Shown one piece after another: positions 1 through 64,000 of a DNA stretch of 64,000 nucleotides (the stretch's first letter is position 1; every line of letters starts with the position of its first letter). The stretch lies in the IMG/VR virus record IMGVR_UViG_3300035698_009139. One strand, 5' to 3'. This DNA comes from a virus. The position numbers and the translations under genes were made by a program. Under the pieces are notes generated by a model that was given only the letters and a program-made list of their open reading frames with translations, was not told the origin of the DNA and did no database searches.

Positions 1-2
1 TC

Positions 3-842
3 GGCAATTACTTCAATGACATTGTAGTACAGAGAACCAATACAGCTGGCACCAGACTGCAAACTATATCTGTGCCGATTTCGTACGGCCCAAAAGAGAA
101 GTTCATCGTGCGATTGGCACAGGATCCTGATGTCGATCGAAAGATTGCAATCAGCTTGCCTCGCCTAGGTTTTGAAATTACTGGCATGTATTATGACGGG
201 TCGCGGATGCTGAGCAAAACACAGCAGAATAAGCACATCGTGACGACAGATTACAACAACGTCAGAACACAATTCACACCATCGCCTTTCAACTTCAACA
301 TTTCGCTAAACATCTTCGTCCGCAACGCCGATGATGGCACGCAGATCGTTGAGCAGATTCTACCGTACTTCACACCAGAGTGGACGTCATCGGTTAAGAT
401 CGTCCCCGAAATGTCTATTGCATTGGATGTACCAACCGTGCTGCAGAACGTGATCATTGAAGACGCATACGAAGGCGACTTCCAAACACGGCGAGCAATG
501 ATATGGACGATGGATTTTCTAGTTAAGGGTTGGCTGTTTGGTCCCGTGCATGATGGCGGCCGCGGCGGTGCCGGAGTGATCAAAAGAGCTCAGGTTGATT
601 TCCACTTGGGATCCAACAACTCACCTTGGGGTGCTTCACAAATACTAGCAGCATCTGCTAGAGGTGAGCGGGTGGTGGTGACCCCCGGCCTATTGGCAAA
701 CGGCTCACCAACAACTAACAGTTCTGCTTCTATTCCATACAGCCAGATATCGGCAAATGATACGTTTGGATTCGCGCAGGATATATATCATTATGATGAT
801 GGCTTGTCTTACGACCCTTCATCAGGAACTGATGCACCATAA
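3..842 (+). CDS. gp15: Tail sheath stabilizer / tail terminator gp15 (5' truncated by window edge)
   Basis: Frame open from nt 3 (GNYFNDIVVQR...VPISYGPKEKF, LPRLGFEITG, QIVEQILPYFTP); immediately upstream of the terminase genes as in T4. Confidence 0.9.
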   Translation, partial: GNYFNDIVVQRTNTAGTRLQTISVPISYGPKEKFIVRLAQDPDVDRKIAISLPRLGFEITGMYYDGSRMLSKTQQNKHIVTTDYNNVRTQFTPSPFNFNISLNIFVRNADDGTQIVEQILPYFTPEWTSSVKIVPEMSIALDVPTVLQNVIIEDAYEGDFQTRRAMIWTMDFLVKGWLFGPVHDGGRGGAGVIKRAQVDFHLGSNNSPWGASQILAASARGERVVVTPGLLANGSPTTNSSASIPYSQISANDTFGFAQDIYHYDDGLSYDPSSGTDAP

Positions 843-852
843 GTGAGGTATT

Positions 853-1326
853 ATGAAGAAGAGTAACGTAGAGACCGGTTTGGAGAACGCTTTGAACATA
901 GCAGAGTCTCCTTCGATCGGATCACACATGGAGATATTGCCGCCTAGCACAGATATCACGGAAGTAACGCCAGTCGACGCCAAAAACGATCAGGTTGAAG
1001 ATGATTACCAGATGGCCCGCGAGCAATTACGAGAGCTCGCCCACAACGGACAAGCTGTAATTACCCGAATGAACCAGTTAGCGGAGATTGCTGAGTCACC
1101 ACGCATGTTTGAAGTGTTGGCTAAGATGATTGATTCCGTAGCCAAGGTTAACCAGGATCTTTTGAATCTATCTGATCAAAAAGCCACGATCGACAATAAA
1201 CATGGTCGCTCTGGCACAATTGAAGGCGACGCAGAAGGCGAAGTCAATATATATTTCCGGGGGACCACTTCTGATCTCTTAGCCACAATGAAGAACGCGG
1301 CCGCCGAGAAAAAAGATAAAAAATAA
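853..1326 (+). CDS. gp16: Terminase small subunit gp16
   Basis: DDYQMAREQL, ESPRMFEVLAKMI, FRGTTSDL motifs; overlaps gp17 start. Confidence 0.88.
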   Translation: MKKSNVETGLENALNIAESPSIGSHMEILPPSTDITEVTPVDAKNDQVEDDYQMAREQLRELAHNGQAVITRMNQLAEIAESPRMFEVLAKMIDSVAKVNQDLLNLSDQKATIDNKHGRSGTIEGDAEGEVNIYFRGTTSDLLATMKNAAAEKKDKK

Positions 1327-2963
1327 TGTCTGACAGCACCATTTATATGAATAATCCCAACCTCAAACGGGTCGGGATTCCAGTTGAGTTTACACAAGAG
1401 CAAGTGCAAGAGTACATCAAGTGCGCCGCCGATCCTGAGTACTTCATCAGCAAGTACGTTAAGATCGTCAACGTCGATGAAGGCCTTGTGCCATTTGATA
1501 TGTATCCGTTTCAGCGGACGATGGTCAACACTTTCCACGACAATCGATTCGTAATTTGCAAGCTACCACGTCAGTCCGGCAAATCAACCGTCGTTGTTTC
1601 GTATATGCTGCATCAGATTCTGTTCAAAGACCGACAAAGTATTGCCATTCTAGCTAATAAGGGCCAGCTTGCTCGCGATCTGTTGGCTAAGATTAAGTTA
1701 GCATACGAACATTTACCGAAATGGCTGCAACAGGGAATCAAGAAGTGGAATGAGGGTGGCGTTGAAGTAGAAAACGGCAGTAAGATCATCGCTGCAGCAA
1801 CGAGTTCAAGTGCTGTTCGTGGTGGATCTTACAACCTTGTGTTTCTTGACGAGTTTGCGTTCGTTGGAAACAACATGGCTGATGATTTCTTCAGCTCAGT
1901 TTATCCTACGATTTCATCTGGTACAACGACGAAAGTGTTCATTGTGTCTACACCAAATGGCATGAATCACTTCTACAAAAGATGGTGTGATGCCGATGAA
2001 GGGCGATCACAGTACATTCCTATCGAAGTTCAATGGAATCAGATTCCAGGCCGCGACGAGAAATGGCGGATCGACCAGATCTCTAACACCAGCGAAGAGC
2101 AGTTCAAACAGGAGTTTGAGTGCGAGTTTCTTGGCAGTGTTAACACGCTTATCAACGCAGCAAAATTACGCCAGATGGCATTTGTTAAGCCGATCGAAAC
2201 CAAAAACGACTTCCATATATATGTGCAGCCACAAAAGAAGCACACGTACGTGATTACAGTTGACACATCAAGAGGTGTCGGCATTGATAACCACGCGTTC
2301 ATCGTTGTCGACGTAACGGAAATGCCGTATCAGGTTGTCGGTAAGTATTATAGCTCGGTCGAATCGCCGCTAATGTATCCAAGCATCATATACAATGTGG
2401 CTAAGGAATACAACGATGCATTTGTGCTTGTTGAAAGCAATGATCTAGGCGAGCAGGTAGCTAATATTCTGCACCATGACCTGGAATATGAAAATATGCT
2501 AACTACAGTTCTGAAAGGGCGCGCCGGTCAGCAGCTGGGCGGCGGGTTCGGTCAGAAAGTTGGACTAGGCGTCAAGACAACTAAGCAGGTTAAACGGATC
2601 GGTTGTTCCAACATCAAGGATCTGATCGAGGGCGACAAGATTCTGATTCAGGATTTTGATATCATCAGCGAGCTTTCATCGTTTGTTCAAAAAGGCAATT
2701 CATATGAGGCCGATGAGGGCTTTCACGATGATTTGGTGATGTGCTTAGTATTGTTTGGCTGGGCGGCGAGATCGGACTATTTCAAAGAGCTGACTGACAT
2801 AGATATAAGGCAGAAGCTATACGACACCAAAATCAGTGGCATGGAAGATGATATGCTACCGTTTGGATTGTATGAAGACGGCCTCGAAGATGCCGCAGAG
2901 ATGGTGGATGCAGCAGGAGATGTGTGGACAGTCGTCGACTTCAACCCATTTGGCATCTATTAG
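1326..2963 (+). CDS. gp17: Terminase large subunit gp17
   Basis: YMNNPNLK, Walker A LPRQSGKST, Walker B VFLDEFAF, STPNGMNHFY, nuclease HDDLVM. Confidence 0.97.
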   Translation: MSDSTIYMNNPNLKRVGIPVEFTQEQVQEYIKCAADPEYFISKYVKIVNVDEGLVPFDMYPFQRTMVNTFHDNRFVICKLPRQSGKSTVVVSYMLHQILFKDRQSIAILANKGQLARDLLAKIKLAYEHLPKWLQQGIKKWNEGGVEVENGSKIIAAATSSSAVRGGSYNLVFLDEFAFVGNNMADDFFSSVYPTISSGTTTKVFIVSTPNGMNHFYKRWCDADEGRSQYIPIEVQWNQIPGRDEKWRIDQISNTSEEQFKQEFECEFLGSVNTLINAAKLRQMAFVKPIETKNDFHIYVQPQKKHTYVITVDTSRGVGIDNHAFIVVDVTEMPYQVVGKYYSSVESPLMYPSIIYNVAKEYNDAFVLVESNDLGEQVANILHHDLEYENMLTTVLKGRAGQQLGGGFGQKVGLGVKTTKQVKRIGCSNIKDLIEGDKILIQDFDIISELSSFVQKGNSYEADEGFHDDLVMCLVLFGWAARSDYFKELTDIDIRQKLYDTKISGMEDDMLPFGLYEDGLEDAAEMVDAAGDVWTVVDFNPFGIY

Positions 2964-2964
2964 C

Positions 2965-2984
2965 CCGATCCCACTAAGGGTCGG
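2965..2984 (+). terminator. Stem-loop after gp17 (possible terminator)
   Basis: CCGATCC-cactaa-GGGTCGG hairpin just after the gp17 stop; U-tract is weak. Confidence 0.45.
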
Positions 2985-2989
2985 TATCT

Positions 2990-2997
2990 TATAAATA
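2990..2997 (+). promoter_or_regulatory. T4-type late promoter (gp18)
   Basis: Exact TATAAATA in the intergenic gap upstream of gp18. Confidence 0.85.
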
Positions 2998-3047
2998 ATT
3001 AAAATCGATTTATATGCGCTCGATTGCAAAATAAGAGGAGATTAGCA

Positions 3048-4985
3048 ATGCCATTCAGAGTTTCGCCAGGTATTGACGTACGTGAGATTGATCTAACGAC
3101 AGTTGTCCCATCTGTATCGACAACGGAAGCCGGCATCGCCGGGCATTTCCGCTGGGGTCCAGTGGAGCAGCGCGTTTTGATAGAGAGTGAAACCTCTCTT
3201 GTAGGTAATTTCCAGACGCCAAATTCAAACACTGCTGATGACTTCTTCACAGCCGCCAGCTTTCTTTCATACGGCAACAAGCTATGGACAGTTCGCATCA
3301 TTGACGATACGACATCTGGTGCAACAGGTCGTAACGCTACGACAAACTCAGCCAACACAGCAGACACGATCATCAAGAACGAAGATCTGTACAACGAAAA
3401 CAATTCAACAGGTATTTCTGGTGTTGGCTCATGGGTTGCAAAATATCCGGGCGAGCTAGGCAACACATTGAAGGTTTCTGTATGTGCCAGTCCTGCAGCA
3501 TGGTCGAGTTCACTGTCTGGTAACATTGCTGTTTCTGCTAACACAAAAGCAGTGACGGGCAACAACACATTCTTCGACACACAGCTAATAGTCGGTGACA
3601 AAATCGTTGTCGGGCCCGACCGCGAAGTTCGTAGAGTTTCTGCGATTGCTTCTAACGTAGCCATGACGCTTGAAAACAAATACACAGGCAACACTGTGTT
3701 GATCAACTCTACCCATTCCAGCTCAGTAACACGCCGCTGGGAATATTACGATTCATTCGATATTGCTCCAGGTACATCTGATTACGCCAATACACAGGGC
3801 GCGACGTCCGATGAAATGCATGTGGTTGTGGTTGACGAGGACGGGCAGTGGACGACAGTTCGCGGTCAGGTAATGGAGACATTCGAAAAGGTATCTCTGG
3901 CATCCGATGCTAAAACATCGGCCGGTGCTACGAACTATTACAAAGAGGTTATCAACCAACAGTCACGTTTTGTTTGGTGGGCAGCTCACAGTGGTTCGAA
4001 CGCAAGCGCAGGCACAAAAGCATCTGGTATCACATTTGCTGGTGGATTTGTACCGCAGACCAATTCGTTTGTAAATGGTCGTGATGGCAATCAGCCAACC
4101 AATGGTCAGTACAACACCGGCTTCGATATGTTCAACAATAGCGAAGACGTCGATGTGTCTTTCCTACTAGGAGCAGCAGCCAACCAGACACGTGCCATTC
4201 ATTTGATGAACAACATCTCTGAAGTTCGTAAGGACTGCTTGGCTTGTATCTCACCACGGCGCGCGGACGTTGTCAACAACAGCGGCTACAGTGGTTCGGA
4301 AATGGACGACATCATCGCATATCGCGATACGTTGCCTTCTTCGTCATATGCCGTAATGGATAGTGGCTGGAAGTACATGTACGACAAGTACAACGACATT
4401 TACCGATATGTGCCATGTAATGGTGACACGGCCGGTACAATGGTTCGTACTGATAGCGTTCGTGATCCTTGGTTTAGCCCAGCTGGCTTCAATCGAGGCA
4501 ACTTGAAGAACGTAATCAAGCTGGCTTACAACCCATCTGCAGGTCAGCGTGATCAGCTTTACAAGAAGGGCGTCAACCCAATTGTGACATTCCCAGGTCA
4601 GGGAACGATCTTGTATGGTGATAAGACGATGCTTGCAAAGCCAAGTGCATTTGACCGTATCAACGTGCGGCGCTTGTTTATCGTGCTTGAGAAAGCAATT
4701 GCAACAGCAGCCAACTTCACATTGTTCGAGTTCAATGATGAGTTCACGCGCGCACAGTTCAAGAATCTAGTCGAGCCATTCCTACGGGATGTCCAGGGTC
4801 GTCGAGGCATCTTTGATTTCCGCGTAGTAGTGGATGAGTCAAATAACACCGGAGAAGTGATTGACCGTAACGAGTTTATTGGTGACATCTACATCAAACC
4901 AGCTCGCTCAATCAACTTCATTCAGCTTAACTTCGTGGCTGTTCGATCTGGTGTTGACTTCGAAGAAATCGTAGGCAGCTTCTAA
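3048..4985 (+). CDS. gp18: Tail sheath protein gp18
   Basis: SPGIDVREIDLT, FRWGP, PWFSPAGFNRG, FDRINVRRLF, KPARSINFIQLNF; SD GAGGAG precedes ATG 3048. Confidence 0.97.
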   Translation: MPFRVSPGIDVREIDLTTVVPSVSTTEAGIAGHFRWGPVEQRVLIESETSLVGNFQTPNSNTADDFFTAASFLSYGNKLWTVRIIDDTTSGATGRNATTNSANTADTIIKNEDLYNENNSTGISGVGSWVAKYPGELGNTLKVSVCASPAAWSSSLSGNIAVSANTKAVTGNNTFFDTQLIVGDKIVVGPDREVRRVSAIASNVAMTLENKYTGNTVLINSTHSSSVTRRWEYYDSFDIAPGTSDYANTQGATSDEMHVVVVDEDGQWTTVRGQVMETFEKVSLASDAKTSAGATNYYKEVINQQSRFVWWAAHSGSNASAGTKASGITFAGGFVPQTNSFVNGRDGNQPTNGQYNTGFDMFNNSEDVDVSFLLGAAANQTRAIHLMNNISEVRKDCLACISPRRADVVNNSGYSGSEMDDIIAYRDTLPSSSYAVMDSGWKYMYDKYNDIYRYVPCNGDTAGTMVRTDSVRDPWFSPAGFNRGNLKNVIKLAYNPSAGQRDQLYKKGVNPIVTFPGQGTILYGDKTMLAKPSAFDRINVRRLFIVLEKAIATAANFTLFEFNDEFTRAQFKNLVEPFLRDVQGRRGIFDFRVVVDESNNTGEVIDRNEFIGDIYIKPARSINFIQLNFVAVRSGVDFEEIVGSF

Positions 4986-5010
4986 GAGCTGATAAAGGGA
5001 GAAGAAACAA

Positions 5011-5559
5011 ATGGCATTTAACGTAAACGCCTTCCAGGGTGCTATGAAGTTCGGCGGAGCTCGCTCGTCGCTGTTCGAAGTAAATATCACGAATCCAGTC
5101 AATGGCATCTCAGACATTGACGCACCGTTCAAAATCAGAGCTTCTCAGATCCCATCAGCCACGGTTGGTGTGATCGAAACTCCGTATTTTGGTCGCCGAG
5201 TTAAGTTCGCTGGCAACAGAATCTATCCAGAATGGTCTGTTGTATGCCTTAACGACGAAGACTTCTTGCTGCGTAATGCACTTGAAGAATGGTCACATAA
5301 AATCAATGGCGCCCAGTCTAACTTGAGAGAGTTCGAAGCCGCTTCACCAACGTTGTATAAGTCTACAGCACAGGTAACGCAGTTCAGCAAGACAGGTGTC
5401 CCTCTACGAGTGTATAACTTCATTGGCCTATGGCCAGCCGATGTCCAGGCCATCGACTTGGGTTGGGATCAGGGAGATCAAATCCAGGAATTTTCTTGCA
5501 CATTTGTGTATGATTACTGGGAAGTTAGTGGTGGTATTACCGGCAACGGCGGAACCTAA
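5011..5559 (+). CDS. gp19: Tail tube protein gp19
   Basis: GARSSLFEV, YFGRRVKFAGNR, NDEDF, FSCTFVYDYW; follows gp18. Confidence 0.95.
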   Translation: MAFNVNAFQGAMKFGGARSSLFEVNITNPVNGISDIDAPFKIRASQIPSATVGVIETPYFGRRVKFAGNRIYPEWSVVCLNDEDFLLRNALEEWSHKINGAQSNLREFEAASPTLYKSTAQVTQFSKTGVPLRVYNFIGLWPADVQAIDLGWDQGDQIQEFSCTFVYDYWEVSGGITGNGGT

Positions 5560-5586
5560 TTTAACACTATTTGAACGATTTTTTGG

Positions 5587-5624
5587 ACGGAGGCTCGCTA
5601 AATATACGCGACGCCTCCGTTTTC
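5587..5624 (+). promoter_or_regulatory. Hairpin plus T-tract with a late-promoter-like TAAATA in its loop (gp20 upstream)
   Basis: ACGGAGGC-TCGC-[TAAATATAC]-GCGA-C-GCCTCCGT followed by TTT. Confidence 0.6.
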
Positions 5625-5639
5625 AATAAGGGTATATGA

Positions 5640-7358
5640 ATGGTACAGCTTTTCGGATTTAAATTCGGCGAGACCAAGAAACAAGAAAAAGCCGATCCTA
5701 ATATTAAATCTTTTGCGCCACCGCCTAACGAAGACGGTGCTATTGAGGTTGCTCCAGGTGGCGCTTATGGCACGTTTGTTGATCTCGAAGGTACGGCTAA
5801 AAATGAAGCCGAGCTTGTAACACGTTATCGTGGCATGTCTCTGCAGGCCGAGTGCGATAAGGCAATTGAAGACATCATTGATGAGGCTATCATCACTGAG
5901 AACCCAGATAAATTGGCGGTTGAAATCAACCTAGAAAACACCAAACTATCTGACGGAATCAAAAAGAAGATTTTGGTCGAATATGAGGAAATGGTTAAGC
6001 TATTGAAGTTTGACCACAAAGCTCACGATCTATTCCGCCGTTGGTATGTCGATGGCCGTATGTATTATCATATGATGATTGACATCGAGAACCCCAAAAA
6101 GGGCATCGTCGAGCTTCGCTATGTAGATCCTCGCAAGATCAGAAAGATCCGCGAGCCAATCAATGAAAAAGATCCAGCATCTGGCCAGATGGTTAACAAA
6201 GGTTTCCGGGAATATTACATCTACAGCCCGCGAGGCCTATCAGCTACAGCACAGGGAATCAGAATTTCTCCTGATGCAGTTTGCTATGTAACTAGCGGTG
6301 TGATGGATCAGAAAAACACAATGGTACTCGGCCATCTTCATAAGGCCATTAAGCCTCTGAACCAGTTGCGTATGCTAGAAGATGCTACAGTCATTTATCG
6401 TCTATCAAGAGCACCAGAACGTCGAATCTTCTATATCGATGTTGGTAATTTGCCTAAAGCTAAGGCCGAGCAGTATCTACGCGATATGATGGTTAAGCAC
6501 AAGAACCGCCTTGTGTATGATGCGTCGACTGGAGCTGTACGCGATGATCGTAAATTTATGACAATGTTGGAAGATTTCTGGCTACCTCGTCGTGAAGGCG
6601 GTAAAGGTACTGAAATCACAACGTTACCAGGCGGCCAGAATCTAGGTGAGATGGATGACGTCGAATACTTCAAAAAGGGATTGTATAAGTCACTTAATGT
6701 GCCGCTATCTCGTATGGAGTCAGAGACCCAGTTCAACCTCGGCCGATCAACTGAAATTTCTCGAGATGAGGTGATGTTCAATAAGTTTGTTCAGCGCCTG
6801 CGTGCTCGATTCACTATGTTGTTTTTGCAGTTGTTAAAGACCCAGCTTATGCTAAAAGGCGTGATGACATCTGAAGAATGGAAAGAAGTCAAGCACAAGA
6901 TCAAGTTCGATTTTCAGCAGGACAATTATTTCACTGAGCTTAAAGAAGGCGAAATGATGAAAGAGCGTCTTGCTATTCTGCAGGAGGCTGACCAGTTCGA
7001 AGGTCGTTACGTATCTCAGGGCGAGATTTGGAGAGAAATCCTTCGATACGACGAAGAGAAGATTCAGCAAATCAAAGACGAAATCGCCGCAGAGGATCCT
7101 ATGTCTGTGCCGCCTGATAAAATGCAGGATGGTGCTATGCCAGAAGATACACCTGTGCCTGATATACCTGAACCGGACGCTGAAAAGCCGAAGAAGGAGC
7201 ACATGTACGTTAAAAACGCCGACATGTTGAACGAGACTTTTGAGCAGACATTCGGCGGCAGTGATAAACTGGCCGGATTGTTCGAGGAACTGGATAAGGG
7301 TGTAAACAAGCCATCATCGAAAGCTCTCGACAAACTGTTCAATGCACTAGGAAAGTAA
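5640..7358 (+). CDS. gp20: Portal protein gp20
   Basis: LFGF N-terminus, FRRWYVDGR, YRLSRAPERRIFYIDVGNLPK, EDFWLPRREGGKGTEITTLPGG. Confidence 0.97.
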   Translation: MVQLFGFKFGETKKQEKADPNIKSFAPPPNEDGAIEVAPGGAYGTFVDLEGTAKNEAELVTRYRGMSLQAECDKAIEDIIDEAIITENPDKLAVEINLENTKLSDGIKKKILVEYEEMVKLLKFDHKAHDLFRRWYVDGRMYYHMMIDIENPKKGIVELRYVDPRKIRKIREPINEKDPASGQMVNKGFREYYIYSPRGLSATAQGIRISPDAVCYVTSGVMDQKNTMVLGHLHKAIKPLNQLRMLEDATVIYRLSRAPERRIFYIDVGNLPKAKAEQYLRDMMVKHKNRLVYDASTGAVRDDRKFMTMLEDFWLPRREGGKGTEITTLPGGQNLGEMDDVEYFKKGLYKSLNVPLSRMESETQFNLGRSTEISRDEVMFNKFVQRLRARFTMLFLQLLKTQLMLKGVMTSEEWKEVKHKIKFDFQQDNYFTELKEGEMMKERLAILQEADQFEGRYVSQGEIWREILRYDEEKIQQIKDEIAAEDPMSVPPDKMQDGAMPEDTPVPDIPEPDAEKPKKEHMYVKNADMLNETFEQTFGGSDKLAGLFEELDKGVNKPSSKALDKLFNALGK

Positions 7359-7359
7359 T

Positions 7360-8322
7360 ATGGAGCAGCTATACGAATTAGGTGTTAGACTGAAGGATTA
7401 CGTCGACGATAAAGTTGACGGTCTGGAGACATCTATTGTCGAGGAGGCTAAGGTTCCTGGCCCAAAAGGCGAACGCGGCCCCCGCGGCGATCCGGGTGGC
7501 CCGGTTGGGCCTCAAGGCGATAAGGGCGACACTGGCGATAAAGGTGAGGCGGGAACTAATGGCGATCGCGGCCCAGAAGGTCTGATTGGTCCCAAGGGTG
7601 ATCGGGGCCCCAAAGGCGACACTGGCGAAACAGGTATTCGCGGCCATAACGGGCCTAAGGGTGATCGCGGTGCTAGAGGCGTTGTTGGCCCTAAAGGTGT
7701 GCCAGGTGTCAAAGGATCTGATGGATCTGATGGCAAGAACGGTAAGGATGGTAAAGTTGGGCCTAAAGGCGCAGCAGGACCAACTGGTGTAGTCGGACCT
7801 CAGGGCGGTACCGGCGCACAAGGTGAGCAAGGCACATTCGACAGAGATGAGCTATATCGAGAAGTCGATAAGAAGGTCGAAGCTGAATTCAATAAGATGC
7901 AGGGCGACTACAATCAGCGGATATCAAACTTATCCAATCGAGTAGCAGCATTTTCACCTGGTTCAGGCTCGTACAGCATCGTTGATATGCGCGACGTAGA
8001 ATTTACACAATTGGAAGCTTTGGCTAACAACACAGTACTGGTATTCGACAATACCATCGATAAGTTTAAAGCATACCCGCTAGCGACTATCATAAATAAC
8101 ATAAGGGCCGATTTAGAGATGCAGTATAACAAACAGATTGATGTGGTAGGATCTGTAACGTACATCGGCGAGTCATTGCCAGGTACGGCAGACTCTGCTT
8201 CTCTTTGGCGTATTAAAAAGGTCGATGAAACGTCGACACCAGACATTACTATCACATGGGCTGGGGGCGATGAAAATTTCGACAAGGTTTGGGATGATCG
8301 TGTATCCCTTTCATATAGCTAG
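7360..8322 (+). CDS. Collagen-like (Gly-X-Y) virion fibre protein
   Basis: About 42 G-X-Y triplets, then a coiled-coil-like segment and a C-terminal globular domain (YIGESLPG...WRIKKV...WDDR). Confidence 0.8.
   Translation: MEQLYELGVRLKDYVDDKVDGLETSIVEEAKVPGPKGERGPRGDPGGPVGPQGDKGDTGDKGEAGTNGDRGPEGLIGPKGDRGPKGDTGETGIRGHNGPKGDRGARGVVGPKGVPGVKGSDGSDGKNGKDGKVGPKGAAGPTGVVGPQGGTGAQGEQGTFDRDELYREVDKKVEAEFNKMQGDYNQRISNLSNRVAAFSPGSGSYSIVDMRDVEFTQLEALANNTVLVFDNTIDKFKAYPLATIINNIRADLEMQYNKQIDVVGSVTYIGESLPGTADSASLWRIKKVDETSTPDITITWAGGDENFDKVWDDRVSLSYS
7459..7839 (+). repeat. Collagen Gly-X-Y triplet repeat
   Basis: 4 triplets, one extra Gly, then 38 uninterrupted triplets. Confidence 0.9.
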
Positions 8323-8330
8323 GATTAAAA

Positions 8331-8765
8331 ATGCCAACACTAAAAGAAGAAATGTTAGTCGAAGTTACATACGATGGGCTGTCTAATCTAGAAATTGCGG
8401 CTGTCTTGAACACATTAAATCAAGACGCGCCAATACCATCAATCGACGTCAAGCGGTATCTTTTGTTGAAAGGTAAATGGCCGGGTATTGTTGATGCCGC
8501 CGCCCATAGTGATACAGCGGCGATTAGACAAGCAGCAACAAATATGGTGGAAAGTCTGGCGTCGTTTGTGGATTTCAATACTGGTGATGCCACTATTTTG
8601 GCAGCGGTTACAGCCGGATTAGATGCGCTTGTGGCAACAGCTTTGATGACAGCCACCAACAAAACAGAAATTTTAGCAATGAAGTCGAATCGAAAGAGTC
8701 TCGCTGATGTCAACGGGTGGGGTTACCTTAAAGAAGGCGACATAGAAATGGCGAAGGTAATATAA
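8331..8765 (+). CDS. Hypothetical protein (fibre-associated module)
   Basis: 144-aa ORF with SD (AGGA), translationally coupled to the next ORF. Confidence 0.7.
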   Translation: MPTLKEEMLVEVTYDGLSNLEIAAVLNTLNQDAPIPSIDVKRYLLLKGKWPGIVDAAAHSDTAAIRQAATNMVESLASFVDFNTGDATILAAVTAGLDALVATALMTATNKTEILAMKSNRKSLADVNGWGYLKEGDIEMAKVI

Positions 8766-9232
8766 TGGCACTTTCATATTCAGCAGTACAAACTATAACA
8801 CTGACAGCAACTTCGGTTACTGATGGTGCATGGCGTCAAAGTGCCGCAATAAATAACTCAACAAATTTGTTTGAAGACGCCCTTCTGGGTGGAACACTCC
8901 AAACAGGCACAACTCCTACTGATGGCGGCACAATAGATATTTACATCTATGCCTCATATGATGGGACGAAATATACAGCCGGTGCTTCTGGATCAGATGA
9001 AGCTTATACGGCTGATGGTGAAGAATATCTTCTACATCTAATAGAAAGTATCGTTGTTGATACGACAAGTGATATTGATTATGTCTTTGGACCGCGTTCC
9101 GTTGCCGCTTTATTTGGTGGGACAATGCCACAGAAATGGGGTGTAGTGATCGAAAATAATTCAGGTGCAACCCTTCACGCGACCGGGACGAACAACGAAA
9201 TTCAGTTCACGGGCGTTAAGTTCTCGGCATAA
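8765..9232 (+). CDS. Hypothetical beta-rich virion protein
   Basis: 155-aa Thr/Gly/Ser-rich ORF, coupled TAATG junction. Confidence 0.7.
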   Translation: MALSYSAVQTITLTATSVTDGAWRQSAAINNSTNLFEDALLGGTLQTGTTPTDGGTIDIYIYASYDGTKYTAGASGSDEAYTADGEEYLLHLIESIVVDTTSDIDYVFGPRSVAALFGGTMPQKWGVVIENNSGATLHATGTNNEIQFTGVKFSA

Positions 9233-9242
9233 GGGGCACGCT

Positions 9243-12200
9243 ATGCCAGCAATTGAAAATATTTATACAGGCAGCCATACCTATTCGAGTGGCGAAGTTG
9301 CAGTAACCGAACCTATCGGTGCGACTGTAGTGATGGAAAATTGTCTTCTGACATTCACACAAGAGGGTGGCCACACGGCAGCGTCCCAATCTGATCACAG
9401 TCTTGTCCGTGGCCAAATTACATCCACCACGGAAATGACGTTCACGCGCGCCGCAAATCACTCGACAGTATTACCTACTGTATATTGGACAATAACAGAA
9501 TTTGCGGCTGGTGCACTCAACAGTGACGTTCAACGCGGCGATCTTGATCTTATAGGGTCGGAAATGACTGTTACTATTGATCCTGTTACATTGGCTCAAT
9601 CTTCAGTTATGTTGTCAAGAACCACTAACGTAGCTGGCCTAACTGCCCCAGGTCAAGTAAGATGTGAATTAACATCACCCACTACTATCAAATTTTCATC
9701 TACTTATTCAACACCATCATCCGGCACTCATTATTGTGAGTGGCAATTAATCGAATTCAAAGAAAATGAAGCTGTTGTTAATCGAGGTGATTGGGATTTA
9801 GCGCCGTCCGATGCCGGTGACAACATTCCTGTAGTCTTTAATGCGAATACTACATTATTGAACATATCAGGAGAATCATCTGAGGGATACTATTCTCAAT
9901 CAATAGCATACGGACTTATTGATGGTGACGACAATCTTAATGTAGAACGCGGCCTAACGGCTGGCGGTGGTGCTGGATTGATAGGAATTAGTTACGAATT
10001 AATTACATTCTTTGATGGGACAACAGTAAAACGTGGTGTGCAACTTCTTGAAGATACTACAACTGATTATTCAGTAGACCCCGGAGTTGTGGATGCCAGT
10101 GTTGCATCTGTTTGGGGTCAAGGCCATGCTGGCCAAACCAAAGGTACTATAACATCCCAAGCGCACGGCGAATTTCTTGTTGGTGCTGTTCTGACAGATA
10201 AAGATACTCTGGACATTCAACGTTTCACGGGTGTTTCCGGTAGAGACGTGTCTCTCGCTTGGCAGATTGTCGAGTGGGGTAGTGATGTTATTGCTGCACC
10301 CGAAGCACAAACAATATTCAGATATCCACGTCACCGTGTTTATGCACCAAAAGGTTTAGATTTTGCACCAAACGGTTCTGGCGCTGGTTTAAGACTCAGT
10401 AGAGTACATGACGATTCATTTGAATATACGTTATCAACATGGTTCCGCCGTAGTGCAACACCGTCAAGCGAAGAAACGATATTGAGCCTTGGTAGTGATA
10501 GCAGTGGAACTCCTTTATTACGAATCCATATGGTATCAAGTGGTGTGGGTGTTTCTTTTCAGGTGCGCTCTATCAACGGCAATGCTATAAACAATGTACA
10601 TACGCCAGATGTAATTGATAATCGTTGGCACCATATATCAGGAACAGTTTATCACGGCGAAAACGGTGCTGCGTCATCTTTCAGTAGAATATTAGTAGAT
10701 GGTAAAATTTCGGCGGCAGTGACAGGAAGTTATCTTGATCCAACCACATTCGATAATGTGACGCTTGGATATCTAGACAGAACTTCATCGGCACTTGAAT
10801 ACAATGGTGAAATTGCTTTACCCGCTGTATGGAATCGAACGATGTCCCTTCAAGAACAGCATAAGCTATATCAACATGGTGGACATCCTCTATGTCTACC
10901 CCATAAATTACAGCATTTTGTTGATTTCACACAGGGATTTGCTGATTCATCTGATGGCGCGTTCAAAGATTTAGGAAAGGGCGGCGGTAGATTTTTCGAT
11001 AAAACCTCAACTATGACACCCGCGAATTTGACGGCAGTTGGTGGTGTTACCGCCAGACATCCAGCCGGACCAAGATTCATTTACAAAGACGCTATTCTAG
11101 CTCCCGTACCTGAAACACCACTACGTATTATTAATTCGGGCCATGCTCTAGCTAATAACGTAGTAGCGGCGTATGTGTTCGATCAAAATTCTGGAATTAC
11201 AATTCCCGATATCCATTCTGATGGTAACGATGCTGTATTGTGTCGTTATTTACCTGTGTCGGAAGCAAACACTATTTACTCTACAACATATGTTGGTGGT
11301 CAGGGATTTGCAACTGATGGTACCTATGGATATATCAGTGGATATGCTGGCACTAATATAGGTCGTTTGTCTGGTGATACATGGGCCACTCTAGATTATT
11401 CTAATAATCCCAATAATGATTCCGTTGCTACTGCCGTTGGTACTACCGATAGAGTGGGGGATTTGTGCTACTACTTCGATGATTCATCTGTATTGGTTGC
11501 AATGTATCTCAATGCTGGTGGTGTTGGTATGATCGGTATTTGTGAAGACCCCGGAATTGATATGAATCTTGATCGGGTGATTGATACTACGGCAGAAATA
11601 GACAAACCATCCGGCGTATTTTGTGAGAATAATAGTGTGTACGTGACATCATTTTCCACTGGTGATGGTACGGGCGTATTCGAATACAATTACACTACGG
11701 GTGCATACATAGGCGTAACTAATTTCGCCTTTGATCTGGTGAATGTTCAGGGCGTATCAAAAGATAGTGATGGAAATTGGTATTTTTCATTCTTCATCAA
11801 TACAAGTGATTCTCAGAGTTACATTTTCCGATTTGATGCAGATAGGAAAGTAACCGGTTCATGGTGGATGAAAGGCGGTACTAATTATGAAATTGAAGGC
11901 ATAGACGCCACACAGGATGGATTTCTTTATCTGAATTTTAAAGATTTATCATTAAAAAATATGCGCTTTAATATATCTGATATGGATACGGTCCCGGGTA
12001 CTTCTACAGTTCCTTGGGGCGCAGACAAAATACAGTTGGACGAATCAGATGCCGATAAATGGAAAATAATGATTCCACGAACATTTGGTACTGAAGGATC
12101 AATTCATACTGTCTGTCATCCAACCACTTTGTTCAATTACAATAATTGGCTTGCTTCATGGAGTCTATCTAATAACCATTGGGAAGGTTGGTGTTACAGC

Positions 12201-12602
12201 GACGGGCGCAGAGCGTTCCGCTCCAATAACTCAACTGCATCGATATTAGCAGGTAGCGCCATAGAAACAGCATTGACTGCAACTTGGTCTGCTACCAATA
12301 CCCGCGAATATATCTATCAAGATAAAACACAAGGTACATCCCGAACGCCCGGCGCCGCGCACGTAGGACCAATCATTCTTGGTGGTGTTGAAGTTTATGG
12401 TGCACGAAGCGATTTTGCGTTTAATAATGCATTCGTCTTTGATCGCGAATTAACTTCAGCGGAAGTAGATGATCTTATTGATAATCCTGAAAGCTTGTGG
12501 GCATTATCGCCCGTTGCATCTAGTGGTTTAATCAATATCGGGGCTGGCTTGTTTATGTCACCACTATTACACAGACGTTTACTGATAGCATCTTATAAAT
12601 AA
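9243..12602 (+). CDS. Large mosaic fibre/adhesin-like protein with a LamG (ConA-like) domain and a probable beta-propeller
   Basis: LamG-like motifs YTLSTWFR, DNRWHHISGT, YNGEIALPAVWNRTMS; second LamG-like C-terminus VFDRELTSAEV; propeller-like QGFATDG / QGVSKD / EIEGID; SD GGGG before ATG 9243. Confidence 0.7.
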   Translation: MPAIENIYTGSHTYSSGEVAVTEPIGATVVMENCLLTFTQEGGHTAASQSDHSLVRGQITSTTEMTFTRAANHSTVLPTVYWTITEFAAGALNSDVQRGDLDLIGSEMTVTIDPVTLAQSSVMLSRTTNVAGLTAPGQVRCELTSPTTIKFSSTYSTPSSGTHYCEWQLIEFKENEAVVNRGDWDLAPSDAGDNIPVVFNANTTLLNISGESSEGYYSQSIAYGLIDGDDNLNVERGLTAGGGAGLIGISYELITFFDGTTVKRGVQLLEDTTTDYSVDPGVVDASVASVWGQGHAGQTKGTITSQAHGEFLVGAVLTDKDTLDIQRFTGVSGRDVSLAWQIVEWGSDVIAAPEAQTIFRYPRHRVYAPKGLDFAPNGSGAGLRLSRVHDDSFEYTLSTWFRRSATPSSEETILSLGSDSSGTPLLRIHMVSSGVGVSFQVRSINGNAINNVHTPDVIDNRWHHISGTVYHGENGAASSFSRILVDGKISAAVTGSYLDPTTFDNVTLGYLDRTSSALEYNGEIALPAVWNRTMSLQEQHKLYQHGGHPLCLPHKLQHFVDFTQGFADSSDGAFKDLGKGGGRFFDKTSTMTPANLTAVGGVTARHPAGPRFIYKDAILAPVPETPLRIINSGHALANNVVAAYVFDQNSGITIPDIHSDGNDAVLCRYLPVSEANTIYSTTYVGGQGFATDGTYGYISGYAGTNIGRLSGDTWATLDYSNNPNNDSVATAVGTTDRVGDLCYYFDDSSVLVAMYLNAGGVGMIGICEDPGIDMNLDRVIDTTAEIDKPSGVFCENNSVYVTSFSTGDGTGVFEYNYTTGAYIGVTNFAFDLVNVQGVSKDSDGNWYFSFFINTSDSQSYIFRFDADRKVTGSWWMKGGTNYEIEGIDATQDGFLYLNFKDLSLKNMRFNISDMDTVPGTSTVPWGADKIQLDESDADKWKIMIPRTFGTEGSIHTVCHPTTLFNYNNWLASWSLSNNHWEGWCYSDGRRAFRSNNSTASILAGSAIETALTATWSATNTREYIYQDKTQGTSRTPGAAHVGPIILGGVEVYGARSDFAFNNAFVFDRELTSAEVDDLIDNPESLWALSPVASSGLINIGAGLFMSPLLHRRLLIASYK
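12594..12601 (+). promoter_or_regulatory. T4-type late promoter
   Basis: TATAAATA overlapping the stop of the 9243 ORF, ~24 nt before ATG 12625. Confidence 0.75.
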
Positions 12603-12624
12603 GATGTAACTATAGGGACTTACG

Positions 12625-14734
12625 ATGACCGGTTATCTCGGCGATTTTGCAATAAATTCAAACGTGTACATGTCATTCAGTACGTTTGCCAACACTGGTG
12701 GCTCAGCTACAGCCACTGGCTTCGCCAACACTGACGTCCTGGTATTTAAAAATGGGTCGTCCACATCAAAAGTATCATCTAACAGCTGCTTTGTTGTCAC
12801 AGACTTCAGCAGCCAAACTGGCCTACATCACGTAACAATCGATACATCTGACAATTCCGGTGATGTAGGGTTCTACGGTGCTAGTGGAGATTACCAGGTA
12901 GCTGTCGCTGATATAACAGTGGCTGGTGAGACTGTTCGAACATGGCTCGGCCAATTTTCTCTACAGAACAGATATGCTCCCGCTGCAACGGTTTCTGGGA
13001 TCGTTCAGGCCAATGTGACGCATGTTAATGGCGGCGCTGTAGCTAGTGTGATAGATTTCAGAGCTAACACATCGACGCTGGCTTTAGCCTCAGCTGTTTC
13101 TGGATTGAATAACATATCAACCGCAGACGTACTTACTCAGGCAAATGCTGTCATCCAGTTTTACGACGGGCCAACCAAAGCAGAATTGGACTCTGGGTTC
13201 TCTGGATTGAATAACATATCAGCTGCAGACGTACTTACTCAGGCAAATGCAGCCATTACCTTCTATGATGGTCTGATTGCGGCAGACCTGCCAACCAACT
13301 TCAGCGTGCTAGACATCAACGGTCAGGGTCGCGTGGTTGCAAACGTTGCAGCTATCGGCACAAATGATGTTACCACGCCTAATGATTTTAAAGCTGATGT
13401 AACGGGAATTGCTACACCAGCCGATGTGCTTGTTCAGGCAAACGCCGCCCTGCAGACATATGATGCCCCCACTAAAGCTGAGCTTGATACTGGTTTCAGC
13501 AATCAAAATGATGTATCAGTTGCGGACATTTTAACACAATCTAATGCTGCTATAGTATTTTATAATGGCCTAGTCGCGGCAGACCTGCCAACGAACTTCA
13601 GCGCACTATCAATCAACGGCCAGGGCCGGGTTGCATCGAACGTGGTGTCTGTTGGTACAAATGATGTATCTACACCAGATGATTTCAAATCCGGCGGTGG
13701 GGTAGTGACAGCTAATATAGCATTCGTTAACGGATCAGCAGTAACGGGAGTCGCTGATTTCAAAGCTGATGTTTGGAGTTGCAACTCCAGCAGATGTTCT
13801 CACTCAGGCCAATGCAGCTATATCGTTCTATGATGGCCTGGTTGCAGCTGATTTGCCAACGAACTTCAGCGCACTATCAATCAACGGCCAGGGTCGCGTA
13901 GTTGCAAACGTTGCATCAATCGGCACAAATGCTGTTACAACACCGAACGATTTCAAAGCAGATGTTTCTGGTGTCGTAACCCCAGCAGATATTCTTGCAC
14001 AGGCAAACGCCGCTCTTCAAGCATACGATGCACCTACTAAAGCCGAACTTGACACTGGTTTCAGTAACCTGAATGATGTGTCGGCCGCTGATATTCTGAC
14101 ACAAGCAAACGCCGCTATCACGTTCTATGATGGCTTGGTTGCAGCTGATTTGCCAACACACTTCAGTGCTTTAGCAATCAATGGTCAGGGCCGCGTAGTT
14201 GCAAATGTAGCGTCCATCGGCACAAATGCTGTCACGACACCAGATGATTTCAAAGCTGATGTTTCTGGAGTAGCCACCCCAGCTAATGTGCTCATCCAAG
14301 CGAATGCGGCGCTACAATCATATGACGCCCCAACCAAGGCTGAGTTGGACACCGGATTTAGCAGTCTAAATGATGTGTCCGCGGCCGATATCCTAGTGCA
14401 GTCGAATGCAGCTATTACCTTCTATGATGGGCTAGTTGCAGCTGATTTGCCAACAAACTTCAATGCTCTGACAATTTCTGTTGGCGGCACAGTGGATGCA
14501 TCGATCAGTGATATTCAGGCTAACTCGATTGCAAATACTGTTGTGGATAACATCAACGTGACGGGTGTCAATTTGACAACCCAACAACAGGCTAATTTGG
14601 CTGCAGATGTCGCAGCTAATATTTCTTCCAATATTGTTGCATCTGTGTCTGTAAATGATCGCATCCAGATCGCTAACACAATATTGAACGACAGCAGAAG
14701 CTTGACGGTCGGCAAATTCCTATCGTTTAGCTAA
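12625..14734 (+). pseudogene. Repeat-containing virion protein, split by a 2-nt deletion at ~13774 (ORFs 12625-13833 and 13769-14734 are one gene)
   Basis: The same ~100-aa repeat continues across the frame change; GATGTTTGGAGTT at 13768 versus GATGTTTCTGGAGTA in the repeat copy at 14258. Confidence 0.75.
13100..14470 (+). repeat. ~300-bp (100-aa) degenerate tandem repeat
   Basis: Recurring units QANAAITFYDGLVAADLPTNF...INGQGRVVANVASIGTN.VTTP.DFKADV...YDAPTKAELDTGFS; 300-nt period from 13801 to 14460. Confidence 0.9.
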
Positions 14735-14750
14735 CCAAACGAAAAGAACT

Positions 14751-14758
14751 TATAAATA
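14751..14758 (+). promoter_or_regulatory. T4-type late promoter
   Basis: TATAAATA upstream of the head core genes. Confidence 0.85.
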
Positions 14759-14775
14759 AAGTAATGGAGGTTATT

Positions 14776-14979
14776 ATGACAAATGAACGTACAGCACAGG
14801 CGATTGAAGCACTAAACGCGGGTAATACGACAGAATTTGCCGACGCAGTGACAAATGATTTGATGGACCGAGTTGCGGCCGCAGTTGAATCCCAAAAGCA
14901 AGACGTTGCAGCATCAATGTTTAGTACAGGCGCGCAAGAAAACAACGATGGAGAAACGTCGGATGGCGAAGACATTTAA
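14776..14979 (+). CDS. Small acidic prohead core protein (gp67-like position)
   Basis: 67-aa acidic helical ORF, SD GGAGG; first head gene after the fibre insert, ahead of gp21. Confidence 0.55.
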   Translation: MTNERTAQAIEALNAGNTTEFADAVTNDLMDRVAAAVESQKQDVAASMFSTGAQENNDGETSDGEDI

Positions 14980-15607
14980 TACATTATTCGAAAAGTATGG
15001 TTCTGATAACAGCTATAGCGTTCCGGCCGATGATGACCGAGAGGCTAAAGATATCAAGCCGCGTTCGAAAGGCGAGGAGAAATTCGTCGCTAAACATACA
15101 ACCAAAGTTACCAAACATCCAGTAGCCAAGGACAACCAGTTCAAGTCTACCAATAAGCCAAGTCTGCATAAAGGTTTCGAATCTAAGCATGCTGGTGAAA
15201 TGAAAGCTCCAAAACAGGGTACTTCAGAAGCTGGCAACAATGGTGATGGTGGAAATAAACAGACTCCTTCCCGCCGCGGTGATCAGATGGGTGGAGAGAC
15301 TAGCACAGTCAAGGCTGGCAGCTCAGACGTCCGTGTGGAGAATGTAACCGCACTACAGGATGAACGCAATGCTCTCCAGGAACGGATCGATGAGATTGAG
15401 CAGCTTTTGGACGAGAGCTATGAAACCAATATCGATTTAGAAGATGGCAACACAGCATTTCTTACGAAAGCTGACGCCAGAAATATTGACGAGGTTCGTG
15501 GTCGGCTAACAGATTTCAACAAAAAGCAGTTCAACGAACGGCTTCAGAAAGACGAAGCATCATTCAAACACGTACTTAGCTTCGTACGAGATCAAGTAAG
15601 GGACTAA
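14963..15607 (+). CDS. Putative prohead core/internal protein
   Basis: Starts MAKTFNTLFE; charged, low complexity; lies between the gp67-like gene and gp21. Confidence 0.55.
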   Translation: MAKTFNTLFEKYGSDNSYSVPADDDREAKDIKPRSKGEEKFVAKHTTKVTKHPVAKDNQFKSTNKPSLHKGFESKHAGEMKAPKQGTSEAGNNGDGGNKQTPSRRGDQMGGETSTVKAGSSDVRVENVTALQDERNALQERIDEIEQLLDESYETNIDLEDGNTAFLTKADARNIDEVRGRLTDFNKKQFNERLQKDEASFKHVLSFVRDQVRD

Positions 15608-15610
15608 TAG

Positions 15611-15958
15611 ATGACAGTTGTCAATAAAGCCAAAGGCGGACAAGTCACGCTTCGTTTCGAAACGACGGGCTTTGCTAACCTAGGCCAGGTTAATGCTATC
15701 GGTGAAACTGTTACCAGTATGAGAATTACTGATGTACTTTGGTCGGCTAACGGTGGCGCCTGGTTGATTAAACGCGGAGCCAACACAGTTCTCAAATTGA
15801 ATGGCAACGGTATCTGGCCTCTAAGGGACAACAACATTGTAGTTGATAATGTTGGCGGTGAATCAGCTGCTAACATCCAATGCATTCTAACAGCCGGGTC
15901 TGGTTCTCTTGTTATTAAGTTGGCCAAAGACTCAACAACATTTACGAGGCAGTACTAA
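15611..15958 (+). CDS. Hypothetical head-region protein
   Basis: 115-aa ORF coupled to gp21 (TAATG). Confidence 0.65.
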   Translation: MTVVNKAKGGQVTLRFETTGFANLGQVNAIGETVTSMRITDVLWSANGGAWLIKRGANTVLKLNGNGIWPLRDNNIVVDNVGGESAANIQCILTAGSGSLVIKLAKDSTTFTRQY

Positions 15959-16614
15959 TGAAACTGATATGTGAAGTAGCTGACGACCAGGCATTGCAGT
16001 TTCTTGAAGAAGCTGATGCATCTGGTGGCAAGAAACTGTACATCCAGGGCCCGTTCCTACAGGCAGAGCAGCCTAATAAGAACCACCGACAGTATCGCAT
16101 CGAGACGCTGCAGCGTGAAGTAAAACGCTACAATGAAAATTACGTGCAGAAGAATCGTGCATACGGAGAGCTTGGGCATCCACAGGGCCCAACGATCAAC
16201 TTGGATCGTGTTTCACATATGATTGTCAAGCTCGAGCAGAGCGGCAACGACTTCATTGGTAAAGCTAAGATCACAGATACGCCATCTGGTAACATCGTAA
16301 AGGCTCTTATGGGTGAAGGTGCTTCATTGGGCGTCAGCTCACGTGGGATGGGATCACTGAAAGACATCGGCAGCGGCCTTTCAGAGGTCCAGGACGATTA
16401 TTATTTGGCCACACCAGCAGACATCGTGGCCGATCCATCAGCTCCAGACGCATTTGTCCAGGGTATTATGGAAAACAAAGAGTGGACGTGCGTTGAAGGA
16501 ATCTGGATGGAACAGCACCTTGATGCGGCTAAAAAGTTTATAAATAACACGCCGGCTCCAGAACTAAATGCAGCCAAAATCAAAGTATTTGAGGCCTTTA
16601 TCCAATCTCTATAG
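15958..16614 (+). CDS. gp21: Prohead protease gp21
   Basis: LYIQGPFLQAE, RAYGELGHP, INLDRVSH, LGVSSRGMGS, DIVADPSAPDAFV. Confidence 0.97.
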   Translation: MKLICEVADDQALQFLEEADASGGKKLYIQGPFLQAEQPNKNHRQYRIETLQREVKRYNENYVQKNRAYGELGHPQGPTINLDRVSHMIVKLEQSGNDFIGKAKITDTPSGNIVKALMGEGASLGVSSRGMGSLKDIGSGLSEVQDDYYLATPADIVADPSAPDAFVQGIMENKEWTCVEGIWMEQHLDAAKKFINNTPAPELNAAKIKVFEAFIQSL

Positions 16615-16636
16615 GATAGCCTGAAACAACTAGATA

Positions 16637-16644
16637 TATAAATA
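16637..16644 (+). promoter_or_regulatory. T4-type late promoter (gp22)
   Basis: TATAAATA; a second copy lies inside gp21 at 16539-16546. Confidence 0.85.
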
Positions 16645-16679
16645 GTAACAAGAAATTTATAATTCGTAAGGAGATACCG

Positions 16680-17789
16680 ATGGCCGTAAAGACACAGGTT
16701 GTAGAAGACCAGGAAATCGAAAATGCAGTCGATCAGCTGGATGAATTCAAGGCCGATGGTGAAGCTTCATCAGTAGCCGAGCCTGTAGCAGGTCAGACTC
16801 CAACACGTCGTGCAGATCAGCGTAAGGGCGAAACAGCTCCTATCATGCAGGGTACTTCTAAAGTATCCAAAGCAGCAATGCTTAAGCAGATGGTTGAAAA
16901 GCTTTCACAGCTTAAAGATACAGATCTGAAAGCCGCATACAAAGGCGTGATGAATACTTCGAAGCAGGAAAATCCTGGTGAGAAGCCAATCGCCCAGGGT
17001 ACGACAGACATCAAGCAGCCACCTCGCGTAACCAAAGAAGACCTAGACATCGCTTCTGATCTAGCAGCAATCTTCGCCGGCGACGAGACGCTTTCAGCAG
17101 AATTCAAAACTCAGGCAACTGAAGTATTCGAAACTGCAGTGGTATCAAAAATCAATGAGCACCTAGAAGACATCTTCGAGACAGCAGAAACAAGCGTCGA
17201 GACAATGACGGAATCTGCTAAAGAAGAATTGTCAACGAAATTGGACAGCTATCTTGACTACGTAGTCGAGCAGTGGATGGACGATAACAAGTTGGCAGTT
17301 GATCGCGGCATCCGCGCCGAGATCGTTGAAAACTTCATGGGTGGCCTACGCAACCTATTCGTAGAGCATTATGTAGACATCCCAGAAGACAAGGTAGACG
17401 TCGTAGATGACCTTGTTGTCCGTGTTGAAGAGCTTGAGTCGGCTCTTAGTGAGCAGATTGACGTGAACGTCACATTGGTCGCTGAAAACGAAGACCTTGC
17501 ACGTTCGCGAGTTCTTTCTCAGGTGACTGAGGGCTTGACGGAAACTCAGGCAGAAAAGATTACTTACCTGAGTGAAGCAGTAACATTCGATTCGTCTAAT
17601 GATTTCCAGACGGCTGTCGAGGGACTGAAAGAGAGTTATTTTGCAGGCGGCACAGTACGAACAATCGTTGAAGAAGACGACATCGACGGCCCAGTAGGCC
17701 TTGCCGAAGCAGCACCAGAGGGTTCCGCTCAAATGAAACCTTATATTGATGCCATCACACGCTCACTTGGCGCGCCCGCAAAAAAATAA
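16680..17789 (+). CDS. gp22: Prohead core scaffold protein gp22
   Basis: LSAEFK..A..VFETAV, LDSYLDYVVEQW, ENFMGGLRNLFVEHYVDIP; lies between gp21 and gp23. Confidence 0.93.
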   Translation: MAVKTQVVEDQEIENAVDQLDEFKADGEASSVAEPVAGQTPTRRADQRKGETAPIMQGTSKVSKAAMLKQMVEKLSQLKDTDLKAAYKGVMNTSKQENPGEKPIAQGTTDIKQPPRVTKEDLDIASDLAAIFAGDETLSAEFKTQATEVFETAVVSKINEHLEDIFETAETSVETMTESAKEELSTKLDSYLDYVVEQWMDDNKLAVDRGIRAEIVENFMGGLRNLFVEHYVDIPEDKVDVVDDLVVRVEELESALSEQIDVNVTLVAENEDLARSRVLSQVTEGLTETQAEKITYLSEAVTFDSSNDFQTAVEGLKESYFAGGTVRTIVEEDDIDGPVGLAEAAPEGSAQMKPYIDAITRSLGAPAKK

Positions 17790-17793
17790 ATAT

Positions 17794-17801
17794 TATAAAT
17801 A
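17794..17801 (+). promoter_or_regulatory. T4-type late promoter (gp23)
   Basis: TATAAATA upstream of gp23. Confidence 0.88.
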
Positions 17802-17837
17802 AGCCAAAGACCGAATTGGTAAACAAGGAGACCGACT

Positions 17838-19226
17838 ATGGACATGAATAAGAGTCATCTAGAGCAGCTACAGGAAAAGTGGGACGGCGTTATCAATCAC
17901 GATGGCCTTCCTTCAATCGCCGACGGTCACCGCCGTTCAGTTTTGGCAACCCTTCTGGAAAACCAGGAATTGGATGCCCGTCAGCAAGCCGCTGGTTCAG
18001 GTGGATATGGCGCTCCAACGCTTTTGGGTGAGTCTTCACCTACAAATGCCATGGGTGCTTCTAGCTCCACAGCAGGCGACGGCGCAGTAGACATCTTCGA
18101 CCCCGTACTGATTTCACTTGTACGTCGTTCGATGCCTAACCTTGTTGCTTATGACCTTTGTGGCGTACAGCCAATGACAGGTCCAACCGGTCTTATCTTT
18201 GCCCTTCGTTCACGTTATACGAACCAGGCAGGAGCCGAAGCACTGTTCAACGAAGCCAATACTTCGTTTGCATCATCTGCTGCAGGCAACACAGCATCGA
18301 TTGGTGCTCGTGACGAAATCGGTACAAACGTTGGCCAGGTTGGTAATGATCCAACGGCACGCGCATTTGCTAACGGTTATTCAGTAGAACACGGCATGAC
18401 TACAGCTCAGGCTGAAGCACTTGGCGATGTGACAACGAATGGCTTCCAGGAAATGGCATTCAGCGTAGAGAAGGTTGCTGTAACAGCAGTATCCAAGGCT
18501 CTAAAGGCTGAGTACACGATGGAACTTGCACAGGACTTGAAAGCAGTTCACGGTCTTGACGCAGAGACAGAGCTTGCCAATATCCTTTCTGCTGAAATTC
18601 TTGCAGAAATCAACCGCGAAGTTGTTCGTACGATCAACTACACGGCTACAGCAGGCGCCCAGGAAAATGTAACAACGGCCGGCACGTTCGACCTTGATAC
18701 AGATTCGAACGGTCGTTGGATGGTAGAGCGCTTCAAGGGTCTTATCTTCCAGCTAGAGCGTGAATGTAACGCCATTGCCAAGGCGACCCGTCGAGGCAAG
18801 GGCAATGTGATGATCGTTGGTTCGGACGTCGCATCAGCACTTCACCTAGCAGGTGTTCTGGATTATACTCCAGCCCTAAACAACAACCTTCAGGTTGACG
18901 ACACAGGTAACACATTCGCTGGTGTTATGAATGGTCGCATTCGCGTTTACATCGATCCGTACTTCGCAAGTGCTTCAGGCAAGCAGTATGCAACACTTGG
19001 TTATAAGGGGTCTTCAGCCTTCGACGCCGGATTGTTCTACTGCCCTTACGTACCTCTACAGATGGTACGTGCCGTTGGCGAGAATACGTTCCAGCCAAAA
19101 ATCGGCTTCAAGACGCGATATGGCATCATCGCCAATCCTTTCGCAACGTCAGCAGCCGACGGAACGATCAGCTTCAACAACAAGAACGTTTATTACCGCT
19201 TCATGCAGATTTCGAACTTGATGTAA
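17838..19226 (+). CDS. gp23: Major capsid protein gp23
   Basis: LLENQE, LVRRSMPNLVAYDLCGVQPMTGPTGLIFALR, KALKAEYTMELAQDLKAVHGLDAE, TRRGKGN, FQPKIGFKTRYG. Confidence 0.98.
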   Translation: MDMNKSHLEQLQEKWDGVINHDGLPSIADGHRRSVLATLLENQELDARQQAAGSGGYGAPTLLGESSPTNAMGASSSTAGDGAVDIFDPVLISLVRRSMPNLVAYDLCGVQPMTGPTGLIFALRSRYTNQAGAEALFNEANTSFASSAAGNTASIGARDEIGTNVGQVGNDPTARAFANGYSVEHGMTTAQAEALGDVTTNGFQEMAFSVEKVAVTAVSKALKAEYTMELAQDLKAVHGLDAETELANILSAEILAEINREVVRTINYTATAGAQENVTTAGTFDLDTDSNGRWMVERFKGLIFQLERECNAIAKATRRGKGNVMIVGSDVASALHLAGVLDYTPALNNNLQVDDTGNTFAGVMNGRIRVYIDPYFASASGKQYATLGYKGSSAFDAGLFYCPYVPLQMVRAVGENTFQPKIGFKTRYGIIANPFATSAADGTISFNNKNVYYRFMQISNLM

Positions 19227-19250
19227 TCTGAGCGATCAATAAGAAGAGAG

Positions 19251-19275
19251 AGCGGCGCCCTAGTGGCGTCGTTTT
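19251..19275 (+). terminator. Rho-independent terminator after gp23
   Basis: AGCGGCGCC-ctagt-GGCGTCGTT plus TT. Confidence 0.75.
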
Positions 19276-19279
19276 CCGT

Positions 19280-19287
19280 TATAAATA
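19280..19287 (+). promoter_or_regulatory. T4-type late promoter (gp3)
   Basis: TATAAATA immediately after the terminator. Confidence 0.85.
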
Positions 19288-19305
19288 CTGTCGAAGGGAA
19301 TCGGC

Positions 19306-19827
19306 ATGGCTTTTAGCAATCAACCAGAAAATCTGAACCAACTATCACCACTAGGCTTTCGATTTGTATTGAATAGAACCCCGACAGTGACGTATTTCTG
19401 CCAGCAAGCTCCTATACCGGGCATATCGATCCCTGAAGTCCCGCAGATGACGCCAACTTTGAGCATTCCTCTACCAGGAACACCAATGACCTTTGAGCCG
19501 TTCAATATACGCTTTAAGGTCGACGAAGACATGGTTAATTGGATGGAAATATTCAATTGGATGAATGGGTTAGCATTCCCGGGTGACACAAATGCATATA
19601 AGTCACTTGTGGGTGGGGTGGACGGACCGATTCGTAACGGTTTGAGTGATGGCCGCCTGATAGTATCCACCAATCAGCATAATCCTTCGATCAGTGTGTC
19701 ATTCTATGATATGTGGCCAACCAACTTATCACAGATAGATTTCGACACAACGCATCATGACGTCGAGTATATGGAGGCCGAAGTTACGTTCAGGTATCGT
19801 AACTACACTGTTGCCTCAGTGGCGTAA
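19306..19827 (+). CDS. gp3: Tail completion / tube terminator gp3
   Basis: N.LSPLGFRF, YFCQ..PIPGI, FKVDEDMVNWMEIFNWM, VTFRY. Confidence 0.88.
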   Translation: MAFSNQPENLNQLSPLGFRFVLNRTPTVTYFCQQAPIPGISIPEVPQMTPTLSIPLPGTPMTFEPFNIRFKVDEDMVNWMEIFNWMNGLAFPGDTNAYKSLVGGVDGPIRNGLSDGRLIVSTNQHNPSISVSFYDMWPTNLSQIDFDTTHHDVEYMEAEVTFRYRNYTVASVA

Positions 19828-19839
19828 TTGTGGTATAAT
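19811..19839 (+). promoter_or_regulatory. Sigma70-type early/middle promoter (uvsY)
   Basis: TTGCCT-17 nt-TATAAT with an extended -10 TG. Confidence 0.7.
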
Positions 19840-19874
19840 AGATAAGTTTTACTACACAGTTGGTTATTGTATAC

Positions 19875-20315
19875 ATGAAAAGTGAAGACATCATCGACCT
19901 TTGGACAGATGATTGCAAAGTAGACGACGTCGACCTAGATGTTGAGAGTCTGAAGATTCCTACTTTACATGGCAAGTATCTGAGAATCTACAGCAAGGAG
20001 CGCAAAATACTTCGGGCGCTGGAGATCAAACGCAAACAACTAAAGCAAACATTGTACGATTATTTTAAGGGCGATCTGAATGATCCGTCGACGCTAGAAG
20101 AATTGAAGCGTCAGCCTTTCGATCGGATTGTTTTGAAGAATGAGATCCCTGATATGATCGACGCCGACAACGCAATGATGCAGCTGAATATCAGAATGGC
20201 TGTTCAACGTGAGAGTGTTGAGGTATGTGAAGAGATTATGAAGTCGATTAACACACGTGGATTTGCAATCAAAAACGCTATTGAGTGGCGTCGCCTAACC
20301 AATTTTGGGACATAA
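19875..20315 (+). CDS. uvsY: Recombination mediator UvsY
   Basis: ESLKIPTLHGKYL, RGFAIKNAIEWRR; follows gp3 as in marine and alphaproteobacterial T4-likes. Confidence 0.88.
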   Translation: MKSEDIIDLWTDDCKVDDVDLDVESLKIPTLHGKYLRIYSKERKILRALEIKRKQLKQTLYDYFKGDLNDPSTLEELKRQPFDRIVLKNEIPDMIDADNAMMQLNIRMAVQRESVEVCEEIMKSINTRGFAIKNAIEWRRLTNFGT

Positions 20316-20318
20316 ATC

Positions 20319-20597
20319 ATGGGATATCTACCGCTAGAAAATCTGGCCGTATTCGCAGTCAAGAACACACAAGATAGCACTTATTTGAAACGCAGCAATG
20401 GCAAGCAAGCATGGGCTACGATCGGTGCCGCCAAAAATGCCTGGAATGCTGAGCACGAATCAGCTAGGGGTGAGTTCGATCGAATGGTCCGACATGGTAA
20501 ATGGGAGAGCGACCAGAGTACTGCAGAATGTGTTCGATTTAACCAACAGACCAAGTATGCAATCGTTAGACTGGAGTTGGTCCCGGATGGAGTTTGA
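20319..20597 (+). CDS. Hypothetical protein
   Basis: 92-aa ORF tightly packed after uvsY. Confidence 0.6.
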   Translation: MGYLPLENLAVFAVKNTQDSTYLKRSNGKQAWATIGAAKNAWNAEHESARGEFDRMVRHGKWESDQSTAECVRFNQQTKYAIVRLELVPDGV

Positions 20598-20760
20598 TAG
20601 AAAAGGCCTAGACGCAGCATTGCTAGCGATTGCTGATGGTTATGATTACAAAGTATTTGAAACATATGCTGAAGTAATGGTTGTAGTGACCAACCCGGAT
20701 TTTCAAGAAGACGACGGCAGCGACGTTAACCTAGTCATTGAAGTTTTGAATAGAGGATAA
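20587..20760 (+). CDS. Hypothetical protein (57 aa)
   Basis: SD GGAG and ATG 20587 overlapping the upstream gene end. Confidence 0.55.
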   Translation: MEFDRKGLDAALLAIADGYDYKVFETYAEVMVVVTNPDFQEDDGSDVNLVIEVLNRG

Positions 20761-20765
20761 CTAGT

Positions 20766-20951
20766 ATGCGAGCAGACTGGAAAGATTATGCTGACCGTGT
20801 AATGACAGCCGTATCTAGGGGTGCTGCATATCAACTAACATCTCGATTCGGGGGCGGGTATTATCTAACGGTTGATAACCCCGAGTGGAAAGTAGGTAGG
20901 AAATGCAACCGCCATTTGGTGCTATTTTTATCTGATGAGATATATGAATGA
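20766..20951 (+). CDS. Hypothetical protein
   Basis: SD GAGGA; ATGA overlap with the next gene. Confidence 0.55.
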   Translation: MRADWKDYADRVMTAVSRGAAYQLTSRFGGGYYLTVDNPEWKVGRKCNRHLVLFLSDEIYE

Positions 20952-21151
20952 CCATCCATTGCCCTGACTGCGGGTCGTTGATGGAGAGCATCAAAGATAT
21001 GTTCGAGCATCTGTATATGGCCCACGAGACCCCCATCGACGAAATCGCTGACCGCATGATACAGGTTGGCTTAATTAATCAAAAAGAACATGCATTTCTA
21101 ATGGAGAGGCACGAAGAAATCCTTGAGCAAAGTAACCGTTACAAAAGTTAA
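20948..21151 (+). CDS. Small Zn-finger-like protein (CxxC...HxxxxH)
   Basis: HCPDCG...EHLYMAHE. Confidence 0.55.
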   Translation: MTIHCPDCGSLMESIKDMFEHLYMAHETPIDEIADRMIQVGLINQKEHAFLMERHEEILEQSNRYKS

Positions 21152-22601
21152 CAACGTATTTCTAAGCGTAGAGTGCGATAGAGGTGTTGCCCAAGAACTC
21201 GGGGAATACTTCTGCTTCTATGCTTATAATTATCAATTCCATCCGATGTATAAAAATAAGGTTTGGGATGGTAAAATCCGTCTGCTAGACCGCCGAACAA
21301 ATCAGATGTACCTTGGCTTGTTCAAATATATTGAAAAGTTCTGCACGGAACGTGGATATTCCTTGGATATGGATCCGAGGCTCAGCGAGACTACTGAATA
21401 CTCTTTGCATGAAGCTCAAGTATTCAGTCGAGATCTGGCTGCGAAGTTAGACTTCGATCCTCACGATTTCCAGGAAGAGGGTTTAGCTCATGTGGTACGT
21501 AATAACGGCCGCTCTATATTGTTGTCTCCTACTGCAAGCGGTAAGTCATTCCTTATATATCTTCTGATCAAATATTACAACAGCAAAACTCTGATCATTG
21601 CGGATACAATCGGTCTAGTCGGCCAGATGAGAGACGACCTAATCGAATATGGGTATCCAGCCGATCAAATCCATACAGTAACTGGCGTTGATAAAAAATC
21701 ATCAGATAAGCAGTTGGTGATTGCTACCTGGAAGGGGTTGTACCGTCAAGACAAAAAGTATTTTGCACAGTACGAAGTAACGATTGGCGACGAGGTGCAT
21801 TTGTTTAATGCTAAGTCGCTGATCAAAATTATGACAAGTCTGACAAACAGCGGAGTGCGCGTCGGGCTTACTGGTACGTTGGACGATGTCCAAGTCCATC
21901 AGATTTCATTGGAGGGATTGTTCGGGCCCGTCAGACGTCTCGCTGAAACCAAGGATCTGATCGAGCGTGGAATTCTCAGCGACGTCAATATCAAAGGGCT
22001 GGTTCTGAAATACCACGCCGACGACCGAGCTATTTTGCGCAAACTGACAATGAAGCTCACCACTACAAAGAAGTTTCAAGCAGAGCGCTTGTATCTAACT
22101 AACCATAAGAGACGCCAGCGGTTCATCGTCAACTTAGCTCTATCGATGAAGGAAAACTCATTGGTGTTGTTTCAAATCGTCGAGCAAGGCAAAGAGCTTT
22201 ATGAGATGGTTAAAGCTGAAGCTGGCGATCGAAAAGTGTTTCTCGTTTATCAGAAAACTTCGATGGAGGCTCGACAAGAGATCCGCCGCATTACAGAGAA
22301 AGAAAAAGATGCCATTATCATTGCCTCATTCAAAACATTCGCTACGGGAACAAATATTCGCAATCTGTATCATGTCATTCTTGCAAATTCAGGTAAAGGC
22401 AAAATACGACTGCTGCAGAGTATCGGCCGCTCGCTACGAATCGGTCAGGATACTGCGTCGCTCGGAGCTACCATTTACGATATAGCTGATGATTTATCTA
22501 TGGGATCTTATGTGAATTATGCCATGCAACATTTTGTCGCGCGCATTAAAATATACGCTAAGGAAGGTTTCAAGTTCAAAACATACAACATTAAGCTTTA
22601 G
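21123..22601 (+). CDS. uvsW: DNA helicase UvsW
   Basis: WDGKIRLL, SPTASGKS, GDEVH, GLTGT, LQSIGRSLR, YDIADDL. Confidence 0.95.
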   Translation: MSKVTVTKVNNVFLSVECDRGVAQELGEYFCFYAYNYQFHPMYKNKVWDGKIRLLDRRTNQMYLGLFKYIEKFCTERGYSLDMDPRLSETTEYSLHEAQVFSRDLAAKLDFDPHDFQEEGLAHVVRNNGRSILLSPTASGKSFLIYLLIKYYNSKTLIIADTIGLVGQMRDDLIEYGYPADQIHTVTGVDKKSSDKQLVIATWKGLYRQDKKYFAQYEVTIGDEVHLFNAKSLIKIMTSLTNSGVRVGLTGTLDDVQVHQISLEGLFGPVRRLAETKDLIERGILSDVNIKGLVLKYHADDRAILRKLTMKLTTTKKFQAERLYLTNHKRRQRFIVNLALSMKENSLVLFQIVEQGKELYEMVKAEAGDRKVFLVYQKTSMEARQEIRRITEKEKDAIIIASFKTFATGTNIRNLYHVILANSGKGKIRLLQSIGRSLRIGQDTASLGATIYDIADDLSMGSYVNYAMQHFVARIKIYAKEGFKFKTYNIKL

Positions 22602-22690
22602 CTGCCAGCAGCAACCGTAGCTATCCTATTTCTGGGGGTACACCCCTATTATACTCAAGTTCAGAAGCCCCGACAACAAGGAATTTCGCC

Positions 22691-23263
22691 ATGAAGATGA
22701 AAAAGATTAAAAAGAAGCCGATTAATTATATTGACAAACCAGTATTCCTAGAAGCGATGCGCCAGCATAAGGAAAAGGTCAAGCAATATGAAATAGATAG
22801 AGTTGAAAACCCCGACCTGCTTGCACCGATGGTTTCAAATTACATTGGCGATTGTCTGTTGAAGATAGCAAAAGGTATCTCGTCGCGGCCCAACTTCTCC
22901 AGATATCCGTTCAGGGAAGAAATGGAAGGCGACGGAATTCAGAACTGTCTGCAGTATATAAACAACTTTGATCCAGCGCTGTCCAATAACCCGTTCGGTT
23001 ATTTTTCCAAGATCATATGGTTCGCCTTCCTTCGCAGAATCGAAAAAGAGCATACCAACCTATACACCAAGTATAAGATGATTCAGAACAATACAGCCCA
23101 GGTGGTCGACGGGGTCGATGGTGCAATCGAGTTGGGTATGATGTCCGATCACTCTGAATACTCGCAGGATTATATGTCTGAGTTTATTATCAACTACGAG
23201 CGAAAAAGAGATGAGAAAAGGGCCAAGACTAAGCTGGCTGCACAAAAGAAAAATGCTGTATAA
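22691..23263 (+). CDS. gp55: Late transcription sigma factor gp55
   Basis: NYIGDCLLKIA, PNFSRYPFREEM..DGIQNCLQYINNFDP, NPFGYFSKIIWFAFLRRIEKE. Confidence 0.95.
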   Translation: MKMKKIKKKPINYIDKPVFLEAMRQHKEKVKQYEIDRVENPDLLAPMVSNYIGDCLLKIAKGISSRPNFSRYPFREEMEGDGIQNCLQYINNFDPALSNNPFGYFSKIIWFAFLRRIEKEHTNLYTKYKMIQNNTAQVVDGVDGAIELGMMSDHSEYSQDYMSEFIINYERKRDEKRAKTKLAAQKKNAV

Positions 23264-23264
23264 T
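23259..23264 (+). promoter_or_regulatory. Sigma70-type -10 box (gp47 operon)
   Basis: GTATAATA context identical to the uvsY, gp43 and primase promoters; -35 is poor. Confidence 0.55.
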
Positions 23265-23291
23265 ACAACTAACTAAGAAAAGGTTAAGATA

Positions 23292-24359
23292 TTGAAGATC
23301 GCCTGTATAACTGATACCCACTTTGGCGCCCGAAACGATTCGCAAATATTCTTTGACTATTTTATGAAATTCTACGACGAGGTGTTCTTTCCCTATCTGG
23401 AGAAGAATGGCATCACGACGGTGATTCATTTGGGGGATATTGTTGATCGCCGGAAGTTCATCAACTTTGTTGTGCTTCATGGGTTCAGGAATCAATTCAT
23501 CAAGCAGTTTGTAGATCGCGGTATAGATCTGCACGTACTCGTTGGCAACCACGACACACCATATCGTAACACCAATGACATCAACGCCATGCAAGAATTG
23601 ATCAGCGAAGAAACAATCAAGCTGTACAGCGAGCCTGAATTGATGAACTTCGACGGCACGGATATTCTGATGATGCCGTGGATCAATAACGGCAACTTCT
23701 CCAAATGCATGGAGGTGATTGATAAGACGCCAGCGCAAATCATGTTCGCTCATTTAGAGATCATGGGTTTTGACACTATGGCAGCCGGCCTGAAATGTGA
23801 TACTGGATTCGACCGCAAGGTGTTCAATAAGTTTGATATTGTAGCATCCGGCCACTTTCATCACAGATCGTCTCAGGACAATATTCAATACCTTGGCGCC
23901 CCATATGAAATGACATGGGCTGATTACGGCGACCCTCGAGGATTCAATATATTCGATACGGATAAGAGAGAGTTCACGTTTATTCAGAACCCATACAAGA
24001 TGCACTATAAGTTGTTCTATGATGACAGCAATAAAACGGCCGGCGATATCATGCAAGCGGATTTTTCGTTTGTTGAAGACCGCTATATCAAAGTAGTTGT
24101 CGTCAGTAAGAAGAACAGTCTTTGGTTCGATAGCTATCTCGATCGCCTATATAAATTCAATCCTCAGAAGGTGACGATTATTGATGATGGGCGGCTGAGA
24201 GAAAACTTCGATGGGGATCTGATCGTCAATGAAGCAGAAGACACGCTGACGATCATAAATAACCGAATCGATCTAATCCGAGATGACGCGATCGACCCGA
24301 ATAGCGTAAAGCAAACTATTCAACGCTTGTATAACGAAGCGCTGATGATGGAGTATTGA
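23292..24359 (+). CDS. gp47: Recombination endonuclease gp47 (Mre11/SbcD-like)
   Basis: ITDTHFGAR, HLGDIVDRR, VGNHD, SGHFH, YLGAPYEMTWAD. Confidence 0.95.
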   Translation: MKIACITDTHFGARNDSQIFFDYFMKFYDEVFFPYLEKNGITTVIHLGDIVDRRKFINFVVLHGFRNQFIKQFVDRGIDLHVLVGNHDTPYRNTNDINAMQELISEETIKLYSEPELMNFDGTDILMMPWINNGNFSKCMEVIDKTPAQIMFAHLEIMGFDTMAAGLKCDTGFDRKVFNKFDIVASGHFHHRSSQDNIQYLGAPYEMTWADYGDPRGFNIFDTDKREFTFIQNPYKMHYKLFYDDSNKTAGDIMQADFSFVEDRYIKVVVVSKKNSLWFDSYLDRLYKFNPQKVTIIDDGRLRENFDGDLIVNEAEDTLTIINNRIDLIRDDAIDPNSVKQTIQRLYNEALMMEY

Positions 24360-26081
24360 TTGGCTATACAATTTGAGACTGTTCGTTATAAGAACTTTTT
24401 ATCCACTGGCAATGTATTCACAGAGATTCAACTAAATCGCACAACGACGACGTTGATTACTGGTGAGAATGGCGCAGGCAAGTCCACGTTGGCTGATGCT
24501 ATCTGCTTCGTGCTGTTTGGTTTACCTTACCGCGGCATCAACAAACCACAACTGGTCAACTCAATAAACAAAAAGCATCTACTCGTTGAAATTGAGTTCA
24601 ATGTTAATGGCATTGACTACCGAGTGCGCCGCGGAATCAAGCCGACTGTATTTGAAGTGTTCCGCGATGATACGCTTCTAAACCAGAATGCGAAGGCAGC
24701 AGACTACCAAGAACACTTGGAACGCCACATCCTCAATTTGAATTATCGGACGTTCAAGCAGATCGTAATCCTGGGGTCGTCGTCATTTATCCCATTCATG
24801 TCGCTGAAATCTGGGCCTCGCCGAGAAATTATTGAATCGCTGCTCGACCTACAGATCTTCACTTCGATGAATCGTCTACTGTCCGATAAATTCAAAGCAG
24901 TCAAGCGAAAGATATCTGATGCCGACCATAGCCTAATGTTGGCTACAGAGAAGCTGCAGATACATGAAGGCCATATGGCCACAATCAATCAGAGTGTTGC
25001 TGAACAGCTAGATCAGTTGAATAGTAAATTAGATGCCACGCACGCATCAATTGCTAGCAAAAGTGCGACAAGAGATAAGTTGCATCTCAAAATTGATGGG
25101 ATGAGCAAGCAGTTGTATGCATTCGCTAATACTGTACCTAAGATGGACAGAGCGCGTGGCTTGAGGGATCAAATCGTCTCCAAAAAAGACCGCGCCCTGA
25201 AACGAATTGAATTCTTCTATGATAACGATGAGTGTCCTACCTGTGCACAGAGTATCGATATTGCGTTTAAGAAAATTCAGGTGGATACGAAGAATCAATT
25301 TGTAATGGACGCAGAAGATGCCATCCGTAAAATCAAACAAACAATGGATGACTTGCTACAGGACGTGGAATCGCAAAATGATATCAATAGCCAGATCACA
25401 TCAACGAACGAGCGAATCATTGAGCTGAATACTGAGATACAAACGCTGAGCCGAGCGGGCGAGCAGATCGTTGCAGATATTGATTCAGTCAAAGAGGACA
25501 AGACCAATCTGAAAGAGAATCGGCGCGTTCAAAAGAATCTACGGCAACAGAAGAAGAACGCTGAACAGAAGCTCGCTGAAAACAAAAAGCAGCAAATCGA
25601 GCTAAATGTGTGCGGGGCTCTGTTGAAGGATAAGGGTATCAAGGCGGACATAATCAAACAGTATGTCCCTATTATGAATCAGGTCGTCAATCAGAATTTA
25701 GCTGCAATGGATTTCTTTGTTAACTTCGAGTTGGATGAAAATTTCAACGAGGTGATCAAATCCCGCCACCGAGATGAGTTTTCGTATACGTCATTCAGTG
25801 AGGGTGAGAAACAAAGAATCGATTTGGCCCTATTGTTTACGTGGCGAGCCATCGCGAAAATGAAGAACAGCATGTCAACGAATCTGCTGATACTTGACGA
25901 GACGTTTGATAGCAGCTTGGACACTACGGGTTGCGAAGACTTCTTGAAATTGATTTACAATCTTGGTGGGCAAACAAATACGTTTGTTATCAGTCATAAA
26001 GGTGATATGCTACAGGATAAATTCCATTCCAACATTAGATTTGAAAAAATCAAAGGATTCTCAAAGGTGACAGATGCTTGA
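24360..26081 (+). CDS. gp46: Recombination ATPase gp46 (Rad50/SbcC-like)
   Basis: KNFLSTGN, GENGAGKST, zinc hook CPTC, FSEGEKQRIDL, LILDE, ISHK. Confidence 0.96.
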   Translation: MAIQFETVRYKNFLSTGNVFTEIQLNRTTTTLITGENGAGKSTLADAICFVLFGLPYRGINKPQLVNSINKKHLLVEIEFNVNGIDYRVRRGIKPTVFEVFRDDTLLNQNAKAADYQEHLERHILNLNYRTFKQIVILGSSSFIPFMSLKSGPRREIIESLLDLQIFTSMNRLLSDKFKAVKRKISDADHSLMLATEKLQIHEGHMATINQSVAEQLDQLNSKLDATHASIASKSATRDKLHLKIDGMSKQLYAFANTVPKMDRARGLRDQIVSKKDRALKRIEFFYDNDECPTCAQSIDIAFKKIQVDTKNQFVMDAEDAIRKIKQTMDDLLQDVESQNDINSQITSTNERIIELNTEIQTLSRAGEQIVADIDSVKEDKTNLKENRRVQKNLRQQKKNAEQKLAENKKQQIELNVCGALLKDKGIKADIIKQYVPIMNQVVNQNLAAMDFFVNFELDENFNEVIKSRHRDEFSYTSFSEGEKQRIDLALLFTWRAIAKMKNSMSTNLLILDETFDSSLDTTGCEDFLKLIYNLGGQTNTFVISHKGDMLQDKFHSNIRFEKIKGFSKVTDA

Positions 26082-26580
26082 GCTATTGAAATCGGCCGAT
26101 CCGCGCCTGCGGCAAGAGACTAAGCCGTATGTGTTCCACGACCACTCTGATGTGCAGGCGCAGCAGATTGTTGATGCTCTTACGGAAGTCATGCGATCTA
26201 GTGGTGGGGTGGGGTTATCAGCGAATCAAATTGGAATGAAGTGGCGGGTGTTTATTATCAAAGTCGGTGATGAAATCGTGCCAATTTTTAATCCGAAACT
26301 CGTTGACACCTTCGGCGAAAACGTGTATTATGATGAAGGTTGTCTATCCTTCCCAAACCTGTTTATGAAAGTCAAACGCTTCCAAGGATTGCGTCTACGC
26401 TTTGCATCACAGAACGGTGAAGTTGATACGAAGAAATTCACAGGGATGACAGCGCGGATCATGCTGCATGAGATCGATCATTTGGACGGTGTAGTGTTTA
26501 CGGACCGGGCTAATCGTATGCAGCGTGAGCGTGGGATGAAAAAGAAGAAGCAACTAGATAGGCGAGCAAAGGCAGCATGA
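26074..26580 (+). CDS. def: Peptide deformylase
   Basis: GVGLSANQIG, EGCLSFP, HEIDHLDG. Confidence 0.95.
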   Translation: MLELLKSADPRLRQETKPYVFHDHSDVQAQQIVDALTEVMRSSGGVGLSANQIGMKWRVFIIKVGDEIVPIFNPKLVDTFGENVYYDEGCLSFPNLFMKVKRFQGLRLRFASQNGEVDTKKFTGMTARIMLHEIDHLDGVVFTDRANRMQRERGMKKKKQLDRRAKAA

Positions 26581-27035
26581 AATATGTATCAACAAAAACC
26601 TATAAAGACTTGGGTCCAGTGGCATATCGTCAATGGCGAGCTGAAAGTCACTGTAGGCACATTCACGGGTATTCGTTGTCATTCCACTTCGAGTTCACAG
26701 CAGATACCTTGGATGCACGAAACTGGGTTATGGACTTCGGCGGGCTCGGACCACTGAAGGATAATCTAGAAGACTGGTTCGACCATACGATGTTGGTGGC
26801 TGTTGATGACCCTGAGCGAGAAACTTTGTTAGCGCTTGCTGCAAAGGATTTGATCAAGGTAACGGAAGTGGAAAAGACCGGCTGTGAGGGGCTGGCAACA
26901 TTTCTATATGAATACATCAACACGATCTTTCTGAAAAATTACGGCGAGCAGGATCGCATCTGGTGCACTAAAGTAGAAGTGCGCGAGACTGAAAAGAACA
27001 TGGCGTATGTGACCGGGTATAGAGACATTGAGTAG
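26577..27035 (+). CDS. queD: 6-carboxy-5,6,7,8-tetrahydropterin synthase
   Basis: CRHIHGY, WVMDFGGL, FDH, VEVRET. Confidence 0.88.
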   Translation: MKYVSTKTYKDLGPVAYRQWRAESHCRHIHGYSLSFHFEFTADTLDARNWVMDFGGLGPLKDNLEDWFDHTMLVAVDDPERETLLALAAKDLIKVTEVEKTGCEGLATFLYEYINTIFLKNYGEQDRIWCTKVEVRETEKNMAYVTGYRDIE

Positions 27036-27417
27036 TATCAAGAACGACACTATGAGTGACCTCGCCGCCATAATTTGTAGAGAGATACAAATCGAAATCG
27101 ATAAAGAAATAACAGAATTACTTGCTTCTTCTGCAATAACTGGAGTGACAAAAGAACTGCCGGCCGCACCAACCGGTGATATGTTAGCTATACATAGATT
27201 CATCGGTTGGAAAGAAGACGGTCGCCAAGTGTATGGTGTTCGAGGAATGGGTCCCACTTACAAGAAATTCTACAATGAGTGGTATAACTCTACTCGAGTA
27301 GTGTGGTGCAGAGATGATTTTCCTTGGGACTACAACACTTTCACCAAACTCAGCGAAGCCGATCTAATAGATCAATGGGGCACCTATATTGAAGACATAG
27401 AGGAGGATACTGAATGA
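27028..27417 (+). CDS. Hypothetical protein with an N-terminal gp23 spine-helix-like segment
   Basis: DLAAIICREIQIEIDKEI resembles ELANILSAEILAEINREV of this phage's gp23. Confidence 0.6.
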   Translation: MSSIKNDTMSDLAAIICREIQIEIDKEITELLASSAITGVTKELPAAPTGDMLAIHRFIGWKEDGRQVYGVRGMGPTYKKFYNEWYNSTRVVWCRDDFPWDYNTFTKLSEADLIDQWGTYIEDIEEDTE

Positions 27418-28325
27418 TAGATAAAGAACACTTATACAGCGAAATCTTCTACTCGATTCAGGGTGAAGGCAAATACACTGGAGTTCCTACAGCTTGGCTG
27501 AGGTATTTCTCGTGTAACCTACAGTGTAATGGATTCGGTCAAGACTTTCCAACCAATCCATCAACACATGAGTTGCCTTACAAGGATATCAACCCGGCCG
27601 ATTACGATACGATGGAGGAATTGCCGGTGTTCGATAAGGGCTGCGATAGCTCGTATTCGTGGGCGTCCAAGTTCAAGTGCCTGCAACACAGCGACACTGC
27701 TGATGTGATTGTGGATAAGATTGCAGAAGCAGTTAGCACGGAAAGCAATCCAGAAGGGCTTTTCCACCACCCGAAAACACTGCAGCCAATTCATATGTGT
27801 TTCACAGGCGGAGAGCCAATGCTGAAAAACGCACAGCTTGCATCAGTTGAGATACTGAAACGTATGAGGGGCACATGTAATATTCCATCATCGATCACAT
27901 TTGAGACCAATGGCACTCAGCCGCTGACGGAAGAATTTACCAATCTGTTTGAAAACAAAGGGATGTTCTCAGGCGAACTATTCTTCTCAGTCAGCCCCAA
28001 ACTATATAACGTGTCTGGTGAAAAGCCAGAAAAGGCTATTAAGCCAGATGTTGTTAGACAGTATCAATATTTGTCAGGTGTCAAGAACGGCCAGCTGAAG
28101 TTCGTTGTGCGCGACAAACCCGAGGTCTGGGATGAGTTAGAAAAAGTGATCGAGCAGTTCAGATACGCCGGCGTGCAGTATCCTGTGTGGATCATGCCGG
28201 TTGGTGCTACAGTAGAAGAGCAAGAATCTTCGGCTGGCGATGTAGCAGAGAAGGCCTTCAAAAAAGGCTATAACGTAAGTTCCAGAGTGCATTGCTATCT
28301 CTGGGGAAACAAGATAGGAGTCTGA
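27414..28325 (+). CDS. queE: 7-carboxy-7-deazaguanine synthase (radical SAM)
   Basis: SEIFYSIQGEG, LRYFSCNLQC...GCDS, FTGGEPML, FETNGT, SVSPKL, RVHCYLWG. Confidence 0.9.
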   Translation: MIDKEHLYSEIFYSIQGEGKYTGVPTAWLRYFSCNLQCNGFGQDFPTNPSTHELPYKDINPADYDTMEELPVFDKGCDSSYSWASKFKCLQHSDTADVIVDKIAEAVSTESNPEGLFHHPKTLQPIHMCFTGGEPMLKNAQLASVEILKRMRGTCNIPSSITFETNGTQPLTEEFTNLFENKGMFSGELFFSVSPKLYNVSGEKPEKAIKPDVVRQYQYLSGVKNGQLKFVVRDKPEVWDELEKVIEQFRYAGVQYPVWIMPVGATVEEQESSAGDVAEKAFKKGYNVSSRVHCYLWGNKIGV

Positions 28326-28329
28326 GAAA

Positions 28330-29256
28330 TTGGGTATTGACTATTCTGGTAAAATGCCAGACTTGAAATTTGAATATGATGAAGCCCACGTTCCTGATCT
28401 GGAGAATCTACCTGACCCACAAGTAGACCCAATCATTCCTGGTGCACGTGTACCGATTCGTAAAGTCGGTATAGCGCCAGTTGATCTACCAATCATGGTT
28501 AAACGTCGTGATGGTACAACACAACAACTCCAAGCTCAGGCATCGTTGTACTGCTCATTGGACGATCCCGAAGCGAAGGGATTGAATCTATCACGCCTAT
28601 ATCTGATCATGCACGAAACGATCAAAGACCATTTGACGATCGAGGGATTGTCTGGCGCACTGAAACAATTGGCTGAAAAGCAGCACAGTAAGCATGCGTA
28701 CTGCAAGCTTCGGTTCAAGTATCCTTGGACGCAAGAGGCTTTACGTACTAAGGGCCTGCGTGGCCACATCGCATACGAGTGTGAAGTAGAAGCACAGCTG
28801 CATGACGGCGAGTATCGATTCTTTTTGACAGTTGATTACGTATACAGTAGCACATGTCCTTGTAGTTTCGAGTTAGCACATGATGCTACTTCGAAGCGCA
28901 ATGCAGCAGCGAATGCGCATTCCCAACGCAGCCACCTCAAGACCAAGATTGAATTCAGCTTGGACAATATTGTGTGGATCGAGGATCTGGTTGATCTATG
29001 TCGCCTGCATATTCCCACGGAGGTTCAAATCGTAGTTAAGCGAGCTGATGAGCAGGCGTTTGCAGAATTGAATGGAGCTAACCTTTTATTCAGTGAAGAC
29101 GTATGTCGTCTGATGTATGCAGCATTAGATAATTGGTTCGATGCTGGTGTGATCAGTGATTTCAGCATTGTTGTGTCACATGAGGAAAGCCTGCATCCTT
29201 GGAACGCTGTGGCTGTTACCAGCAAGTATAGTAATGATATGGGAGCACTGATGTGA
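28330..29256 (+). CDS. folE2: GTP cyclohydrolase I type IB
   Basis: LPDPQ, IRKVGI, KGLNLSR, YSSTCPCS, AHSQRS, VKRADEQAFAELN, ESLH. Confidence 0.9.
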   Translation: MGIDYSGKMPDLKFEYDEAHVPDLENLPDPQVDPIIPGARVPIRKVGIAPVDLPIMVKRRDGTTQQLQAQASLYCSLDDPEAKGLNLSRLYLIMHETIKDHLTIEGLSGALKQLAEKQHSKHAYCKLRFKYPWTQEALRTKGLRGHIAYECEVEAQLHDGEYRFFLTVDYVYSSTCPCSFELAHDATSKRNAAANAHSQRSHLKTKIEFSLDNIVWIEDLVDLCRLHIPTEVQIVVKRADEQAFAELNGANLLFSEDVCRLMYAALDNWFDAGVISDFSIVVSHEESLHPWNAVAVTSKYSNDMGALM

Positions 29257-30017
29257 TTAGTCGAGATGCAAAACGGGTATTGGCTGGTAAGATTTGGCAT
29301 GCTATGTATCCCAACAAGAACTTTTTTGACAACGAGAGTGGCATGTGGTCCGCTGGTGACAAAGAGCGAAGGATGTTTGCGTTGATCGATGAAATTGAAC
29401 CAGTGATGCGAGATCTATTCGGCCCATCGGCGGCCGAGAAAGCCTCAGATTTTCCTACTAATTCAATTGGGTCGATACCAAACATGGCTCCTACCCCACC
29501 ACCTATGGTAATCCTGGGCCCTATAGATACATCTAATGTGCAGCGTCACGACAATATAACAACAGCGGCCGTTCCACCAACAAACAACATGAAAGCTGTT
29601 TGGGTGACGTTTCAGAAAGAAGGCATGCACTGCTATCCGGATGCTGAGTATCTACCAGGCGTCGAGTTCCTATCATATCCACACCGCCACATCTTCAAGT
29701 TTAAGGTATGGATCCAGGTGTTCGATGACGATCGGGACATTGAGTTCATCCTATTTAAGCGAGAACTGGAAGCGCTGTATACTGGCTCTGTGCTCGAGTT
29801 AGATCACAAGTCTTGTGAGATGATTTCTGATGATCTTGCGGGGTATATTAAAGATAAATACGTGGGTCGCCACTTGCAGATTGAAGTCAGCGAGGATGGC
29901 GAGAACGGTAGTACATGCACATATGGAGTGACAAATGCAGAATTACAAGAGTTTCATCGCCGAGGAAGACAAAAAGCACATGACCCGATGGATCCAAAAA
30001 CAGGTTCATCAGACTGA
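29253..30017 (+). CDS. T-fold QueD-like protein (DpdL-like putative CDG decarboxylase) with an N-terminal extension
   Basis: C-terminal domain from M29589: EGMHCYP, LSYPHRHIF, DRDIEFI, SCEMI, VSEDGENG; sits in the que cluster. Confidence 0.6.
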   Translation: MISRDAKRVLAGKIWHAMYPNKNFFDNESGMWSAGDKERRMFALIDEIEPVMRDLFGPSAAEKASDFPTNSIGSIPNMAPTPPPMVILGPIDTSNVQRHDNITTAAVPPTNNMKAVWVTFQKEGMHCYPDAEYLPGVEFLSYPHRHIFKFKVWIQVFDDDRDIEFILFKRELEALYTGSVLELDHKSCEMISDDLAGYIKDKYVGRHLQIEVSEDGENGSTCTYGVTNAELQEFHRRGRQKAHDPMDPKTGSSD

Positions 30018-30114
30018 GCGTCCCCACGACGAAATCCGTACCGAATTTAAAAAGAAGTACGGCGATAAGCACCTGACACATTTTGACAGTACGGTGCAAC
30101 ACGAAGTCGGCTAA
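29935..30114 (+). CDS. 59-aa putative head internal protein with a T4-like capsid-targeting sequence
   Basis: Not in the ORF track (<60 aa). SD GGAG 6 nt before ATG; translates MQNYKSFIAEEDKKHMTRWIQKQVHQTERPHDEIRTEFKKKYGDKHLTHFDSTVQHEVG. Confidence 0.6.
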   Translation: MQNYKSFIAEEDKKHMTRWIQKQVHQTERPHDEIRTEFKKKYGDKHLTHFDSTVQHEVG

Positions 30115-30135
30115 CATTTGAAAGGCCTTTTTATT

Positions 30136-31005
30136 ATGATTAATTTTTGCCACATTTCACCACCGAAGTTTCAAATCGATTGCGAATGGATTATGCCCAA
30201 CCAGTTGATGCTAGCCCACTTGCTGGAAGATGAGCACGGTGATTACGCCACATTGCATAATGGTATATCGGCACGGAATGCTGGTCTACGCATCATGGAC
30301 AACAGCGCGTTTGAGATGTTCATGGAGGACCGGCCGATGTTCAGTGAGAGCAAGTTGCTTGAACTCGGCCGCCGCTGCAAAGCAGAATACCTCGTGATGA
30401 CGGATTACCCACTAGAGCCGTCGATCAAGACAATAAATGTAGCATGCAATCAGGGCCCCCAATTCCACGAGGCCGGGTTCAAAACATTCTTCGTACCCCA
30501 ATCAGAGCTCGGAGATCTTGAGGATTTTATTACAGCGTTTGCATTCGGCTGTGTGTCTCCCCACGTTGATATGATTGGTGTCAGTATTCTTGCAGCTCCC
30601 CACGCATTAGGGATTGATGCCAAGAACAAGGGGCCCAACAGATACTTATCCAGAACGGTGTTAATGCAAAAACTCAGAAGTAGAGGACTGCTGGATCTTG
30701 CTGCCAACAATGGCAAAAAGATCCATATGCTCGGGATGACGGATGGCCCAAGAGAAATTCAATTGATGCACAATGCTCGTCTCACTGGTGGTATATACAG
30801 TTGGGATTCTAGCGCGGCGGTTTGGGCAGGGATGAATGGGATTGTATTCGATGATTCCCCGACCGGGCTAATCAATGGTAAATTTGAAACACCAGTTGAT
30901 TTTGGGTATAGCGATGAAATATCTGAGGCCGCCCGCAACATGGCTATGCACAATTGCAGAGTGATGCGTCGATATTGTGAAGGAAAGTTTAACGATGGCG
31001 AATGA
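30136..31005 (+). CDS. TGT-like TIM barrel, putative DNA 7-deazaguanine transglycosylase (DpdA family)
   Basis: IMDNSAFE, IHMLGM, SWDSSAA parallel the TGT DSGG / HxxG / DS motifs; adjacent to queD/queE/folE2. Confidence 0.55.
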   Translation: MINFCHISPPKFQIDCEWIMPNQLMLAHLLEDEHGDYATLHNGISARNAGLRIMDNSAFEMFMEDRPMFSESKLLELGRRCKAEYLVMTDYPLEPSIKTINVACNQGPQFHEAGFKTFFVPQSELGDLEDFITAFAFGCVSPHVDMIGVSILAAPHALGIDAKNKGPNRYLSRTVLMQKLRSRGLLDLAANNGKKIHMLGMTDGPREIQLMHNARLTGGIYSWDSSAAVWAGMNGIVFDDSPTGLINGKFETPVDFGYSDEISEAARNMAMHNCRVMRRYCEGKFNDGE

Positions 31006-31279
31006 GAAACCAGCATTTCGGTTCGAAGAAGATACCAACATACAAGAGGTGTTGGATTATATAGGATCGACGTACGACCAGCATTATGTTGGCGGGAATG
31101 ACCTACAGACAGTTGATGTTTGGGAGATGATGAATATCGCCCAGGAGATGTGCCAGGGTACTGCAGTCAAGTATCTGGCTCGGTTTGGTAAGAAGGAAGG
31201 CCTGAACCGCAAAGACTTGTTGAAGTGCGCCCACTACGTAATCCTTCTGATGCATTTTGCAGGCAAGGAGGATAGCTGA
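30995..31279 (+). CDS. DUF3310-like small phage protein
   Basis: TYDQHYV, AVKYLARFGKKEG..KDLLKCAHY. Confidence 0.7.
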   Translation: MANEKPAFRFEEDTNIQEVLDYIGSTYDQHYVGGNDLQTVDVWEMMNIAQEMCQGTAVKYLARFGKKEGLNRKDLLKCAHYVILLMHFAGKEDS

Positions 31280-31797
31280 TGTTTGTTCATCCAAAAAGTA
31301 AATCTAACACCAGAATATCAGCACCACACGTATGGCCAATAGAAGACAATCAAATTCAGCCAAATGCAGTAGATCTGCGCGTGGATAAGATATACCAACA
31401 GAGGGGCTTTTTTGCACTGACTAAAGCCCACACCGAGCACAGAGATAAAAAAGAATTGAATCCTGATTGGGATAGCTCCAATGATATCAGCTTATTCAAA
31501 TTGGTACCTGGCGCGTACGAGGTCACGTTCTTGGAAACGGTCAAAATGGCCGATGATGAGCTTGGATGGGTAACCCAGCGGTCGTCTCTGTTACGGAATG
31601 GGCTAACACTTACTAGCGGGTTGTACGATGCTGGGTATGAGGGACAGGTGGGTGGCTTGTTAGTGGTTAGAGGTTTTGAAGCCTACATCGAACGCCATAC
31701 TCGATTAGCCCAATTCTTAGTTGCCAAAGCAGACACGTACAAAAAGTATGAGGGGCAATATGGCGCTGGTTCAAAGCATGACGAAATTTATCAGTAA
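31279..31797 (+). CDS. dUTPase / dCTP deaminase family protein
   Basis: QPNAVDLR, RSSLLRNG, SGLYDAGYEG, RLAQF, YEGQYG. Confidence 0.85.
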   Translation: MFVHPKSKSNTRISAPHVWPIEDNQIQPNAVDLRVDKIYQQRGFFALTKAHTEHRDKKELNPDWDSSNDISLFKLVPGAYEVTFLETVKMADDELGWVTQRSSLLRNGLTLTSGLYDAGYEGQVGGLLVVRGFEAYIERHTRLAQFLVAKADTYKKYEGQYGAGSKHDEIYQ

Positions 31798-32038
31798 CGT
31801 ATTCTACTCGGCACTAGAAATAGGATTTTTAGTGGCTATGGTTGGCGTAATATGTTTTATATCTGTTCTTGATTTATATATGACGCAAAGAGATATATAC
31901 ATCGACGTTAAGCATCGACGGAGTAAAGACCGCGGCAAGACTTGGTGGCAAAAGATTTCAGAGAGATTCGGCCACGCCAAAAAGACAATGATTGAACGAA
32001 TACAAAAAATATGGAGAGAAAATGAACGTCGAGATTAA
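31778..32038 (+). CDS. Small membrane protein
   Basis: One hydrophobic segment (IGFLVAMVGVICFISVL) followed by a basic tail. Confidence 0.5.
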   Translation: MTKFISNVFYSALEIGFLVAMVGVICFISVLDLYMTQRDIYIDVKHRRSKDRGKTWWQKISERFGHAKKTMIERIQKIWRENERRD

Positions 32039-32873
32039 TCTAAAAGATCTACAGAAGTGCAAGATTTTCGTAGCTACGCCAATGTACGGCGGTCAGTGTG
32101 GGGGTCAGTATACCAAGTCGTCAACTGATCTTGCAATGATGGCGGTCAAGTACGGCATCGACCTCCGGTTCTTCTATCTGTTTAACGAGAGCTTGATCAC
32201 TCGAGCTCGTAATTATCTGGCTGATGAATTCCTTCGCAGCGACTGCACTCATTTGATGTTCATTGATAGTGATATTGGATTTGATCCTCAGGATGTGCTG
32301 GCTATTGCAGCCATCGCAGAAGAGGGTTCTGACAAGCACATTGTATGCGGCCCATACCCTAAGAAAACAATCGCTTGGGAAAAGATCAAGATGGCCGTCG
32401 ACAAGGGGTATGCGGACGAGAACCCCCAGAACCTGGAACGGTTTGTCGGCGACTATGTATTCAACCCAGTCGCCGGGGTATCAGAGATTCGCGTCGATGA
32501 GCCAGTTGAAGTACTGGAAGGTGGAACAGGATTTATGATGATTCAGCGTTCTGTTTTCGAGGCTTTTGATGTAAAGTATCCTGAGTTGAGTTACAAACCT
32601 GATCATGTACGAACGGCCAACTTTGATGGATCGCGAGAGATCATGGCCTACTTCGATACGGTGATTGATCCAGCATCCAAGAGATATCTCAGCGAAGACT
32701 ACATGTTCTGCCAGTGGGCGATTGCTGCAGGCTTGAAAGTATGGTTGTGCCCTTGGATGCGTCTTACACATATGGGTTCATATATGTTTGGCGGTAGTCT
32801 GGTTGATTTGGCTCAGATAGGTGCTTCGGCCACAGCTGATATGAAGCAAGTAGATAAGATGAAAAAGAAATAG
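32022..32873 (+). CDS. GT-A fold glycosyltransferase-like protein
   Basis: IFVATPMYGG, ESLITRARN, HLMFIDSDI (DxD), GTGFMMI, YLSEDYMFC. Confidence 0.7.
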   Translation: MNVEINLKDLQKCKIFVATPMYGGQCGGQYTKSSTDLAMMAVKYGIDLRFFYLFNESLITRARNYLADEFLRSDCTHLMFIDSDIGFDPQDVLAIAAIAEEGSDKHIVCGPYPKKTIAWEKIKMAVDKGYADENPQNLERFVGDYVFNPVAGVSEIRVDEPVEVLEGGTGFMMIQRSVFEAFDVKYPELSYKPDHVRTANFDGSREIMAYFDTVIDPASKRYLSEDYMFCQWAIAAGLKVWLCPWMRLTHMGSYMFGGSLVDLAQIGASATADMKQVDKMKKK

Positions 32874-32880
32874 GTGAAAC

Positions 32881-33534
32881 TTGAAATTTTGTGATGACAC
32901 GATTGCGATTCTGAAAAACATAGTAACGATTACTCCCAGCATCTGGTTCGATGAAGGGAATATCGTTACCGTCGGTAACGCAACTGAGACCATTTTAGTG
33001 TCGGCAAATATTGCCGAGAGTTTCGATCAGAGTTTTGGTATTGGGGAGCTGACTATGTTCCTCAATACCCTACTACTATTCGATGAAGCTGATATAGAGC
33101 TCAAAGACAACCACGCAATCATATCAGAAGGCGGCAAGAAGTTGAAGTACTTCTATGCGTCTAAATCCCAACTGAATCTCCCAAGAATCAAAACACTAGA
33201 TATCGACGATTCTGCTATGAAGTTCAGCTTATCTGCTGATATGCTTGCTTCGATCAATAGAGCCGCGGGCACTCTACAATTACCCAATGTTACCTTCATT
33301 GGCGACGGTACAGAGGTTAAGGCCAAAATCACCAACGTTAATGATCAAACGTCTAACACGTTTGATCTGGTGGTGGGGGCTGGAGGCTCGCCGTGCGAGA
33401 TTGTGTTCACGATCGACAACTTCAAAATGATCAACACGGACTATGATGTGAATGTGTCTAGTTCCGGTTTCGCTGAATTCAAATCAACAGATAATACAAT
33501 CACGTATTGGCTGGCTGCTGAGGAAATTAAATAA
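32881..33534 (+). CDS. gp45: Sliding clamp gp45
   Basis: TIAILKN, FGIGEL..FL, NFKMINTDYDV, YWLAAE; precedes gp44. Confidence 0.88.
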   Translation: MKFCDDTIAILKNIVTITPSIWFDEGNIVTVGNATETILVSANIAESFDQSFGIGELTMFLNTLLLFDEADIELKDNHAIISEGGKKLKYFYASKSQLNLPRIKTLDIDDSAMKFSLSADMLASINRAAGTLQLPNVTFIGDGTEVKAKITNVNDQTSNTFDLVVGAGGSPCEIVFTIDNFKMINTDYDVNVSSSGFAEFKSTDNTITYWLAAEEIK

Positions 33535-34484
33535 TGACTGAGAAAGTGTTGTGGGTCGAGAAGTATCGACCGGCCACGATCGATGAGTGTGTGCTTCCTG
33601 CGAACATCAAGAAGATGTTCAATCAGTTTGTCACAAAAGGCGAATCTCCCAACCTTCTGCTGAGTGGCGGCCCGGGCGTAGGTAAGACGACGATTGCGAA
33701 AGCTATGTTGGAGCAGATGGGATGCACTTATATGGTTATCAATGCTTCAATGTATGGTAACATCGATGTGCTGCGTACGGATATCAAACGATTCGCCACG
33801 ACGATGTCATTGACTGGCGGCCGCAAGTATGTGATTCTAGATGAGGCAGACTATCTCAACCCTCAATCAACGCAGCCAGCACTTCGAAACTTCATCGAAG
33901 AGTTCTCGGATAACTGTGGCTTCATTCTGACGTGCAACTATCCGGCGAAGATTCTGAAAGAGCTGCGATCACGTTGCACTGAGGTGGAGTTCAAAGTAGG
34001 CGGCCCAGATAAGATGAAGCTGGCCAAGGAGTTCTTTGAAACCGTCAAAAACATCCTAGCTGCAGAACACGTCGAATATGATCCCAAGGTAGTATCCGCG
34101 CTAATCGTGCGTTACTTCCCTGATTTCCGACGTGTTCTCAATGAGTTACAAGGCTACTCTGCGGTAGGATTGATAGATACCGGTATCCTTACACAAGTCG
34201 ACGATATTGCATTCGAGCAGCTAATTACCCATCTACACAAGCGCGACTTTGACGGGATGCGCAAATGGGTTGCCGGAAATGCAGCTGGTGATAGTACGGA
34301 GCTATTTCGCCGACTATTTGATACAGCAGTCAAATACGTCGAGCCGACAGCTATTCCTCAGTTGGTGGTTACGATCGGCGAGTATCAGTATAAGGCTGCA
34401 TTCGTAGCAGATTTGGAGATCAATACAGTGGCCTGTATGACTGAATTGATGAGCGATGTGGCCTTCAAGAAGGTGGGAGCATGA
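33534..34484 (+). CDS. gp44: Clamp loader large subunit gp44
   Basis: LWVEKYRP, GGPGVGKTT, ILDEADYL, FILTCN, LRSRC, FPDFRR. Confidence 0.96.
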   Translation: MTEKVLWVEKYRPATIDECVLPANIKKMFNQFVTKGESPNLLLSGGPGVGKTTIAKAMLEQMGCTYMVINASMYGNIDVLRTDIKRFATTMSLTGGRKYVILDEADYLNPQSTQPALRNFIEEFSDNCGFILTCNYPAKILKELRSRCTEVEFKVGGPDKMKLAKEFFETVKNILAAEHVEYDPKVVSALIVRYFPDFRRVLNELQGYSAVGLIDTGILTQVDDIAFEQLITHLHKRDFDGMRKWVAGNAAGDSTELFRRLFDTAVKYVEPTAIPQLVVTIGEYQYKAAFVADLEINTVACMTELMSDVAFKKVGA

Positions 34485-34741
34485 GCGATAGAGGGGAAGA
34501 CGTAGATATGCTTCAGTGTGAATTTGACAATGCCAACCGTATCATTGACCAAATGGAGAATGAAATTCTTCGGCTGGAGGAAGAGGTCAATCTGCTGTGG
34601 CAGATCAAGCACGCTGCGGCCGACTTATATTTCGCAGGAACATGGCATCGATCGGCCGGACAACCCGGTCCTACAGATAAAGAATATTGGCAGAAACTAA
34701 AAGACTTAACAGGATGGAGTGTGACTAATGGCCGAACATAA
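34481..34741 (+). CDS. Hypothetical protein (coiled-coil N-terminus)
   Basis: ATGA overlap with gp44, SD GGGAG. Confidence 0.6.
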   Translation: MSDRGEDVDMLQCEFDNANRIIDQMENEILRLEEEVNLLWQIKHAAADLYFAGTWHRSAGQPGPTDKEYWQKLKDLTGWSVTNGRT

Positions 34742-34916
34742 ATTTGAAGTAATCCTTCACTTAGAGGATGCAGCCACTAAAGAAGGTAAAGTGATCCAGA
34801 TCAATGCAGACAGGATTTTTGAAACCGCTGGCGATATAGTCTTTTACGCAAACAACAGACAGATTGCTAATGTGTCATGTGGTAGCTGGGTTATGTGGAG
34901 ATTGGTGGATGTCTGA
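34728..34916 (+). CDS. Hypothetical protein
   Basis: 62-aa ORF with SD GGAG. Confidence 0.55.
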   Translation: MAEHKFEVILHLEDAATKEGKVIQINADRIFETAGDIVFYANNRQIANVSCGSWVMWRLVDV

Positions 34917-34918
34917 TC

Positions 34919-35314
34919 GTGATTAAGCCCTTTGACTTCGTCTCACAGATCAATGGTGCCAAGAAAAACCTGATAGTAGAATCAGATGATCCTGCACAGG
35001 CCGAAAAGGACTATGTCCCGTATCTAACCAACAGAGCATTATCATACTTCGCAGACGCAATATTCCAGGCGAATAACATGAATATGTATCCGGATTTAGA
35101 TAACCGCTTGCAGTTTGATTTTTTGCTAAATAGTGTAAGACGTCGTAAGCGATTTGCAAAATGGGTTAAGCCAGAGCCAATTGAAGATATAGAAGTAGTC
35201 CAACAATACTACCAATATAGCACTAAACAGGCCCGCCAAGTAATGCACTTGTTTACAGACGAACATATGTCGTCAATGAAACAAGAATTACAAACTGGTG
35301 GAGTGAATGGTTGA
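34919..35314 (+). CDS. gp62: Clamp loader small subunit gp62
   Basis: PFDFV, YVPYLTNRALS, QFDFLLNSVRRRKRFAKW, YYQYS..QA; start GTG 34919 inferred. Confidence 0.9.
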   Translation: MIKPFDFVSQINGAKKNLIVESDDPAQAEKDYVPYLTNRALSYFADAIFQANNMNMYPDLDNRLQFDFLLNSVRRRKRFAKWVKPEPIEDIEVVQQYYQYSTKQARQVMHLFTDEHMSSMKQELQTGGVNG

Positions 35315-35714
35315 GCAAAGTGAAGTAATTGCAGATATGGTTTGGGTGACCATTAGTCATCCAGATGATTTTCTGAAAATTAAAGAGACGTTAACACGTA
35401 TTGGTATCGCCAGCAAACAAGATAAGACTCTGTATCAGTCCTGCCATATTCTACACAAGCAGGGCCGTTATGCGATTGTGCATTTCAAAGAGCTATTTGC
35501 ATTAGACGGAAAGCCAACAAATTTCAGCGACATGGATGCCGCCCGGAGAAACACAATTGCTAATCTGTTAGCAGAGTGGGGCCTAGTTGAATTGGAAGAG
35601 CCAGATAAATCTGCCGACCCAGTGGCCCCCATGTCACAAATCAAAATTCTTCCATTTGGGGAGAAGGTGCACTGGACGCTGGTGCCCAAATACAATATCG
35701 GAGTAAAATCATAA
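35307..35714 (+). CDS. regA: Translational repressor RegA
   Basis: DDFLKIKETLTRIGIAS, LYQSCHILHKQGRYAIVHFKELFALDG. Confidence 0.97.
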   Translation: MVEQSEVIADMVWVTISHPDDFLKIKETLTRIGIASKQDKTLYQSCHILHKQGRYAIVHFKELFALDGKPTNFSDMDAARRNTIANLLAEWGLVELEEPDKSADPVAPMSQIKILPFGEKVHWTLVPKYNIGVKS

Positions 35715-35911
35715 TGTCTACAAACGACATCCCAACGCCAAATTATATGTATATGTACGGGCAGAATATGTTCCCAGAAGAATCAGCCAAAGGCTGGATC
35801 TGCCCCAAGTGTAATAAATCACTAGCACCATCTGTCACAGAATGTCCATGCAATAAGGCAGAGATGTACAACGGACAAAACCCAACGACCGTCACCCTCT
35901 TAACCGAATAG
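35714..35911 (+). CDS. Small Cys-rich (Zn ribbon) protein
   Basis: GWICPKC...APSVTECPC. Confidence 0.6.
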   Translation: MSTNDIPTPNYMYMYGQNMFPEESAKGWICPKCNKSLAPSVTECPCNKAEMYNGQNPTTVTLLTE

Positions 35912-35919
35912 GATATACT

Positions 35920-36234
35920 ATGAGCAACGAGATTATGATTAAAATGATTAACGGCGAAGAACTGATCGCCCAGCGAAAAACGGAAACCGATAGCACGATC
36001 GTCGTATCGCTGCCGGTATCAGTACAGCCTCAAATGGACCCAAATGGCCAAGTAGGTATTGCAATGGCGCCTTGGGTGCCGTTTGCAAAAGACGACAAGA
36101 ATGTTGAGATCAACAAAGATCTTGTGCTGACGGTATATACGCCAGTGGAAGAAATGATCAATCAATACAACACACGCTTCGGCAGCGGGCTAGTTCTGGC
36201 CGCGAACATGCCGAAAGAACTGCTAACTGAGTAG
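35920..36234 (+). CDS. Conserved T4-like hypothetical protein (Sm-like fold suspected)
   Basis: IKMINGEELIA, APWVPF, YNTRFGSGLV; typical position before gp43. Confidence 0.65.
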   Translation: MSNEIMIKMINGEELIAQRKTETDSTIVVSLPVSVQPQMDPNGQVGIAMAPWVPFAKDDKNVEINKDLVLTVYTPVEEMINQYNTRFGSGLVLAANMPKELLTE

Positions 36235-36263
36235 TTGAACTCATCTACAAACCGTAGTATAAT
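36235..36263 (+). promoter_or_regulatory. Sigma70-type promoter (gp43)
   Basis: TTGAAC-17 nt-TATAAT. Confidence 0.75.
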
Positions 36264-36289
36264 ACCCAACTAACTAAGATAAGGGTAAT

Positions 36290-38869
36290 ATGGCTGAGTT
36301 TTATACATCAGTTGAGCAGCAAGGTAACTACATACTACATCGTGGGTATAACGACAATGGCCGCCCCATCCAGGAACGGTTGTTGTACGAACCCACGTTG
36401 TATATGCCTAGCAACAGCGATCACGCTGGAGAGTTCAAAACACTATACGGGCAACTTGTTGAACCAGTACGGCCTGGTAATATGTGGGAATGCCGAGAGT
36501 TCGTTCAGAAGTATGATGGCGTAGCTGGCTTTCAGATATATGGCAACAGCATGTGGACGGATGCTTATATAGCTGAACGATTCGATAGTGACATTACGTT
36601 CGACACATCGATCCTAAACATTACAGATATTGATATTGAGGTGTTGTCTGATGAGGGATTTCCTACGCCGGACAAGGCTGCATACCCAGTAACTGCGATC
36701 ACCGTCCATAACAATCAAGACGACATCTTTTATGCTTGGGGGCTGGATGCGTATGACCCCACCAAGTCCATCATTGAAGACATCACAATTGAATATGTCC
36801 AGTGTAAAGATGAAGCACAGTTGTTGGTCAAATTTCTCAATTGGTGGATAGAGAACTACCCAGACATCGTTACGGGTTGGAATAGCAAGCTATTCGATAT
36901 GACGTATCTGATCAACAGAATCGCCACCATTCTCGGAGAAGATCGAGCTTGGATGATTTCACCTTGGGGTAAGCAGTATAAGGGAAAAGCATTGCCGCGA
37001 CGTGATGTTACGTTTGGGCAATCTGTTCATATGTGTTACAACATCCTCGGCATCCAGCAATTGGATTACATGGACTTGTTCAAAAAGTTCGGCTACGCGT
37101 ATGGTACGCTAGAGTCGTACAAACTGGACCACGTCGCCTTTATCGTATTGGGTGATCGCAAACTGGACTACAGTGAGTACGGATCTCTGAACAGTCTGTA
37201 CCGTGAGAACCACCAACTATTCATCGACTACAACATCAAAGACACGCAGCTTATCACTCGCTTGGAAGACAAGATGGGGCTGATCGATTTGGCGCTGACA
37301 ATTGCATATAAGGCCAAGGTCAACCCATCAGCATGCTTTGGGCCGGTGGCTGTATGGGATTCGCTAATCCATCATACGTTGCTAACTGAGAACATCGTCG
37401 TACCTCCTAAGAAGGACAACTTCCGTTCAAGTGGAATCGACGGCGCTTACGTTAAGTCGCCGATACCAGGAATGTACAGCTGGGTAACGTCGTATGATTT
37501 GGATGGCCTATACCCTCATATCATTATGCAATACAACATGTCGCCTGAAACTATCGTGCAAGAAACAACGCAGGGCGTTACAGTAGATCAATTATTGGAT
37601 CGAATGGAACTAGACATTCCAGAGAACCGCACGATGACCGCAACAGGCCAGCATTTCAATATCGGCTTCAAAGGTATTATGCCACGAATGGTCGAGCAGC
37701 TTTATGGTGAACGCAAAGTAATCAAACAAGCTATGCTTGCGTATGAGCAGGAGAAGGAAAACTGCGACACATCTGATAAGAAGAATGTCACACGGCTGGA
37801 GAAAGCGATCAATCGTTGTGATAATCAGCAGCAGGCAATTAAGATTCTGATGAACTCGTTGTATGGCGCAATGTCCAACCAGTACTTCAGATACTTTGAT
37901 ATCCGTATTGCTGAGTCGATCACAGTTACAGGCCAGCTAACAATTCGGTGGGCCGAACAGGCCATCAATGAGAAGATGAATAAGTGGCTGCAGACAGACG
38001 GCGTCGATTACGTGATTGCAATGGATACGGATAGCCTGTACTTGAACTTTGAGCCTATGCTGGATAAAGTCGAAGGGCTTGATCGGTCCAACACACAGGC
38101 AGTGGTTGACTTCATTGACAATTGTTCCAACACGATCTTCGCTCCGTTGCTTAGCGGTATATATGATGACTTGAAACAGTATTTGAACGCGGCGGAACAG
38201 AAGATGCGGATGTCTCGTGAGGTGATTGCCGACAAGGGCATATGGACGGGCAAGAAGCATTACATTCTCAATGTGTGGGACAATGAGGGTGTGCGATACG
38301 ATACGCCTAAGATGAAGATCAAAGGGATCGAGGCTGTTCGAAGTTCCACCCCAGCAGTGTGCCGTGAGAAGATTAAGCAGGCGTTCAATATCATCATCAA
38401 CGAGGATGAGGCCGCTATCCAGAAGTTCGTCAAAGACTTCCGCGCAGAATTCTATGCGATGCCGGTTGAGGATATTGCATTCCCTCGCACGTCAAATAAT
38501 ATGGCAAAGTACTCAGATTTCAATAAGATCTATGGGCCTAAAACGCCAGTTGCCGTCCGTGGCGCTTTGCTGTATAATCATTACATTGCAGAGATGAAAC
38601 TAGACACTAAGTATGAAAATATACATTCTGGTGATAAGGTCAAGTTTGTGTATTTGAAAGAACCCAACAAATTTAGAGAGAACGTAATATCGTTTCCTCG
38701 TGTGCTGCCAAAAGAATTTGATGGGATTGAGATTGATAGAGAGCTTCAGTTCCAGAAATCATTCTTACAACCATTGGGCAGTATCCTAGATGCCATCAGT
38801 TGGGCGGCCGTCCGGAGAGGGTCACTAAAGGCATTGATAAGTCAACGATTGGAGAACGAAGATGGTTAA
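36290..38869 (+). CDS. gp43: Family B DNA polymerase gp43
   Basis: Exonuclease DIEV, TGWN..FD, YNIKD; polymerase SYDLDGLYPHII, KILMNSLYG, MDTDS, KKHY, KGIEAVRSSTP. Confidence 0.97.
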   Translation: MAEFYTSVEQQGNYILHRGYNDNGRPIQERLLYEPTLYMPSNSDHAGEFKTLYGQLVEPVRPGNMWECREFVQKYDGVAGFQIYGNSMWTDAYIAERFDSDITFDTSILNITDIDIEVLSDEGFPTPDKAAYPVTAITVHNNQDDIFYAWGLDAYDPTKSIIEDITIEYVQCKDEAQLLVKFLNWWIENYPDIVTGWNSKLFDMTYLINRIATILGEDRAWMISPWGKQYKGKALPRRDVTFGQSVHMCYNILGIQQLDYMDLFKKFGYAYGTLESYKLDHVAFIVLGDRKLDYSEYGSLNSLYRENHQLFIDYNIKDTQLITRLEDKMGLIDLALTIAYKAKVNPSACFGPVAVWDSLIHHTLLTENIVVPPKKDNFRSSGIDGAYVKSPIPGMYSWVTSYDLDGLYPHIIMQYNMSPETIVQETTQGVTVDQLLDRMELDIPENRTMTATGQHFNIGFKGIMPRMVEQLYGERKVIKQAMLAYEQEKENCDTSDKKNVTRLEKAINRCDNQQQAIKILMNSLYGAMSNQYFRYFDIRIAESITVTGQLTIRWAEQAINEKMNKWLQTDGVDYVIAMDTDSLYLNFEPMLDKVEGLDRSNTQAVVDFIDNCSNTIFAPLLSGIYDDLKQYLNAAEQKMRMSREVIADKGIWTGKKHYILNVWDNEGVRYDTPKMKIKGIEAVRSSTPAVCREKIKQAFNIIINEDEAAIQKFVKDFRAEFYAMPVEDIAFPRTSNNMAKYSDFNKIYGPKTPVAVRGALLYNHYIAEMKLDTKYENIHSGDKVKFVYLKEPNKFRENVISFPRVLPKEFDGIEIDRELQFQKSFLQPLGSILDAISWAAVRRGSLKALISQRLENEDG

Positions 38870-39188
38870 CACACGAAAGAAGAACCCATCAGCTGAGGAC
38901 ATCAAAATTCTCGATGATTATGCCGCAATGGAAGATTTCGGGTTCACATCAGATAACGGCCAAGAAGATGATCTACTAGAAGAGGTTTCTAGTCTGTGCG
39001 ACACAATTGATGCTTTGCGGAGTGAATGCCAGGACGCTAGAAACCGTCTAGAACAAGTGGAGAAATTGATTATGCCTCTCTTGGCTAATCTGCTAAAGAC
39101 TGCAGACCAAGAGATTATTAAATGGCCTAACAGAGGTCCGCAGCTCGAAAAGAAAATCGACCAACTACTAAAATTAACAAGACCGTAA
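38862..39188 (+). CDS. Hypothetical protein (coiled coil; DFGF...IKWPNR)
   Basis: 108-aa ORF between gp43 and uvsX. Confidence 0.65.
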   Translation: MVNTRKKNPSAEDIKILDDYAAMEDFGFTSDNGQEDDLLEEVSSLCDTIDALRSECQDARNRLEQVEKLIMPLLANLLKTADQEIIKWPNRGPQLEKKIDQLLKLTRP

Positions 39189-39197
39189 GGAGATACA

Positions 39198-40289
39198 GTG
39201 AGCAAATCAACCAATATGTTTACCGACATGGTGAAAAAGATGGGCGCAGATGTCCACTTTGCATCAGAAGAATTACATAGTGCCCAATACAGCGGTACTA
39301 TGGACACTGGTAGTTACGTGTTAAACGCAGCCACCTCTGGATCTATCTTTGGTGGCATTCCCACTAATAAGGTGGTGCAGTATGCTGGCCCGTCTACTAC
39401 TGGTAAGACGTTCTTTGCGCTGGGAATTGTTACTTCATTCCAGAAAGCAAACCCAGAAGGCGTAGTAATATACTTTGACACAGAAGCGGCCGTAACCAGA
39501 CAGATGATGTCTGATAGAGGCATTGATCCGTCGCGGGTAGTAGTGATCGAACCGGAAACCATTCAAGATTTCCGGATGAGAGCTTTGCAGGCTATCAAGA
39601 TGTATTCAGAAACACCAGTCGAGAAACGTCTGCCAATGATGTTCGTGCTGGATAGCTTGGGCCAGCTATCTTCTATCAAAGAAATGGAAGATTCTGAGTC
39701 AGGTAGCAACACGAGGGATATGACCAAGCAGCAGCTAATTCGTGGTGCATTCAGAACAATTCGTTTGCGTCTGGCTAAGATCGACTGCCCGATGATTATG
39801 ACGAACCACACGTACGAAGTGATCGGCGCGTTTCGGCCCACCCAAACAGCTTCAGGTGGTGGCGGGCCCAAGTTCACGTCGGACATCGTTCAAATGCTGA
39901 GTAAGGCAAAGGATAGAAAAAGCTCAGTCGACCACACAGTCATTGGCAACATCATTACTGTCCGCAATGAGAAAAACCGTATAGCTAAAGAAAATACAGC
40001 CGTCCGAGTTAAGCTGTCGTATGACACGGGCTTAGATCGACACTTCGGATTATTAGATTTGGCACTAGTTGGCGGCCTCGTTAAGAAGACGCCCTCAGGT
40101 AAAAAGTATATTATGCCTAACGGCAAAGAGTACTTTGAAAGCGCAGTATACAAGGACCCTACCAAGCATTTCACCGATGAATTTCTCCAACAGATTGATG
40201 AAGTCGCCCAAAGCATATTTAGCTATGGCGATGACAGTGAGGAATCGGCAGTTGATCTAGACGCCGTTTTGGAGGAAGCTGATGGATAA
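39198..40289 (+). CDS. uvsX: RecA-like recombinase UvsX
   Basis: DTGSYVLNA..SG, AGPSTTGKTFF, YFDTEAA, FVLDSLG, RDMTK, TNHTY, SGGGG. Confidence 0.95.
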   Translation: MSKSTNMFTDMVKKMGADVHFASEELHSAQYSGTMDTGSYVLNAATSGSIFGGIPTNKVVQYAGPSTTGKTFFALGIVTSFQKANPEGVVIYFDTEAAVTRQMMSDRGIDPSRVVVIEPETIQDFRMRALQAIKMYSETPVEKRLPMMFVLDSLGQLSSIKEMEDSESGSNTRDMTKQQLIRGAFRTIRLRLAKIDCPMIMTNHTYEVIGAFRPTQTASGGGGPKFTSDIVQMLSKAKDRKSSVDHTVIGNIITVRNEKNRIAKENTAVRVKLSYDTGLDRHFGLLDLALVGGLVKKTPSGKKYIMPNGKEYFESAVYKDPTKHFTDEFLQQIDEVAQSIFSYGDDSEESAVDLDAVLEEADG

Positions 40290-40632
40290 TTCAATTGCGG
40301 AACGAAAGCAGATGTATACTGTTCTGCACAATAATTATAAAGGTGAGGCACTAGCTCGTATCAGGATCGATGAAGGCGCATTCGCGGGGTTGGTGTACCA
40401 TTACAACACCGTTAGCGTCGGCGATACTGAACATGTTAGAGAGGGTACAGATGTCGTCAAATTTTCGTTTGATTATGACGTAGACGAATACCCCGAAAAT
40501 TACCACGAGTTGGATGAATATGAATTGATTGACCTGGAGACGCTGCTCGGCGACATTCTGGTAGCAATCATTCTTGAGAAGGAACAGAATGTCAGTAGAG
40601 CAATTAATAATAACGAATCTGATAACGAATGA
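40282..40632 (+). CDS. Acidic hypothetical protein in the gp40 syntenic position
   Basis: Lies between uvsX and gp41 as T4 gp40 does; homology not evident by eye. Confidence 0.5.
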   Translation: MDNSIAERKQMYTVLHNNYKGEALARIRIDEGAFAGLVYHYNTVSVGDTEHVREGTDVVKFSFDYDVDEYPENYHELDEYELIDLETLLGDILVAIILEKEQNVSRAINNNESDNE

Positions 40633-41995
40633 AGAATACAACCGCAAAGTAATCCCGTTCATCGATCCGCTGTACTTTGAAGGCGAAGGATCGAAAATTG
40701 TGTTTGGTAAGATCGTCGAACACATGACCAAATACAACACGCTACCAACACTTGAATCTCTAGTAATCGACTTGGATAACGATGACACGGTTTCTGAGGG
40801 ATCGTTTGAGTTTGCCACCCAAGTGTTGTCAGAAGTATCATCGGATAACCTATCTGACTTGGATTGGATGGTTGATACAACCGAGACTTTTTGCAAAGAT
40901 CGGGCACTATACAACGCCATTAAAGAGTCCATATCTATTATTGACGGTGGCGACAAAGAAGAACGCTCCACCAACGTACTGCCTGATCTGCTATCTGATG
41001 CGCTAGGCGTATCATTCGATCAAGCAATTGGCCACGACTTCCTAGAGGACTGGGAAAACCGATTCGATCTATACCACGAAGCAGTTGACCACATTCCTTT
41101 CGATATCGAAATGTTGAACACAATCACAAAGGGTGGGGTAGTTCGCAAGACGTTGAATGTGTTGATGGCTGGTGTTGGTGTAGGTAAGACATTATCGATG
41201 TGTCATATGGCGGCCGCGAATCTAACGCTCGGCAAGAACGTCTTATACATCACGATGGAGATGTCACAAGAGCGCATTGGCGAGCGCATCGATGCCAATC
41301 TAATGGACATCGATCTCGACGATTTACAAGACATGTCGCGAGAAACATATGAACGCCGGGTAAGTAAGATCCAGAGCAACACATCTGGCAAGCTGATCAT
41401 CAAAGAATACCCAACAGCCGCCGCTGGTGCCGCGCACTTTAGACATCTGTTGAATGAGCTGAAGCTAAAGAAGAAGTTCGTACCAGATATCATCTACATT
41501 GATTATTTGAACATATGCACTTCCACCCGGTTGAACAAGGCCGCGGCATCTGACAGTTACACATACATCAAGCATGTGGCAGAAGAACTTAGAGGCCTAG
41601 CAGTTGAACGCAACGTAGCAATTATTACAGCTACCCAGCTGAATCGATCAGGGTTCACAGATAGTGATCCTGGTATGGAGAGTACTGCAGAAAGCTTCGG
41701 GTTACCAGCGACGGCCGACTTGATGATTGTGCTGGTCAGTACAGAGGAGTTATTGAAATTGCAACAGATCATGTTTAAGCAATTGAAGAATCGCTACCGA
41801 GATGAGAGTCGAGACCAGCGATTTGTGGTCGGCTGCGATAAGAGTCGAATGAAGCTGCATGACGTGGAGCAGGCCGCCCAAAATCTGCAGATGGATGTGC
41901 CGGTGATGGATAACACAGCTTTCGGCGAAGAGATGGAAAATCGACAAATCGCATTAAACAGCAAAACTCGCAAGCGCCTTGGTGATATGAAATGA
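40589..41995 (+). CDS. gp41: Replicative helicase gp41
   Basis: MAGVGVGKT, LYITMEM, RIDANL, IIKEYPT, IYIDYLNIC, AEELRGLAVE, ESFGLPATAD, KQLKNRY. Confidence 0.96.
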   Translation: MSVEQLIITNLITNEEYNRKVIPFIDPLYFEGEGSKIVFGKIVEHMTKYNTLPTLESLVIDLDNDDTVSEGSFEFATQVLSEVSSDNLSDLDWMVDTTETFCKDRALYNAIKESISIIDGGDKEERSTNVLPDLLSDALGVSFDQAIGHDFLEDWENRFDLYHEAVDHIPFDIEMLNTITKGGVVRKTLNVLMAGVGVGKTLSMCHMAAANLTLGKNVLYITMEMSQERIGERIDANLMDIDLDDLQDMSRETYERRVSKIQSNTSGKLIIKEYPTAAAGAAHFRHLLNELKLKKKFVPDIIYIDYLNICTSTRLNKAAASDSYTYIKHVAEELRGLAVERNVAIITATQLNRSGFTDSDPGMESTAESFGLPATADLMIVLVSTEELLKLQQIMFKQLKNRYRDESRDQRFVVGCDKSRMKLHDVEQAAQNLQMDVPVMDNTAFGEEMENRQIALNSKTRKRLGDMK

Positions 41996-42507
41996 ACATA
42001 GAGATCAGCCGTAAGAGTCGAAAGCGTGGAGAGGTATCCCGTCCCAGCATCCCAGAGATTAGGACTGCTGCCACTCTCTACGGCCGCATCTTGTTTGGAT
42101 ATCGAAAATGGCACGAGGATATAAGTGTGCTTATCACATTGAAGGCGGACCCTACTGATGGAGATTATGGCAGCACTGCTTGGCAAGACCGCAACTATCG
42201 ACCACGAGAATTTCACATATCAATCAACACCGAATTGATCACAAGGAGAGAGGTTTTTAGAACACTAGCACACGAATTCATTCACGTTAACCAATTTGCT
42301 ACTGGCCAAATACAAGATATGGTTAGGAGCAACACAACGAAGTGGGAAGGCAAAAGCTACCACACTTCTGATTGGGACCACAATGAGCATCTGATGGCAC
42401 CGTGGGAAATTGATGCCCGCGGCCGCGAGGAAATATTGTTTTATAATATGGCAGATGCTGCAGGGTGGTTGGACCGCGATTGGGTATTCGATGGAGTGCA
42501 TAAATAA
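41992..42507 (+). CDS. Zn metallopeptidase-like protein (HExxH)
   Basis: TLAHEFIHVNQF...PWEIDA. Confidence 0.7.
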   Translation: MNIEISRKSRKRGEVSRPSIPEIRTAATLYGRILFGYRKWHEDISVLITLKADPTDGDYGSTAWQDRNYRPREFHISINTELITRREVFRTLAHEFIHVNQFATGQIQDMVRSNTTKWEGKSYHTSDWDHNEHLMAPWEIDARGREEILFYNMADAAGWLDRDWVFDGVHK

Positions 42508-42530
42508 AAGAATAAACAGGAGGAGATAAA

Positions 42531-43301
42531 ATGGTTTCGGTAGCAACACAACAGGGCTACATATATGAGAAGAACGTAAAGGACTTCTTACAACCAATGG
42601 GGCTAGTACCCAAAAACTACACAGCGTCGATGGCAAATAAGGGAAAATCCCCAGACATCACACTGTTCTACGATAACAAATTAGTCGGATGTGAATTGAA
42701 AATGTCTACGGCCTCCGCTGGCTCGCTGGTAATGAAATTCAATCCGAAAGATGGGTGGAGCTTTAATCCACTGGATGACGCAACCGACAAAGAGAAGATT
42801 GTGCTGTCTGAGATTGCAGACCAAGTAGGGCTGTGGAAAACTGTCAACGCCAAGTGGAATCATACGCCATTCAAGATTGATAAAAAGTATCAGGATGTCA
42901 AATGGAAAGCTATAGTCGGCCGACTGTCTAAGCAAGATCAGTATCGCCGCGACAAAGAAGCCTTCCCGGAGCTCAAGGGGGACATTCCCACATCTAAGAT
43001 CGAGCAGTATTACAACATGAAAAACACGTTCTACATAAATGTTGGTACGCACGGCTTTTATTTGCTGGGTAACAAGAATCCTCTGAACTTAACTGGCGTC
43101 CCACGATTCAGTGATTCAGCTAGTGCGTGTTATAGAGCCCGTGTTCAGCCGAAGGGTGGGGGAAGTTATCAGTTTACTTTCGAGATGAATTTTGGTATAA
43201 AGAAGAAGTCTCCTTTCAATATTGCACCGCTGCGCAAGGGTAGCTCGGCGATTGTGGAAAAGGATGCTGACCTCAGACCCTTCAAGGACTTGTATAAATA
43301 A
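42531..43301 (+). CDS. Putative PD-(D/E)XK nuclease-fold protein
   Basis: GYIYE...SPDITL...GCELKMS; preceded by CATAAATA (42499) and SD AGGAGG. Confidence 0.45.
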   Translation: MVSVATQQGYIYEKNVKDFLQPMGLVPKNYTASMANKGKSPDITLFYDNKLVGCELKMSTASAGSLVMKFNPKDGWSFNPLDDATDKEKIVLSEIADQVGLWKTVNAKWNHTPFKIDKKYQDVKWKAIVGRLSKQDQYRRDKEAFPELKGDIPTSKIEQYYNMKNTFYINVGTHGFYLLGNKNPLNLTGVPRFSDSASACYRARVQPKGGGSYQFTFEMNFGIKKKSPFNIAPLRKGSSAIVEKDADLRPFKDLYK

Positions 43302-44482
43302 TGACCAGCAATGTGCACCTAGAACACGTGGAAGAATTAGTGTTGACCCGCAGCGTTCTAGGTGCAGCCGACACTGTTAGAATTCTTCGCCAAACTGCAA
43401 AATATCTGGCGAATGATCCTTGTGATATTGACTTATCGGTCAAGTGGGACGGGGCCCCGGCCGTGGTGGTTGGTGTCAATGACCGCCACGAGCCATTTGT
43501 AGCCACTAAGAGTTTCTTCAATCAACAGCCCGCATATTACACAACGATATCGGCGATCAAACAATCAACAATGAATGTTGAATTGAAGCACATATTATCG
43601 ACACTTCTTGATATAGTTATCTGGAGCGATATAGATCTAACTAAGCGACAGGCTTATCAGGGTGATGTGTTGTTCCTAAGACGCGATCGCGCAATGCAGA
43701 TAACTCCAGAAACTGTATCTTTTCAACCCAACGTGATAAAATATACGTTGCCACATGACTCTGGCATAATAAGAGCTAATATTGGTGTGGCTTGGCACAC
43801 TGCTTACACTTATGAAGGTGGCAAGATATTCGGCCGGGCCGGAACCGTGCCTCCCTTTTTAGTTTACTTGCAAAACATATGGAACGTTGATGGGCAATCT
43901 TACGTAGATCCAAAAAAATATAGCACGGCCAGCTATAGGGTGTTTGAGGATCAATTATTATGGGCGGCCGATATAATTAAATCCATTGATAGTTCGGTGT
44001 TATCAGAAGCGCTGCACGATGAAGTGCTGATCACCCAAATAAAAAAGGCTATTAATAGCCACTATAGGGGTACGGATCCGGATCGCCCACCTCCATGGGA
44101 AGTATATGCCTCAGCTGTTACCGCCGTCGAATCCTTTTACAATGCAAAAATACAGGATTTGATGACAGCAAAAGCAAAATACCATTGGGCTGACAAAAGA
44201 GAACGCAGCTTATCTTTGCTGTGTGACCACAAAGATGATTGGGTCCAAGTTTTTCTTTTCATGCACATCACTGGTAGTGTTAAGAATGGTTTGGTGTATG
44301 GGCTAAACCAGCGATCAACAATTAGCTGCTCGTTTAAAAAATCCAATGGTGATATGGTCAATACATCCGTTGAAGGGTATGTTGTGGTCGATCACGCCGG
44401 CCGCCAAATTGCAAAGTTGGTTGACCGCGCAATATTCAGCAGAGCTAACTTTTCGGCCGATTATCAGAAGGGCTGGGGTTAG
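43301..44482 (+). CDS. Conserved T4-like protein with ligase-like nucleotidyltransferase motifs
   Basis: HLEHVEE, SVKWDGAPA (KxDG), YQGDVLF, EGYVV, AKLVDR..FSRANF. Confidence 0.6.
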   Translation: MTSNVHLEHVEELVLTRSVLGAADTVRILRQTAKYLANDPCDIDLSVKWDGAPAVVVGVNDRHEPFVATKSFFNQQPAYYTTISAIKQSTMNVELKHILSTLLDIVIWSDIDLTKRQAYQGDVLFLRRDRAMQITPETVSFQPNVIKYTLPHDSGIIRANIGVAWHTAYTYEGGKIFGRAGTVPPFLVYLQNIWNVDGQSYVDPKKYSTASYRVFEDQLLWAADIIKSIDSSVLSEALHDEVLITQIKKAINSHYRGTDPDRPPPWEVYASAVTAVESFYNAKIQDLMTAKAKYHWADKRERSLSLLCDHKDDWVQVFLFMHITGSVKNGLVYGLNQRSTISCSFKKSNGDMVNTSVEGYVVVDHAGRQIAKLVDRAIFSRANFSADYQKGWG

Positions 44483-44488
44483 GTAAAT

Positions 44489-44496
44489 TATAAATA
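44489..44496 (+). promoter_or_regulatory. T4-type late promoter
   Basis: TATAAATA in the intergenic gap before the 44533 ORF. Confidence 0.85.
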
Positions 44497-44532
44497 CGCT
44501 GAAGTCGTAGTTAGCTTGAGGGAAACCTGCGC

Positions 44533-46983
44533 GTGAAAAGAGCAGTAGTAACATACGGGCGGATGAACCCACCCACGGCTGGTCACGAGAAATTGATCAG
44601 AAAAGTGCATCAGGTAGCAGAAATGTCCGCGGCTGATGCATTTGTCTTTACGTCTCATAAGCACGATAGCCGAAACCCTCTACTGCAAGAACAAAAAATC
44701 CAATATTTGAAGAAGATCTCGCCTGCTGGTGTCAATATCAGCGGGTCGTCTGTCGTTCAGCCGTCGATCTGGCATCAGCTATCTAAGTTGCACTTAGAGG
44801 GGTATCGCCACGTGACGTTTGTCGCAGGATCGGATAGAATTCAGGAGTTCTCTGAAAGGCTAAATAAGTACAATGGTGTGGCGGGCTCACACGGTTTTTA
44901 CGACTTCAACAAGATAGAAGTTGTATCGTCTGGTAGTCGGGATGCTGATTCAAGTGGTATCGAAGGCATTTCCGGTACCAAGATGAGAAACCTTGCGGCC
45001 GAAAACAACATCCAAGAATTTACTAAGGGACTGCCAGATAAGCTGAAACCCTTAGCGGAGGCGATAATGCAGCACGTTACTAATTGGGAAGACGAAGACA
45101 ACTACGATTTCACTGATGGTGAATTACAGGAGATTGTCAACGGCATGTCAGTTGAAGACATCGATGATGAGGAATACGACGACGAGCTTTATGAGGCGCC
45201 GCTAACCGAGCGCATCATGACAATTGCTCAACGTCGAACGGCTGGTCGCCGCATGCGCCGCGTCCATCACAAGTATGTCCGTCTGCGTAAGGTAAAGTCG
45301 AAGAGAATGGCGCCACATGACCGCCTACATCTGCGTTCACGCAGAGCTGCCTTAACGGCCGTCCGCGGCCGCGTTGCTGGCAAACGCGGAGCTAATTACA
45401 ACAAGCTATCGCCACAAGAGAAGATCGCGGTTGATAAAATCGTGCAGAAGAAACAGAATCAGGTTGGCGTTATCTCGAAGAGAATGCTGCCAATGATTCG
45501 TAAGAAGGAAATAACGCGTCTGGCTAAGGCTAGAGGTCGATCAACAAATGAGGAAATCAACATGACTTCAATCAACGAAGCCCGCCCACCAATTGAAGAC
45601 GGCGAGAACGCCCGCGAGCACATCGTAATGCAGCTCCGCAAAGTCACTAATGGTGCCAAAAAAGAAGTTCATTTTGATGACAACAAAAAGCACCCTGTTA
45701 GCATTCCTCATGCTCGCAAGGCCTTGCAGATGCATGACGGTATCAAACAGCCTCAACACCGCGCAGATTTTGCATCTAAGATGTCCGGCAGCCATAGCGG
45801 ACTAATGGGAGCAGTATCTGGTAAGGTCAACGAAATGAAATCTCCAGATCATTCAGTTTCCAATAAAACAATTGCGGGCGCCATGAAGGGCGGTAAAGGC
45901 AAGGGTCTTGGTCTCAAGGTTCCTAGCCAGGAGAAGGCCGCTGCATGGATCAAACGCAATCCAGATAAGGTTACAAAGAGCGAGACCAAGTCATTTGAAG
46001 ACATTCGGTCAAACGGATTGAACGAATCATTTGAAGACTTCCTAGAAGGCGACGGCACGCCAGGTATGATGAACGACACTCGTAAGAAAGCTAAGCTTCC
46101 TGGTGAAATGAGCTATGCGACAGAACGCCGCGAAGCTGCTCTTGCTAATCGCGCCAAGCAGAATGATATGACAGAAGATGATATGAACGAGTTGTTCAAC
46201 ATCCTGTACGTTGAGGCAGTACTGACGCTGGACGAAGACGGTGCGTTGACGCCAGAGCAAGCAGCTTTTGACATCATCAACCACCTCGATGAACAAGAAG
46301 GAATGGTGCAGTCGTACGGCAAGTATCGTGATGCTCGTAAGATGGCCCGCGCCGCGCCACAGGGATCTGCTGCTGAGCGCATGTATACTGCAAAAGCTGA
46401 GAAGCATCGCACTGATAATATTGGCCATGCTAAAAAAGCTATGGCAAATGGTTATAACGATAAAGCCAAGTATGCCCGTGAAGCATTCGATATTGGTACC
46501 GATGAAAGTCGTATCAGAGCATCCAATGACACACCAGGGCAGGATGAAGACATCAAGCTAGCATTCGATTACGTTCAGAAGCCAGAGATTGCTCGTTCAG
46601 CATCATCAGTTGTTCGCGAGCGCATGGAAGCGGCCAAGATGAAGCCTGTCACTGAGGGTATCAACCACAATGAGATGTACTTTAAGGCAGCTGCAAAGGA
46701 TGCCAAAACCAAAAAATCTAGTCACTCTGTTGTGCACGACAAAGGAAAGCACACGATGGTGCATCGAGTTGGCAATACAGATCATGGTTTTGCAAGCAAT
46801 GAATATTTTGGCAAGCACCCATCAGGCCACAGCCACACAAATATAGAATCTCGTGATTTGAGAACGCATAACACTGTTCAGGTATACCACAACGTGGCAG
46901 GCCAGAATCCTCATTTGGACGACAGTTGTGTGCGGTCGGCAACAAAAGCAATACTAAAACATGGTAAGGACACCTACAAATGA
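44533..46983 (+). CDS. Cytidylyltransferase-like (HxGH-type) N-domain fused to a long charged C-terminal region
   Basis: TYGRMNPPTAGHEKL, RNPL, VAGSDR, VVSSGSRD, ISGTKMR; then ~630 aa of acidic/basic modules. Confidence 0.75.
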   Translation: MKRAVVTYGRMNPPTAGHEKLIRKVHQVAEMSAADAFVFTSHKHDSRNPLLQEQKIQYLKKISPAGVNISGSSVVQPSIWHQLSKLHLEGYRHVTFVAGSDRIQEFSERLNKYNGVAGSHGFYDFNKIEVVSSGSRDADSSGIEGISGTKMRNLAAENNIQEFTKGLPDKLKPLAEAIMQHVTNWEDEDNYDFTDGELQEIVNGMSVEDIDDEEYDDELYEAPLTERIMTIAQRRTAGRRMRRVHHKYVRLRKVKSKRMAPHDRLHLRSRRAALTAVRGRVAGKRGANYNKLSPQEKIAVDKIVQKKQNQVGVISKRMLPMIRKKEITRLAKARGRSTNEEINMTSINEARPPIEDGENAREHIVMQLRKVTNGAKKEVHFDDNKKHPVSIPHARKALQMHDGIKQPQHRADFASKMSGSHSGLMGAVSGKVNEMKSPDHSVSNKTIAGAMKGGKGKGLGLKVPSQEKAAAWIKRNPDKVTKSETKSFEDIRSNGLNESFEDFLEGDGTPGMMNDTRKKAKLPGEMSYATERREAALANRAKQNDMTEDDMNELFNILYVEAVLTLDEDGALTPEQAAFDIINHLDEQEGMVQSYGKYRDARKMARAAPQGSAAERMYTAKAEKHRTDNIGHAKKAMANGYNDKAKYAREAFDIGTDESRIRASNDTPGQDEDIKLAFDYVQKPEIARSASSVVRERMEAAKMKPVTEGINHNEMYFKAAAKDAKTKKSSHSVVHDKGKHTMVHRVGNTDHGFASNEYFGKHPSGHSHTNIESRDLRTHNTVQVYHNVAGQNPHLDDSCVRSATKAILKHGKDTYK

Positions 46984-47330
46984 CAGATAAGATCAACGAA
47001 TCATACTTCGGAGCTTCGCGCAATTTCGGCAGCCCCGAGACGTTAGTAGCTGCAGTCAACTCAGTACTGATGGGCCAGCAAGAGCAGGCGATGGATGAGA
47101 TGCGTAAGAAGAAGGGCAAAGGCGAAGAAGTCGATTGCGCTCCTGAGGACAAATCCCCAGTGCCAAAGGATGTCAAAGAAAGCCAAGACGCACTGAAGAG
47201 TGAAGTCAAGAAGCTGTATGATCGACTTCATAACGAACAGGATCCTGTTAAGAAGAAGAGTATCCGCGGTGAGATTGCCCATATGAAGGGTGCTATGACT
47301 GGCGTTACGAAACGCCCTAACGAGGAATAA
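46980..47330 (+). CDS. Hypothetical charged protein (possible head internal protein)
   Basis: ATGA overlap; MTDKINE start. Confidence 0.6.
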   Translation: MTDKINESYFGASRNFGSPETLVAAVNSVLMGQQEQAMDEMRKKKGKGEEVDCAPEDKSPVPKDVKESQDALKSEVKKLYDRLHNEQDPVKKKSIRGEIAHMKGAMTGVTKRPNEE

Positions 47331-47331
47331 G

Positions 47332-47859
47332 ATGAAGCGCTTCAAGACATTGCGCGAAGACCACGTTGCTACGGTGGCTAATGGTGCGTTTCGTGGAAAC
47401 ATGAAGCAGACACCCGCCCGCCGCGGCGACAAACGTGGTGGCGAGCAGGTGCTCGATGTGGCCACACGATACAACGGTAAAGCTCCTAGTATGTCTGAAG
47501 CCAGTGCAATCGCTGTGCATTATAGTAAGTATGAAAAGATGATGGGGCAAGCCCATGCTGCTAAGGGTGAAGGACGCCACGCAATTGCAAACGCATTATA
47601 CAAAGCAGCTAATGATGTGCATAAGAAAAATTATGAAGATGCAATCAAAGCTACCGGCCGCGACCCCAAACATTATGGGCCGAACCCAGCACGGACTGAA
47701 TCTATTAAAGAAATGGACGATATCCGCTCATCTATTCGCCACAGCAAGAACATGTTGAACCACCCAACCACATCTCCAGAGGTGCGGGCATTCCACAATA
47801 AGCGGTTGAAGAGCTTGAAAAAGAAGCATAAACCGGCCAATCCCGAACAACAGCAGTAG
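47332..47859 (+). CDS. Basic putative head internal protein
   Basis: Starts MKRFKTLRE (capsid-targeting-like); shares a QTPxRRxD motif with gp22. Confidence 0.6.
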   Translation: MKRFKTLREDHVATVANGAFRGNMKQTPARRGDKRGGEQVLDVATRYNGKAPSMSEASAIAVHYSKYEKMMGQAHAAKGEGRHAIANALYKAANDVHKKNYEDAIKATGRDPKHYGPNPARTESIKEMDDIRSSIRHSKNMLNHPTTSPEVRAFHNKRLKSLKKKHKPANPEQQQ

Positions 47860-47877
47860 TTTTTAACTCCTAGGTAT

Positions 47878-47885
47878 TATAAATA
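47878..47885 (+). promoter_or_regulatory. T4-type late promoter overlapping a hairpin (47881-47910)
   Basis: TATAAATA; AAATACTTCA-gctactaa-TGAAGTATTT-TT. Confidence 0.82.
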
Positions 47886-47960
47886 CTTCAGCTACTAATG
47901 AAGTATTTTTGTCATGCAGAGTAGACTAATTTTGGTTGAAACGCGAATAGGAGAGCTAAT

Positions 47961-48596
47961 ATGTCCGGTTGGGGAAAAACAACAGACGCCAGTGCCGCAG
48001 GTAACGTAGACCTGGGTGCTAATAACACACCATTCAGATACAAGGGCGGTTCAAGCCCAGAAGCAGCAACGCAGGCAGCTGAAAAACGTAACGTGATTAT
48101 GACTGATCAGGGGTATGTTCGTCGACTGAATACTGTCGATTTGAACGCCAATCAACGCACACGCGACGAAATCCTTATTGCTCAGGCCGGCGTGCCAGGT
48201 GATGCAGGCTTCCCAAATATCACAGAAATCTACTTGAGCTCCAACGCATCTGGTGGCGTATTATCCGCGGCCGGCGCTGGCAACGTATATGTTGTGTTCA
48301 GCGAGCCTGTTAACTTCAATCTCAACGCCACGGATTTGACGTTGAGCATTGCTAACACAGCTGGTGGTAACCACGCCGTCGCCCGATGTGAGGTAGGCGA
48401 TGCCTTGCTTAATGCCAACAACACATTGGTATTCAAGTTCACATCCGGCGAACGTGGTACATATCAGGTGAACGCACAGTCGATCGGTGTATCTGGTTCC
48501 TTCCAGAACCTAATTTCGCTGAACACATCTGGTGCAACAGCAAACATCGTTATCAGCGGAGCCGTATCAAATAACTTGAGCACGTTCTCTGCGTAA
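47961..48596 (+). CDS. Putative virion structural protein (Ig-like C-terminus)
   Basis: MSGWG start, GYVRR...DEILIA, VYVVFSEPV; late promoter upstream. Confidence 0.6.
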   Translation: MSGWGKTTDASAAGNVDLGANNTPFRYKGGSSPEAATQAAEKRNVIMTDQGYVRRLNTVDLNANQRTRDEILIAQAGVPGDAGFPNITEIYLSSNASGGVLSAAGAGNVYVVFSEPVNFNLNATDLTLSIANTAGGNHAVARCEVGDALLNANNTLVFKFTSGERGTYQVNAQSIGVSGSFQNLISLNTSGATANIVISGAVSNNLSTFSA

Positions 48597-48606
48597 GGAG
48601 TAAGAC

Positions 48607-49017
48607 ATGGCTGACAGTAAGGTATCCCAACTTGCTGCTGTGACGAGTCCCGCTTCGTCTGATTTGATCCTTATCATTGATGATCCGAATGGAACGCCAG
48701 TAAGCAAGAAGATTACGATCAAGAACTTGTTTGGCAACGTGCCGTCCAATACTGTGTTCGAAGCTACAATGACTGCGCAATCAAATGTAACATTCACTGG
48801 CACGACAGCCAACGTTACAGCAAACTTGAATAGCACAGGCATCACCACGCTGAATCGACTGATTGTGGCAAACGATCACATCACTATTTCAAATCGTCAA
48901 ACACCTGCGTCTAATACGGCCGCAGGAGCACAAGGCGAATTTGCTTATGATTCAGGATATATGTATGTGGCGGTAGCTAACAATATTTGGAAAAGGGCAG
49001 CACTGAGTAGTTTCTAA
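48607..49017 (+). CDS. Putative virion structural protein
   Basis: MADSKVSQL...DDPNGTPVSKKITIKNLF; C-terminal GAQGEFAYDSGYMYVAVANNIWKR fibre-type motif. Confidence 0.65.
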   Translation: MADSKVSQLAAVTSPASSDLILIIDDPNGTPVSKKITIKNLFGNVPSNTVFEATMTAQSNVTFTGTTANVTANLNSTGITTLNRLIVANDHITISNRQTPASNTAAGAQGEFAYDSGYMYVAVANNIWKRAALSSF

Positions 49018-49380
49018 ATGGATGAATTTGAATTGACCGACACTAATTTAACATTGTTTGCCATGAAATATTATCAGAATTCTGGTTGCACGGACGTGCT
49101 TGAGTTCCACGATGATATGAAGCGAATCAAATACATCAAGAGATTGTTCAAGAAATACAAAGATACGGGCGAGCTGAAAGAGCGGCTGATCCTGAATCAT
49201 TTGATAGTGCTGTATAACGTGTTCCATCATCCCGCAATGACTAAGATGCTGATGCATCGGCTGAAGGGATATGAGGATTTTTTAAAAACGTTCCTTATCT
49301 ATTTGAGCTATTGGCCACCCGAGAGGGGCGTAGAGATTTCAATAGATCAAAGGATAGTGGACGTACTGAGAAGGTTGTAA
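49018..49380 (+). CDS. Conserved T4-like hypothetical protein
   Basis: FAMKYY, EFHDDMKRIKYIKRLF, LKERLILNHLIVLYNVF. Confidence 0.75.
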   Translation: MDEFELTDTNLTLFAMKYYQNSGCTDVLEFHDDMKRIKYIKRLFKKYKDTGELKERLILNHLIVLYNVFHHPAMTKMLMHRLKGYEDFLKTFLIYLSYWPPERGVEISIDQRIVDVLRRL

Positions 49381-49381
49381 T

Positions 49382-50083
49382 ATGGCTAACAAAGGAACAG
49401 ACCTATACGTAGCATACCGGTTCGTCAAAGAGCTGAGTACACCTTTTGATAAAACAGATGCCTTTTCACTTGGGCTGATCGATGCTAAGGGCAAACTGCT
49501 TAAGCGCCCAAAAACACAAGCAGAAAAGAAAGCATACAACCCATTCGTCAGACTGATCTTCAATGTCAAGAGAGCATTGGGGCGAGCTGGTTTGGGCAAT
49601 CGTCTGTCGTCATTCGCCGCGGCAATGTTTCTGATGAAAGAAGAATCATCTGATGATCAGCGGCTGAACTTTTTATGCGACAACGAGTATGTGTTAAATT
49701 CATCTATGCTAAGATGTAGAGCCGAGCTCGGCCGTCTACGCCCAGATCTAGTTATACTTGAAGACGCTCCCACGAACGCAGTTGGTGGTGGAGCAATAGC
49801 GGGAACGGATGACAATCCTCCTGTGCGTAAAAAGCAAAAGAGCTACAGTTTCATCCGCCGCATCAATAATAGTGATGTTTATATGGTTGACAAGAACACG
49901 TTTGCTGCAGCAAAGGTCGGCCGACGCAAAGGATATGCGATGGAAGAAATCAGTGATGAGTTTGCTGAAACGCTAAAAGAGCATCAAGTCAACGACGTAG
50001 GACGCCCGCTAATCATCCAATGCGATGAGACAAACGAATTATTGTTCGTTGCGTATGGGCACAGAAAGCCAAGAGGCATATAA
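49382..50083 (+). CDS. Conserved T4-like hypothetical protein
   Basis: YRFVKEL.TPF..TDAF.LGLIDAKG, EDAPTNAVGGGAIAG. Confidence 0.7.
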   Translation: MANKGTDLYVAYRFVKELSTPFDKTDAFSLGLIDAKGKLLKRPKTQAEKKAYNPFVRLIFNVKRALGRAGLGNRLSSFAAAMFLMKEESSDDQRLNFLCDNEYVLNSSMLRCRAELGRLRPDLVILEDAPTNAVGGGAIAGTDDNPPVRKKQKSYSFIRRINNSDVYMVDKNTFAAAKVGRRKGYAMEEISDEFAETLKEHQVNDVGRPLIIQCDETNELLFVAYGHRKPRGI

Positions 50084-50628
50084 TGACACCAGAGCAAATC
50101 ATCAAAGATATCATCCGCCGCGAAGGTGGGTATAACGACATCAAAGAAGATCAAGGTGGTGCTACCAACCTGGGAATCTCTTTGCGGTATGCTAAGGGTG
50201 TCGGGCTGGATATGGACGGCGACGGCGACACAGATAAAGACGACATCAAGATGGTCGACGAGAAGACGGCCACTAAACTGTACAAAAATGACTTCTTTAC
50301 AGGCCCACGAATCAACACGCTACCAGTATCTATCCAAGCGCAGATGTTTGACATAGCTGTTAATGCTGGGCCACCCCGGGCCATTATGATGGCGCAAACT
50401 ATTACTAATCAGGCTGGGTTTGGACCGGTCGACCAAGATGGTGTTATTGGCCCTATGTCACGAGCAGCCATTGAGCGCGCAGTTGATGACATGGGCCCAT
50501 GGTTTGGCAATGCGCTCGTTGAAGAACGGTTGGCACATTATCGCCGAATCATAAAGAACCGTCCATCCCAGCAGAAATTCTGGAACGGTTGGCACAATCG
50601 CGCCATGGAATTTTACAAGGAAATCTAA
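50083..50628 (+). CDS. Endolysin, glycoside hydrolase family 108 with a C-terminal peptidoglycan-binding domain
   Basis: REGGY, DQGGATNLGIS, FDIAVNAG, DGVIGP, KFWNGWHNR. Confidence 0.9.
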   Translation: MTPEQIIKDIIRREGGYNDIKEDQGGATNLGISLRYAKGVGLDMDGDGDTDKDDIKMVDEKTATKLYKNDFFTGPRINTLPVSIQAQMFDIAVNAGPPRAIMMAQTITNQAGFGPVDQDGVIGPMSRAAIERAVDDMGPWFGNALVEERLAHYRRIIKNRPSQQKFWNGWHNRAMEFYKEI

Positions 50629-51185
50629 TGTCTATTATTGGAAATTTATTTGCAGGTGGTATACAAGGAATAGCTAAGGCCGGCACGCGTGTATACACTG
50701 CAGTTGCCGGTGACCAGGTCCAAAAGGACCAACAGTATCACACTGAGCAAATGGCTACGTCAAGTGCATATATATCAGAGTTTGCTGCTCCAGAGAAGAA
50801 GGGTATATTCAACAGCCTAGTTGATGGGGCTAATAGGCTAGTCCGCCCTATATATACATACAACATCATTGGAATGCTGTGGTGGGCAGTGATTGATCCT
50901 GTGCAATTCACGACGGCCATGGTCGCACTTGCTATTGTGCCAGACATGCTGTGGGGAATATTCTTTACGGTGACCAGTTTCTGGTTCGGTGGGCGATTTA
51001 TTAAAGACTGGCGTGGTAATAAAATTGACGCTACCAAGCAGTTGGAAACGCTTAAAAACTTGCAGAAAATCCAAGGAAAAATCGGCGGCGAAGCTTCATA
51101 CCAAAATGAGCTATCAGATACCTCTAAACCGCTTACCAATTCAGCGATTTTAGAGTGGAACCGAAGACGCCAAGACAATAAATAA
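50628..51185 (+). CDS. Putative holin (3TM-holin-like)
   Basis: NRLVRP, hydrophobic segments, FWFGGR; coupled to the endolysin. Confidence 0.7.
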   Translation: MSIIGNLFAGGIQGIAKAGTRVYTAVAGDQVQKDQQYHTEQMATSSAYISEFAAPEKKGIFNSLVDGANRLVRPIYTYNIIGMLWWAVIDPVQFTTAMVALAIVPDMLWGIFFTVTSFWFGGRFIKDWRGNKIDATKQLETLKNLQKIQGKIGGEASYQNELSDTSKPLTNSAILEWNRRRQDNK

Positions 51186-51222
51186 TCTATATAAAATAAT
51201 ATAAAAAACAGGTGCCATTGTA

Positions 51223-51441
51223 ATGGACGACAATATACCAGATCATAACCTACTAATCCGAATTGATGAACGCACTAAAAACATCGAAGAAGAGATGAAG
51301 AAATTTCCGGCCAAGTATGTGTCGAAGGAAGAATTCCGCCCCATTAAAGCGTTTGTGTATGGGCTTATGACAGCAGTAATGTTAACGGTATTGGGTGCTG
51401 TTTTAACACTTGTTGTTAATAATGGAGTGCCCGGTGCGTAA
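51223..51441 (+). CDS. Small membrane protein of the lysis cassette
   Basis: LIRIDERT coiled segment plus a C-terminal TM helix. Confidence 0.6.
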   Translation: MDDNIPDHNLLIRIDERTKNIEEEMKKFPAKYVSKEEFRPIKAFVYGLMTAVMLTVLGAVLTLVVNNGVPGA

Positions 51442-51894
51442 GTTTTTCGCTCATATTTATTCTCTGTGTGCGGTCGCTGTGGTATTAGCGTCGGTGTTAG
51501 TGGGAACGTATTGGGGCACATACGGCTCTAGAGAAATGTTTCAGGTTAATACTACTGAGATAGTAGAGATGACGCCTAATAAATTGGTTATCGATCGCAC
51601 CATAAAGAAGAGCATGATATGCCCAGTGGTATCCATTGATCATTATTTGATGTTTCCTGGCGGGGCCACACTGGGACTCAGAAAAGCCAGCATCATGCTG
51701 ATTACAAAACTAATACGCTGGTAACAATCAGATTTGTATTTGCTCTCCCACCTCAAGTTATAGACGTGTCGGACAAATATGGCCACCGAGTGAAGTTGGC
51801 ATACAGCTGCAACCCCTTCCACCAGCCGGTGTATACGGTTGATTCTAATATTGTTTCAGTGCCACACAAGAAGTTGTCTACCCTTTCAAAATAG
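51434..51894 (+). pseudogene. Signal-anchored periplasmic protein, frameshifted between 51640 and 51722
   Basis: The N-terminal TM ORF stops at 51724; the -1 frame is open 51640-51894 (HHADYKTNTLVTIRFVFALP...LAYSCNPFHQP) and fills the gap to the primase promoter. Confidence 0.55.
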
Positions 51895-51902
51895 CGTATA
51901 AT
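51874..51902 (+). promoter_or_regulatory. Sigma70-type promoter (primase operon)
   Basis: TTGTCT-17 nt-TATAAT. Confidence 0.72.
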
Positions 51903-51908
51903 ACTTGG

Positions 51909-52946
51909 ATGTCTGTAATGAATGATATCCAGTATGCTAATCTACTATCATCAAGACTAGAGCGATGGGTTGTCAAGAACAACAACCCTTTTCTAGCCAA
52001 TTTCCGTTGCCCAATATGTAGAGATAGCCAAAAGCGCAAGCATAAGAAACGTGGGTTCCTGTTTCAGGTATCTGACGGGCTGATGTTTAAGTGCCACAAC
52101 TGTGGGTCGTCTTGGCCATTCTCTAAGCTACTAGAGACAATAGACCCACAAGCGCATAAAGAATATGTCATGGAGAAGTACAAAGGCACGGGCAAGAAAC
52201 CTAAAGTGCTTATGCCGATGATGCCTCCCAAACCAGCATTCAAAAATCCAGATAGGTTGATAGACCGACTGATGGATCGGGTTGATAGACTCGAGTCTGG
52301 GCATCAAGCAGTCGAGTACTGCGAACATCGACAAATTCCCAGAGAGCAATGGCATCGTCTATACTACGTAGACAATATCAGCAACATCAGCCAGCTGTCG
52401 GACAAGTATAGAGACCGGATCACCACCAAAGAACCTAGGCTGGTGATCCCTACGTTTGATGCAAACGATAAGCTGGTGCATATGACCTGCAGAGCCTTCA
52501 GCGATGACCTGATCAGATATCTGACGGTCAATGTAGCAGAGCCGCCTCACCCACCTTTTGGTATAGACAAGTTTGATCGAACCAAGCGCGGATTCGTAGT
52601 AGAGGGGCCGCTGGATAGTCTGTTCGTTCCAAATAGTGTTGCAAGAGGTACGTCTGATTTGAAGGGTGCCATTCCTTGGGTGATAAAAGAAAATGTCACA
52701 CTGATATTTGACAACCAGCCAAGAAATCGCGAAATTGTAAAACTAATGCAACGCCATATTGATCAAGGGTTTACGTTGATGATTTGGCCCGATGGCACAG
52801 GGCAAAAAGATATCAACAATATAATCATGGAGGGTGAAATGACGGCTAACCAGCTAATGACTGTCATAAATAATAACACGTTCAACGGTCTAGCGTTGCA
52901 GGTTAAATTCAACAAGTGGAAGAAGATTGGTGATGGAATTTCTTAA
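51909..52946 (+). CDS. gp61: DNA primase gp61
   Basis: NFRCPICRDS, FKCHNCG, RLVIP, VVEGPLDSLF, IFDNQPRN, KDIN. Confidence 0.95.
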   Translation: MSVMNDIQYANLLSSRLERWVVKNNNPFLANFRCPICRDSQKRKHKKRGFLFQVSDGLMFKCHNCGSSWPFSKLLETIDPQAHKEYVMEKYKGTGKKPKVLMPMMPPKPAFKNPDRLIDRLMDRVDRLESGHQAVEYCEHRQIPREQWHRLYYVDNISNISQLSDKYRDRITTKEPRLVIPTFDANDKLVHMTCRAFSDDLIRYLTVNVAEPPHPPFGIDKFDRTKRGFVVEGPLDSLFVPNSVARGTSDLKGAIPWVIKENVTLIFDNQPRNREIVKLMQRHIDQGFTLMIWPDGTGQKDINNIIMEGEMTANQLMTVINNNTFNGLALQVKFNKWKKIGDGIS

Positions 52947-53586
52947 AGCAACGGTTGAGTATGTCGATCATATGGGTAGCGATCTATCGGTGGTCAATGC
53001 TGCTCGTGTATCCTTTGACAAGCATCACGAGATATTTAAACAGCCTGATGATGAAGGGCTGATCAAATATTTGGCCAGAGAAGGACACTGGAGCCCATTT
53101 GCTCACACGACTATACAGATAAGAGTAAGTTGTTGTTTTGCAATTGCTAAGCAGCTGGCGAAGCACCAGGTGGGGTTTGCATGGAACGAGATCAGTAGAC
53201 GCTACGTTGATTTTGAGCCATCATACTTCAAACCGACCGACTGGCGTTCATCGTCTGCTGACAAGAAGCAAGGTTCTGGTGAGGCTCTAGCTTCACAGAC
53301 TGTGGTGGATAAAGTTTACATGGATGCGATCGCAGACGCCAATGAGGCATATAATAGGTTACTAGCATTGGGCGTATGTGCAGAGCAAGCTAGATTTGTG
53401 ATGCCCCTGGGTGCCATGACGACGTGGTATTGGACGGGGTCTGTTTATGGTTTTGCGCGAGTGTTTAACCAGCGATCAAAAGAAGGGCACAATGCCCAAG
53501 AAGAAGCCGAGGATGTCGCAAAACTGATCGTCCAGATATGCAACCAACACTTTCCAGTCTCTTGGAAGTATCTTACAGGAAAATAA
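52933..53586 (+). CDS. thyX: Flavin-dependent thymidylate synthase
   Basis: MGSDLSVVNAARVSF, HWSPF, KHQVGFAWNEISRRYV, KQGS, EQARFVMP. Confidence 0.95.
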   Translation: MEFLKATVEYVDHMGSDLSVVNAARVSFDKHHEIFKQPDDEGLIKYLAREGHWSPFAHTTIQIRVSCCFAIAKQLAKHQVGFAWNEISRRYVDFEPSYFKPTDWRSSSADKKQGSGEALASQTVVDKVYMDAIADANEAYNRLLALGVCAEQARFVMPLGAMTTWYWTGSVYGFARVFNQRSKEGHNAQEEAEDVAKLIVQICNQHFPVSWKYLTGK

Positions 53587-53592
53587 CTAAAA

Positions 53593-55380
53593 ATGCAGTA
53601 CGAAGGTATCGAGATCGATTTGTCTCGCGACGAACTATTTGACAAACTTGGCCTGATTCGCCTACAAGAATCATATATGAGAGACGACGAGACCAGCCCA
53701 CAGCATCGATTTGCATACGTGGCTAAACGATTCGGTACAGATATAGCACATTCGCAACGACTGTATGATTATATGTCGAAGCATTGGCTGTCGTGCAGCA
53801 CGCCTATTCTTAGTTACGGCCGCACGGAGCGCGGTCTGCCAATCAGTTGCTATCTAAATTACATTGACGATAGCTCGGCAGGATTGGTGGACACATTATC
53901 TGAGACCAACTGGCTTTCGATGCTCGGCGGAGGGGTTGGAATAGGTTTCGGTATGCGAGCGGCTGGCGAGAAGTCTACTGGCGTCATCCCACATCTTAAA
54001 CTGTATGATGCATCGTCTCTGGCTTATCGTCAAGGCAAAACGCGCCGCGGAAGTTATGCAGCATATCTAAACATCGACCATCCAGACATCACCCAGTTCC
54101 TCGAGATGCGTAAGTCCACGGGCGACCAAAACTTACGTTGCCTGAATCTCCATCACGGTATCAACATCTCCGATAAGTTCATGCAGATCATTGAGAATCT
54201 GATGACAGATCCGAATGCTGATGACACATGGAATCTGATTGACCCACACACCAATAGTGTGACGGAAGTAGTCAGCGCACGTGAGTTGTGGCAGAAGATC
54301 ATGGAATTGCGAATGCAGACCGGCGAACCTTATATGCATTTCATCGACACAAGTAACAAGCATTTACCGCAGTGGCTGAAGGACAGAGGCCTGGAAATAC
54401 GCCAGTCTAATCTGTGTAGTGAAATCATTCTGCCGACCAATGAAGACCGCACTGCAGTATGCTGCTTGAGTTCGCTGAATTTGGAACACTATGACGCGTG
54501 GCGCCGCAACCCTGGCTTCTTGCAGGACGTTGCTGAGATGTTGGACAATGTGCTGCAGTTTTTCATCGACACGGCTCCTGACACAATCAGCCGGGCTATC
54601 TATAGTGCAACACGTGAACGATCGATTGGTATTGGTGCCCTCGGCTTCCACGCATACCTGCAGAAGAATGGTATTCCGTTTGAGAGTGCGATGGCTAAGT
54701 CTGCTAACATCCGTTTATTCAAATACATCCGCACATCACTGGATGCAGCCAATCTTGTGTTGGGCAAGGAACGCGGTGAGGCACCAGACGCAGAGGGAAC
54801 AGGCCTGCGGTTCAGTCATTTGATGGCAATCGCTCCGAACGCATCATCGTCAATTATCATGGGCAACACATCGCCTTCGATTGAACCATATCGGGCTAAT
54901 GCATATCGTCAGGATACATTGTCCGGATCTCATATGAATAAGAATCGCCACTTGGATGCACTGATCAAAAAGCATTGTGAGGGTGATACGGCAATGTATG
55001 ATCGAATTTGGTCGTCGATCATTTCTAATGACGGTAGCTGTCAGCACTTGTCGTGGATGGAAGATTACGACAAAGATGTATATAAGACAGCAATGGAAAT
55101 CGATCAGCGCTGGGTGATAGAACATGCAGCAACCAGGCAGCAATGGATCGATCAAGCACAGTCATTGAACTTATTCTTTCGGCCGGACAGCAACATCAAG
55201 TATTTACATGCGTGCCATTTTCTCGCTTGGAAATCTGGACTAAAGACGCTATACTATTGTAGGTCAGAGAAAATCGGTAAGGCCGATAAGGTCGCAAAGA
55301 AGATCGAGCGACAAATCATCAAAGAATTAGATTTTGAAGCAATCATCGCAGGTGATGATTGCATAGCATGTGAGGGATAA
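53593..55380 (+). CDS. nrdA: Ribonucleotide reductase class I alpha subunit (short, no ATP cone)
   Basis: STPIL, PISC, GGGVG, QSNLCSEI, VCCLSS, RSIGIG, IAPNASSS, DQAQS, LKTLYY, C-terminal CIACEG. Confidence 0.96.
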   Translation: MQYEGIEIDLSRDELFDKLGLIRLQESYMRDDETSPQHRFAYVAKRFGTDIAHSQRLYDYMSKHWLSCSTPILSYGRTERGLPISCYLNYIDDSSAGLVDTLSETNWLSMLGGGVGIGFGMRAAGEKSTGVIPHLKLYDASSLAYRQGKTRRGSYAAYLNIDHPDITQFLEMRKSTGDQNLRCLNLHHGINISDKFMQIIENLMTDPNADDTWNLIDPHTNSVTEVVSARELWQKIMELRMQTGEPYMHFIDTSNKHLPQWLKDRGLEIRQSNLCSEIILPTNEDRTAVCCLSSLNLEHYDAWRRNPGFLQDVAEMLDNVLQFFIDTAPDTISRAIYSATRERSIGIGALGFHAYLQKNGIPFESAMAKSANIRLFKYIRTSLDAANLVLGKERGEAPDAEGTGLRFSHLMAIAPNASSSIIMGNTSPSIEPYRANAYRQDTLSGSHMNKNRHLDALIKKHCEGDTAMYDRIWSSIISNDGSCQHLSWMEDYDKDVYKTAMEIDQRWVIEHAATRQQWIDQAQSLNLFFRPDSNIKYLHACHFLAWKSGLKTLYYCRSEKIGKADKVAKKIERQIIKELDFEAIIAGDDCIACEG

Positions 55381-55382
55381 TT

Positions 55383-55964
55383 ATGAATTTTCTACCAATA
55401 CAGAAGATGTCGGCTGATAAACTGGTTTTTGCTATGTGTGCTAAATATGCTAAACCTAACGGTCTTGGCTTCTCTATAGAGAAGCATGAGGTGGGGCTAG
55501 ACGTTGAAGCCAATATGTCGAAAGCCGTATCCCAATTGATGCAAGAAAAGTTTGAAATGTTGGACCGGCCAGTTGATATGAAGTGGAACCCACCACATCA
55601 CAACAAATGGCAGAAGATCATCCGCATCATTCGAGGCACAGGAGATGATATACATCCACTTAATCATGCCATACACCGCGCGGGCAACAAAATTGCGAAG
55701 CGGACACGAAGGGGTATAGGTAATGTGTTGATTTATAATCCGGGTTGGACACATTACGGAATGGAATCCTCTCTGACTGGCACCCCGGTCACAAAGATCC
55801 GCCACCCACTATGCCCTCTTGATAAAATGCTCTTGTTGTATATGGGAGAGAATGATTTCGATGCTGGTTATATGTACGTGGAAGGAAGTGGGTTGTTTAA
55901 GCAACCTGATAGATTTTGCAAAGCAGAAGATTATGGCATGTGGATCCAGCTAGACAATGGTTGA
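55383..55964 (+). CDS. Miniaturised gp23 (major capsid protein) paralogue
   Basis: Six blocks collinear with this phage's gp23, e.g. NKIAKRTRRGIGNVLI vs NAIAKATRRGKGNVMI and YMGENDFDAGYMY vs YKGSSAFDAGLFY. Confidence 0.75.
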   Translation: MNFLPIQKMSADKLVFAMCAKYAKPNGLGFSIEKHEVGLDVEANMSKAVSQLMQEKFEMLDRPVDMKWNPPHHNKWQKIIRIIRGTGDDIHPLNHAIHRAGNKIAKRTRRGIGNVLIYNPGWTHYGMESSLTGTPVTKIRHPLCPLDKMLLLYMGENDFDAGYMYVEGSGLFKQPDRFCKAEDYGMWIQLDNG

Positions 55965-56547
55965 AATTATTTGGCATCAAAACCCGCTGAGATCAGAAGT
56001 GCTTCTGAACGACAACGACAAGCAGTTGCTCTGGCATAAAGTTAAGATCGAGGAATTGCTGAATGGCATGTGCGGGGCTCACATGTATATACAAGATGCC
56101 CTCAAATCACGTTGGTGGGTACCTGCAGGTATCATAAAGAAGGCCCTCAAAGAGCTGGATTATACTGATGCGATCGATGCCGAAGTTGATCGAATGACAG
56201 AAGTGTGCATCCAAGACTTGAGGGGATGGCATATGGGAGATTGCACTTGTTTCGCAAACAGCTGTGCAAAGTGTCATGCCGAACACATGCTAGGAATTGA
56301 CACCATTAAAGGCTTAGGGAAACATGCTGGGTCCTATGTGTCGTCAGCATTCGACAGCACTGTGCTTGGCGCCCCTGAGCGTACGACTGCTGAGGCGATC
56401 GACGTGTTGATAAATCGAGACGACTCCGAGAAAACGGACACATGGTCTAATTATTCTGATGAGCAATGGGATAAATTAGTTGCCCGATGGAACGGGGAAC
56501 GCAAAGAGGCAATTAAATGGTTAAAGGTCTATCAAGCAAATCTTTAG
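55957..56547 (+). CDS. Hypothetical protein with a His/Cys cluster
   Basis: HMGDCTCFANSCAKCHAE. Confidence 0.65.
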   Translation: MVEIIWHQNPLRSEVLLNDNDKQLLWHKVKIEELLNGMCGAHMYIQDALKSRWWVPAGIIKKALKELDYTDAIDAEVDRMTEVCIQDLRGWHMGDCTCFANSCAKCHAEHMLGIDTIKGLGKHAGSYVSSAFDSTVLGAPERTTAEAIDVLINRDDSEKTDTWSNYSDEQWDKLVARWNGERKEAIKWLKVYQANL

Positions 56548-56549
56548 TA

Positions 56550-56777
56550 ATGCCCGTGTGTGACACTAAACGTCACTTGGTGTGCTACCCATACAATAAA
56601 CAAAACCTGCATTTAATGGCCAAGGTTATGGGCATAGGCCGACACTGGTTTCACAAAGACCACTATGATATACCGAAAAGACGGCGACCAGAAATAGAAT
56701 CTAAATGCTTCAAGGTGAGTAGCAAAGAGATCGTACAAATAATAAAAGGCGGAGAGCTAGAATGGCTAAAGATCTAA
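56550..56777 (+). CDS. DUF4031-like small protein
   Basis: LHLMAKVMGIGRHWFHKDHYDIPKRRR. Confidence 0.6.
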   Translation: MPVCDTKRHLVCYPYNKQNLHLMAKVMGIGRHWFHKDHYDIPKRRRPEIESKCFKVSSKEIVQIIKGGELEWLKI

Positions 56778-57733
56778 AACTAACAGACGAACGCAATTAC
56801 TTTAAGCCATTCCATTATCCTTGGGCGTACGATGCATGGTTAATGCACGAGCAAAGTCACTGGTTGCACACGGAAGTTCCTATGCTGGATGACGTCAAAG
56901 ACTGGCGCCTGCGTCTGTCAGATGCTGAGAAGCATTTCCTAACTCAGATCTTCCGCTTCTTCACTCAGGGTGATATTGACGTAGCTGATGGGTACGTCAA
57001 TAATTTTCTGCCGTACTTCCCGCAGCCAGAAGTCCGTATGATGCTCGTAGGGTTCGCTGCACGAGAAGCTCTGCATATTGCTGCATACAGCCACCTAATC
57101 GAAACATTGGGAATGCCAGAAAGCACGTACAGTGAGTTCTCCGAATACAAGGAGATGCAGAACAAGCACGATTACATTCAGAAGCTAAGTGGTAAGAGCG
57201 CCAAGAATGTGGCGCAACAGATTGCAGCGTTCTCAGCATTCACAGAAGGGATGCAACTGTTCAGCTCATTCATCATGCTGCTGAATTTTCCTCGCCACGG
57301 CAAGATGAAGGGTATGGGGCAAATCATCACTTGGTCAATCGTTGATGAGACGATGCACGCCGAGTCAATGATCAAGCTGTTCCGAACATTCATTGAAGAG
57401 AATAAAGATATTTGGAACGACGAGCTGAAAGGCGAGATCTACTCCATTGCAGAGAAAATGGTCAGCCTGGAAGACGAGTTCATCGACCTAGCATTCAAGA
57501 TGGGGTCGGTGGAGAATCTGACGGCCGATGAAGTCAAGAAGTACATCAGGTACATCGCCGACCGTCGATTGATTTCACTGGGGATGAAAGGCATCTTCCA
57601 CGTAAGAACGAACCCGTTGCCATGGGTTGAAACAATGATTAATGCACCCACGCATACGAACTTCTTTGAGAACAGGGCAACGGATTATGCTAAGGGTGCG
57701 TTGGAAGGTGACTGGGGAGAGGTGTGGGCGTAA
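56762..57733 (+). CDS. nrdB: Ribonucleotide reductase class Ia beta subunit
   Basis: FFTQGD, REALH..AY (radical Tyr), EGMQLFSSF, DETMH, YIADRRL, NFFENRATDY. Confidence 0.96.
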   Translation: MAKDLKLTDERNYFKPFHYPWAYDAWLMHEQSHWLHTEVPMLDDVKDWRLRLSDAEKHFLTQIFRFFTQGDIDVADGYVNNFLPYFPQPEVRMMLVGFAAREALHIAAYSHLIETLGMPESTYSEFSEYKEMQNKHDYIQKLSGKSAKNVAQQIAAFSAFTEGMQLFSSFIMLLNFPRHGKMKGMGQIITWSIVDETMHAESMIKLFRTFIEENKDIWNDELKGEIYSIAEKMVSLEDEFIDLAFKMGSVENLTADEVKKYIRYIADRRLISLGMKGIFHVRTNPLPWVETMINAPTHTNFFENRATDYAKGALEGDWGEVWA

Positions 57734-57978
57734 GACATTTTGTAAAGTGGCCGCTTAGATTATTCGTTTGGAAGTGGTCTGCTCTTCTTTTAAAACTAGC
57801 AGGGTTCCCTTCTCTTTTAACTAGATATAAAATTGCGAAGGTGCGGAGAGATTTCATGCGCGGACTGCGCAGAGTGTATCCCGGCCTGGTTGCTGAAGAA
57901 TTGATAGGTGTTCAACCAATGACAAAGGATGCCGGCCAAATATTTACAATGAGGGTTAAAAACAATGTACGTGATTAA
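57724..57978 (+). CDS. Small protein carrying a gp23 Gol-region homologue
   Basis: LRRVYPGLVAEELIGVQPMTKDAGQIFTMR vs gp23 VRRSMPNLVAYDLCGVQPMTGPTGLIFALR; alternative start ATG 57856 with SD GGAGA. Confidence 0.7.
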   Translation: MGVRHFVKWPLRLFVWKWSALLLKLAGFPSLLTRYKIAKVRRDFMRGLRRVYPGLVAEELIGVQPMTKDAGQIFTMRVKNNVRD

Positions 57979-58492
57979 TATGTTCGGCGGACCGGGCAGC
58001 GGCAAGAGTACAACTGCTGCAGGCCTGTTCCATTTGATGAAGTTGAAGAAATATAATGTTGAGCTAGTAACAGAGTACGCAAAAGATTTGACGTACGAAG
58101 GCCGGTTCACTACACTGAAAAATCAGCTATATGTAACAGGGTGTCAGTTCCAGCGAATGGAGCGGATGAGAGATAAGGTTGATTTCTTAATCACTGATAG
58201 TCCGATGTTGTTTGGCTTGATGTATGCCCCACCAGAATACCCACAATCATTCCGGAACATGGTCGTCGACTTTCACAATATGTTCAACAACATCAATGTG
58301 ATGATAGGCCGGTCTAAGGAGTACACGCCACTTGGCCGAAACCACAATGAAGAGCAAGCTCGGTGGTTAGACAAAGAATGCTTAGAAATACTCCACCATA
58401 AGAAAATCAGGCCCGGCAACTACATCAAGGTGGATGGAGATCCCGACGCGGCCGCAAATATCCTGAAAGCAGTTGAGGCGAAGAAACTATGA
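57965..58492 (+). CDS. P-loop NTPase / nucleotide kinase (NadR/AAA_28-like)
   Basis: INMFGGPGSGKSTT, ELVTEYAK, ITDSP, GRNH. Confidence 0.75.
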   Translation: MYVINMFGGPGSGKSTTAAGLFHLMKLKKYNVELVTEYAKDLTYEGRFTTLKNQLYVTGCQFQRMERMRDKVDFLITDSPMLFGLMYAPPEYPQSFRNMVVDFHNMFNNINVMIGRSKEYTPLGRNHNEEQARWLDKECLEILHHKKIRPGNYIKVDGDPDAAANILKAVEAKKL

Positions 58493-59001
58493 ACAAGTGG
58501 GACCGCCGATATCTTAGCTTGGCCCTATTCGTCAGCACTTGGTCGAAAGATCCAAGTACTCAAACTGGTGCAGTAATTATCCGACCAGACAATAGTATTG
58601 CATCTATCGGGTTCAATGGATTCCCTCGCGGCGAAAATGACGACCCTGAGCTGTATTTGGACAGAGATTATAAATACAAAAACATCATCCATGCCGAGAT
58701 CAACGCCATAGGGAACGCTAATGAAGATGTTGATGGATACACATTGTATCAGTGGCCCGGATACAGTTGCTCGGATTGCGCAACTGTTATTAGAGATCAT
58801 GGCCTTGCCCGTGTGGTTAATTTTGAACCGACAAAAGATTTTATCGACAGGTGGGGCGAAGAGTTTGACAGGGCGTCAGTAATATTCAAAGTCAGTCGCA
58901 TCCAAGTTGATTTGATAGAGCGAACTCTTCTGTTCAATATGCTGGAATCCGTAACACTTAGCATGCAACAATTGACGAAGACGGCGATCAAGTACATGTA
59001 A
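58489..59001 (+). CDS. cd: dCMP deaminase
   Basis: WSKDPSTQTGAVI, GFNGFPRG, HAEINA, SCSDCA. Confidence 0.9.
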   Translation: MNKWDRRYLSLALFVSTWSKDPSTQTGAVIIRPDNSIASIGFNGFPRGENDDPELYLDRDYKYKNIIHAEINAIGNANEDVDGYTLYQWPGYSCSDCATVIRDHGLARVVNFEPTKDFIDRWGEEFDRASVIFKVSRIQVDLIERTLLFNMLESVTLSMQQLTKTAIKYM

Positions 59002-59061
59002 AGAATCATCCTATTTGCCATAATTACCCATAGCAGGGAATTAGAATGATAGGATGCACTA

Positions 59062-59508
59062 GTGAGTTACGACAACCCTTGGACGTTTAATGGACAACTT
59101 TTTGACACAGATCAGATCAACAAATCCGAAGGATTCGTTTATATGGTCATCAACCAGCAGACGGGCCAAAAATACATCGGGCGAAAATACTTCTTTGAAA
59201 TACGAAAGGTTCGTGGTAAGCTACGACGTCAACGTAGAGAAAGCAATTGGAAATCTTACTACGGCTCAAGTGAACGCATTAAAGCTGATATCGAAGAGAT
59301 TGGACGAGAAGCTTTCTTACGCACTATACTATCCATACACAAGACACGAGGCGACTGCAACTATGCCGAGGTACGAGAACAATTTTCTCACAACGTGTTG
59401 GAATCCGAAGGCTACTACAACGACAACATATCAGGCAAGTGGCATAATAAACCTCTGCATATCATAGAAGGAAGACGTATATCTAATGGATCAATCTTCA
59501 TTACCTGA
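59062..59508 (+). CDS. GIY-YIG family endonuclease (endonuclease II/DenA-like)
   Basis: GFVYMVIN...KYIGRKYF, ESNWKSYYGSS, YYNDNISG. Confidence 0.75.
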   Translation: MSYDNPWTFNGQLFDTDQINKSEGFVYMVINQQTGQKYIGRKYFFEIRKVRGKLRRQRRESNWKSYYGSSERIKADIEEIGREAFLRTILSIHKTRGDCNYAEVREQFSHNVLESEGYYNDNISGKWHNKPLHIIEGRRISNGSIFIT

Positions 59509-60079
59509 ACACCTCGGCGGCCATATGAATAAGACCCATGTGGATGGAGGCGCTCTTCGTCTACTGAGAAAGAAATTCAATATTGAAACAATGCTCGACA
59601 TTGGCTGTGGCACCGGGGGAATGGTGGAGCTGGCTGATAGTTTAGGCATACAAGCGGAAGGAGTAGATGGTGACTTCACATTGGCGAAGCAGTGGGAACA
59701 AGCGAACATATTCGTCCACGTCCACGATTTCAGCAAAGGACCGCCAAACCTATACGAAGGCACCCAATATGATCTCGGCTGGTCTGTCGAATTTCTTGAA
59801 CATGTTGAGCAGCAGTATATGGATAATTATTTTGCTTTCTTTAATGTGTGCCGGTATGTTGTATGTACTGCTGCGCCGCCTGGTTGGGCAGGACACCACC
59901 ACGTAAATTGCCAGACCAAAGAATATTGGATTGAAGAATTCTCGAAGCGCGGCTTTTCATTCGATCAACAGATGACTGATGATATTCATAAAGCATCAAC
60001 AATGACTAAGCCGTTTATGGCGCAGACAGGGATGTTTTTCGAAAACAAAAGCAAGATTTGGCCCGACATAGATGATTAA
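59486..60079 (+). CDS. Class I SAM-dependent methyltransferase
   Basis: LDIGCGTG, GVDG, HDF, SVEFLEHV, GHHHVNCQ. Confidence 0.85.
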   Translation: MDQSSLPEHLGGHMNKTHVDGGALRLLRKKFNIETMLDIGCGTGGMVELADSLGIQAEGVDGDFTLAKQWEQANIFVHVHDFSKGPPNLYEGTQYDLGWSVEFLEHVEQQYMDNYFAFFNVCRYVVCTAAPPGWAGHHHVNCQTKEYWIEEFSKRGFSFDQQMTDDIHKASTMTKPFMAQTGMFFENKSKIWPDIDD

Positions 60080-60851
60080 TGTTCGTGGTGCATTAGGCAC
60101 CCAAGTGATTGAATTACTAGCTGCACTGGCCCGCCTTGCTGAGAATGGTGAGAAGATTGAGAACAGAAGTTCTGGGTGGCGGCCATCGTCATATGGGTTA
60201 TCACGAGAAACGAGCTCAGCCATACCACAAGCCCCGGCGTGGTTCATCAATATCAATGCTGGTGGCGATGTAGTGGACACCGTCCGTGAAGACTATTTAA
60301 GTCAGTTGATATGCAATGTAAGCTGTACGGTTGATCTGAACGGGACTAAGAAAACTGGCGGTTGGAATGTTGAAGACTTCCGGCTGATCAAAAAGCACAA
60401 CGCGGCTATCTGTGATGCGCTGGTGTTCCGTAATATGAACAACAGCGTGTATCTAAAAGAACTGATACACGTTAGAGGCAAGGATCGACAACTGATATCG
60501 ACCAACACGTACATCAAAATGTACGACAAGCTACGGCTGCCAGTTATTGGAGACGACCCGCACATCATAGATATAATGACGTATGAGGATAACTATATAG
60601 GACACGTGCATAGACGTATGGGCATTGACTACACTGCGGCCCAGGATTGGATGACCGTGCTGAATGCAGATGTGGTGCATTGCAGCATTAGTTCGTTTGT
60701 GATCAGTGCACTATTGTTGGACCCAATGAAAGAGGCTCACATCATCCGCCCCACAGAGGGCGCCCCACATAAAGTCAGTTCGCACGTGGTCGACGCAGTA
60801 GAATTTTTAGCGCAGGAGTGGCCGAATGTTACTTTCGATGAGTTTAAATAG
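60072..60851 (+). CDS. GT11 (alpha-1,2-fucosyltransferase-like) glycosyltransferase
   Basis: RGALGTQ resembles GGLGNQ; IHVRGKD resembles HVRRGD; QDW...ISSF resembles D...NSSF. Confidence 0.5.
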   Translation: MINVRGALGTQVIELLAALARLAENGEKIENRSSGWRPSSYGLSRETSSAIPQAPAWFININAGGDVVDTVREDYLSQLICNVSCTVDLNGTKKTGGWNVEDFRLIKKHNAAICDALVFRNMNNSVYLKELIHVRGKDRQLISTNTYIKMYDKLRLPVIGDDPHIIDIMTYEDNYIGHVHRRMGIDYTAAQDWMTVLNADVVHCSISSFVISALLLDPMKEAHIIRPTEGAPHKVSSHVVDAVEFLAQEWPNVTFDEFK

Positions 60852-61830
60852 AGCAGTAGTTAAAGGACATTTGTCCAGTGTTGAACTCGAAAAGATCCGG
60901 CGGATAGAAGCCCCGTTTGCTAAAAGGTATGACGAAGGAACGCTATCGCTCAGTGATCTACCTGCACTGTGGATAGCTACGTGCGCGACAGCGGCAGTGA
61001 TTGTTGGCGATAAGTTTTATGGGTTCACACTGAACGGCAGCAAGAACTTATCAGATTCTGATTTGATAGCTGACACAAACATGAATGAGAGAGGCCTACA
61101 CATTATGCGTGTAGTGTATTCCCATTACAACTACATGGCCCGGGCAGGATCTCGAGTGATTCCAACCGGCTTAATGATGTTGAAAGATTTTCTGCCAGAC
61201 GACCAACGTAAGAATGTAGCCAGAGACATTGATCTGACCCATTGGTTCTCTAACAAGCAGCCAGACAACATGCCCAGTACTCCGGCCATTATGCAGATGA
61301 TTGATTCGAGTGGTATGAAAGAGTTTGTAGCAAGAGCAGCGGGCCTGAAGCCCGATGACAAAGAGTTCCAGGCGAACTACAAAAGCAACACGTTTATTCA
61401 GCGGCTGGTTATTCGCCCAGATGACAATGATGAGCAGAAAGTAGCTCATTCTGATATCTTTTTCCCAGCTGTCAAATTCTGGTACTTCCCGGATAGGGTG
61501 GAAGACGGCCTCGGCGCATTCAATTACACAACAGGCCACAACAACCAGCTAACATATAAGATGTTGGACATGTTGTACACCATGTCAGTAGAGGCTTGCT
61601 TTGGGACATACGCACCATGGAGAGGCCGCGGTCACGTAGAGGGTAGTTTCCGATTCAGTCCAGAAGAGTTGGCAGAGTGTGGGATGTCCTGTGATCCGGT
61701 TCCAGTGGAAGCAAATACGTTAGTGATTGCAAATGTGTTCTGGCCGCATCGTCGAGGAGACACAATCAAGAAGGTGACCCGTAGCGCCATACATGGATCG
61801 ATAAGAGTGAAGCAACCGTTTAGGAGTTAA
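60838..61830 (+). CDS. 2OG-Fe(II) dioxygenase (PhyH-like)
   Basis: HSD facial motif, VKFWYF, GAFNY..GH, ANTLVIANVFWPHRRG. Confidence 0.65.
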   Translation: MSLNRAVVKGHLSSVELEKIRRIEAPFAKRYDEGTLSLSDLPALWIATCATAAVIVGDKFYGFTLNGSKNLSDSDLIADTNMNERGLHIMRVVYSHYNYMARAGSRVIPTGLMMLKDFLPDDQRKNVARDIDLTHWFSNKQPDNMPSTPAIMQMIDSSGMKEFVARAAGLKPDDKEFQANYKSNTFIQRLVIRPDDNDEQKVAHSDIFFPAVKFWYFPDRVEDGLGAFNYTTGHNNQLTYKMLDMLYTMSVEACFGTYAPWRGRGHVEGSFRFSPEELAECGMSCDPVPVEANTLVIANVFWPHRRGDTIKKVTRSAIHGSIRVKQPFRS

Positions 61831-61833
61831 ATT

Positions 61834-62853
61834 ATGAAGGCGTTTATTACAGGAATCACCGGCCAAGATGGATCGTATCTGGCTGAGTTACTTCTGGCCA
61901 AGGGCTACGAGGTACATGGAATGAAGCGGAGGTCATCTTCATTCAACACCGCACGCATCGACCACATCTTTGATGACCTCCATTTGCATTATGGAGACAT
62001 GACAGACTCAGTAGCCTTGTCCCGCCTGGTCAAGGAAATTCAACCAGATGAAGTATACAACCTGGCTGCACAGAGTCACGTTGCGGTTAGCTTCGAGTCA
62101 CCAGACTACACGGCAACGTGTGATGCGCTGGGTACACTGCGGCTACTGGAGGCTATCAGAGCAGCATCACCAACCCCATTCATTCGGACCAAATTCTATC
62201 AAGCGTCAACGTCTGAGCTGTTTGGTAATTCACCAGCACCTCAGAATGAAGAGACCAGGTTTGCACCAGAGAGTCCGTACGGTACCGCTAAGTTATATGC
62301 ATACCACATCACAAAGAACTATCGCACGGCGTATAATATGTTCGCGGTTAACGGTATTCTATTTAACCACGAGAGTCCCCGCCGAGGAGAGACATTCGTC
62401 ACACGTAAAGTGACGATGGCTGTTGCAGAGTATGCTAGGTTCTCACCCTGGCCCTCCCCAGCCAGCTGGAATCCAATACAGTTAGGCAACACGACTGCTA
62501 AAAGAGATTGGACGCATGCGAAGGACATGGTGGAAGGTATGTGGATGATGCTGCAACGATCTGATCCTGCTGATTTTGTTATGGGGTCCGGCAAGAGCCA
62601 TACTATTCGTGAATTGGTGGATGTGGCTTTCCAATGCATTGGCGTCAAAACTAGATGGAATGAGGCCGGGAATTGTTATGATAATAATTCAGGCACAATG
62701 CTGGTACAAACGAATGCTAGATATAAACGTCCGAATGAGGTATGGAACCTACAGTCAGATCCTTCGAAAGTGAAAGAGGATCTCGGATGGGAACCAAAGA
62801 TTTCATTCAAACAGCTTATCGCAGAAATGGTACAGGCAGATTATGACAGTTAA
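61834..62853 (+). CDS. gmd: GDP-mannose 4,6-dehydratase
   Basis: AFITGITGQDGSYLAELLL, YNLAAQSHV, YQASTSELFG, SPYGTAKLY, GILFNHESPRRGETFVTRK. Confidence 0.96.
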   Translation: MKAFITGITGQDGSYLAELLLAKGYEVHGMKRRSSSFNTARIDHIFDDLHLHYGDMTDSVALSRLVKEIQPDEVYNLAAQSHVAVSFESPDYTATCDALGTLRLLEAIRAASPTPFIRTKFYQASTSELFGNSPAPQNEETRFAPESPYGTAKLYAYHITKNYRTAYNMFAVNGILFNHESPRRGETFVTRKVTMAVAEYARFSPWPSPASWNPIQLGNTTAKRDWTHAKDMVEGMWMMLQRSDPADFVMGSGKSHTIRELVDVAFQCIGVKTRWNEAGNCYDNNSGTMLVQTNARYKRPNEVWNLQSDPSKVKEDLGWEPKISFKQLIAEMVQADYDS

Positions 62854-64000
62854 TTATCCACTCGCTATGAATCAATGGCATCCAGCTTCCGTCGAAAAGG
62901 GCGTAGAGGTTTTACGAAGTGGTATGTGCACGATGGGGGAGCAGACGTGGATCTTTGAGCAAGATTTTGCGGCGTTCCATGACGTCAATCACGCAATAAT
63001 GGTCAACAGCGGCAGTAGTGCAAATCTGATTGCATTGGCCGCCCTAGTTGAATTGGATGTAATCGGGCCCGGCGATAAGATTGCCGTTCCTGCAGTCAGT
63101 TGGAGCACTACATACTTTCCGTTGCTGCAACTGGGTCTAGTGCCTTGCTTCGTTGATGTTGATGCTGTCACAATGAATGTCAATGTTGATAAGCTGGCCA
63201 ATTACTTCAATGCAAACCCGGACATCATCGCCATGTTTGCAGTCAACGTGTTGGGATGCCCGAGTGATCTGGTTGGCCTGGTTGATTTGTGCCTCGAACA
63301 CGATGTCATATTGTTTGAAGACAATTGTGAGAGTTTGGGAGCCACCTACGCTCATGGCAAGCGGGCTGGAACTGCCGGCTGGTTTGGCACATCCAGCTTT
63401 TTCTACAGCCATCACATCAGCACAATAGAGGGTGGGATGATTGTAACAAACGATGATGCAATCGCCGCAACGTGTCGGTCACTTAGAGCTCATGGCTGGT
63501 TGAGGGATTCAGATATGGACGCTATGTATGAAGCCACACAAGAGCAGTGCTTCGACCGCGATCAGTATGACGATTTCAAGTTCGCATTCACATTTGCAAC
63601 TCAAGGATACAGCGTCCGCCCGACCGATGTGTCCGCTGCGATCGGCCGAGAAGAGTTGAAGCACTTGCCTTCGTATCTGCACGCCCGAGCCGTCAACCGA
63701 GCCAAGTTCCGCAAGAAATTCGATAACCACCCAGATGTTATGATCCAGCGGAAATCCCATATGTTTGATATGCCGTCATGGTTTGGGCTTGCAATGGTGA
63801 CTAGAGGGAAGTTAACACATAGGCGGATGCGACTATATGATGAGCTGAAGAAACGGGGTATTGCCTCCCGCCCAATCATCGCAGGAGACTTTACCAGACA
63901 GCCAGTGATGAGAAGGTTGCGGCCAGACCAAGACTTCAAGATTGCACCGCATCTGTTCCTGTCATCCAGCGGCACAGATTATATTGATAAGCACGGGTTG
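62843..64000 (+). CDS. PLP-dependent DegT-family enzyme, ColD-type GDP-4-keto-6-deoxymannose 3-dehydratase (3' truncated)
   Basis: Not in the ORF track (runs off the window). MVNSGSSANL, EDNCESLG, SFFYSHHISTIEGG (His at the usual Schiff-base Lys position), LRAHGW, GYSVRPTD. Confidence 0.8.
   Translation, partial: MTVNYPLAMNQWHPASVEKGVEVLRSGMCTMGEQTWIFEQDFAAFHDVNHAIMVNSGSSANLIALAALVELDVIGPGDKIAVPAVSWSTTYFPLLQLGLVPCFVDVDAVTMNVNVDKLANYFNANPDIIAMFAVNVLGCPSDLVGLVDLCLEHDVILFEDNCESLGATYAHGKRAGTAGWFGTSSFFYSHHISTIEGGMIVTNDDAIAATCRSLRAHGWLRDSDMDAMYEATQEQCFDRDQYDDFKFAFTFATQGYSVRPTDVSAAIGREELKHLPSYLHARAVNRAKFRKKFDNHPDVMIQRKSHMFDMPSWFGLAMVTRGKLTHRRMRLYDELKKRGIASRPIIAGDFTRQPVMRRLRPDQDFKIAPHLFLSSSGTDYIDKHGL

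Follow-up and report, generated by a model that had tools for sequence, protein, structure and literature searches.

A miniature gp23-type HK97-fold protein encoded within the nrd operon of a phage genome

Capsid-like reading frames outside the head module

We analyzed a 64,000-nt window from a T4-like phage of a salt lake, i.e., the whole stretch of viral DNA in IMG/VR record IMGVR_UViG_3300035698_009139, in which a first-pass annotation had described three open reading frames (ORFs) resembling parts of the major capsid protein gp23. The resident gp23, used as the reference for all comparisons, is 66% identical to the major capsid protein of Stenotrophomonas phage DLP_6 and about 77% identical to IMG/VR relatives, and the T4-type late promoter motif TATAAATA lies ahead of it at 17794. 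The three ORFs, of 129, 193 (mini-gp23) and 84 amino acids, are located exactly where they had been placed (Table 1).

Table 1. Features of the locus, with positions in the window
Feature	Position	Strand	Basis
gp23, resident major capsid protein, 462 aa	17838..19226	+	Pfam PF07068, E 3.7e-140
129-aa orphan ORF between queD and queE; TTG start, alternative ATG at 27052	27028..27417	+	Coding statistics, HMM
T4-type late promoter motif (TATAAATA), nearest upstream for the nrd-operon ORFs, 7.5 kb off	47878..47885	+	Motif scan
GAGG ribosome-binding site, 7 nt ahead of the mini-gp23 ATG	55372..55375	+	Sequence reading
mini-gp23, 193-aa miniature HK97-fold gp23 paralogue between nrdA and nrdB	55383..55964	+	ATG start; profile, structure, homologues
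Cys/His-rich orphan ORF, 196 aa; start overlaps the mini-gp23 end by 8 nt	55957..56547	+	Sequence reading
84-aa ORF, GTG start; residues about 19-79 homologous to gp23 N-arm and Gol region	57724..57978	+	Pfam, gp23 alignments
Internal GGAG, 7-nt spacer and ATG (57856) within the 84-aa ORF	57845..57858	+	Sequence reading

Six-frame translation of the window gave 1092 pieces, and when a profile of 20 gp23 sequences was run against all of them, the three ORFs were the best matches other than gp23 (E of 0.0023, 2.3e-6 and 6.8e-10), with the next-best piece at E 0.32; 40 shuffles of all pieces reached a maximum of 7.0 bits, compared to 12.9, 22.8 and 34.4 bits for the three ORFs. Tight coupling to their operons was borne out, as their starts and stops overlap neighbors or sit 2 nt apart: the nrdA stop is 2 nt ahead of the mini-gp23 ATG, the GTG of the 84-aa ORF overlaps the nrdB stop, the 3' end of the same ORF overlaps the ATG of a thymidylate-kinase-like gene, and an ATGA overlap joins the 129-aa ORF to queE. 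The window contains 12 TATAAATA sites versus 2.1 expected, and none is directly ahead of the three ORFs, as had been stated; the nearest upstream plus-strand sites are at 19280 and 47878. Every gene from 47961 to 62853 is on the plus strand, and late transcription from 47878 may continue into the nrd operon.

The ORFs had also been described as diverged in DNA yet conserved at motif residues. Consistent with this, nucleotide identity was 50-62%, third codon positions were near random (9/32 and 8/21 kept), and second positions were conserved (23/32 and 17/21). For the 193-aa and 84-aa ORFs, both of which are capsid-derived, intact and outside the head module, this pattern of sequence divergence fits protein-level constraint.

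The mini-gp23 fold and family

Against the Pfam Gp23 model, mini-gp23 scored 22.9 bits, slightly below the cut-off of 24.4, and it matched the gp23 profile in three collinear HMM pieces. Its family was connected to gp23 by hhalign (96.9%, E 2e-10), and the family HMM matched residues 278-409 of the resident gp23 (E 3e-8); T4 gp23 was the only PDB sequence match. Similarity detectable in sequence is restricted to a few core motifs (TRRGxGN and FDAG-type). For an AF2 model whose input was restricted to family sequences (pLDDT 80, pTM 0.77), T4 gp23 was the top structural match (Z 12.2, rmsd 3.4, 173 of 193 residues, spanning gp23 107-521). Structural alignment put the family at 17-21% identity to T4 gp23, and the strong fold matches were HK97-fold without exception. 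Together with the HMM pieces, this superposition upholds the earlier description of a collinear mini-capsid.

The N terminus of mini-gp23 starts within the Gol region of gp23. Retained elements are the initial P-domain strands, the spine helix and the A-domain with both motifs; the propeptide, the N-arm, the insertion domain and the greater part of the E-loop are missing. Compared to T4 gp23 (PF07068, PDB 7VRT/5VF3), it shares the HK97 core, the order of elements, the A-domain motifs and a GVQPM-type strand, but a short hairpin replaces the E-loop, its size is 193 aa versus 462-521 aa, it is patchy among relatives, and its gene lies not in the head module but in the nrd operon, where no late promoter is near.

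Searches recovered nine distant homologues (163-317 aa, 25-32% identity, motifs conserved) on metagenomic phage contigs. The mini-gp23 sequence was identical across contigs from four salt-lake runs and its codon usage is like that of typical genes of the phage; these observations, together with its good ribosome-binding site and a dN/dS of 0.2 from one close pair of family members, favor a functional gene over debris. The contexts of the homologues are of three different kinds. P0006, the closest full-length homologue (35% identity), is last in a TATAAATA-led operon with gp13-/gp14-like neck genes, and P0007 is in an accessory island that also carries the anti-defense genes Apyc1 and Gad2; no homologue adjoins nrd genes or any recurring enzyme. 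Because of these varied contexts and because five related phage records with the same gp23 type lack mini-gp23 in their available parts, we consider it an accessory gene. Altogether, the results establish that mini-gp23 is intact and belongs to a small and old family, without a name until now, of miniature proteins with the gp23-type HK97 fold. The family predates every resident gp23 lineage.

Several known proteins offer parallels. T4 gp24, the vertex protein (PDB 1YUE), is likewise a diverged gp23 paralogue within the same phage type, and the mini-gp23 model aligned to it over 172 residues (VIA-align, Z 9.2); however, gp24 is a full-length, late, structural penton subunit encoded beside gene 23, none of which applies to mini-gp23. 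SaPIbov5 Ccm (PDB 7RWZ; Z 8.0 among the fold matches), a capsid-size redirecting homologue of the major capsid protein, interferes with normal assembly, but it is satellite-encoded, full size and co-assembles into shells, whereas mini-gp23 is phage-encoded and of 193 aa. Family 4 "A-domain" encapsulins (DUF1884) also have a strongly shortened HK97 fold encoded away from capsid modules (PMC8346489), and they have been proposed to bind partners, not to build a classical shell (PMC8346489; Andreas and Giessen 2021). These proteins are about 100 aa and A-domain only, adjoin enzymes, and occur in hyperthermophilic archaea and two Bacteroidetes genera (PMC8346489); the mini-gp23 family differs in keeping P-domain strands and the spine helix, in being phage-encoded and in being gp23-derived.

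The 84-aa and 129-aa ORFs

The 84-aa ORF scored 36.9 bits against Pfam Gp23, above the cut-off, 38 bits against the resident gp23, and 47-48 bits against jumbo-phage gp23, where the alignment extended to residue 19; in sequence, it is nearer to jumbo-phage gp23 than to the resident protein. As the first-pass annotation held, it contains a Gol segment, aligning gap-free to the T4-type stretch RRAIPNL...FALR, which we take to be the 29-residue Gol region, and retaining the positions RR, P, GVQPM and G-x-I/V-F. Unlike T4 Gol, it has lost the conserved Pro after QPM-T and several positions invariant in this gp23 clade, and the segment is free-standing rather than part of gp23. On this alignment evidence, roughly 60 residues of the ORF are homologous to the N-arm and Gol region of gp23; we infer that an old or foreign gp23 was the source of this captured piece. 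The internal ATG would give a predicted 40-aa product that is nearly all Gol-like stretch; the codon-usage score is gene-like from 57856 to 57963 (0.22-0.31) and near zero from 57736 to 57855. We lean slightly toward translation, as either the 84-aa or the 40-aa peptide. If T4 Gol-like, the peptide would bind domains II/III of EF-Tu, as T4 Gol does (PMC3014915).

In the 7-deazaguanine operon, the 129-aa ORF is a genuine orphan gene whose codon usage is coding-like. Its N-terminal helix, previously annotated as a gp23 spine helix, matched that helix over 45 residues at 31% identity, and the six-frame score of 12.9 bits (E 0.0023) beat all shuffles; however, the hhalign probability was 14% and Pfam gave no score. 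The sequence likeness to gp23, confined to one helix, is therefore suggestive, and it may reflect a chance amphipathic helix. Profile comparison supports a gp23 origin for the 84-aa ORF and, through hhalign, for the mini-gp23 family; for this ORF such an origin is not established. Homologues of the 129-aa ORF and like-sized homologues of the 84-aa ORF were not found in the searches run.

An alternative that we take seriously, while placing it clearly short of even chances, is that illegitimate recombination inserted a gp23 fragment, of which the 84-aa ORF is now the untranslated relic, that the likeness of the 129-aa ORF is due to chance, and that the 193-aa gene is the sole real capsid derivative. 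Conservation within gp23 is highest in the Gol region, and a recent remnant from a gp23 lineage not yet sampled could therefore resemble the 84-aa ORF; the lack of like-sized homologues for both ORFs, the near-zero coding score in the N-terminal half of the 84-aa ORF and the hhalign value point the same way. Against a relic, all 84 codons are open, about 60 of them homologous without frameshift, third codon positions are saturated with second positions retained, and the ORF has two plausible ribosome-binding sites and a start and stop overlapping neighbors in an otherwise tightly packed genome; against chance, coding statistics are good for the 129-aa ORF, and its score exceeds that of every shuffle.

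Possible roles of mini-gp23

Our overall explanation, to which we give about an even chance, is that the 193-aa, 84-aa and 129-aa ORFs are three separate things, not one system as first proposed. Neither of the other two accompanies the mini-gp23 homologues within the 11-17 kb examined around them, and the five related phage records surveyed for co-occurrence hold only gp23.

The propeptide of T4 gp23 is the part that the prohead protease removes, and the arms of the capsid protein tie capsomers together; the absence of both suggests that mini-gp23 would not build shells but would serve as a soluble, capsid-like module for binding. In the present phage, the protein would be co-produced with nucleotide-metabolism genes. 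The mechanism that we prefer, tentatively, is that mini-gp23 binds partners normally recognizing unassembled gp23; candidates would be a host capsid sensor, a chaperone, or capsomers of its own or a competing phage, which such binding would titrate or cap.

Four of 12 family members carry textbook Tat signal peptides, so at least that branch is predicted from sequence to work outside the cytoplasm, where, to our knowledge, neither a capsid nor a capsid sensor is expected. It is unlikely, on balance, that the HK97 core was exapted for non-capsid work, as an enzyme scaffold or chaperone, perhaps for ribonucleotide reductase, or as a periplasmic binding protein (e.g., for superinfection exclusion) in the Tat-bearing relatives. 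These signals and the diverse contexts of the homologues favor exaptation, as do the position between nrdA and nrdB, the translational coupling with the Cys/His-rich orphan ORF, and the precedent of enzyme-associated truncated HK97 folds in Family 4 encapsulins (PMC8346489). However, Pfam shows no DUF1884 or encapsulin match for mini-gp23, the P-domain and spine helix are kept, unlike in A-domain encapsulins, and no enzyme recurs beside the homologues. The 196-aa Cys/His-rich ORF is a possible partner; it had no match in Pfam, PHROG or NCBIfam, and no relative of it adjoins the mini-gp23 homologues.

We consider it improbable that mini-gp23 is a minor, late component of the head or of its assembly, for instance a plug for capsomers, an assembly co-factor needed in few copies, or a special subunit at a vertex or near the portal. 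The gene is 36 kb off the head genes, inside the nrd operon, the genomic position of the family is not conserved, five phages with the same gp23 type are without it in their available parts, and a role as head protein is impossible for the Tat-bearing branch. In favor of such a component, P0006 closes a late-promoter neck operon and therefore fits a late or structural role, a gp24-type vertex gene was not found in the window by the gp23-profile six-frame scan, and the best-conserved part of mini-gp23 is the A-domain motifs common to gp23; in HK97-fold proteins, within-capsomer contacts are made by A-domain helices (PMC8346489).

The original proposal, that the three ORFs encode capsid mimics, made early and not assembling, that jointly titrate or block host capsid-sensing defenses (Lit/Gol, CapRel-type) or poison head assembly of competing T4-like phages, we judge equally improbable: two gp23-derived ORFs with Gol-region sequence do share a nucleotide-metabolism operon that lacks a nearby late promoter, and P0007 neighbors Apyc1 and Gad2, but the three ORFs are together nowhere else among the records and flanks examined, the capsid origin of the 129-aa ORF is unproven, relatives of mini-gp23 are Tat-bearing or in a late operon, mini-gp23 is just about 20% identical to gp23 in structural alignment and like it in few core motifs, its family predates any resident gp23 lineage, and the 84-aa ORF is nearer a foreign, jumbo-phage gp23. 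EF-Tu is, moreover, much too abundant for titration by a minor peptide. A free Gol-like peptide would also be expected to trigger, not block, a Lit-type protease (PMC3014915).

What is new here is a capsid-protein fold of about one-third size, yet complete, among phage nucleotide-metabolism genes, representing a family that had been undescribed.

Three gp23-like ORFs in an uncultured T4-like phage

The window is DNA of an uncultured T4-like phage. Its own major capsid protein (MCP), the resident gp23, matches Pfam Gp23 at E 4e-140; the closest MCP of a cultured phage is that of Stenotrophomonas phage DLP_6 (66% identity), and counterparts on IMG/VR contigs are about 77% identical. Window DNA was found letter for letter in contigs from four salt-lake metagenome runs (X1-X4, 2018). 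Compared over window positions 53500-59100, the ORFs encoding a 193-aa protein (mini-gp23) and an 84-aa Gol-like product were identical in all four runs, and the divergent contigs of other organisms matched the interiors of nrdA and nrdB only. Because of this identity, a pN/pS test had no polymorphism on which to draw.

A gp23 profile built from 20 sequences was scanned against all 1092 six-frame pieces of the window. Apart from gp23 itself, the top three matches were the ORFs that the first-pass annotation had described as resembling parts of gp23, each present at the position claimed: the 84-aa ORF (E 6.8e-10), mini-gp23 (E 2.3e-6) and a 129-aa ORF (E 0.0023). The next best match had an E value of 0.32, and in 40 shuffles of all pieces the maximum never rose above 7.0 bits. 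Against Pfam Gp23 (PF07068; gathering cut-off, 24.4 bits), the 84-aa ORF scored 36.9 bits and the 193-aa ORF 22.9 bits, just below the cut-off, with no match for the 129-aa ORF. Consistent with the proposal of diverged DNA but conserved protein, the matched segments share 50-62% nucleotide identity, with codon position 3 near random and position 2 kept. These saturated third positions, with the second conserved, indicate that none of the ORFs was copied recently from the resident gp23 gene and rule out recent duplication of gene 23; for the 84-aa ORF, such an origin is also countered by its closer likeness to foreign gp23.

As reported, all three ORFs are tightly coupled to their operons, with overlapping or 2-nt-spaced starts and stops, and have no late promoter directly ahead, TATAAATA being absent from the 7 kb upstream of the ORFs. 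Exact T4-type TATAAATA sites occur 12 times in the window, compared to 2.1 expected, 11 of them on the + strand; most lie immediately 5' of structural genes, including head genes, and further sites precede 43301, 44533 and 47961. Since the genes from 47961 onward are all on one strand, late read-through into the ORFs downstream of this position may occur. The three ORFs had been viewed as one early, non-assembling capsid-decoy system; the expected co-occurrence in relatives was not found, as five related phage records, one estimated to be 76% complete, contain gp23 alone, and it is quite unlikely that all three form a joint system.

Coordinates of the gp23-like ORFs, their surroundings and the loci of mini-gp23 homologues
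Feature	Position	Strand	Context
Resident gp23	17838-19226	+	
129-aa ORF	27028-27417	+	Flanked by queD and queE; folE2 adjoining
Mini-gp23 (193 aa)	55383-55964	+	Flanked by nrdA and nrdB
84-aa Gol-like ORF	57724-57978	+	Flanked by nrdB and a thymidylate-kinase-like gene
Candidate start 1, 84-aa ORF	GTG 57724	+	After GGAG/GAGG, overlapping the nrdB stop
Candidate start 2, 84-aa ORF	ATG 57856	+	After GGAG plus 7 nt
Exact TATAAATA sites	2990-58676		Most before structural genes, e.g., 16637, 17794, 19280
Peptide deformylase, then 7-deazaguanine cluster	26074-30017		Straight after a gp46-like SMC/Rad50 ATPase; queD, 129-aa orphan, queE-like, folE2-type GTP cyclohydrolase, further ORFs
196-aa Cys/His-rich orphan ORF	55957-56547		8-nt overlap with the end of mini-gp23
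86-aa DUF4031 protein	56517-56777		Between the 196-aa orphan ORF and nrdB
148-aa ORF	59062-59508		Directly downstream of dCMP deaminase; matches PHROG 447 (labelled NAD synthetase) and, more weakly, two homing-endonuclease PHROGs
Tat-bearing homologues	L098:8001-8822		Metagenome contig
	L109:86-889		
	L128:106-909		
Accessory island of homologue P0007	L098:1-16822		93.5-kb metagenome contig
Neck operon of homologue P0006	L100:5866-8567		TATAAATA, 154-aa ORF, gp13-like gene, 267-aa gene (gp14-like?), P0006 last

A miniature capsid protein and its family

Mini-gp23, the 193-aa protein, is genuinely a capsid protein in miniature and has a family of its own. Nine distant homologues (163-317 aa, 25-32% identity) were recovered by exhaustive HMMER search of 1.84 billion representatives and two more by profile search, while a word-index protein search with the 193-aa protein returned no match except itself. 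Family members share an N-terminal F-L-x-x-Q strand followed by an (E)AE helix, the core motif R-A-x-N-x-I-A-x-x-T-R-R-G-x-G-N-x-V-x-Y-N-P, the further motif C-P-x-D...L-Y-x-G....D-x-G-x-I-Y and a C-terminal D-Y-G; two of them, P0013 and P0012, score 39.2 and 29.8 bits against Pfam Gp23 (cut-off, 24.4). The family HMM matches resident gp23 at 278-409 (E 3e-8), T4 gp23 entries are the only PDB sequences recovered by the family search, and hhalign of the family against gp23 gave a probability of 96.9% (E 2e-10, 86 columns), showing domain-sized profile-profile homology. The dN/dS of 0.2 between two close members indicates that the family is under purifying selection.

AF2 on the single 193-aa sequence was unusable (pLDDT 30); with a 12-sequence family alignment that included no gp23, it gave a model with pLDDT 80 and pTM 0.77. 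All significant Foldseek matches of this model were HK97-fold proteins, and the Atlas structure search placed it at TM 0.69 to a Gp23 cluster. By VIA-align, the best match was unexpanded T4 gp23 (Z 12.2, rmsd 3.4 Å, 173 of 193 residues, 21% identity), followed by gp24, encapsulins, HK97 and many phage capsids; 85 chains reached a Z of at least 8, and the top 50 listed were all capsid, encapsulin or phage-related. In the model, the HK97 elements, i.e., spine helix, P-domain sheet and A-domain, appear in canonical order. The earlier description of a collinear mini-capsid thus held up, both in the gp23 profile, which matches in three collinear pieces, and in the structural alignment, which spans gp23 residues 107-521.

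Because this alignment begins at gp23 residue 107, the N-arm is evidently missing. The predicted model contains neither the N-arm nor the extended E-loop, which connect subunits and capsomers, and a mere 10+10-residue hairpin (residues 14-36) ahead of the spine helix is modeled at the E-loop position. The 193-aa protein would start inside the gp23 Gol region and run collinearly through the gp23 C terminus, with propeptide, N-arm and insertion domain apparently omitted and a short hairpin in place of the E-loop. Since the propeptide and connecting arms are missing, we infer that it could not be a normal shell subunit. Nor does mini-gp23 have the propeptide, head-module position and late promoter of T4-type major and vertex capsid genes, the nearest upstream TATAAATA lying 7.5 kb off.

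The family is rare and patchy. tblastn searches of cultured phages were negative for the 193-aa protein and for homologue P0011 and turned up one true MCP with P0007, megablast of window 55000-58500 was negative, and a degenerate-motif DNA scan for the family had 0 matches in IMG/VR and 33 loci in metagenomes, 3 of them true members, all of already known types. Gene contexts differ among homologues: the nrd operon here, a neck operon for P0006, and for P0007 an accessory island of genes all on a single strand, encoding ribosomal protein S21, HSP20, MotA/ExbB-like, ClpS, RF-1-like, NifU, Apyc1 (anti-Pycsar) and Gad2 (anti-Gabija) proteins. Four homologues (P0007, P0012, P0015 and P0016) carry, as judged by eye, textbook twin-arginine (Tat) signal peptides, with an S/T-R-R-x-F-L/G-x motif, a hydrophobic stretch and an A-x-A type site, before a complete mini HK97 domain; scores against curated signal models fell just below the cut-offs (Pfam, 14.6 versus 22.7; NCBIfam, 14.8 versus 16.7), and the window's own 193-aa protein has no Tat leader. 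These leaders imply that in this branch a folded capsid-like protein would be exported to the periplasm. Patchy occurrence, varied contexts and Tat leaders together indicate that the mini-gp23 gene is accessory rather than part of the core head set, and speak against a single uniform cytoplasmic role. In its own phage, P0006 would be late and neck-associated; a minor late role in the head or its assembly is rather improbable for mini-gp23.

The nrdA-nrdB gap, which is where mobE lies in T4, holds three inserted accessory genes. Searches of Pfam, PHROGs and NCBIfam gave no match for the 196-aa orphan ORF among them, and nothing related to it adjoins the mini-gp23 homologues; that it is a tandem mini-gp23 was rejected, as the family HMM found no match in it.

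The Gol-like and 129-aa ORFs

The 84-aa ORF had been assigned the Gol segment of gp23, and its gp23 homology was confirmed over the stretch matching T4's Gol region. Residues 36-79 align with gp23 profile positions 74-117, and ungapped alignments show identity at 17/32 positions to resident gp23 and at 21/43 to a Yersinia jumbo-phage gp23. Judged from these alignments, the ORF appears homologous to the 29-residue Gol region, the aligned T4-type stretch being presumably the Gol peptide itself. The MCPs of Xanthomonas phage Xoo-sp13 (residues 19-77 of the ORF, 48 bits) and Yersinia phage fHe-Yen9-04 (47 bits) are matched better than resident gp23 (38 bits), whose alignment is shorter and weaker. 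Codon usage is gene-like in the C-terminal 40 codons and neutral in the N-terminal part, and a word-index protein search for similar-sized proteins returned the ORF itself alone. The ORF may encode a small functional peptide or may be what is left of a gp23 fragment once captured; translation is slightly favored by the absence of frameshifts from its long open frame and by its tight packing into the operon. Gol, the most conserved stretch of gp23, binds EF-Tu domains II/III and enables cleavage by Lit (PMC3014915).

Good coding statistics and coupling to queD and queE make the 129-aa ORF very probably a gene. Of the spine helix ascribed to it, one 45-residue helical stretch with 31% identity to gp23 could be recovered, a likeness that is statistically unusual in the six-frame scan and shuffle control; domain-sized homology was not borne out, the hhalign probability being only 14%. 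The remainder matches neither gp23 nor the mini-gp23 family, and neither tblastn against cultured phages nor a related-locus search yielded homologues. Descent of this putative protein from a capsid is not established.

Possible roles of mini-gp23 and significance

How mini-gp23 acts has to be considered against its established fold, homology, family, selection, truncations and gene contexts. The A-domain appears to be its best-kept part, and A-domain helices in HK97-fold proteins make within-capsomer contacts (PMC8346489). The 193-aa protein would most likely act by binding gp23-type capsomers or factors that recognize unassembled gp23. A mimicry role, as decoy or cap, is offered tentatively, as a possible reading. 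The anti-defense context that bears on a decoy or sponge is circumstantial, coming from one homologue, P0007, near Apyc1 and Gad2, and complex prediction of gp23 (residues 85-462) with the 193-aa protein scored 0.01, which is uninformative either way. That the protein is instead an exapted scaffold unrelated to capsids is unlikely. A broader proposal, which we regard as doubtful, is that a minimal HK97 core of ~165-190 residues serves the T4 supergroup as a free-standing mimicry effector, with the Gol-region peptide as a second, independent mimic. Such a core would be produced ahead of head assembly or independently of it, with one branch Tat-exported, and would either blind capsid-triggered immunity or cap capsomers belonging to rival phages. 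The peptide encoded on its own downstream of nrdB would target the EF-Tu/Gol sensing axis.

Among the closest known proteins, gp23 and gp24 are full-size and structural. [quoted passage not shown] Mini-gp23 is also not the ~100-aa A-domain-only protein beside an enzyme that defines this family (DUF1884), and Gp23 was the one family that Pfam listed up to an E value of 1. Further close comparisons are the Gol peptide and Ccm, a satellite protein. None of Pfam, PHROGs, NCBIfam and the literature searched, which included work on capsid decoys, on truncated paralogues of gp23 and on HK97 proteins exported by the Tat pathway, yielded an account of mini-gp23 as a free-standing family.

Shells of tailed phages, herpesviruses and encapsulins are universally built from the HK97 fold; to our knowledge, shortened free-standing versions are barely known, archaeal A-domain encapsulins excepted. 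New here is a conserved, purifying-selected version of one-third size that retains P-domain, spine helix and A-domain, is encoded by phages outside the head genes and in some carries an export signal, which suggests that phages put the capsid fold to a second use besides shell building. This version defines a minimal HK97 core of potential use in structural and protein-engineering work, and the stand-alone Gol-region ORF provides a natural experiment for asking why gp23 conserves this stretch so strongly. Capsid proteins set off many bacterial defenses, which makes a soluble protein resembling the capsid an obvious mimicry candidate, and the mini-gp23 family provides a concrete way into testing this idea.

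Follow-up and report, generated by a model that had tools for sequence, protein, structure and literature searches.

A predicted minimal HK97-fold homologue of the T4-type major capsid protein, encoded between nrdA and nrdB in a phage genome

The mini-gp23 locus and its genomic setting

The window analysed here, a stretch of 64,000 nucleotides of DNA from a T4-like phage (IMG/VR virus record IMGVR_UViG_3300035698_009139), carries on its plus strand the genes nrdA (53593-55380, 595 amino acids, Pfam Ribonuc_red_lgC, E 4e-109) and nrdB (56762-57733, 323 amino acids, Pfam Ribonuc_red_sm, E 1e-77), which form the left and right flanks of a slot holding additional genes. For the first of these the ORF list gives exactly the limits of the preliminary description, 55383-55964 on the plus strand (193 codons and a stop). 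Its product, P0001, is to be regarded on the comparisons below as a minimal HK97-fold paralogue of the T4-type major capsid protein gp23, and we call it mini-gp23. The ATG is placed 2 nt past the nrdA stop codon (55378-55380), and a Shine-Dalgarno-like GAGGGA, read from the sequence (55372-55377, plus strand), lies 5 nt 5' of this ATG, inside the final nrdA codons. Both GC and GC3 of the gene are genome-like. The P0001 sequence occurs letter-for-letter identical on two metagenome contigs, the phage was found in four salt-lake DNA metagenomes (the runs listed included no RNA dataset), and its sequencing runs gave 0 variants inside the mini-gp23 gene. The region is a real gene of 193 codons, encoding a collinear, cut-down homologue of T4-type gp23.

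The same slot contains an ORF for a Cys-rich protein of 196 amino acids (55957-56547, plus strand, taken from the ORF list) and a gene for a DUF4031 protein (56517-56777, plus strand, DUF4031 E 4e-10), both of which overlap their neighbours. Among 80 related nrdA-nrdB loci, none harbors mini-gp23 and none harbors the 196-residue ORF or the DUF4031 gene (0/80 in each case), and the gap between nrdA and nrdB in these loci ranges from 14 to 3897 bp. The gene had been described as an insertion between nrdA and nrdB, which agrees with these data, and its absence from all 80 related loci marks it as an accessory gene within a variable slot. T4-like phages tend to carry mobile or accessory genes at the nrd, td and frd junctions, which are known hot spots. 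Homologues of the 196-residue ORF and the DUF4031 gene are not found beside other members of the mini-gp23 family, so neither of the two is a conserved partner gene. A SegE-like GIY-YIG endonuclease gene is located about 3 kb 3' of mini-gp23, and a second gp23-derived piece directly follows nrdB.

The true gp23 gene is found 36 kb away from the nrd operon, at 17838-19226 (plus strand, 462 amino acids, Pfam Gp23 468 bits), after gp21 and gp22 and with the late-promoter motif TATAAATA upstream at 17794. A motif scan gave 12 occurrences of TATAAATA against 2.1 expected, most of them just 5' of ORFs of the head/tail block such as gp22 and gp23, and none between 47886 and 58668. Along the stretch from 51909 to 59001, neighbouring genes either overlap or are separated by 6 nt at most. 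Motif distribution and gene packing together point to early, non-late expression of mini-gp23. We consider it probable that this accessory gene is transcribed together with the surrounding nucleotide-metabolism genes, with translational coupling to them, and has a pre-late, non-virion role; if so expressed, the protein would appear ahead of the products of the late head genes and would therefore not be a virion building block. No gp24 homologue was found in the window, where a six-frame comparison with gp23 matched only mini-gp23 and an 84-amino-acid piece. That mini-gp23 substitutes for gp24 was considered and rejected, because the gene is not conserved in the relatives.

Relationship to gp23 in sequence and predicted structure

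The reference proteins are gp23 (Pfam PF07068; PDB entries 5VF3, 6UZC and 7VRT) and its vertex paralogue gp24 (PDB 1YUE). The preliminary description listed six ordered blocks shared with the gp23 of this phage. Block 4 (residues 92-118, 55656-55736, plus strand), comprising a helix of the A-domain, the RRGxGN loop, which is invariant, and the central strand, matches the phage's own gp23 significantly even when taken alone (17838-19226; BLASTP E 7e-5, 13 of 21 residues identical), and its match in Pfam Gp23 spans model positions 217-251. Against PF07068, P0001 scores 22.9 bits (E 6.7e-5, residues 86-120 only) and misses the gathering score of 24.4, which is passed by two relatives, P0009 (39.2 bits) and P0008 (29.8 bits). 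The complete collinear chain of six blocks has z = 8.5 (300 shuffles). After removal of block 4, the N-terminal part of the chain has z = 2.8 (7 of 500 shuffles equal or better) and the C-terminal part z = 1.45 (41 of 500), and crossed controls of these parts were negative. Alignment of the mini-gp23 family with 13 gp23 sequences by hhalign scored 98% (E 1.9e-13), with mini-gp23 residues 77-168 corresponding to gp23 residues 297-404 (blocks 4 and 5); in global mode, the E value of the family against the gp23 profile was 1.3e-15, and the family profile matched the solved T4 gp23 with E 4e-5. Block 5 (residues 148-167, 55824-55883, plus strand), a strand followed by the YxGxxxxDxG turn and a second strand, lies within the hhalign match. 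Chance similarity to gp23 is ruled out by the chain z, the hhalign E value of 1.9e-13 and the structural matches given below.

Blocks 1 and 2 (residues 3-36, 55389-55490, plus strand), modelled as a beta-hairpin (14-23 and 27-36), emerge from the chain alignment and from an N-terminal profile match: the first 76 residues alone find as top match in the gp23 profile the GVQPM...FALR region (E 0.0086), which is the expected place. Both blocks are clearer in the relatives phiN3 gp2 and P0003. The C-terminal tail alone matches the extreme gp23 C-terminus weakly (E 0.33). All 12 family members compared match the gp23 HMM at one common block, eight of the 12 have a second collinear match at profile positions 372-396, and in five of 12 the N-terminal best match falls at positions 88-129. 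Residues R110, G111, G113 and N114 are invariant across the mini-gp23 family, as are the gp23 counterparts T317, G320, G322 and N323, and Y153 and D160 are conserved. For block 3 (residues 45-61, 55515-55565, plus strand), weak in sequence by itself, and block 6 (residues 181-193, 55923-55961, plus strand; a modelled C-terminal helix and strand with the family motif DYGxxIxL), collinearity and the structure model suggest the assignment. The six-block scheme was thus upheld by profile for blocks 4 and 5 and through the relatives for blocks 1 and 2, with blocks 3 and 6 read from collinearity and the model.

An AlphaFold2 model of P0001 computed with 12 relatives reached pLDDT 80.1 and pTM 0.77; as it was built from 12 sequences only, residues 60-63 and 72-89 are predicted poorly. 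The latter segment (55596-55649, plus strand) is a linker of variable length that is gap-rich in the family alignment and has a pLDDT below 50. From the single P0001 sequence AlphaFold2 gave pLDDT 29.8, and the ESM Atlas entry of P0001 is a poor model (pLDDT 0.31) whose feature search led to unnamed clusters only (at most 0.86). The modelled core consists of a hairpin (14-36), a short spine helix (45-61, pLDDT about 90) at the position of the long spine helix of gp23, an A-domain (92-153) and C-terminal strands. A search of this model against 48,161 solved chains showed that the best 50 matches are all HK97-fold, with only capsid proteins and encapsulins among them (Z 6.5-10.2, model residues 1-193). 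The Z scores were 10.2 for 3bjq, 9.2 for T4 gp24 and 9.0 for T4 gp23, and in the last case 173 of the 193 residues aligned collinearly over gp23 residues 107-521. Foldseek matches in the PDB had E values of 1e-4 to 3e-4, BFVD gave the same picture, and the nearest ESM Atlas shape to the model is a Gp23 cluster (TM 0.69). A comparison of a predicted fold with HK97-type capsids had been suggested as a check, and the fold proved to be related rather than unrelated; together with the hhalign result it supports the earlier view of the protein as a collinear, miniature major capsid protein. A homotrimer prediction (3 copies, family alignment) scored 0.00 and gives no answer either way.

According to the model, the elements of the HK97 fold are present in canonical order: a spine helix, an A-domain whose central sheet is flanked by two helices, and a hairpin of the E-loop type. 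The protein starts at about gp23 residue 105, so that not only the N-terminal propeptide, reported as missing before, but also the N-arm is absent. About 80 amino acids between blocks 1 and 2 are lacking as well, and so is the segment preceding block 3; the former gap, also recognised earlier, corresponds to the T4 insertion domain (PMC9546572) and is modelled as a 3-residue turn. A further segment listed as missing forms, in gp23, the initial half of the spine helix. In T4 the insertion domain sits on the end of linkers equivalent to the E-loop and clamps the adjoining subunit, and the A domains form the capsomer core (PMC9546572). P0001 lacks the parts by which gp23 is locked into capsomers and lattice, namely propeptide, N-arm, E-loop-tip insertion domain, one half of the spine helix and a number of long loops. 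The proposed pruning of subunit-clamping parts is in line with this, but the predicted remainder is more than an A-domain-centred fold: it appears to be a complete minimal HK97 core that includes RRGxGN and YxGxxxxDxG, the gp23 motifs with the highest conservation.

A rare family of small gp23 homologues

An exhaustive HMMER search identified 9 relatives of P0001 (E 2.5e-8 to 7e-4), and P0011, P0012, P0015 and phiN3 gp2 are additional members of what is a rare family of about 15 proteins of 149-317 amino acids. A word-indexed search of 5.8 billion proteins matched P0001 only with itself, PHROGs and NCBIfam contain no family matching mini-gp23, and tblastn of P0001, P0005 and P0007 against 50,697 phage records gave zero matches; with P0002 the weak matches in these records were only to true gp23 genes. 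The DNA pattern for RRGxGN...YNP gave 0 and then 1 chance match in IMG/VR, and none of its 111 matches in JGI metagenomes encodes a family member according to the HMM. A literature search found no published description of such proteins; the family is undescribed until now.

In a phylogenetic tree, 13 mini-gp23 and 14 gp23 sequences are split by one branch with support 99/99. The chain score of P0001 is 145 with the gp23 of its own phage and 119 to 172 with other gp23s, so the resemblance noted earlier holds for gp23 in general and not specifically for the phage's own protein. A recent duplication of that gp23 gene is excluded by the chain scores and the tree branch. By sequence comparison, the mini-gp23 gene is old and separate from the gp23 of its own phage and not derived from it. 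P0007 and P0009 occupy a common slot between genes for DHFR and thymidylate synthase and are 47% identical, the ThyA proteins there being 70% identical and dS saturated between the two mini-gp23 genes. Despite this 53% divergence the gene is, as far as sequences can indicate, retained over time in one slot.

These data bear on whether P0001 could be a functionless relic, that is, a decaying capsid-gene duplicate or a fragment brought in by a homing endonuclease that is open by happenstance. The hypervariability of the nrdA-nrdB slot, the SegE-like gene about 3 kb downstream, the gp23-derived piece just past nrdB and the missing close relatives of the P0001 gene would fit such an origin. We nevertheless regard it as very improbable: members that are only 14-32% identical to P0001 share ends, motifs and intact frames in unrelated phages, P0007 and P0009 persist in one slot as described, the family alignment yields a confident compact fold, the gene is preceded by a good ribosome-binding site and resembles the genome in composition, and the phage's own gp23 is not its nearest relative. 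Mini-gp23 is very probably a working gene for a presumably soluble, minimal HK97-fold protein that belongs to an old, sporadic family (149-317 amino acids) split from the T4-type major capsid proteins.

Members of the family are found in various genomic settings. Those at dNTP-synthesis loci, which overlap start or stop codons with their neighbours, show the arrangements nrdA-mini-...-nrdB (P0001), DHFR-mini-ThyA (L211 and L129) and mini-two genes-ThyX (L217). One member is found in a module for neck and tail, directly behind gp13- and gp14-like genes of the neck, another shares an accessory region with Apyc1-like and Gad2-like genes, and others adjoin a tRNA-His guanylyltransferase gene or follow an RNase T-like gene. 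The occurrence of three sub-lineages in or beside dNTP-synthesis genes could mean that the protein binds or organises ribonucleotide reductase, thymidylate synthase and DHFR as an enzyme-associated HK97 scaffold. This would parallel a proposal made for the Family 4 A-domain encapsulins (PF08967 DUF1884, PDB 2PK8), truncated HK97 proteins whose genes form two-gene operons with those of enzymes, DeoC and GAPDH among them (Andreas and Giessen, bioRxiv 10.1101/2021.03.18.436031). Similar to mini-gp23, these are heavily truncated, free-standing HK97 derivatives near enzyme genes. However, they are cellular proteins of about 100 amino acids, comprising just the A-domain, from hyperthermophilic archaea and a small number of Bacteroidetes (bioRxiv 10.1101/2021.03.18.436031), whereas the mini-gp23 proteins (149-317 amino acids) are gp23-derived and phage-borne and keep the hairpin, spine helix and C-terminal strands; P0001 gave no match to DUF1884 at E <= 1. 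A scaffold function is improbable given the other settings of the family, the character of the nrd, td and frd junctions as accessory-gene hot spots (with the nrdA-nrdB gap of 14 to 3897 bp), the use of the same enzymes by close relatives that lack mini-gp23, and a literature search that found no link of gp23 to the dNTP synthetase complex. In phage Lu11, a capsid-family model matched the capsid gene and gp106 only, and the region between the thymidylate synthase and DHFR genes gave no match.

The presence of Tat-type members also speaks against a cytoplasmic enzyme partner. A putative Tat motif (N-terminal S/T-R-R-x-F, hydrophobic stretch and Ala-rich cleavage region) was seen in P0003, P0008, P0011, P0012 and P0015, and these five proteins are probably exported, as predicted from their N-termini. 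P0003 is the sole member that scores with Tat models, at 14.6 for Pfam TAT_signal (cut-off 22.7) and 14.8 for TIGR01409 (cut-off 16.7). The N-terminus of P0001 has no Tat-type signal.

Comparison with known capsid-related systems and possible function

The closest known proteins are gp23 and gp24, with which mini-gp23 shares homologous sequence, the RRGxGN and YxGxxxxDxG motifs and an HK97 fold of the same order (Z 9.0 and 9.2, 172-173 residues aligned). It differs by its length of 193 amino acids, as compared to 462 for the gp23 of this phage and 427 for T4 gp24, which bears out the earlier remark that it has less than half the length of gp24. Unlike gp23 it lacks propeptide, N-arm and insertion domain, has a shortened spine helix and shortened loops, and is an accessory rather than a core gene, located outside the head module and lacking a late-promoter motif; gp23 is a late head-module gene beside the scaffold and prohead protease genes. 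A vertex protein of the gp24 type would be a gp23 paralogue of nearly full size, possess the insertion domain, lie adjacent to g23 and be conserved in its phage group, whereas mini-gp23 is short, has no insertion domain, lies away from g23 and is absent from the 80 related loci and the 50,697 phage records.

A function in head assembly could nevertheless be envisaged, in which mini-gp23 binds gp23 via the A-domain face and acts as a cap, chaperone, modulator of size or shape, or minor vertex-type subunit. A precedent is the capsid-protein homologue Ccm of SaPIbov5, which is reported to redirect capsid assembly of the helper phage (PMC8569155). Like mini-gp23, Ccm is a capsid-protein paralogue with a job other than building the main shell, and the structure search also retrieved its entry 7RWZ (Z 7.7); however, Ccm is a full-size HK97 protein that is satellite-encoded and incorporated in the capsid, whereas mini-gp23 is phage-encoded and lacks the interlocking parts. 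In line with such a function, the most conserved gp23 motifs, located in the A-domain, are common to mini-gp23, A domains make up the T4 capsomer core (PMC9546572), the window lacks a gp24 homologue, and one relative directly follows the neck genes. We still judge it unlikely, as the gene has no late-promoter motif, lies within a nucleotide-metabolism operon and has had every subunit-clamping element deleted, and as members with Tat signals would not encounter gp23. Because it is missing in 80 of 80 close relatives and in the 50,697 phage records searched, mini-gp23 cannot be a core component of the head.

We tentatively favour the possibility that mini-gp23 is a soluble, non-virion mimic of the core of unassembled capsid protein. 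Whatever usually binds the conserved face of the gp23 A-domain would encounter this face on mini-gp23, and head assembly would remain undisturbed because the protein would be unable to enter the shell. For the cytoplasmic members, including P0001, the likeliest target would be one of the host proteins that sense capsid protein, of the Avs7/8/10, CapRel or Lit type. Avs7/8/10 wrap around the HK97 fold, making contact with its conserved A-domain face (bioRxiv 10.64898/2026.01.04.697583). The member that shares its accessory region with Apyc1-like and Gad2-like genes is consistent with mimicry. On the other hand, a faithful mimic of the trigger might activate a sensor instead of blocking it, one member lies in a neck/tail module, and the three independent lineages in or beside dNTP-synthesis genes may indicate another role. 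A cytoplasmic decoy also leaves the five Tat members unexplained, because these are probably exported. A phage-encoded capsid-protein mimic acting as immune decoy was not found described in the literature. A broader form of the mimic reading, to which we assign a low probability, is that early-made, shell-incompetent members of the family resemble unassembled capsid protein and either blunt capsid-fold sensors or organise dNTP enzymes, with a periplasmic Tat branch; as part of it, no complete HK97 fold would be smaller than that of the members of 149-193 amino acids.

Tailed phages, herpesviruses and encapsulins universally build their shells from HK97-fold proteins, and to our knowledge nearly all known uses of this fold are in the building of closed shells. 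A half-size, free-standing HK97 protein that lacks every interlocking part and yet is conserved in several phage lineages would, if confirmed, be a second, non-shell use of the fold and would define the minimum sufficient for it. Should it imitate capsid protein in the unassembled state, it would have a direct bearing on how phages deal with the recently discovered bacterial capsid sensors. Two further patterns of the family are its repeated placement in nucleotide-synthesis operons and the export signals of some members.

One member is already present in a cultured phage. The protein gp2 of Sinorhizobium phage phiN3 (PHIN3_2, 149 amino acids), annotated as hypothetical, belongs to the same family, with E 8.6e-6 for the family model, 89% and E 2.3e-6 in hhalign and a structural match in BFVD, and it retains all six blocks. 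Among deposited phages it is found in phiN3 only. It is shorter than P0001, and its gene, next to that of the tRNA-His guanylyltransferase at the end of the genome, is not part of an nrd operon. As phiN3 has a tractable host, the function can be addressed at the bench.

The miniature gene and its relationship to gp23

The open reading frame at 55383-55964 (plus strand) encodes the 193-residue miniature capsid homologue (P0001). Its ATG lies two bases past the nrdA stop codon with GAGGGA 5 nt upstream, and the beginning of the following ORF overlaps the stop codon of the miniature. The GC content (0.44, GC3 0.46) is comparable to the window average of 0.46. Identical protein sequences are called on two metagenome contigs. 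Four salt-lake DNA metagenomes contain the phage at low depth and show zero variants within the gene. The exact coordinates, upstream GAGGGA and genome-like GC indicate that the ORF given in the preliminary description is real.

BLASTP comparison with the major capsid protein gp23 of this phage (17838-19226; Pfam Gp23, 468 bits) detected block 4 (RRGxGN) alone, with 13 of 21 residues identical (E 7e-5), and the Pfam Gp23 score of 22.9 bits is slightly below the cut-off of 24.4. The six collinear blocks described previously were reproduced by chained alignment with a cheap gap extension (z = 8.5, 300 shuffles); with block 4 taken out, the N-terminal and C-terminal parts gave z = 2.8 and 1.45, and crossed controls were negative. 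Relatives provided the decisive sequence evidence that the likeness to gp23 goes beyond chance. Exhaustive HMMER searching of 1.8 billion representative proteins yielded nine small relatives (163-317 aa, E 2.5e-8 to 7e-4), and further searches added three more and one in a cultured phage. When the family profile was aligned by hhalign to one built from 13 diverse gp23s, miniature residues 77-168 matched gp23 297-404 (probability 98%, E 1.9e-13), the stretch of blocks 4 and 5 (YxGxxxxDxG). With a gp23 HMM, block 4 was matched in 12 of 12 members, and a second, collinear match at block 5 was found in eight of these. The N-terminal 76 residues alone best matched the GVQPM...FALR region of gp23 (E 0.0086), and the C-terminal tail weakly matched the extreme gp23 C-terminus (E 0.33). 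The best N-terminal HMM match was the block 1 region in five members; blocks 1 and 2 are clearer in the relatives P0003 and phiN3 gp2.

The blocks had first been matched to this phage's own gp23. The chain score of the miniature to that copy (145) falls within the range for other gp23s (119-172), so the own copy is no closer. In a tree of the A-domain region (108 columns, unrooted, with long branches) a single branch with 99/99 support parts all 13 miniatures from all 14 gp23s; four gp23 rows were shortened by the motif rule, and the gp23 from contig L124 and proteins P0026 and P0015 were left out as they had no motif match. These two results rule out a local duplicate and indicate that the family is old.

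Predicted fold

AlphaFold2 gave a pLDDT of 30 for the single sequence, and of 80.1 (pTM 0.77) with a 12-sequence family alignment. The model starts with a short strand and a hairpin (residues 14-23 and 27-36), followed by a helix (45-61) and then a linker of low confidence (72-89). Residues 92-108 form a second helix that leads through the RRGxGN loop into a strand (114-118); after this come short helices (120-130), a set of four strands, and a terminal helix and strand. In a Foldseek-independent comparison with 48,161 solved chains, each of the top 50 was an HK97-fold capsid protein or an encapsulin, the best being 3bjq (Z 10.2). T4 gp24 (1yue) scored Z 9.2 over 172 aligned residues and T4 gp23 (6uzc) Z 9.0 over 173 (rmsd 3.8 Å, model 1-193 to gp23 107-521). 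Foldseek searches of PDB and BFVD agree with these HK97-type matches, and the nearest ESM Atlas shape belongs to a Gp23 cluster (TM 0.69, 176 aligned). All solved chains on the structure-search and Foldseek lists have at least 228 residues, and the model is shorter than every one.

In T4 gp23, the insertion domain between blocks 1 and 2 occupies the tip of the E-loop-equivalent linkers atop the neighbouring subunit, and the N-terminal region (66-105) contributes to inter-subunit stabilisation (PMC9546572). Unlike T4 gp23, the miniature has neither part; the interlocking elements have thus been pruned, as proposed earlier. The suggested A-domain-centred fold holds in that the A-domain is kept, but the model retains more, namely the entire minimal HK97 core. 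Family conservation and the confident fold make a functionless relic unlikely.

Genomic setting and expression

Eighty viral contigs carry an nrdB 77-82% identical to that of the window. In 68 of them nrdA is visible as well, and there the spacing of nrdA and nrdB varies between 14 and 3897 bp, each contig carrying different cargo (window 55381-56761; loci L131-L210). The junction is a hypervariable insertion slot in this phage group, and the miniature, inserted there as first described, is an accessory gene. Two further ORFs occupy the slot (55957-56777, plus strand), one of 196 aa that is Cys-rich and matches no detectable family, the other encoding an 86-aa DUF4031 protein. They each overlap their neighbours and are absent beside other family members. 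An 84-aa ORF overlapping the nrdB end (57724-57978, plus strand) adds another piece of gp23 origin to the operon, a well-conserved N-arm copy (residues 47-77 to gp23 94-124; Pfam Gp23 36.9 bits, over the cut-off; tblastn E 2e-5). In T4, the Gol peptide lies in this region. None of the 80 contigs encodes any of these four proteins, and tblastn with the miniature gave zero matches in 50,697 deposited phage genomes. A SegE-like GIY-YIG homing-endonuclease gene (~59062-59508, plus strand; Pfam PF19835, contig gene call) lies further downstream, about 3 kb from the miniature.

Twelve copies of the T4 late-promoter motif TATAAATA are present in the window against 2.1 expected (for example at 16637, 17794, 19280, 43293, 44489 and 47878). 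Since most copies lie just upstream of head and tail block ORFs, such as gp22 and gp23, late transcription in this phage seems to be T4-like. Zero copies occur between 47886 and 58668, and genes from primase (51909) to dCMP deaminase (59001) overlap or are at most 6 nt apart; the miniature therefore probably shares a transcript with the nucleotide-metabolism genes and would be expressed before the late genes.

Two uncultured phages have their miniature between DHFR and thymidylate synthase, where start and stop codons of adjacent genes overlap (L211 5581-7515; L129 3-1310); these miniatures (P0007 and P0009) are 47% identical and their ThyA proteins 70%. Elsewhere, members are found in a syntenic neighbour region, two genes from thyX, following an RNase T-like gene, behind gp13- and gp14-like neck genes, and in an accessory region with Apyc1-like and Gad2-like genes. 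A less favoured role, as enzyme-associated scaffold, would fit the three lineages in dNTP-synthesis operons and has a parallel in A-domain encapsulins. The cultured representative is the still smaller gp2 of Sinorhizobium phage phiN3 (KR052482; PHIN3_2, 149 aa, L214/L216 809-1258, minus strand), annotated as hypothetical and adjoining a tRNA-His guanylyltransferase gene. It matches the family model (E 8.6e-6; hhalign 89%, E 2.3e-6) and is confined to phiN3 among deposited phage genomes.

Possible function

The favoured reading is that the miniature would act as a soluble mimic of the unassembled capsid-protein core, because it retains the most conserved face of gp23, cannot lock into the lattice, is sporadic and fast-evolving (dN 0.50 versus 0.27 for neighbouring ThyA in the P0007/P0009 pair) and is probably made early, and because bacteria are now known to have sensors which wrap around the HK97 fold and contact its conserved A-domain face. 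Against such mimicry, a copy of the trigger might switch a sensor on instead of blocking it, and no such decoy was found described in the literature. Five members (P0003, P0008, P0011, P0012 and P0015; loci L003, L130 and L217) carry at the N-terminus a twin-arginine motif followed by a hydrophobic stretch and an Ala-rich site, and their conserved domain begins where other members start, just after the signal. Scores from curated signal models fall under their cut-offs; the arrangement suggests a Tat-type branch with predicted periplasmic export of an HK97-fold protein, and members exported in this way could not act as such a decoy. Modulation of head assembly is another possibility, with a precedent in Ccm, the capsid-protein homologue of satellite SaPIbov5.

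No published description of the family was found in the literature; it is a miniaturised branch of the gp23/HK97 family that is probably non-structural. In Pseudomonas phage Lu11, a capsid-family model gave no match between thymidylate synthase and DHFR. A separate protein, Lu11 gp106 (287-aa ORF, L225 2978-3841, minus strand), is annotated as 'major head protein'. Its similarity to phrog_2522, the Lu11-type capsid family, is limited to two short stretches (E 8e-8 and 2e-6), and it lies far from the full-length Lu11 capsid gene at 37.5-38.5 kb.

Follow-up and report, generated by a model that had tools for sequence, protein, structure and literature searches.

The 64,000-nucleotide stretch of T4-like phage DNA analyzed here (the window) carries, directly behind the ribonucleotide reductase gene nrdB, a small gene with a segment homologous to the 'Gol' segment in the N-terminal arm of gp23, the major capsid protein. 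On the sequence evidence, the best reading is that this mini-gene is a real, selected small gene and not debris. As anatomy and as a recurrent design, in which the segment is detached from the capsid protein, the finding is firm. The full-text literature that we searched contained no description of detached Gol-segment genes. The features discussed below are listed in Table 1.

Table 1. Positions of the mini-gene, its parts and the genes and motifs to which it is compared (window coordinates).
Feature	Position	Strand	Remarks
Mini-gene, long form	57724..57978	+	GTG start, 84 aa, TAA stop (57976-57978)
Mini-gene, short form	57856..57978	+	ATG, 40 aa, nearly the Gol-like module alone
Shine-Dalgarno-like GGAGA	57845..57849	+	7 nt before ATG 57856
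Gol-like module proper	57850..57957	+	ORF residues 43-78, corresponding to T4 gp23 94-129
N-terminal extension or untranslated spacer, 122 nt	57734..57855	+	If translated: basic, hydrophobic, W-rich
nrdB, ribonucleotide reductase small subunit	56762..57733	+	Directly upstream of the mini-gene
P-loop kinase-like gene (AAA_28; PHROG 2107 'thymidylate kinase')	57965..58492	+	Directly downstream of the mini-gene
dCMP deaminase	58489..59001	+	
Best sigma-70-like match, TTGTCT-17-TATAAT	51874..51902	+	In the 184-nt gap that opens the operon; consensus match only
Perfect T4-type late promoter TATAAATA	17794..17801	+	Before gp23
Window gp23, intact major capsid protein	17838..19226	+	462 aa; PF07068 profile 2-376
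Gol-equivalent segment of window gp23	about 18120-18215	+	BLASTP

The T4-like window has a G+C content of 46%, and 71 of its 76 long ORFs lie on the + strand. Its gp23 is 66% identical to gp23 of Stenotrophomonas phage DLP_6 and 60-62% identical to the proteins of Methylophilales, Pelagibacter, and cyanobacterial T4-like phages. The stretch is present in salt-lake metagenome runs. Elsewhere in the window, two ORFs that overlap in different frames (12625-13833 and 13769-14734) divide between them a fibre-like coding region rich in repeats; they have in common a ~60-aa repeat (...A-D-V-L-T-Q-A-N-A-A-I-x-F-Y-D-G...). This split could reflect a frameshift, either programmed or due to an assembly error, or the presence of two genes.

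The initial annotation had placed a stand-alone ORF behind nrdB and had aligned its C-terminal half to gp23 without gaps. The ORF lies exactly where it had been described, and BLASTP aligned its residues 48-79 to residues 95-126 of the window gp23 without a gap (17 of 32 identical, 38.1 bits, E 6e-9). The Pfam family Gp23 (PF07068) matched ORF residues 37-80 with 36.9 bits (E 3.6e-9), above its gathering cut-off of 24.4 bits, covering profile positions 1-44 of 376. Since the capsid body, i.e., most of the 376 profile positions, is absent from a product of at most 84 residues, the mini-gene does not encode a capsid protein; a separate and intact capsid gene is present in the same window. NCBIfam contained no family matched by the mini-ORF. 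A phmmer comparison with PDB sequences aligned the module to T4 gp23 residue for residue, and the aligned T4 region begins with the 29-residue Gol sequence given in the initial annotation. By sequence, the mini-ORF thus contains the equivalent of Gol (T4 gp23 ~94-122). A back-translated pattern coding for GVQPM occurs twice in the 64 kb, once in gp23 and once in the mini-gene, with 0.02 occurrences expected by chance. An AlphaFold2 model of the product, built on an 18-row alignment, is all helical and weak (pLDDT 65, pTM 0.31), and matches in the ESM Atlas are leads at a score of 0.8.

Two translation starts can be proposed. The reading frame is open on the + strand from 57712 to 57978 and thus opens only 12 nt before the GTG. 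The 84-aa start is favored by this late opening, by an SD-like GGAG 4 nt upstream of GTG 57724, by the gene finders behind the protein databases, which call this version, and by the unbroken overlaps of the operon: the GTG overlaps the nrdB TAA by 10 nt, and the mini-gene TAA overlaps the ATG (57965) of the downstream kinase-like gene by 14 nt. The 40-aa start is favored by an ATG with a well-spaced GGAGA, both found where they had been predicted, and by the odd W-rich composition of the N-terminal 44 residues; the hydrophobic and basic character ascribed to the N-terminus of the longer form is indeed seen if the extension is translated. Both forms may be made. The region 57725-57870 has no stable RNA structure, with the 122 nt between the two starts being unstructured (z +1.9), and these 122 nt show no homology to the post-nrdB spacers of relatives. 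Between nrdB and the internal ATG lies a direct repeat, TCTTTTAA(AA)CTAG, with copies at 57786-57799 and 57813-57824 that are 27 nt apart; the rest of the window has no further copy, and 0.01 occurrences are expected by chance. We also considered a -1 frameshift fusing nrdB to the mini-gene and dropped it, as reading by eye revealed no slippery site in 57712-57733.

The mini-gene copy is old. Apart from the GVQPM core, its DNA shows only weak resemblance to that of the gp23 segment. The mini-peptide scored 43.9 bits against P0023, an N-terminal fragment of a foreign capsid protein, and reached 45.8-47.4 bits against other detached copies (P0008, P0125, and P0002), compared to 38.1 bits against the gp23 of its own phage; these differences are small and rest on about 32-36 residues, so that the slight closeness to foreign capsids is a hint only. 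In front of VQPM, the mini-peptide has E-L-I-G, as do foreign and jumbo-phage capsids and most detached copies, whereas its own gp23 has D-L-C-G. Residues R49, P53, A57, G62, V63, Q64, P65, and M66, which represent invariant or near-invariant columns across capsids and detached copies, are all intact. We therefore rejected a recent self-copy of gp23, given the diverged DNA and the slightly higher scores of foreign capsids and detached copies.

The mini-gene is part of a nearly gapless operon of nucleotide-metabolism genes. Following a 184-nt gap, the gene order is a 345-aa ORF, ThyX, nrdA, two ORFs, DUF4031, nrdB, mini-gene, kinase-like gene, dCMP deaminase, and onward, and starts overlap preceding stops from the 55383 ORF through dCMP deaminase. 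The 86-aa DUF4031 protein (56517-56777) overlaps both the preceding ORF and the nrdB start. Between nrdB and the mini-gene we detected no TATAAATA, no sigma-70 match, and no terminator, and the wider region 57500-58100 contains neither a sigma-70 promoter nor a terminator. The late motif TATAAATA occurs 11 times in exact form in the window (2990, 12594, 14751, 16539, 16637, 17794, 19280, 43293, 44489, 47878, and 58669), mostly just upstream of structural genes; the one at 58669 is internal to the gene for dCMP deaminase. A TATAAAAT at 57826 was rejected as a late promoter because it is not the late motif of this phage. Co-transcription with the nucleotide-metabolism genes, deduced from consensus motifs and T4 biology, suggests early or middle expression, and the mini-gene product is thus probably made before gp23.

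Close relatives do not share the gene. None of the 80 IMG/VR loci with an nrdB that is 77-82% identical (L019-L098) contains a Gol-like ORF in any frame, and no Gol-like ORF was found in 18 loci where the neighboring kinase-like gene is present with an identity of at most 49%. Most of the 80 nrdB loci continue, after a gap of ~50 nt to nearly 2 kb (mostly ~200 nt), with a homologue of the window ORF 59062-59508, a member of PHROG 447 with homing-endonuclease-like PHROG matches; in a few, its place is taken by a dCMP deaminase or by a small ORF resembling a zinc ribbon. The homology of the window to its nrdB relatives ends with the stop codon of nrdB. What follows nrdB varies from relative to relative, and the mini-gene, the kinase-like gene, and the dCMP deaminase gene (57734-59061, 1.3 kb) are extra, being absent from most of them. 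Scans of IMG/VR yielded no close relatives of the mini-ORF. Degenerate-pattern scans for P0124 and for GVQPMTKD found nothing in IMG/VR and GTDB genomes, and P0125 was absent from GTDB genomes. In a metagenome scan, for which the GVQPM pattern was saturating, the locus L180 was the sole relative among the matches listed. The only other copies of the mini-ORF are identical to it and stem from a single salt-lake sampling year: one is on a JGI contig, and the others are in three salt-lake runs, whose contigs cover the mini-ORF with zero differences.

At the family level, the picture is different. The initial annotation had asked whether the ORF is conserved independently of the capsid gene; it is not among close syntenic relatives, as described for the 80 loci, but detached copies recur in more distant phages, and a search for small independent ORFs with the motif was positive in both cultured and uncultured phages. 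An exhaustive HMMER search of 1.84 billion protein representatives retrieved short proteins in which the module is joined to non-capsid N-termini and which end early (P0004, P0005, P0006/P0125, P0008, P0009/P0124, and P0002). Near-naked module proteins of 67-79 aa were found, one of them on 171 contigs with a longest contig of 522 kb (P0124). The mini-ORF fits the near-naked class (P0124, P0125, P0004, and P0008), whose members are under about 110 aa and have the module as their only recognizable element. It continues for 18 residues after GVQPM, compared to 21-33 residues in these four, and 9 of 11 tabulated module-bearing proteins end 18-33 residues after GVQPM. Pfam Gp23 matches are limited to profile positions 3-48 in the near-naked proteins and confined to about 2-59 in the detached copies, all of which keep P..L.A.....VQPM. 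P0005 (102 aa, on a Logan contig of 1405 bp) starts with what appears by eye to be a Tat-like leader, K-R-R-N-F-L-T-G-L-F-G-G-L-V-A-A-S; if this leader is real, the P0005 subfamily would miss cytoplasmic EF-Tu.

Among cultured phages, tblastn detected a family of 128-140 aa proteins, PHROG 12830, each encoded far from the real capsid gene. Carriers include the Aeromonas phages PX29, Aeh1, phiAS5, Ah1, and others, the Citrobacter phages Merlin, Moon, and CF1, and Vibrio phage D479; Cronobacter phage S13 matches this family over the N-terminal domain only (residues 1-88). The gene lies within a tRNA cluster in PX29 (CL89_gp308, NC_023688), Aeh1 (Aeh1p187, NC_005260), and D479 (0385, OZ195776), and between motA/arn and asiA in Merlin (gp284, NC_028857; loci L179 and L182-L184 for the four phages). 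PHROG 12830 proteins are 26-35% identical to the mini-ORF, with L-x-A and VQPM invariant in the alignment, and the Merlin module terminates right after VQPM. The name 'major head protein' given to them by RefSeq and the depositors is a mislabel, as the Pfam Gp23 match spans only ~30-40 residues; the annotators of Aeh1 had remarked on Aeh1p187 that it is "similar to T4 gp23".

Uncultured phages provided further arrangements. As verified on the DNA, L180 carries a 125-aa ORF between RNA ligase and dUTPase that has T-K-D after GVQPM, as in the window. The IMG/VR phage contigs L185, L187, L188, and L189 encode proteins of 125-162 aa in which the module stands at the N-terminus, before a further small domain whose end reads ...F-x-L-R-W. 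This domain is present in tandem paralogues (L185 673-1271, L187 4637-5357, L188 4669-5330, and L189 4580-5399), and only the downstream copy of each pair has the Gol module at its N-terminus, the adjoining paralogue being without it. The contexts of the detached copies are early or non-structural. Several candidates were discarded: P0030 aligns over its full length to 121Q-type capsids and is probably a cut capsid gene, the match in RsoM2USA is the unannotated capsid gene of that phage, and several proteins of 78-154 aa resemble the products of frameshifted capsid genes. A detached gene is missing from most T4-like phages, T4 among them, with tblastn giving essentially one match per record, i.e., the capsid gene.

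What might such a gene do? We tentatively favor, as plausible though short of probable, a selected and early-made mimic of the capsid segment that would bind the host factor reading this segment, with EF-Tu as the first candidate. A free copy of the gp23 N-arm segment would be made early from the nucleotide-metabolism operon and would occupy the site on the host partner that normally reads the nascent or unassembled gp23 segment. Having no effector domain, the mini-protein would act by occupancy or binding alone. EF-Tu binding is the most likely molecular activity since EF-Tu is the only partner demonstrated biochemically for the T4 segment. The most likely biological use would be to forestall host systems that recognize the capsid segment itself or its pairing with EF-Tu in gp23, to compete with such systems, or to tune EF-Tu. 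The more specific proposal that early detached copies disarm or prematurely exhaust host sensors of an immutable capsid segment, presented alone or on EF-Tu, we regard as doubtful; if true, it would represent a counter-defense in which the phage imitates the very trigger by which it is sensed, with the window copy as a minimal form in which the peptide is the whole effector. A decoy role is conceivable, but the simple anti-Lit decoy considered in the initial annotation is disfavored because free T4 Gol activates Lit rather than blocking it, and for the same reason a free copy would do harm in any host with a Lit-like sensor. The great abundance of EF-Tu, which precludes one-for-one blocking, counts against a simple version of the mimic. 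The absence of the gene from the 80 nrdB-syntenic loci counts against the favored reading as well. The apparent Tat-like leader of P0005 and the Merlin module that ends after VQPM argue for a partner other than EF-Tu.

Alternatively, the peptide may help the capsid to fold or assemble. The segment could engage GroEL and the phage co-chaperonin, or the N-arm groove on a neighboring gp23, and in an assembly version it would prime, pace or cap the building of heads, or enter proheads as a minor component. This is consistent with work cited in PMC3012670 (Snyder and Tarkowski, 2005), according to which fusion to the T4 gp23 N-terminus strongly directs proteins to GroEL, and with the conservation of the segment, which is the best-conserved part of the capsid protein (PMC3014915); moreover, the residues kept in detached copies are those kept in capsid proteins. 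However, the mini-gene and its relatives reside in early, nucleotide-metabolism, or tRNA regions and not in head-gene clusters, the mini-gene has no late promoter, and most T4-like phages manage without such a gene. Taken together, we consider the folding and assembly versions unlikely.

That the mini-gene is a non-functional remnant or chance ORF appears quite improbable. In this case, illegitimate recombination would have dropped a piece of a capsid gene into a hypervariable slot, where it stays open by luck and is heading for deletion. Its absence from all 80 syntenic relatives, its location in an inserted cassette, and the N-terminal 44 residues, which resemble a translated spacer, would all fit such an origin. 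Yet all invariant residues and the open frame have been kept although the DNA is old and diverged, a proper SD and ATG are present, and the stop overlaps the start of the next gene. Furthermore, the module boundaries recur independently in many phages, and the sets from cultured phages are only 26-35% identical to the mini-ORF yet keep the core. The retention of the same piece with the same boundaries in many unrelated settings makes a decaying fragment unlikely.

Very improbable, finally, is a weapon against co-infecting phages that mimics a foreign capsid type so as to disrupt the folding or assembly of that capsid or to set off a partner system: the module is slightly nearer to the foreign types of capsid protein, in which VQPM is preceded by E-[LI]-[IV]-G (43.9-47.4 bits), than to its own gp23 (D-L-C-G, and 38.1 bits) and the gene sits in a variable slot beside a homing-endonuclease-like gene, but the score differences are small and based on ~32-36 residues, entry into or blocking of a capsid lattice by so short a peptide is doubtful, and no partner toxin is encoded nearby.

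Among phage capsid peptides that a host suicide system can read, the Gol segment is the classic case, and several immune receptors, including one that uses EF-Tu, are now known to respond to capsid proteins. With a gene family in which the segment is expressed alone, and apparently early, there is a handle on the role of the conserved gp23-EF-Tu or gp23-chaperonin contact and on whether mimicry is a means by which phages counter the sensing of their capsids. The window copy, as a nearly bare peptide, is the simplest construct for such work, and the cultured carriers Aeh1, PX29, Merlin, and Moon allow genetics. In practical terms, the 'major head protein' label in RefSeq is wrong for these small proteins.

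Among known systems, PHROG 12830 shares with the mini-ORF a C-terminal Gol-like module (match E 3.6e-5, confined to profile positions 89-127 of 128) but has in addition a conserved N-terminal domain of ~95 residues that the mini-ORF lacks; the N-termini do not align. Modules of PHROG 12830 end a few residues after a T-L-R motif or earlier. Lacking the N-terminal domain, the mini-ORF is not a member of this family, although the design is shared. In GroEL targeting, too, a part of gp23 from its N-terminus serves as a portable signal away from the capsid fold; this activity was established by means of artificial fusion proteins in T4 and E. coli. The literature that we searched reports no phage-encoded capsid-peptide decoy.

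In the Gol/Lit/EF-Tu exclusion of T4, which depends on prophage e14, the same gp23 segment is involved, and it aligns residue for residue to the mini-peptide, with a common core R-R-x-x-P-x-L-[IV]-A-x-[DE]-[LI]-x-G-V-Q-P-M. After GVQPM, the two types part, the mini-peptide having a charged T-K-D-A-G in place of the capsid-type [GS]-P-[TV]-G. The 29-residue Gol region of T4 binds domains II/III of EF-Tu, prefers the GDP form, and inhibits the GTPase, and its binding makes EF-Tu cleavable by Lit (PMC3014915). Expressed by itself, T4 Gol also works in the form of a free peptide (PMC3014915; PMC9712102), and a contact between gp23 and EF-Tu has been suggested for all T4-like phages, Gol being the most conserved part of gp23 (PMC3014915). 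In T4, Gol exists only inside gp23, as a liability that the host exploits, whereas in the window it is also an independent gene in an early-type operon beside an intact gp23. Host immunity reads major capsid proteins in other cases as well: CapRel-SJ46 does so directly and Avs7 with EF-Tu domains II/III, both having been studied with other capsid families (Drexlerviridae, SECphi27). Readers of this type are what a mimic might forestall. Avs7, a capsid-sensing STAND receptor, incorporates EF-Tu through domains II/III, and the authors of that preprint raise the exploitation of a pre-existing contact between capsid and EF-Tu (bioRxiv 10.64898/2026.01.04.697583).
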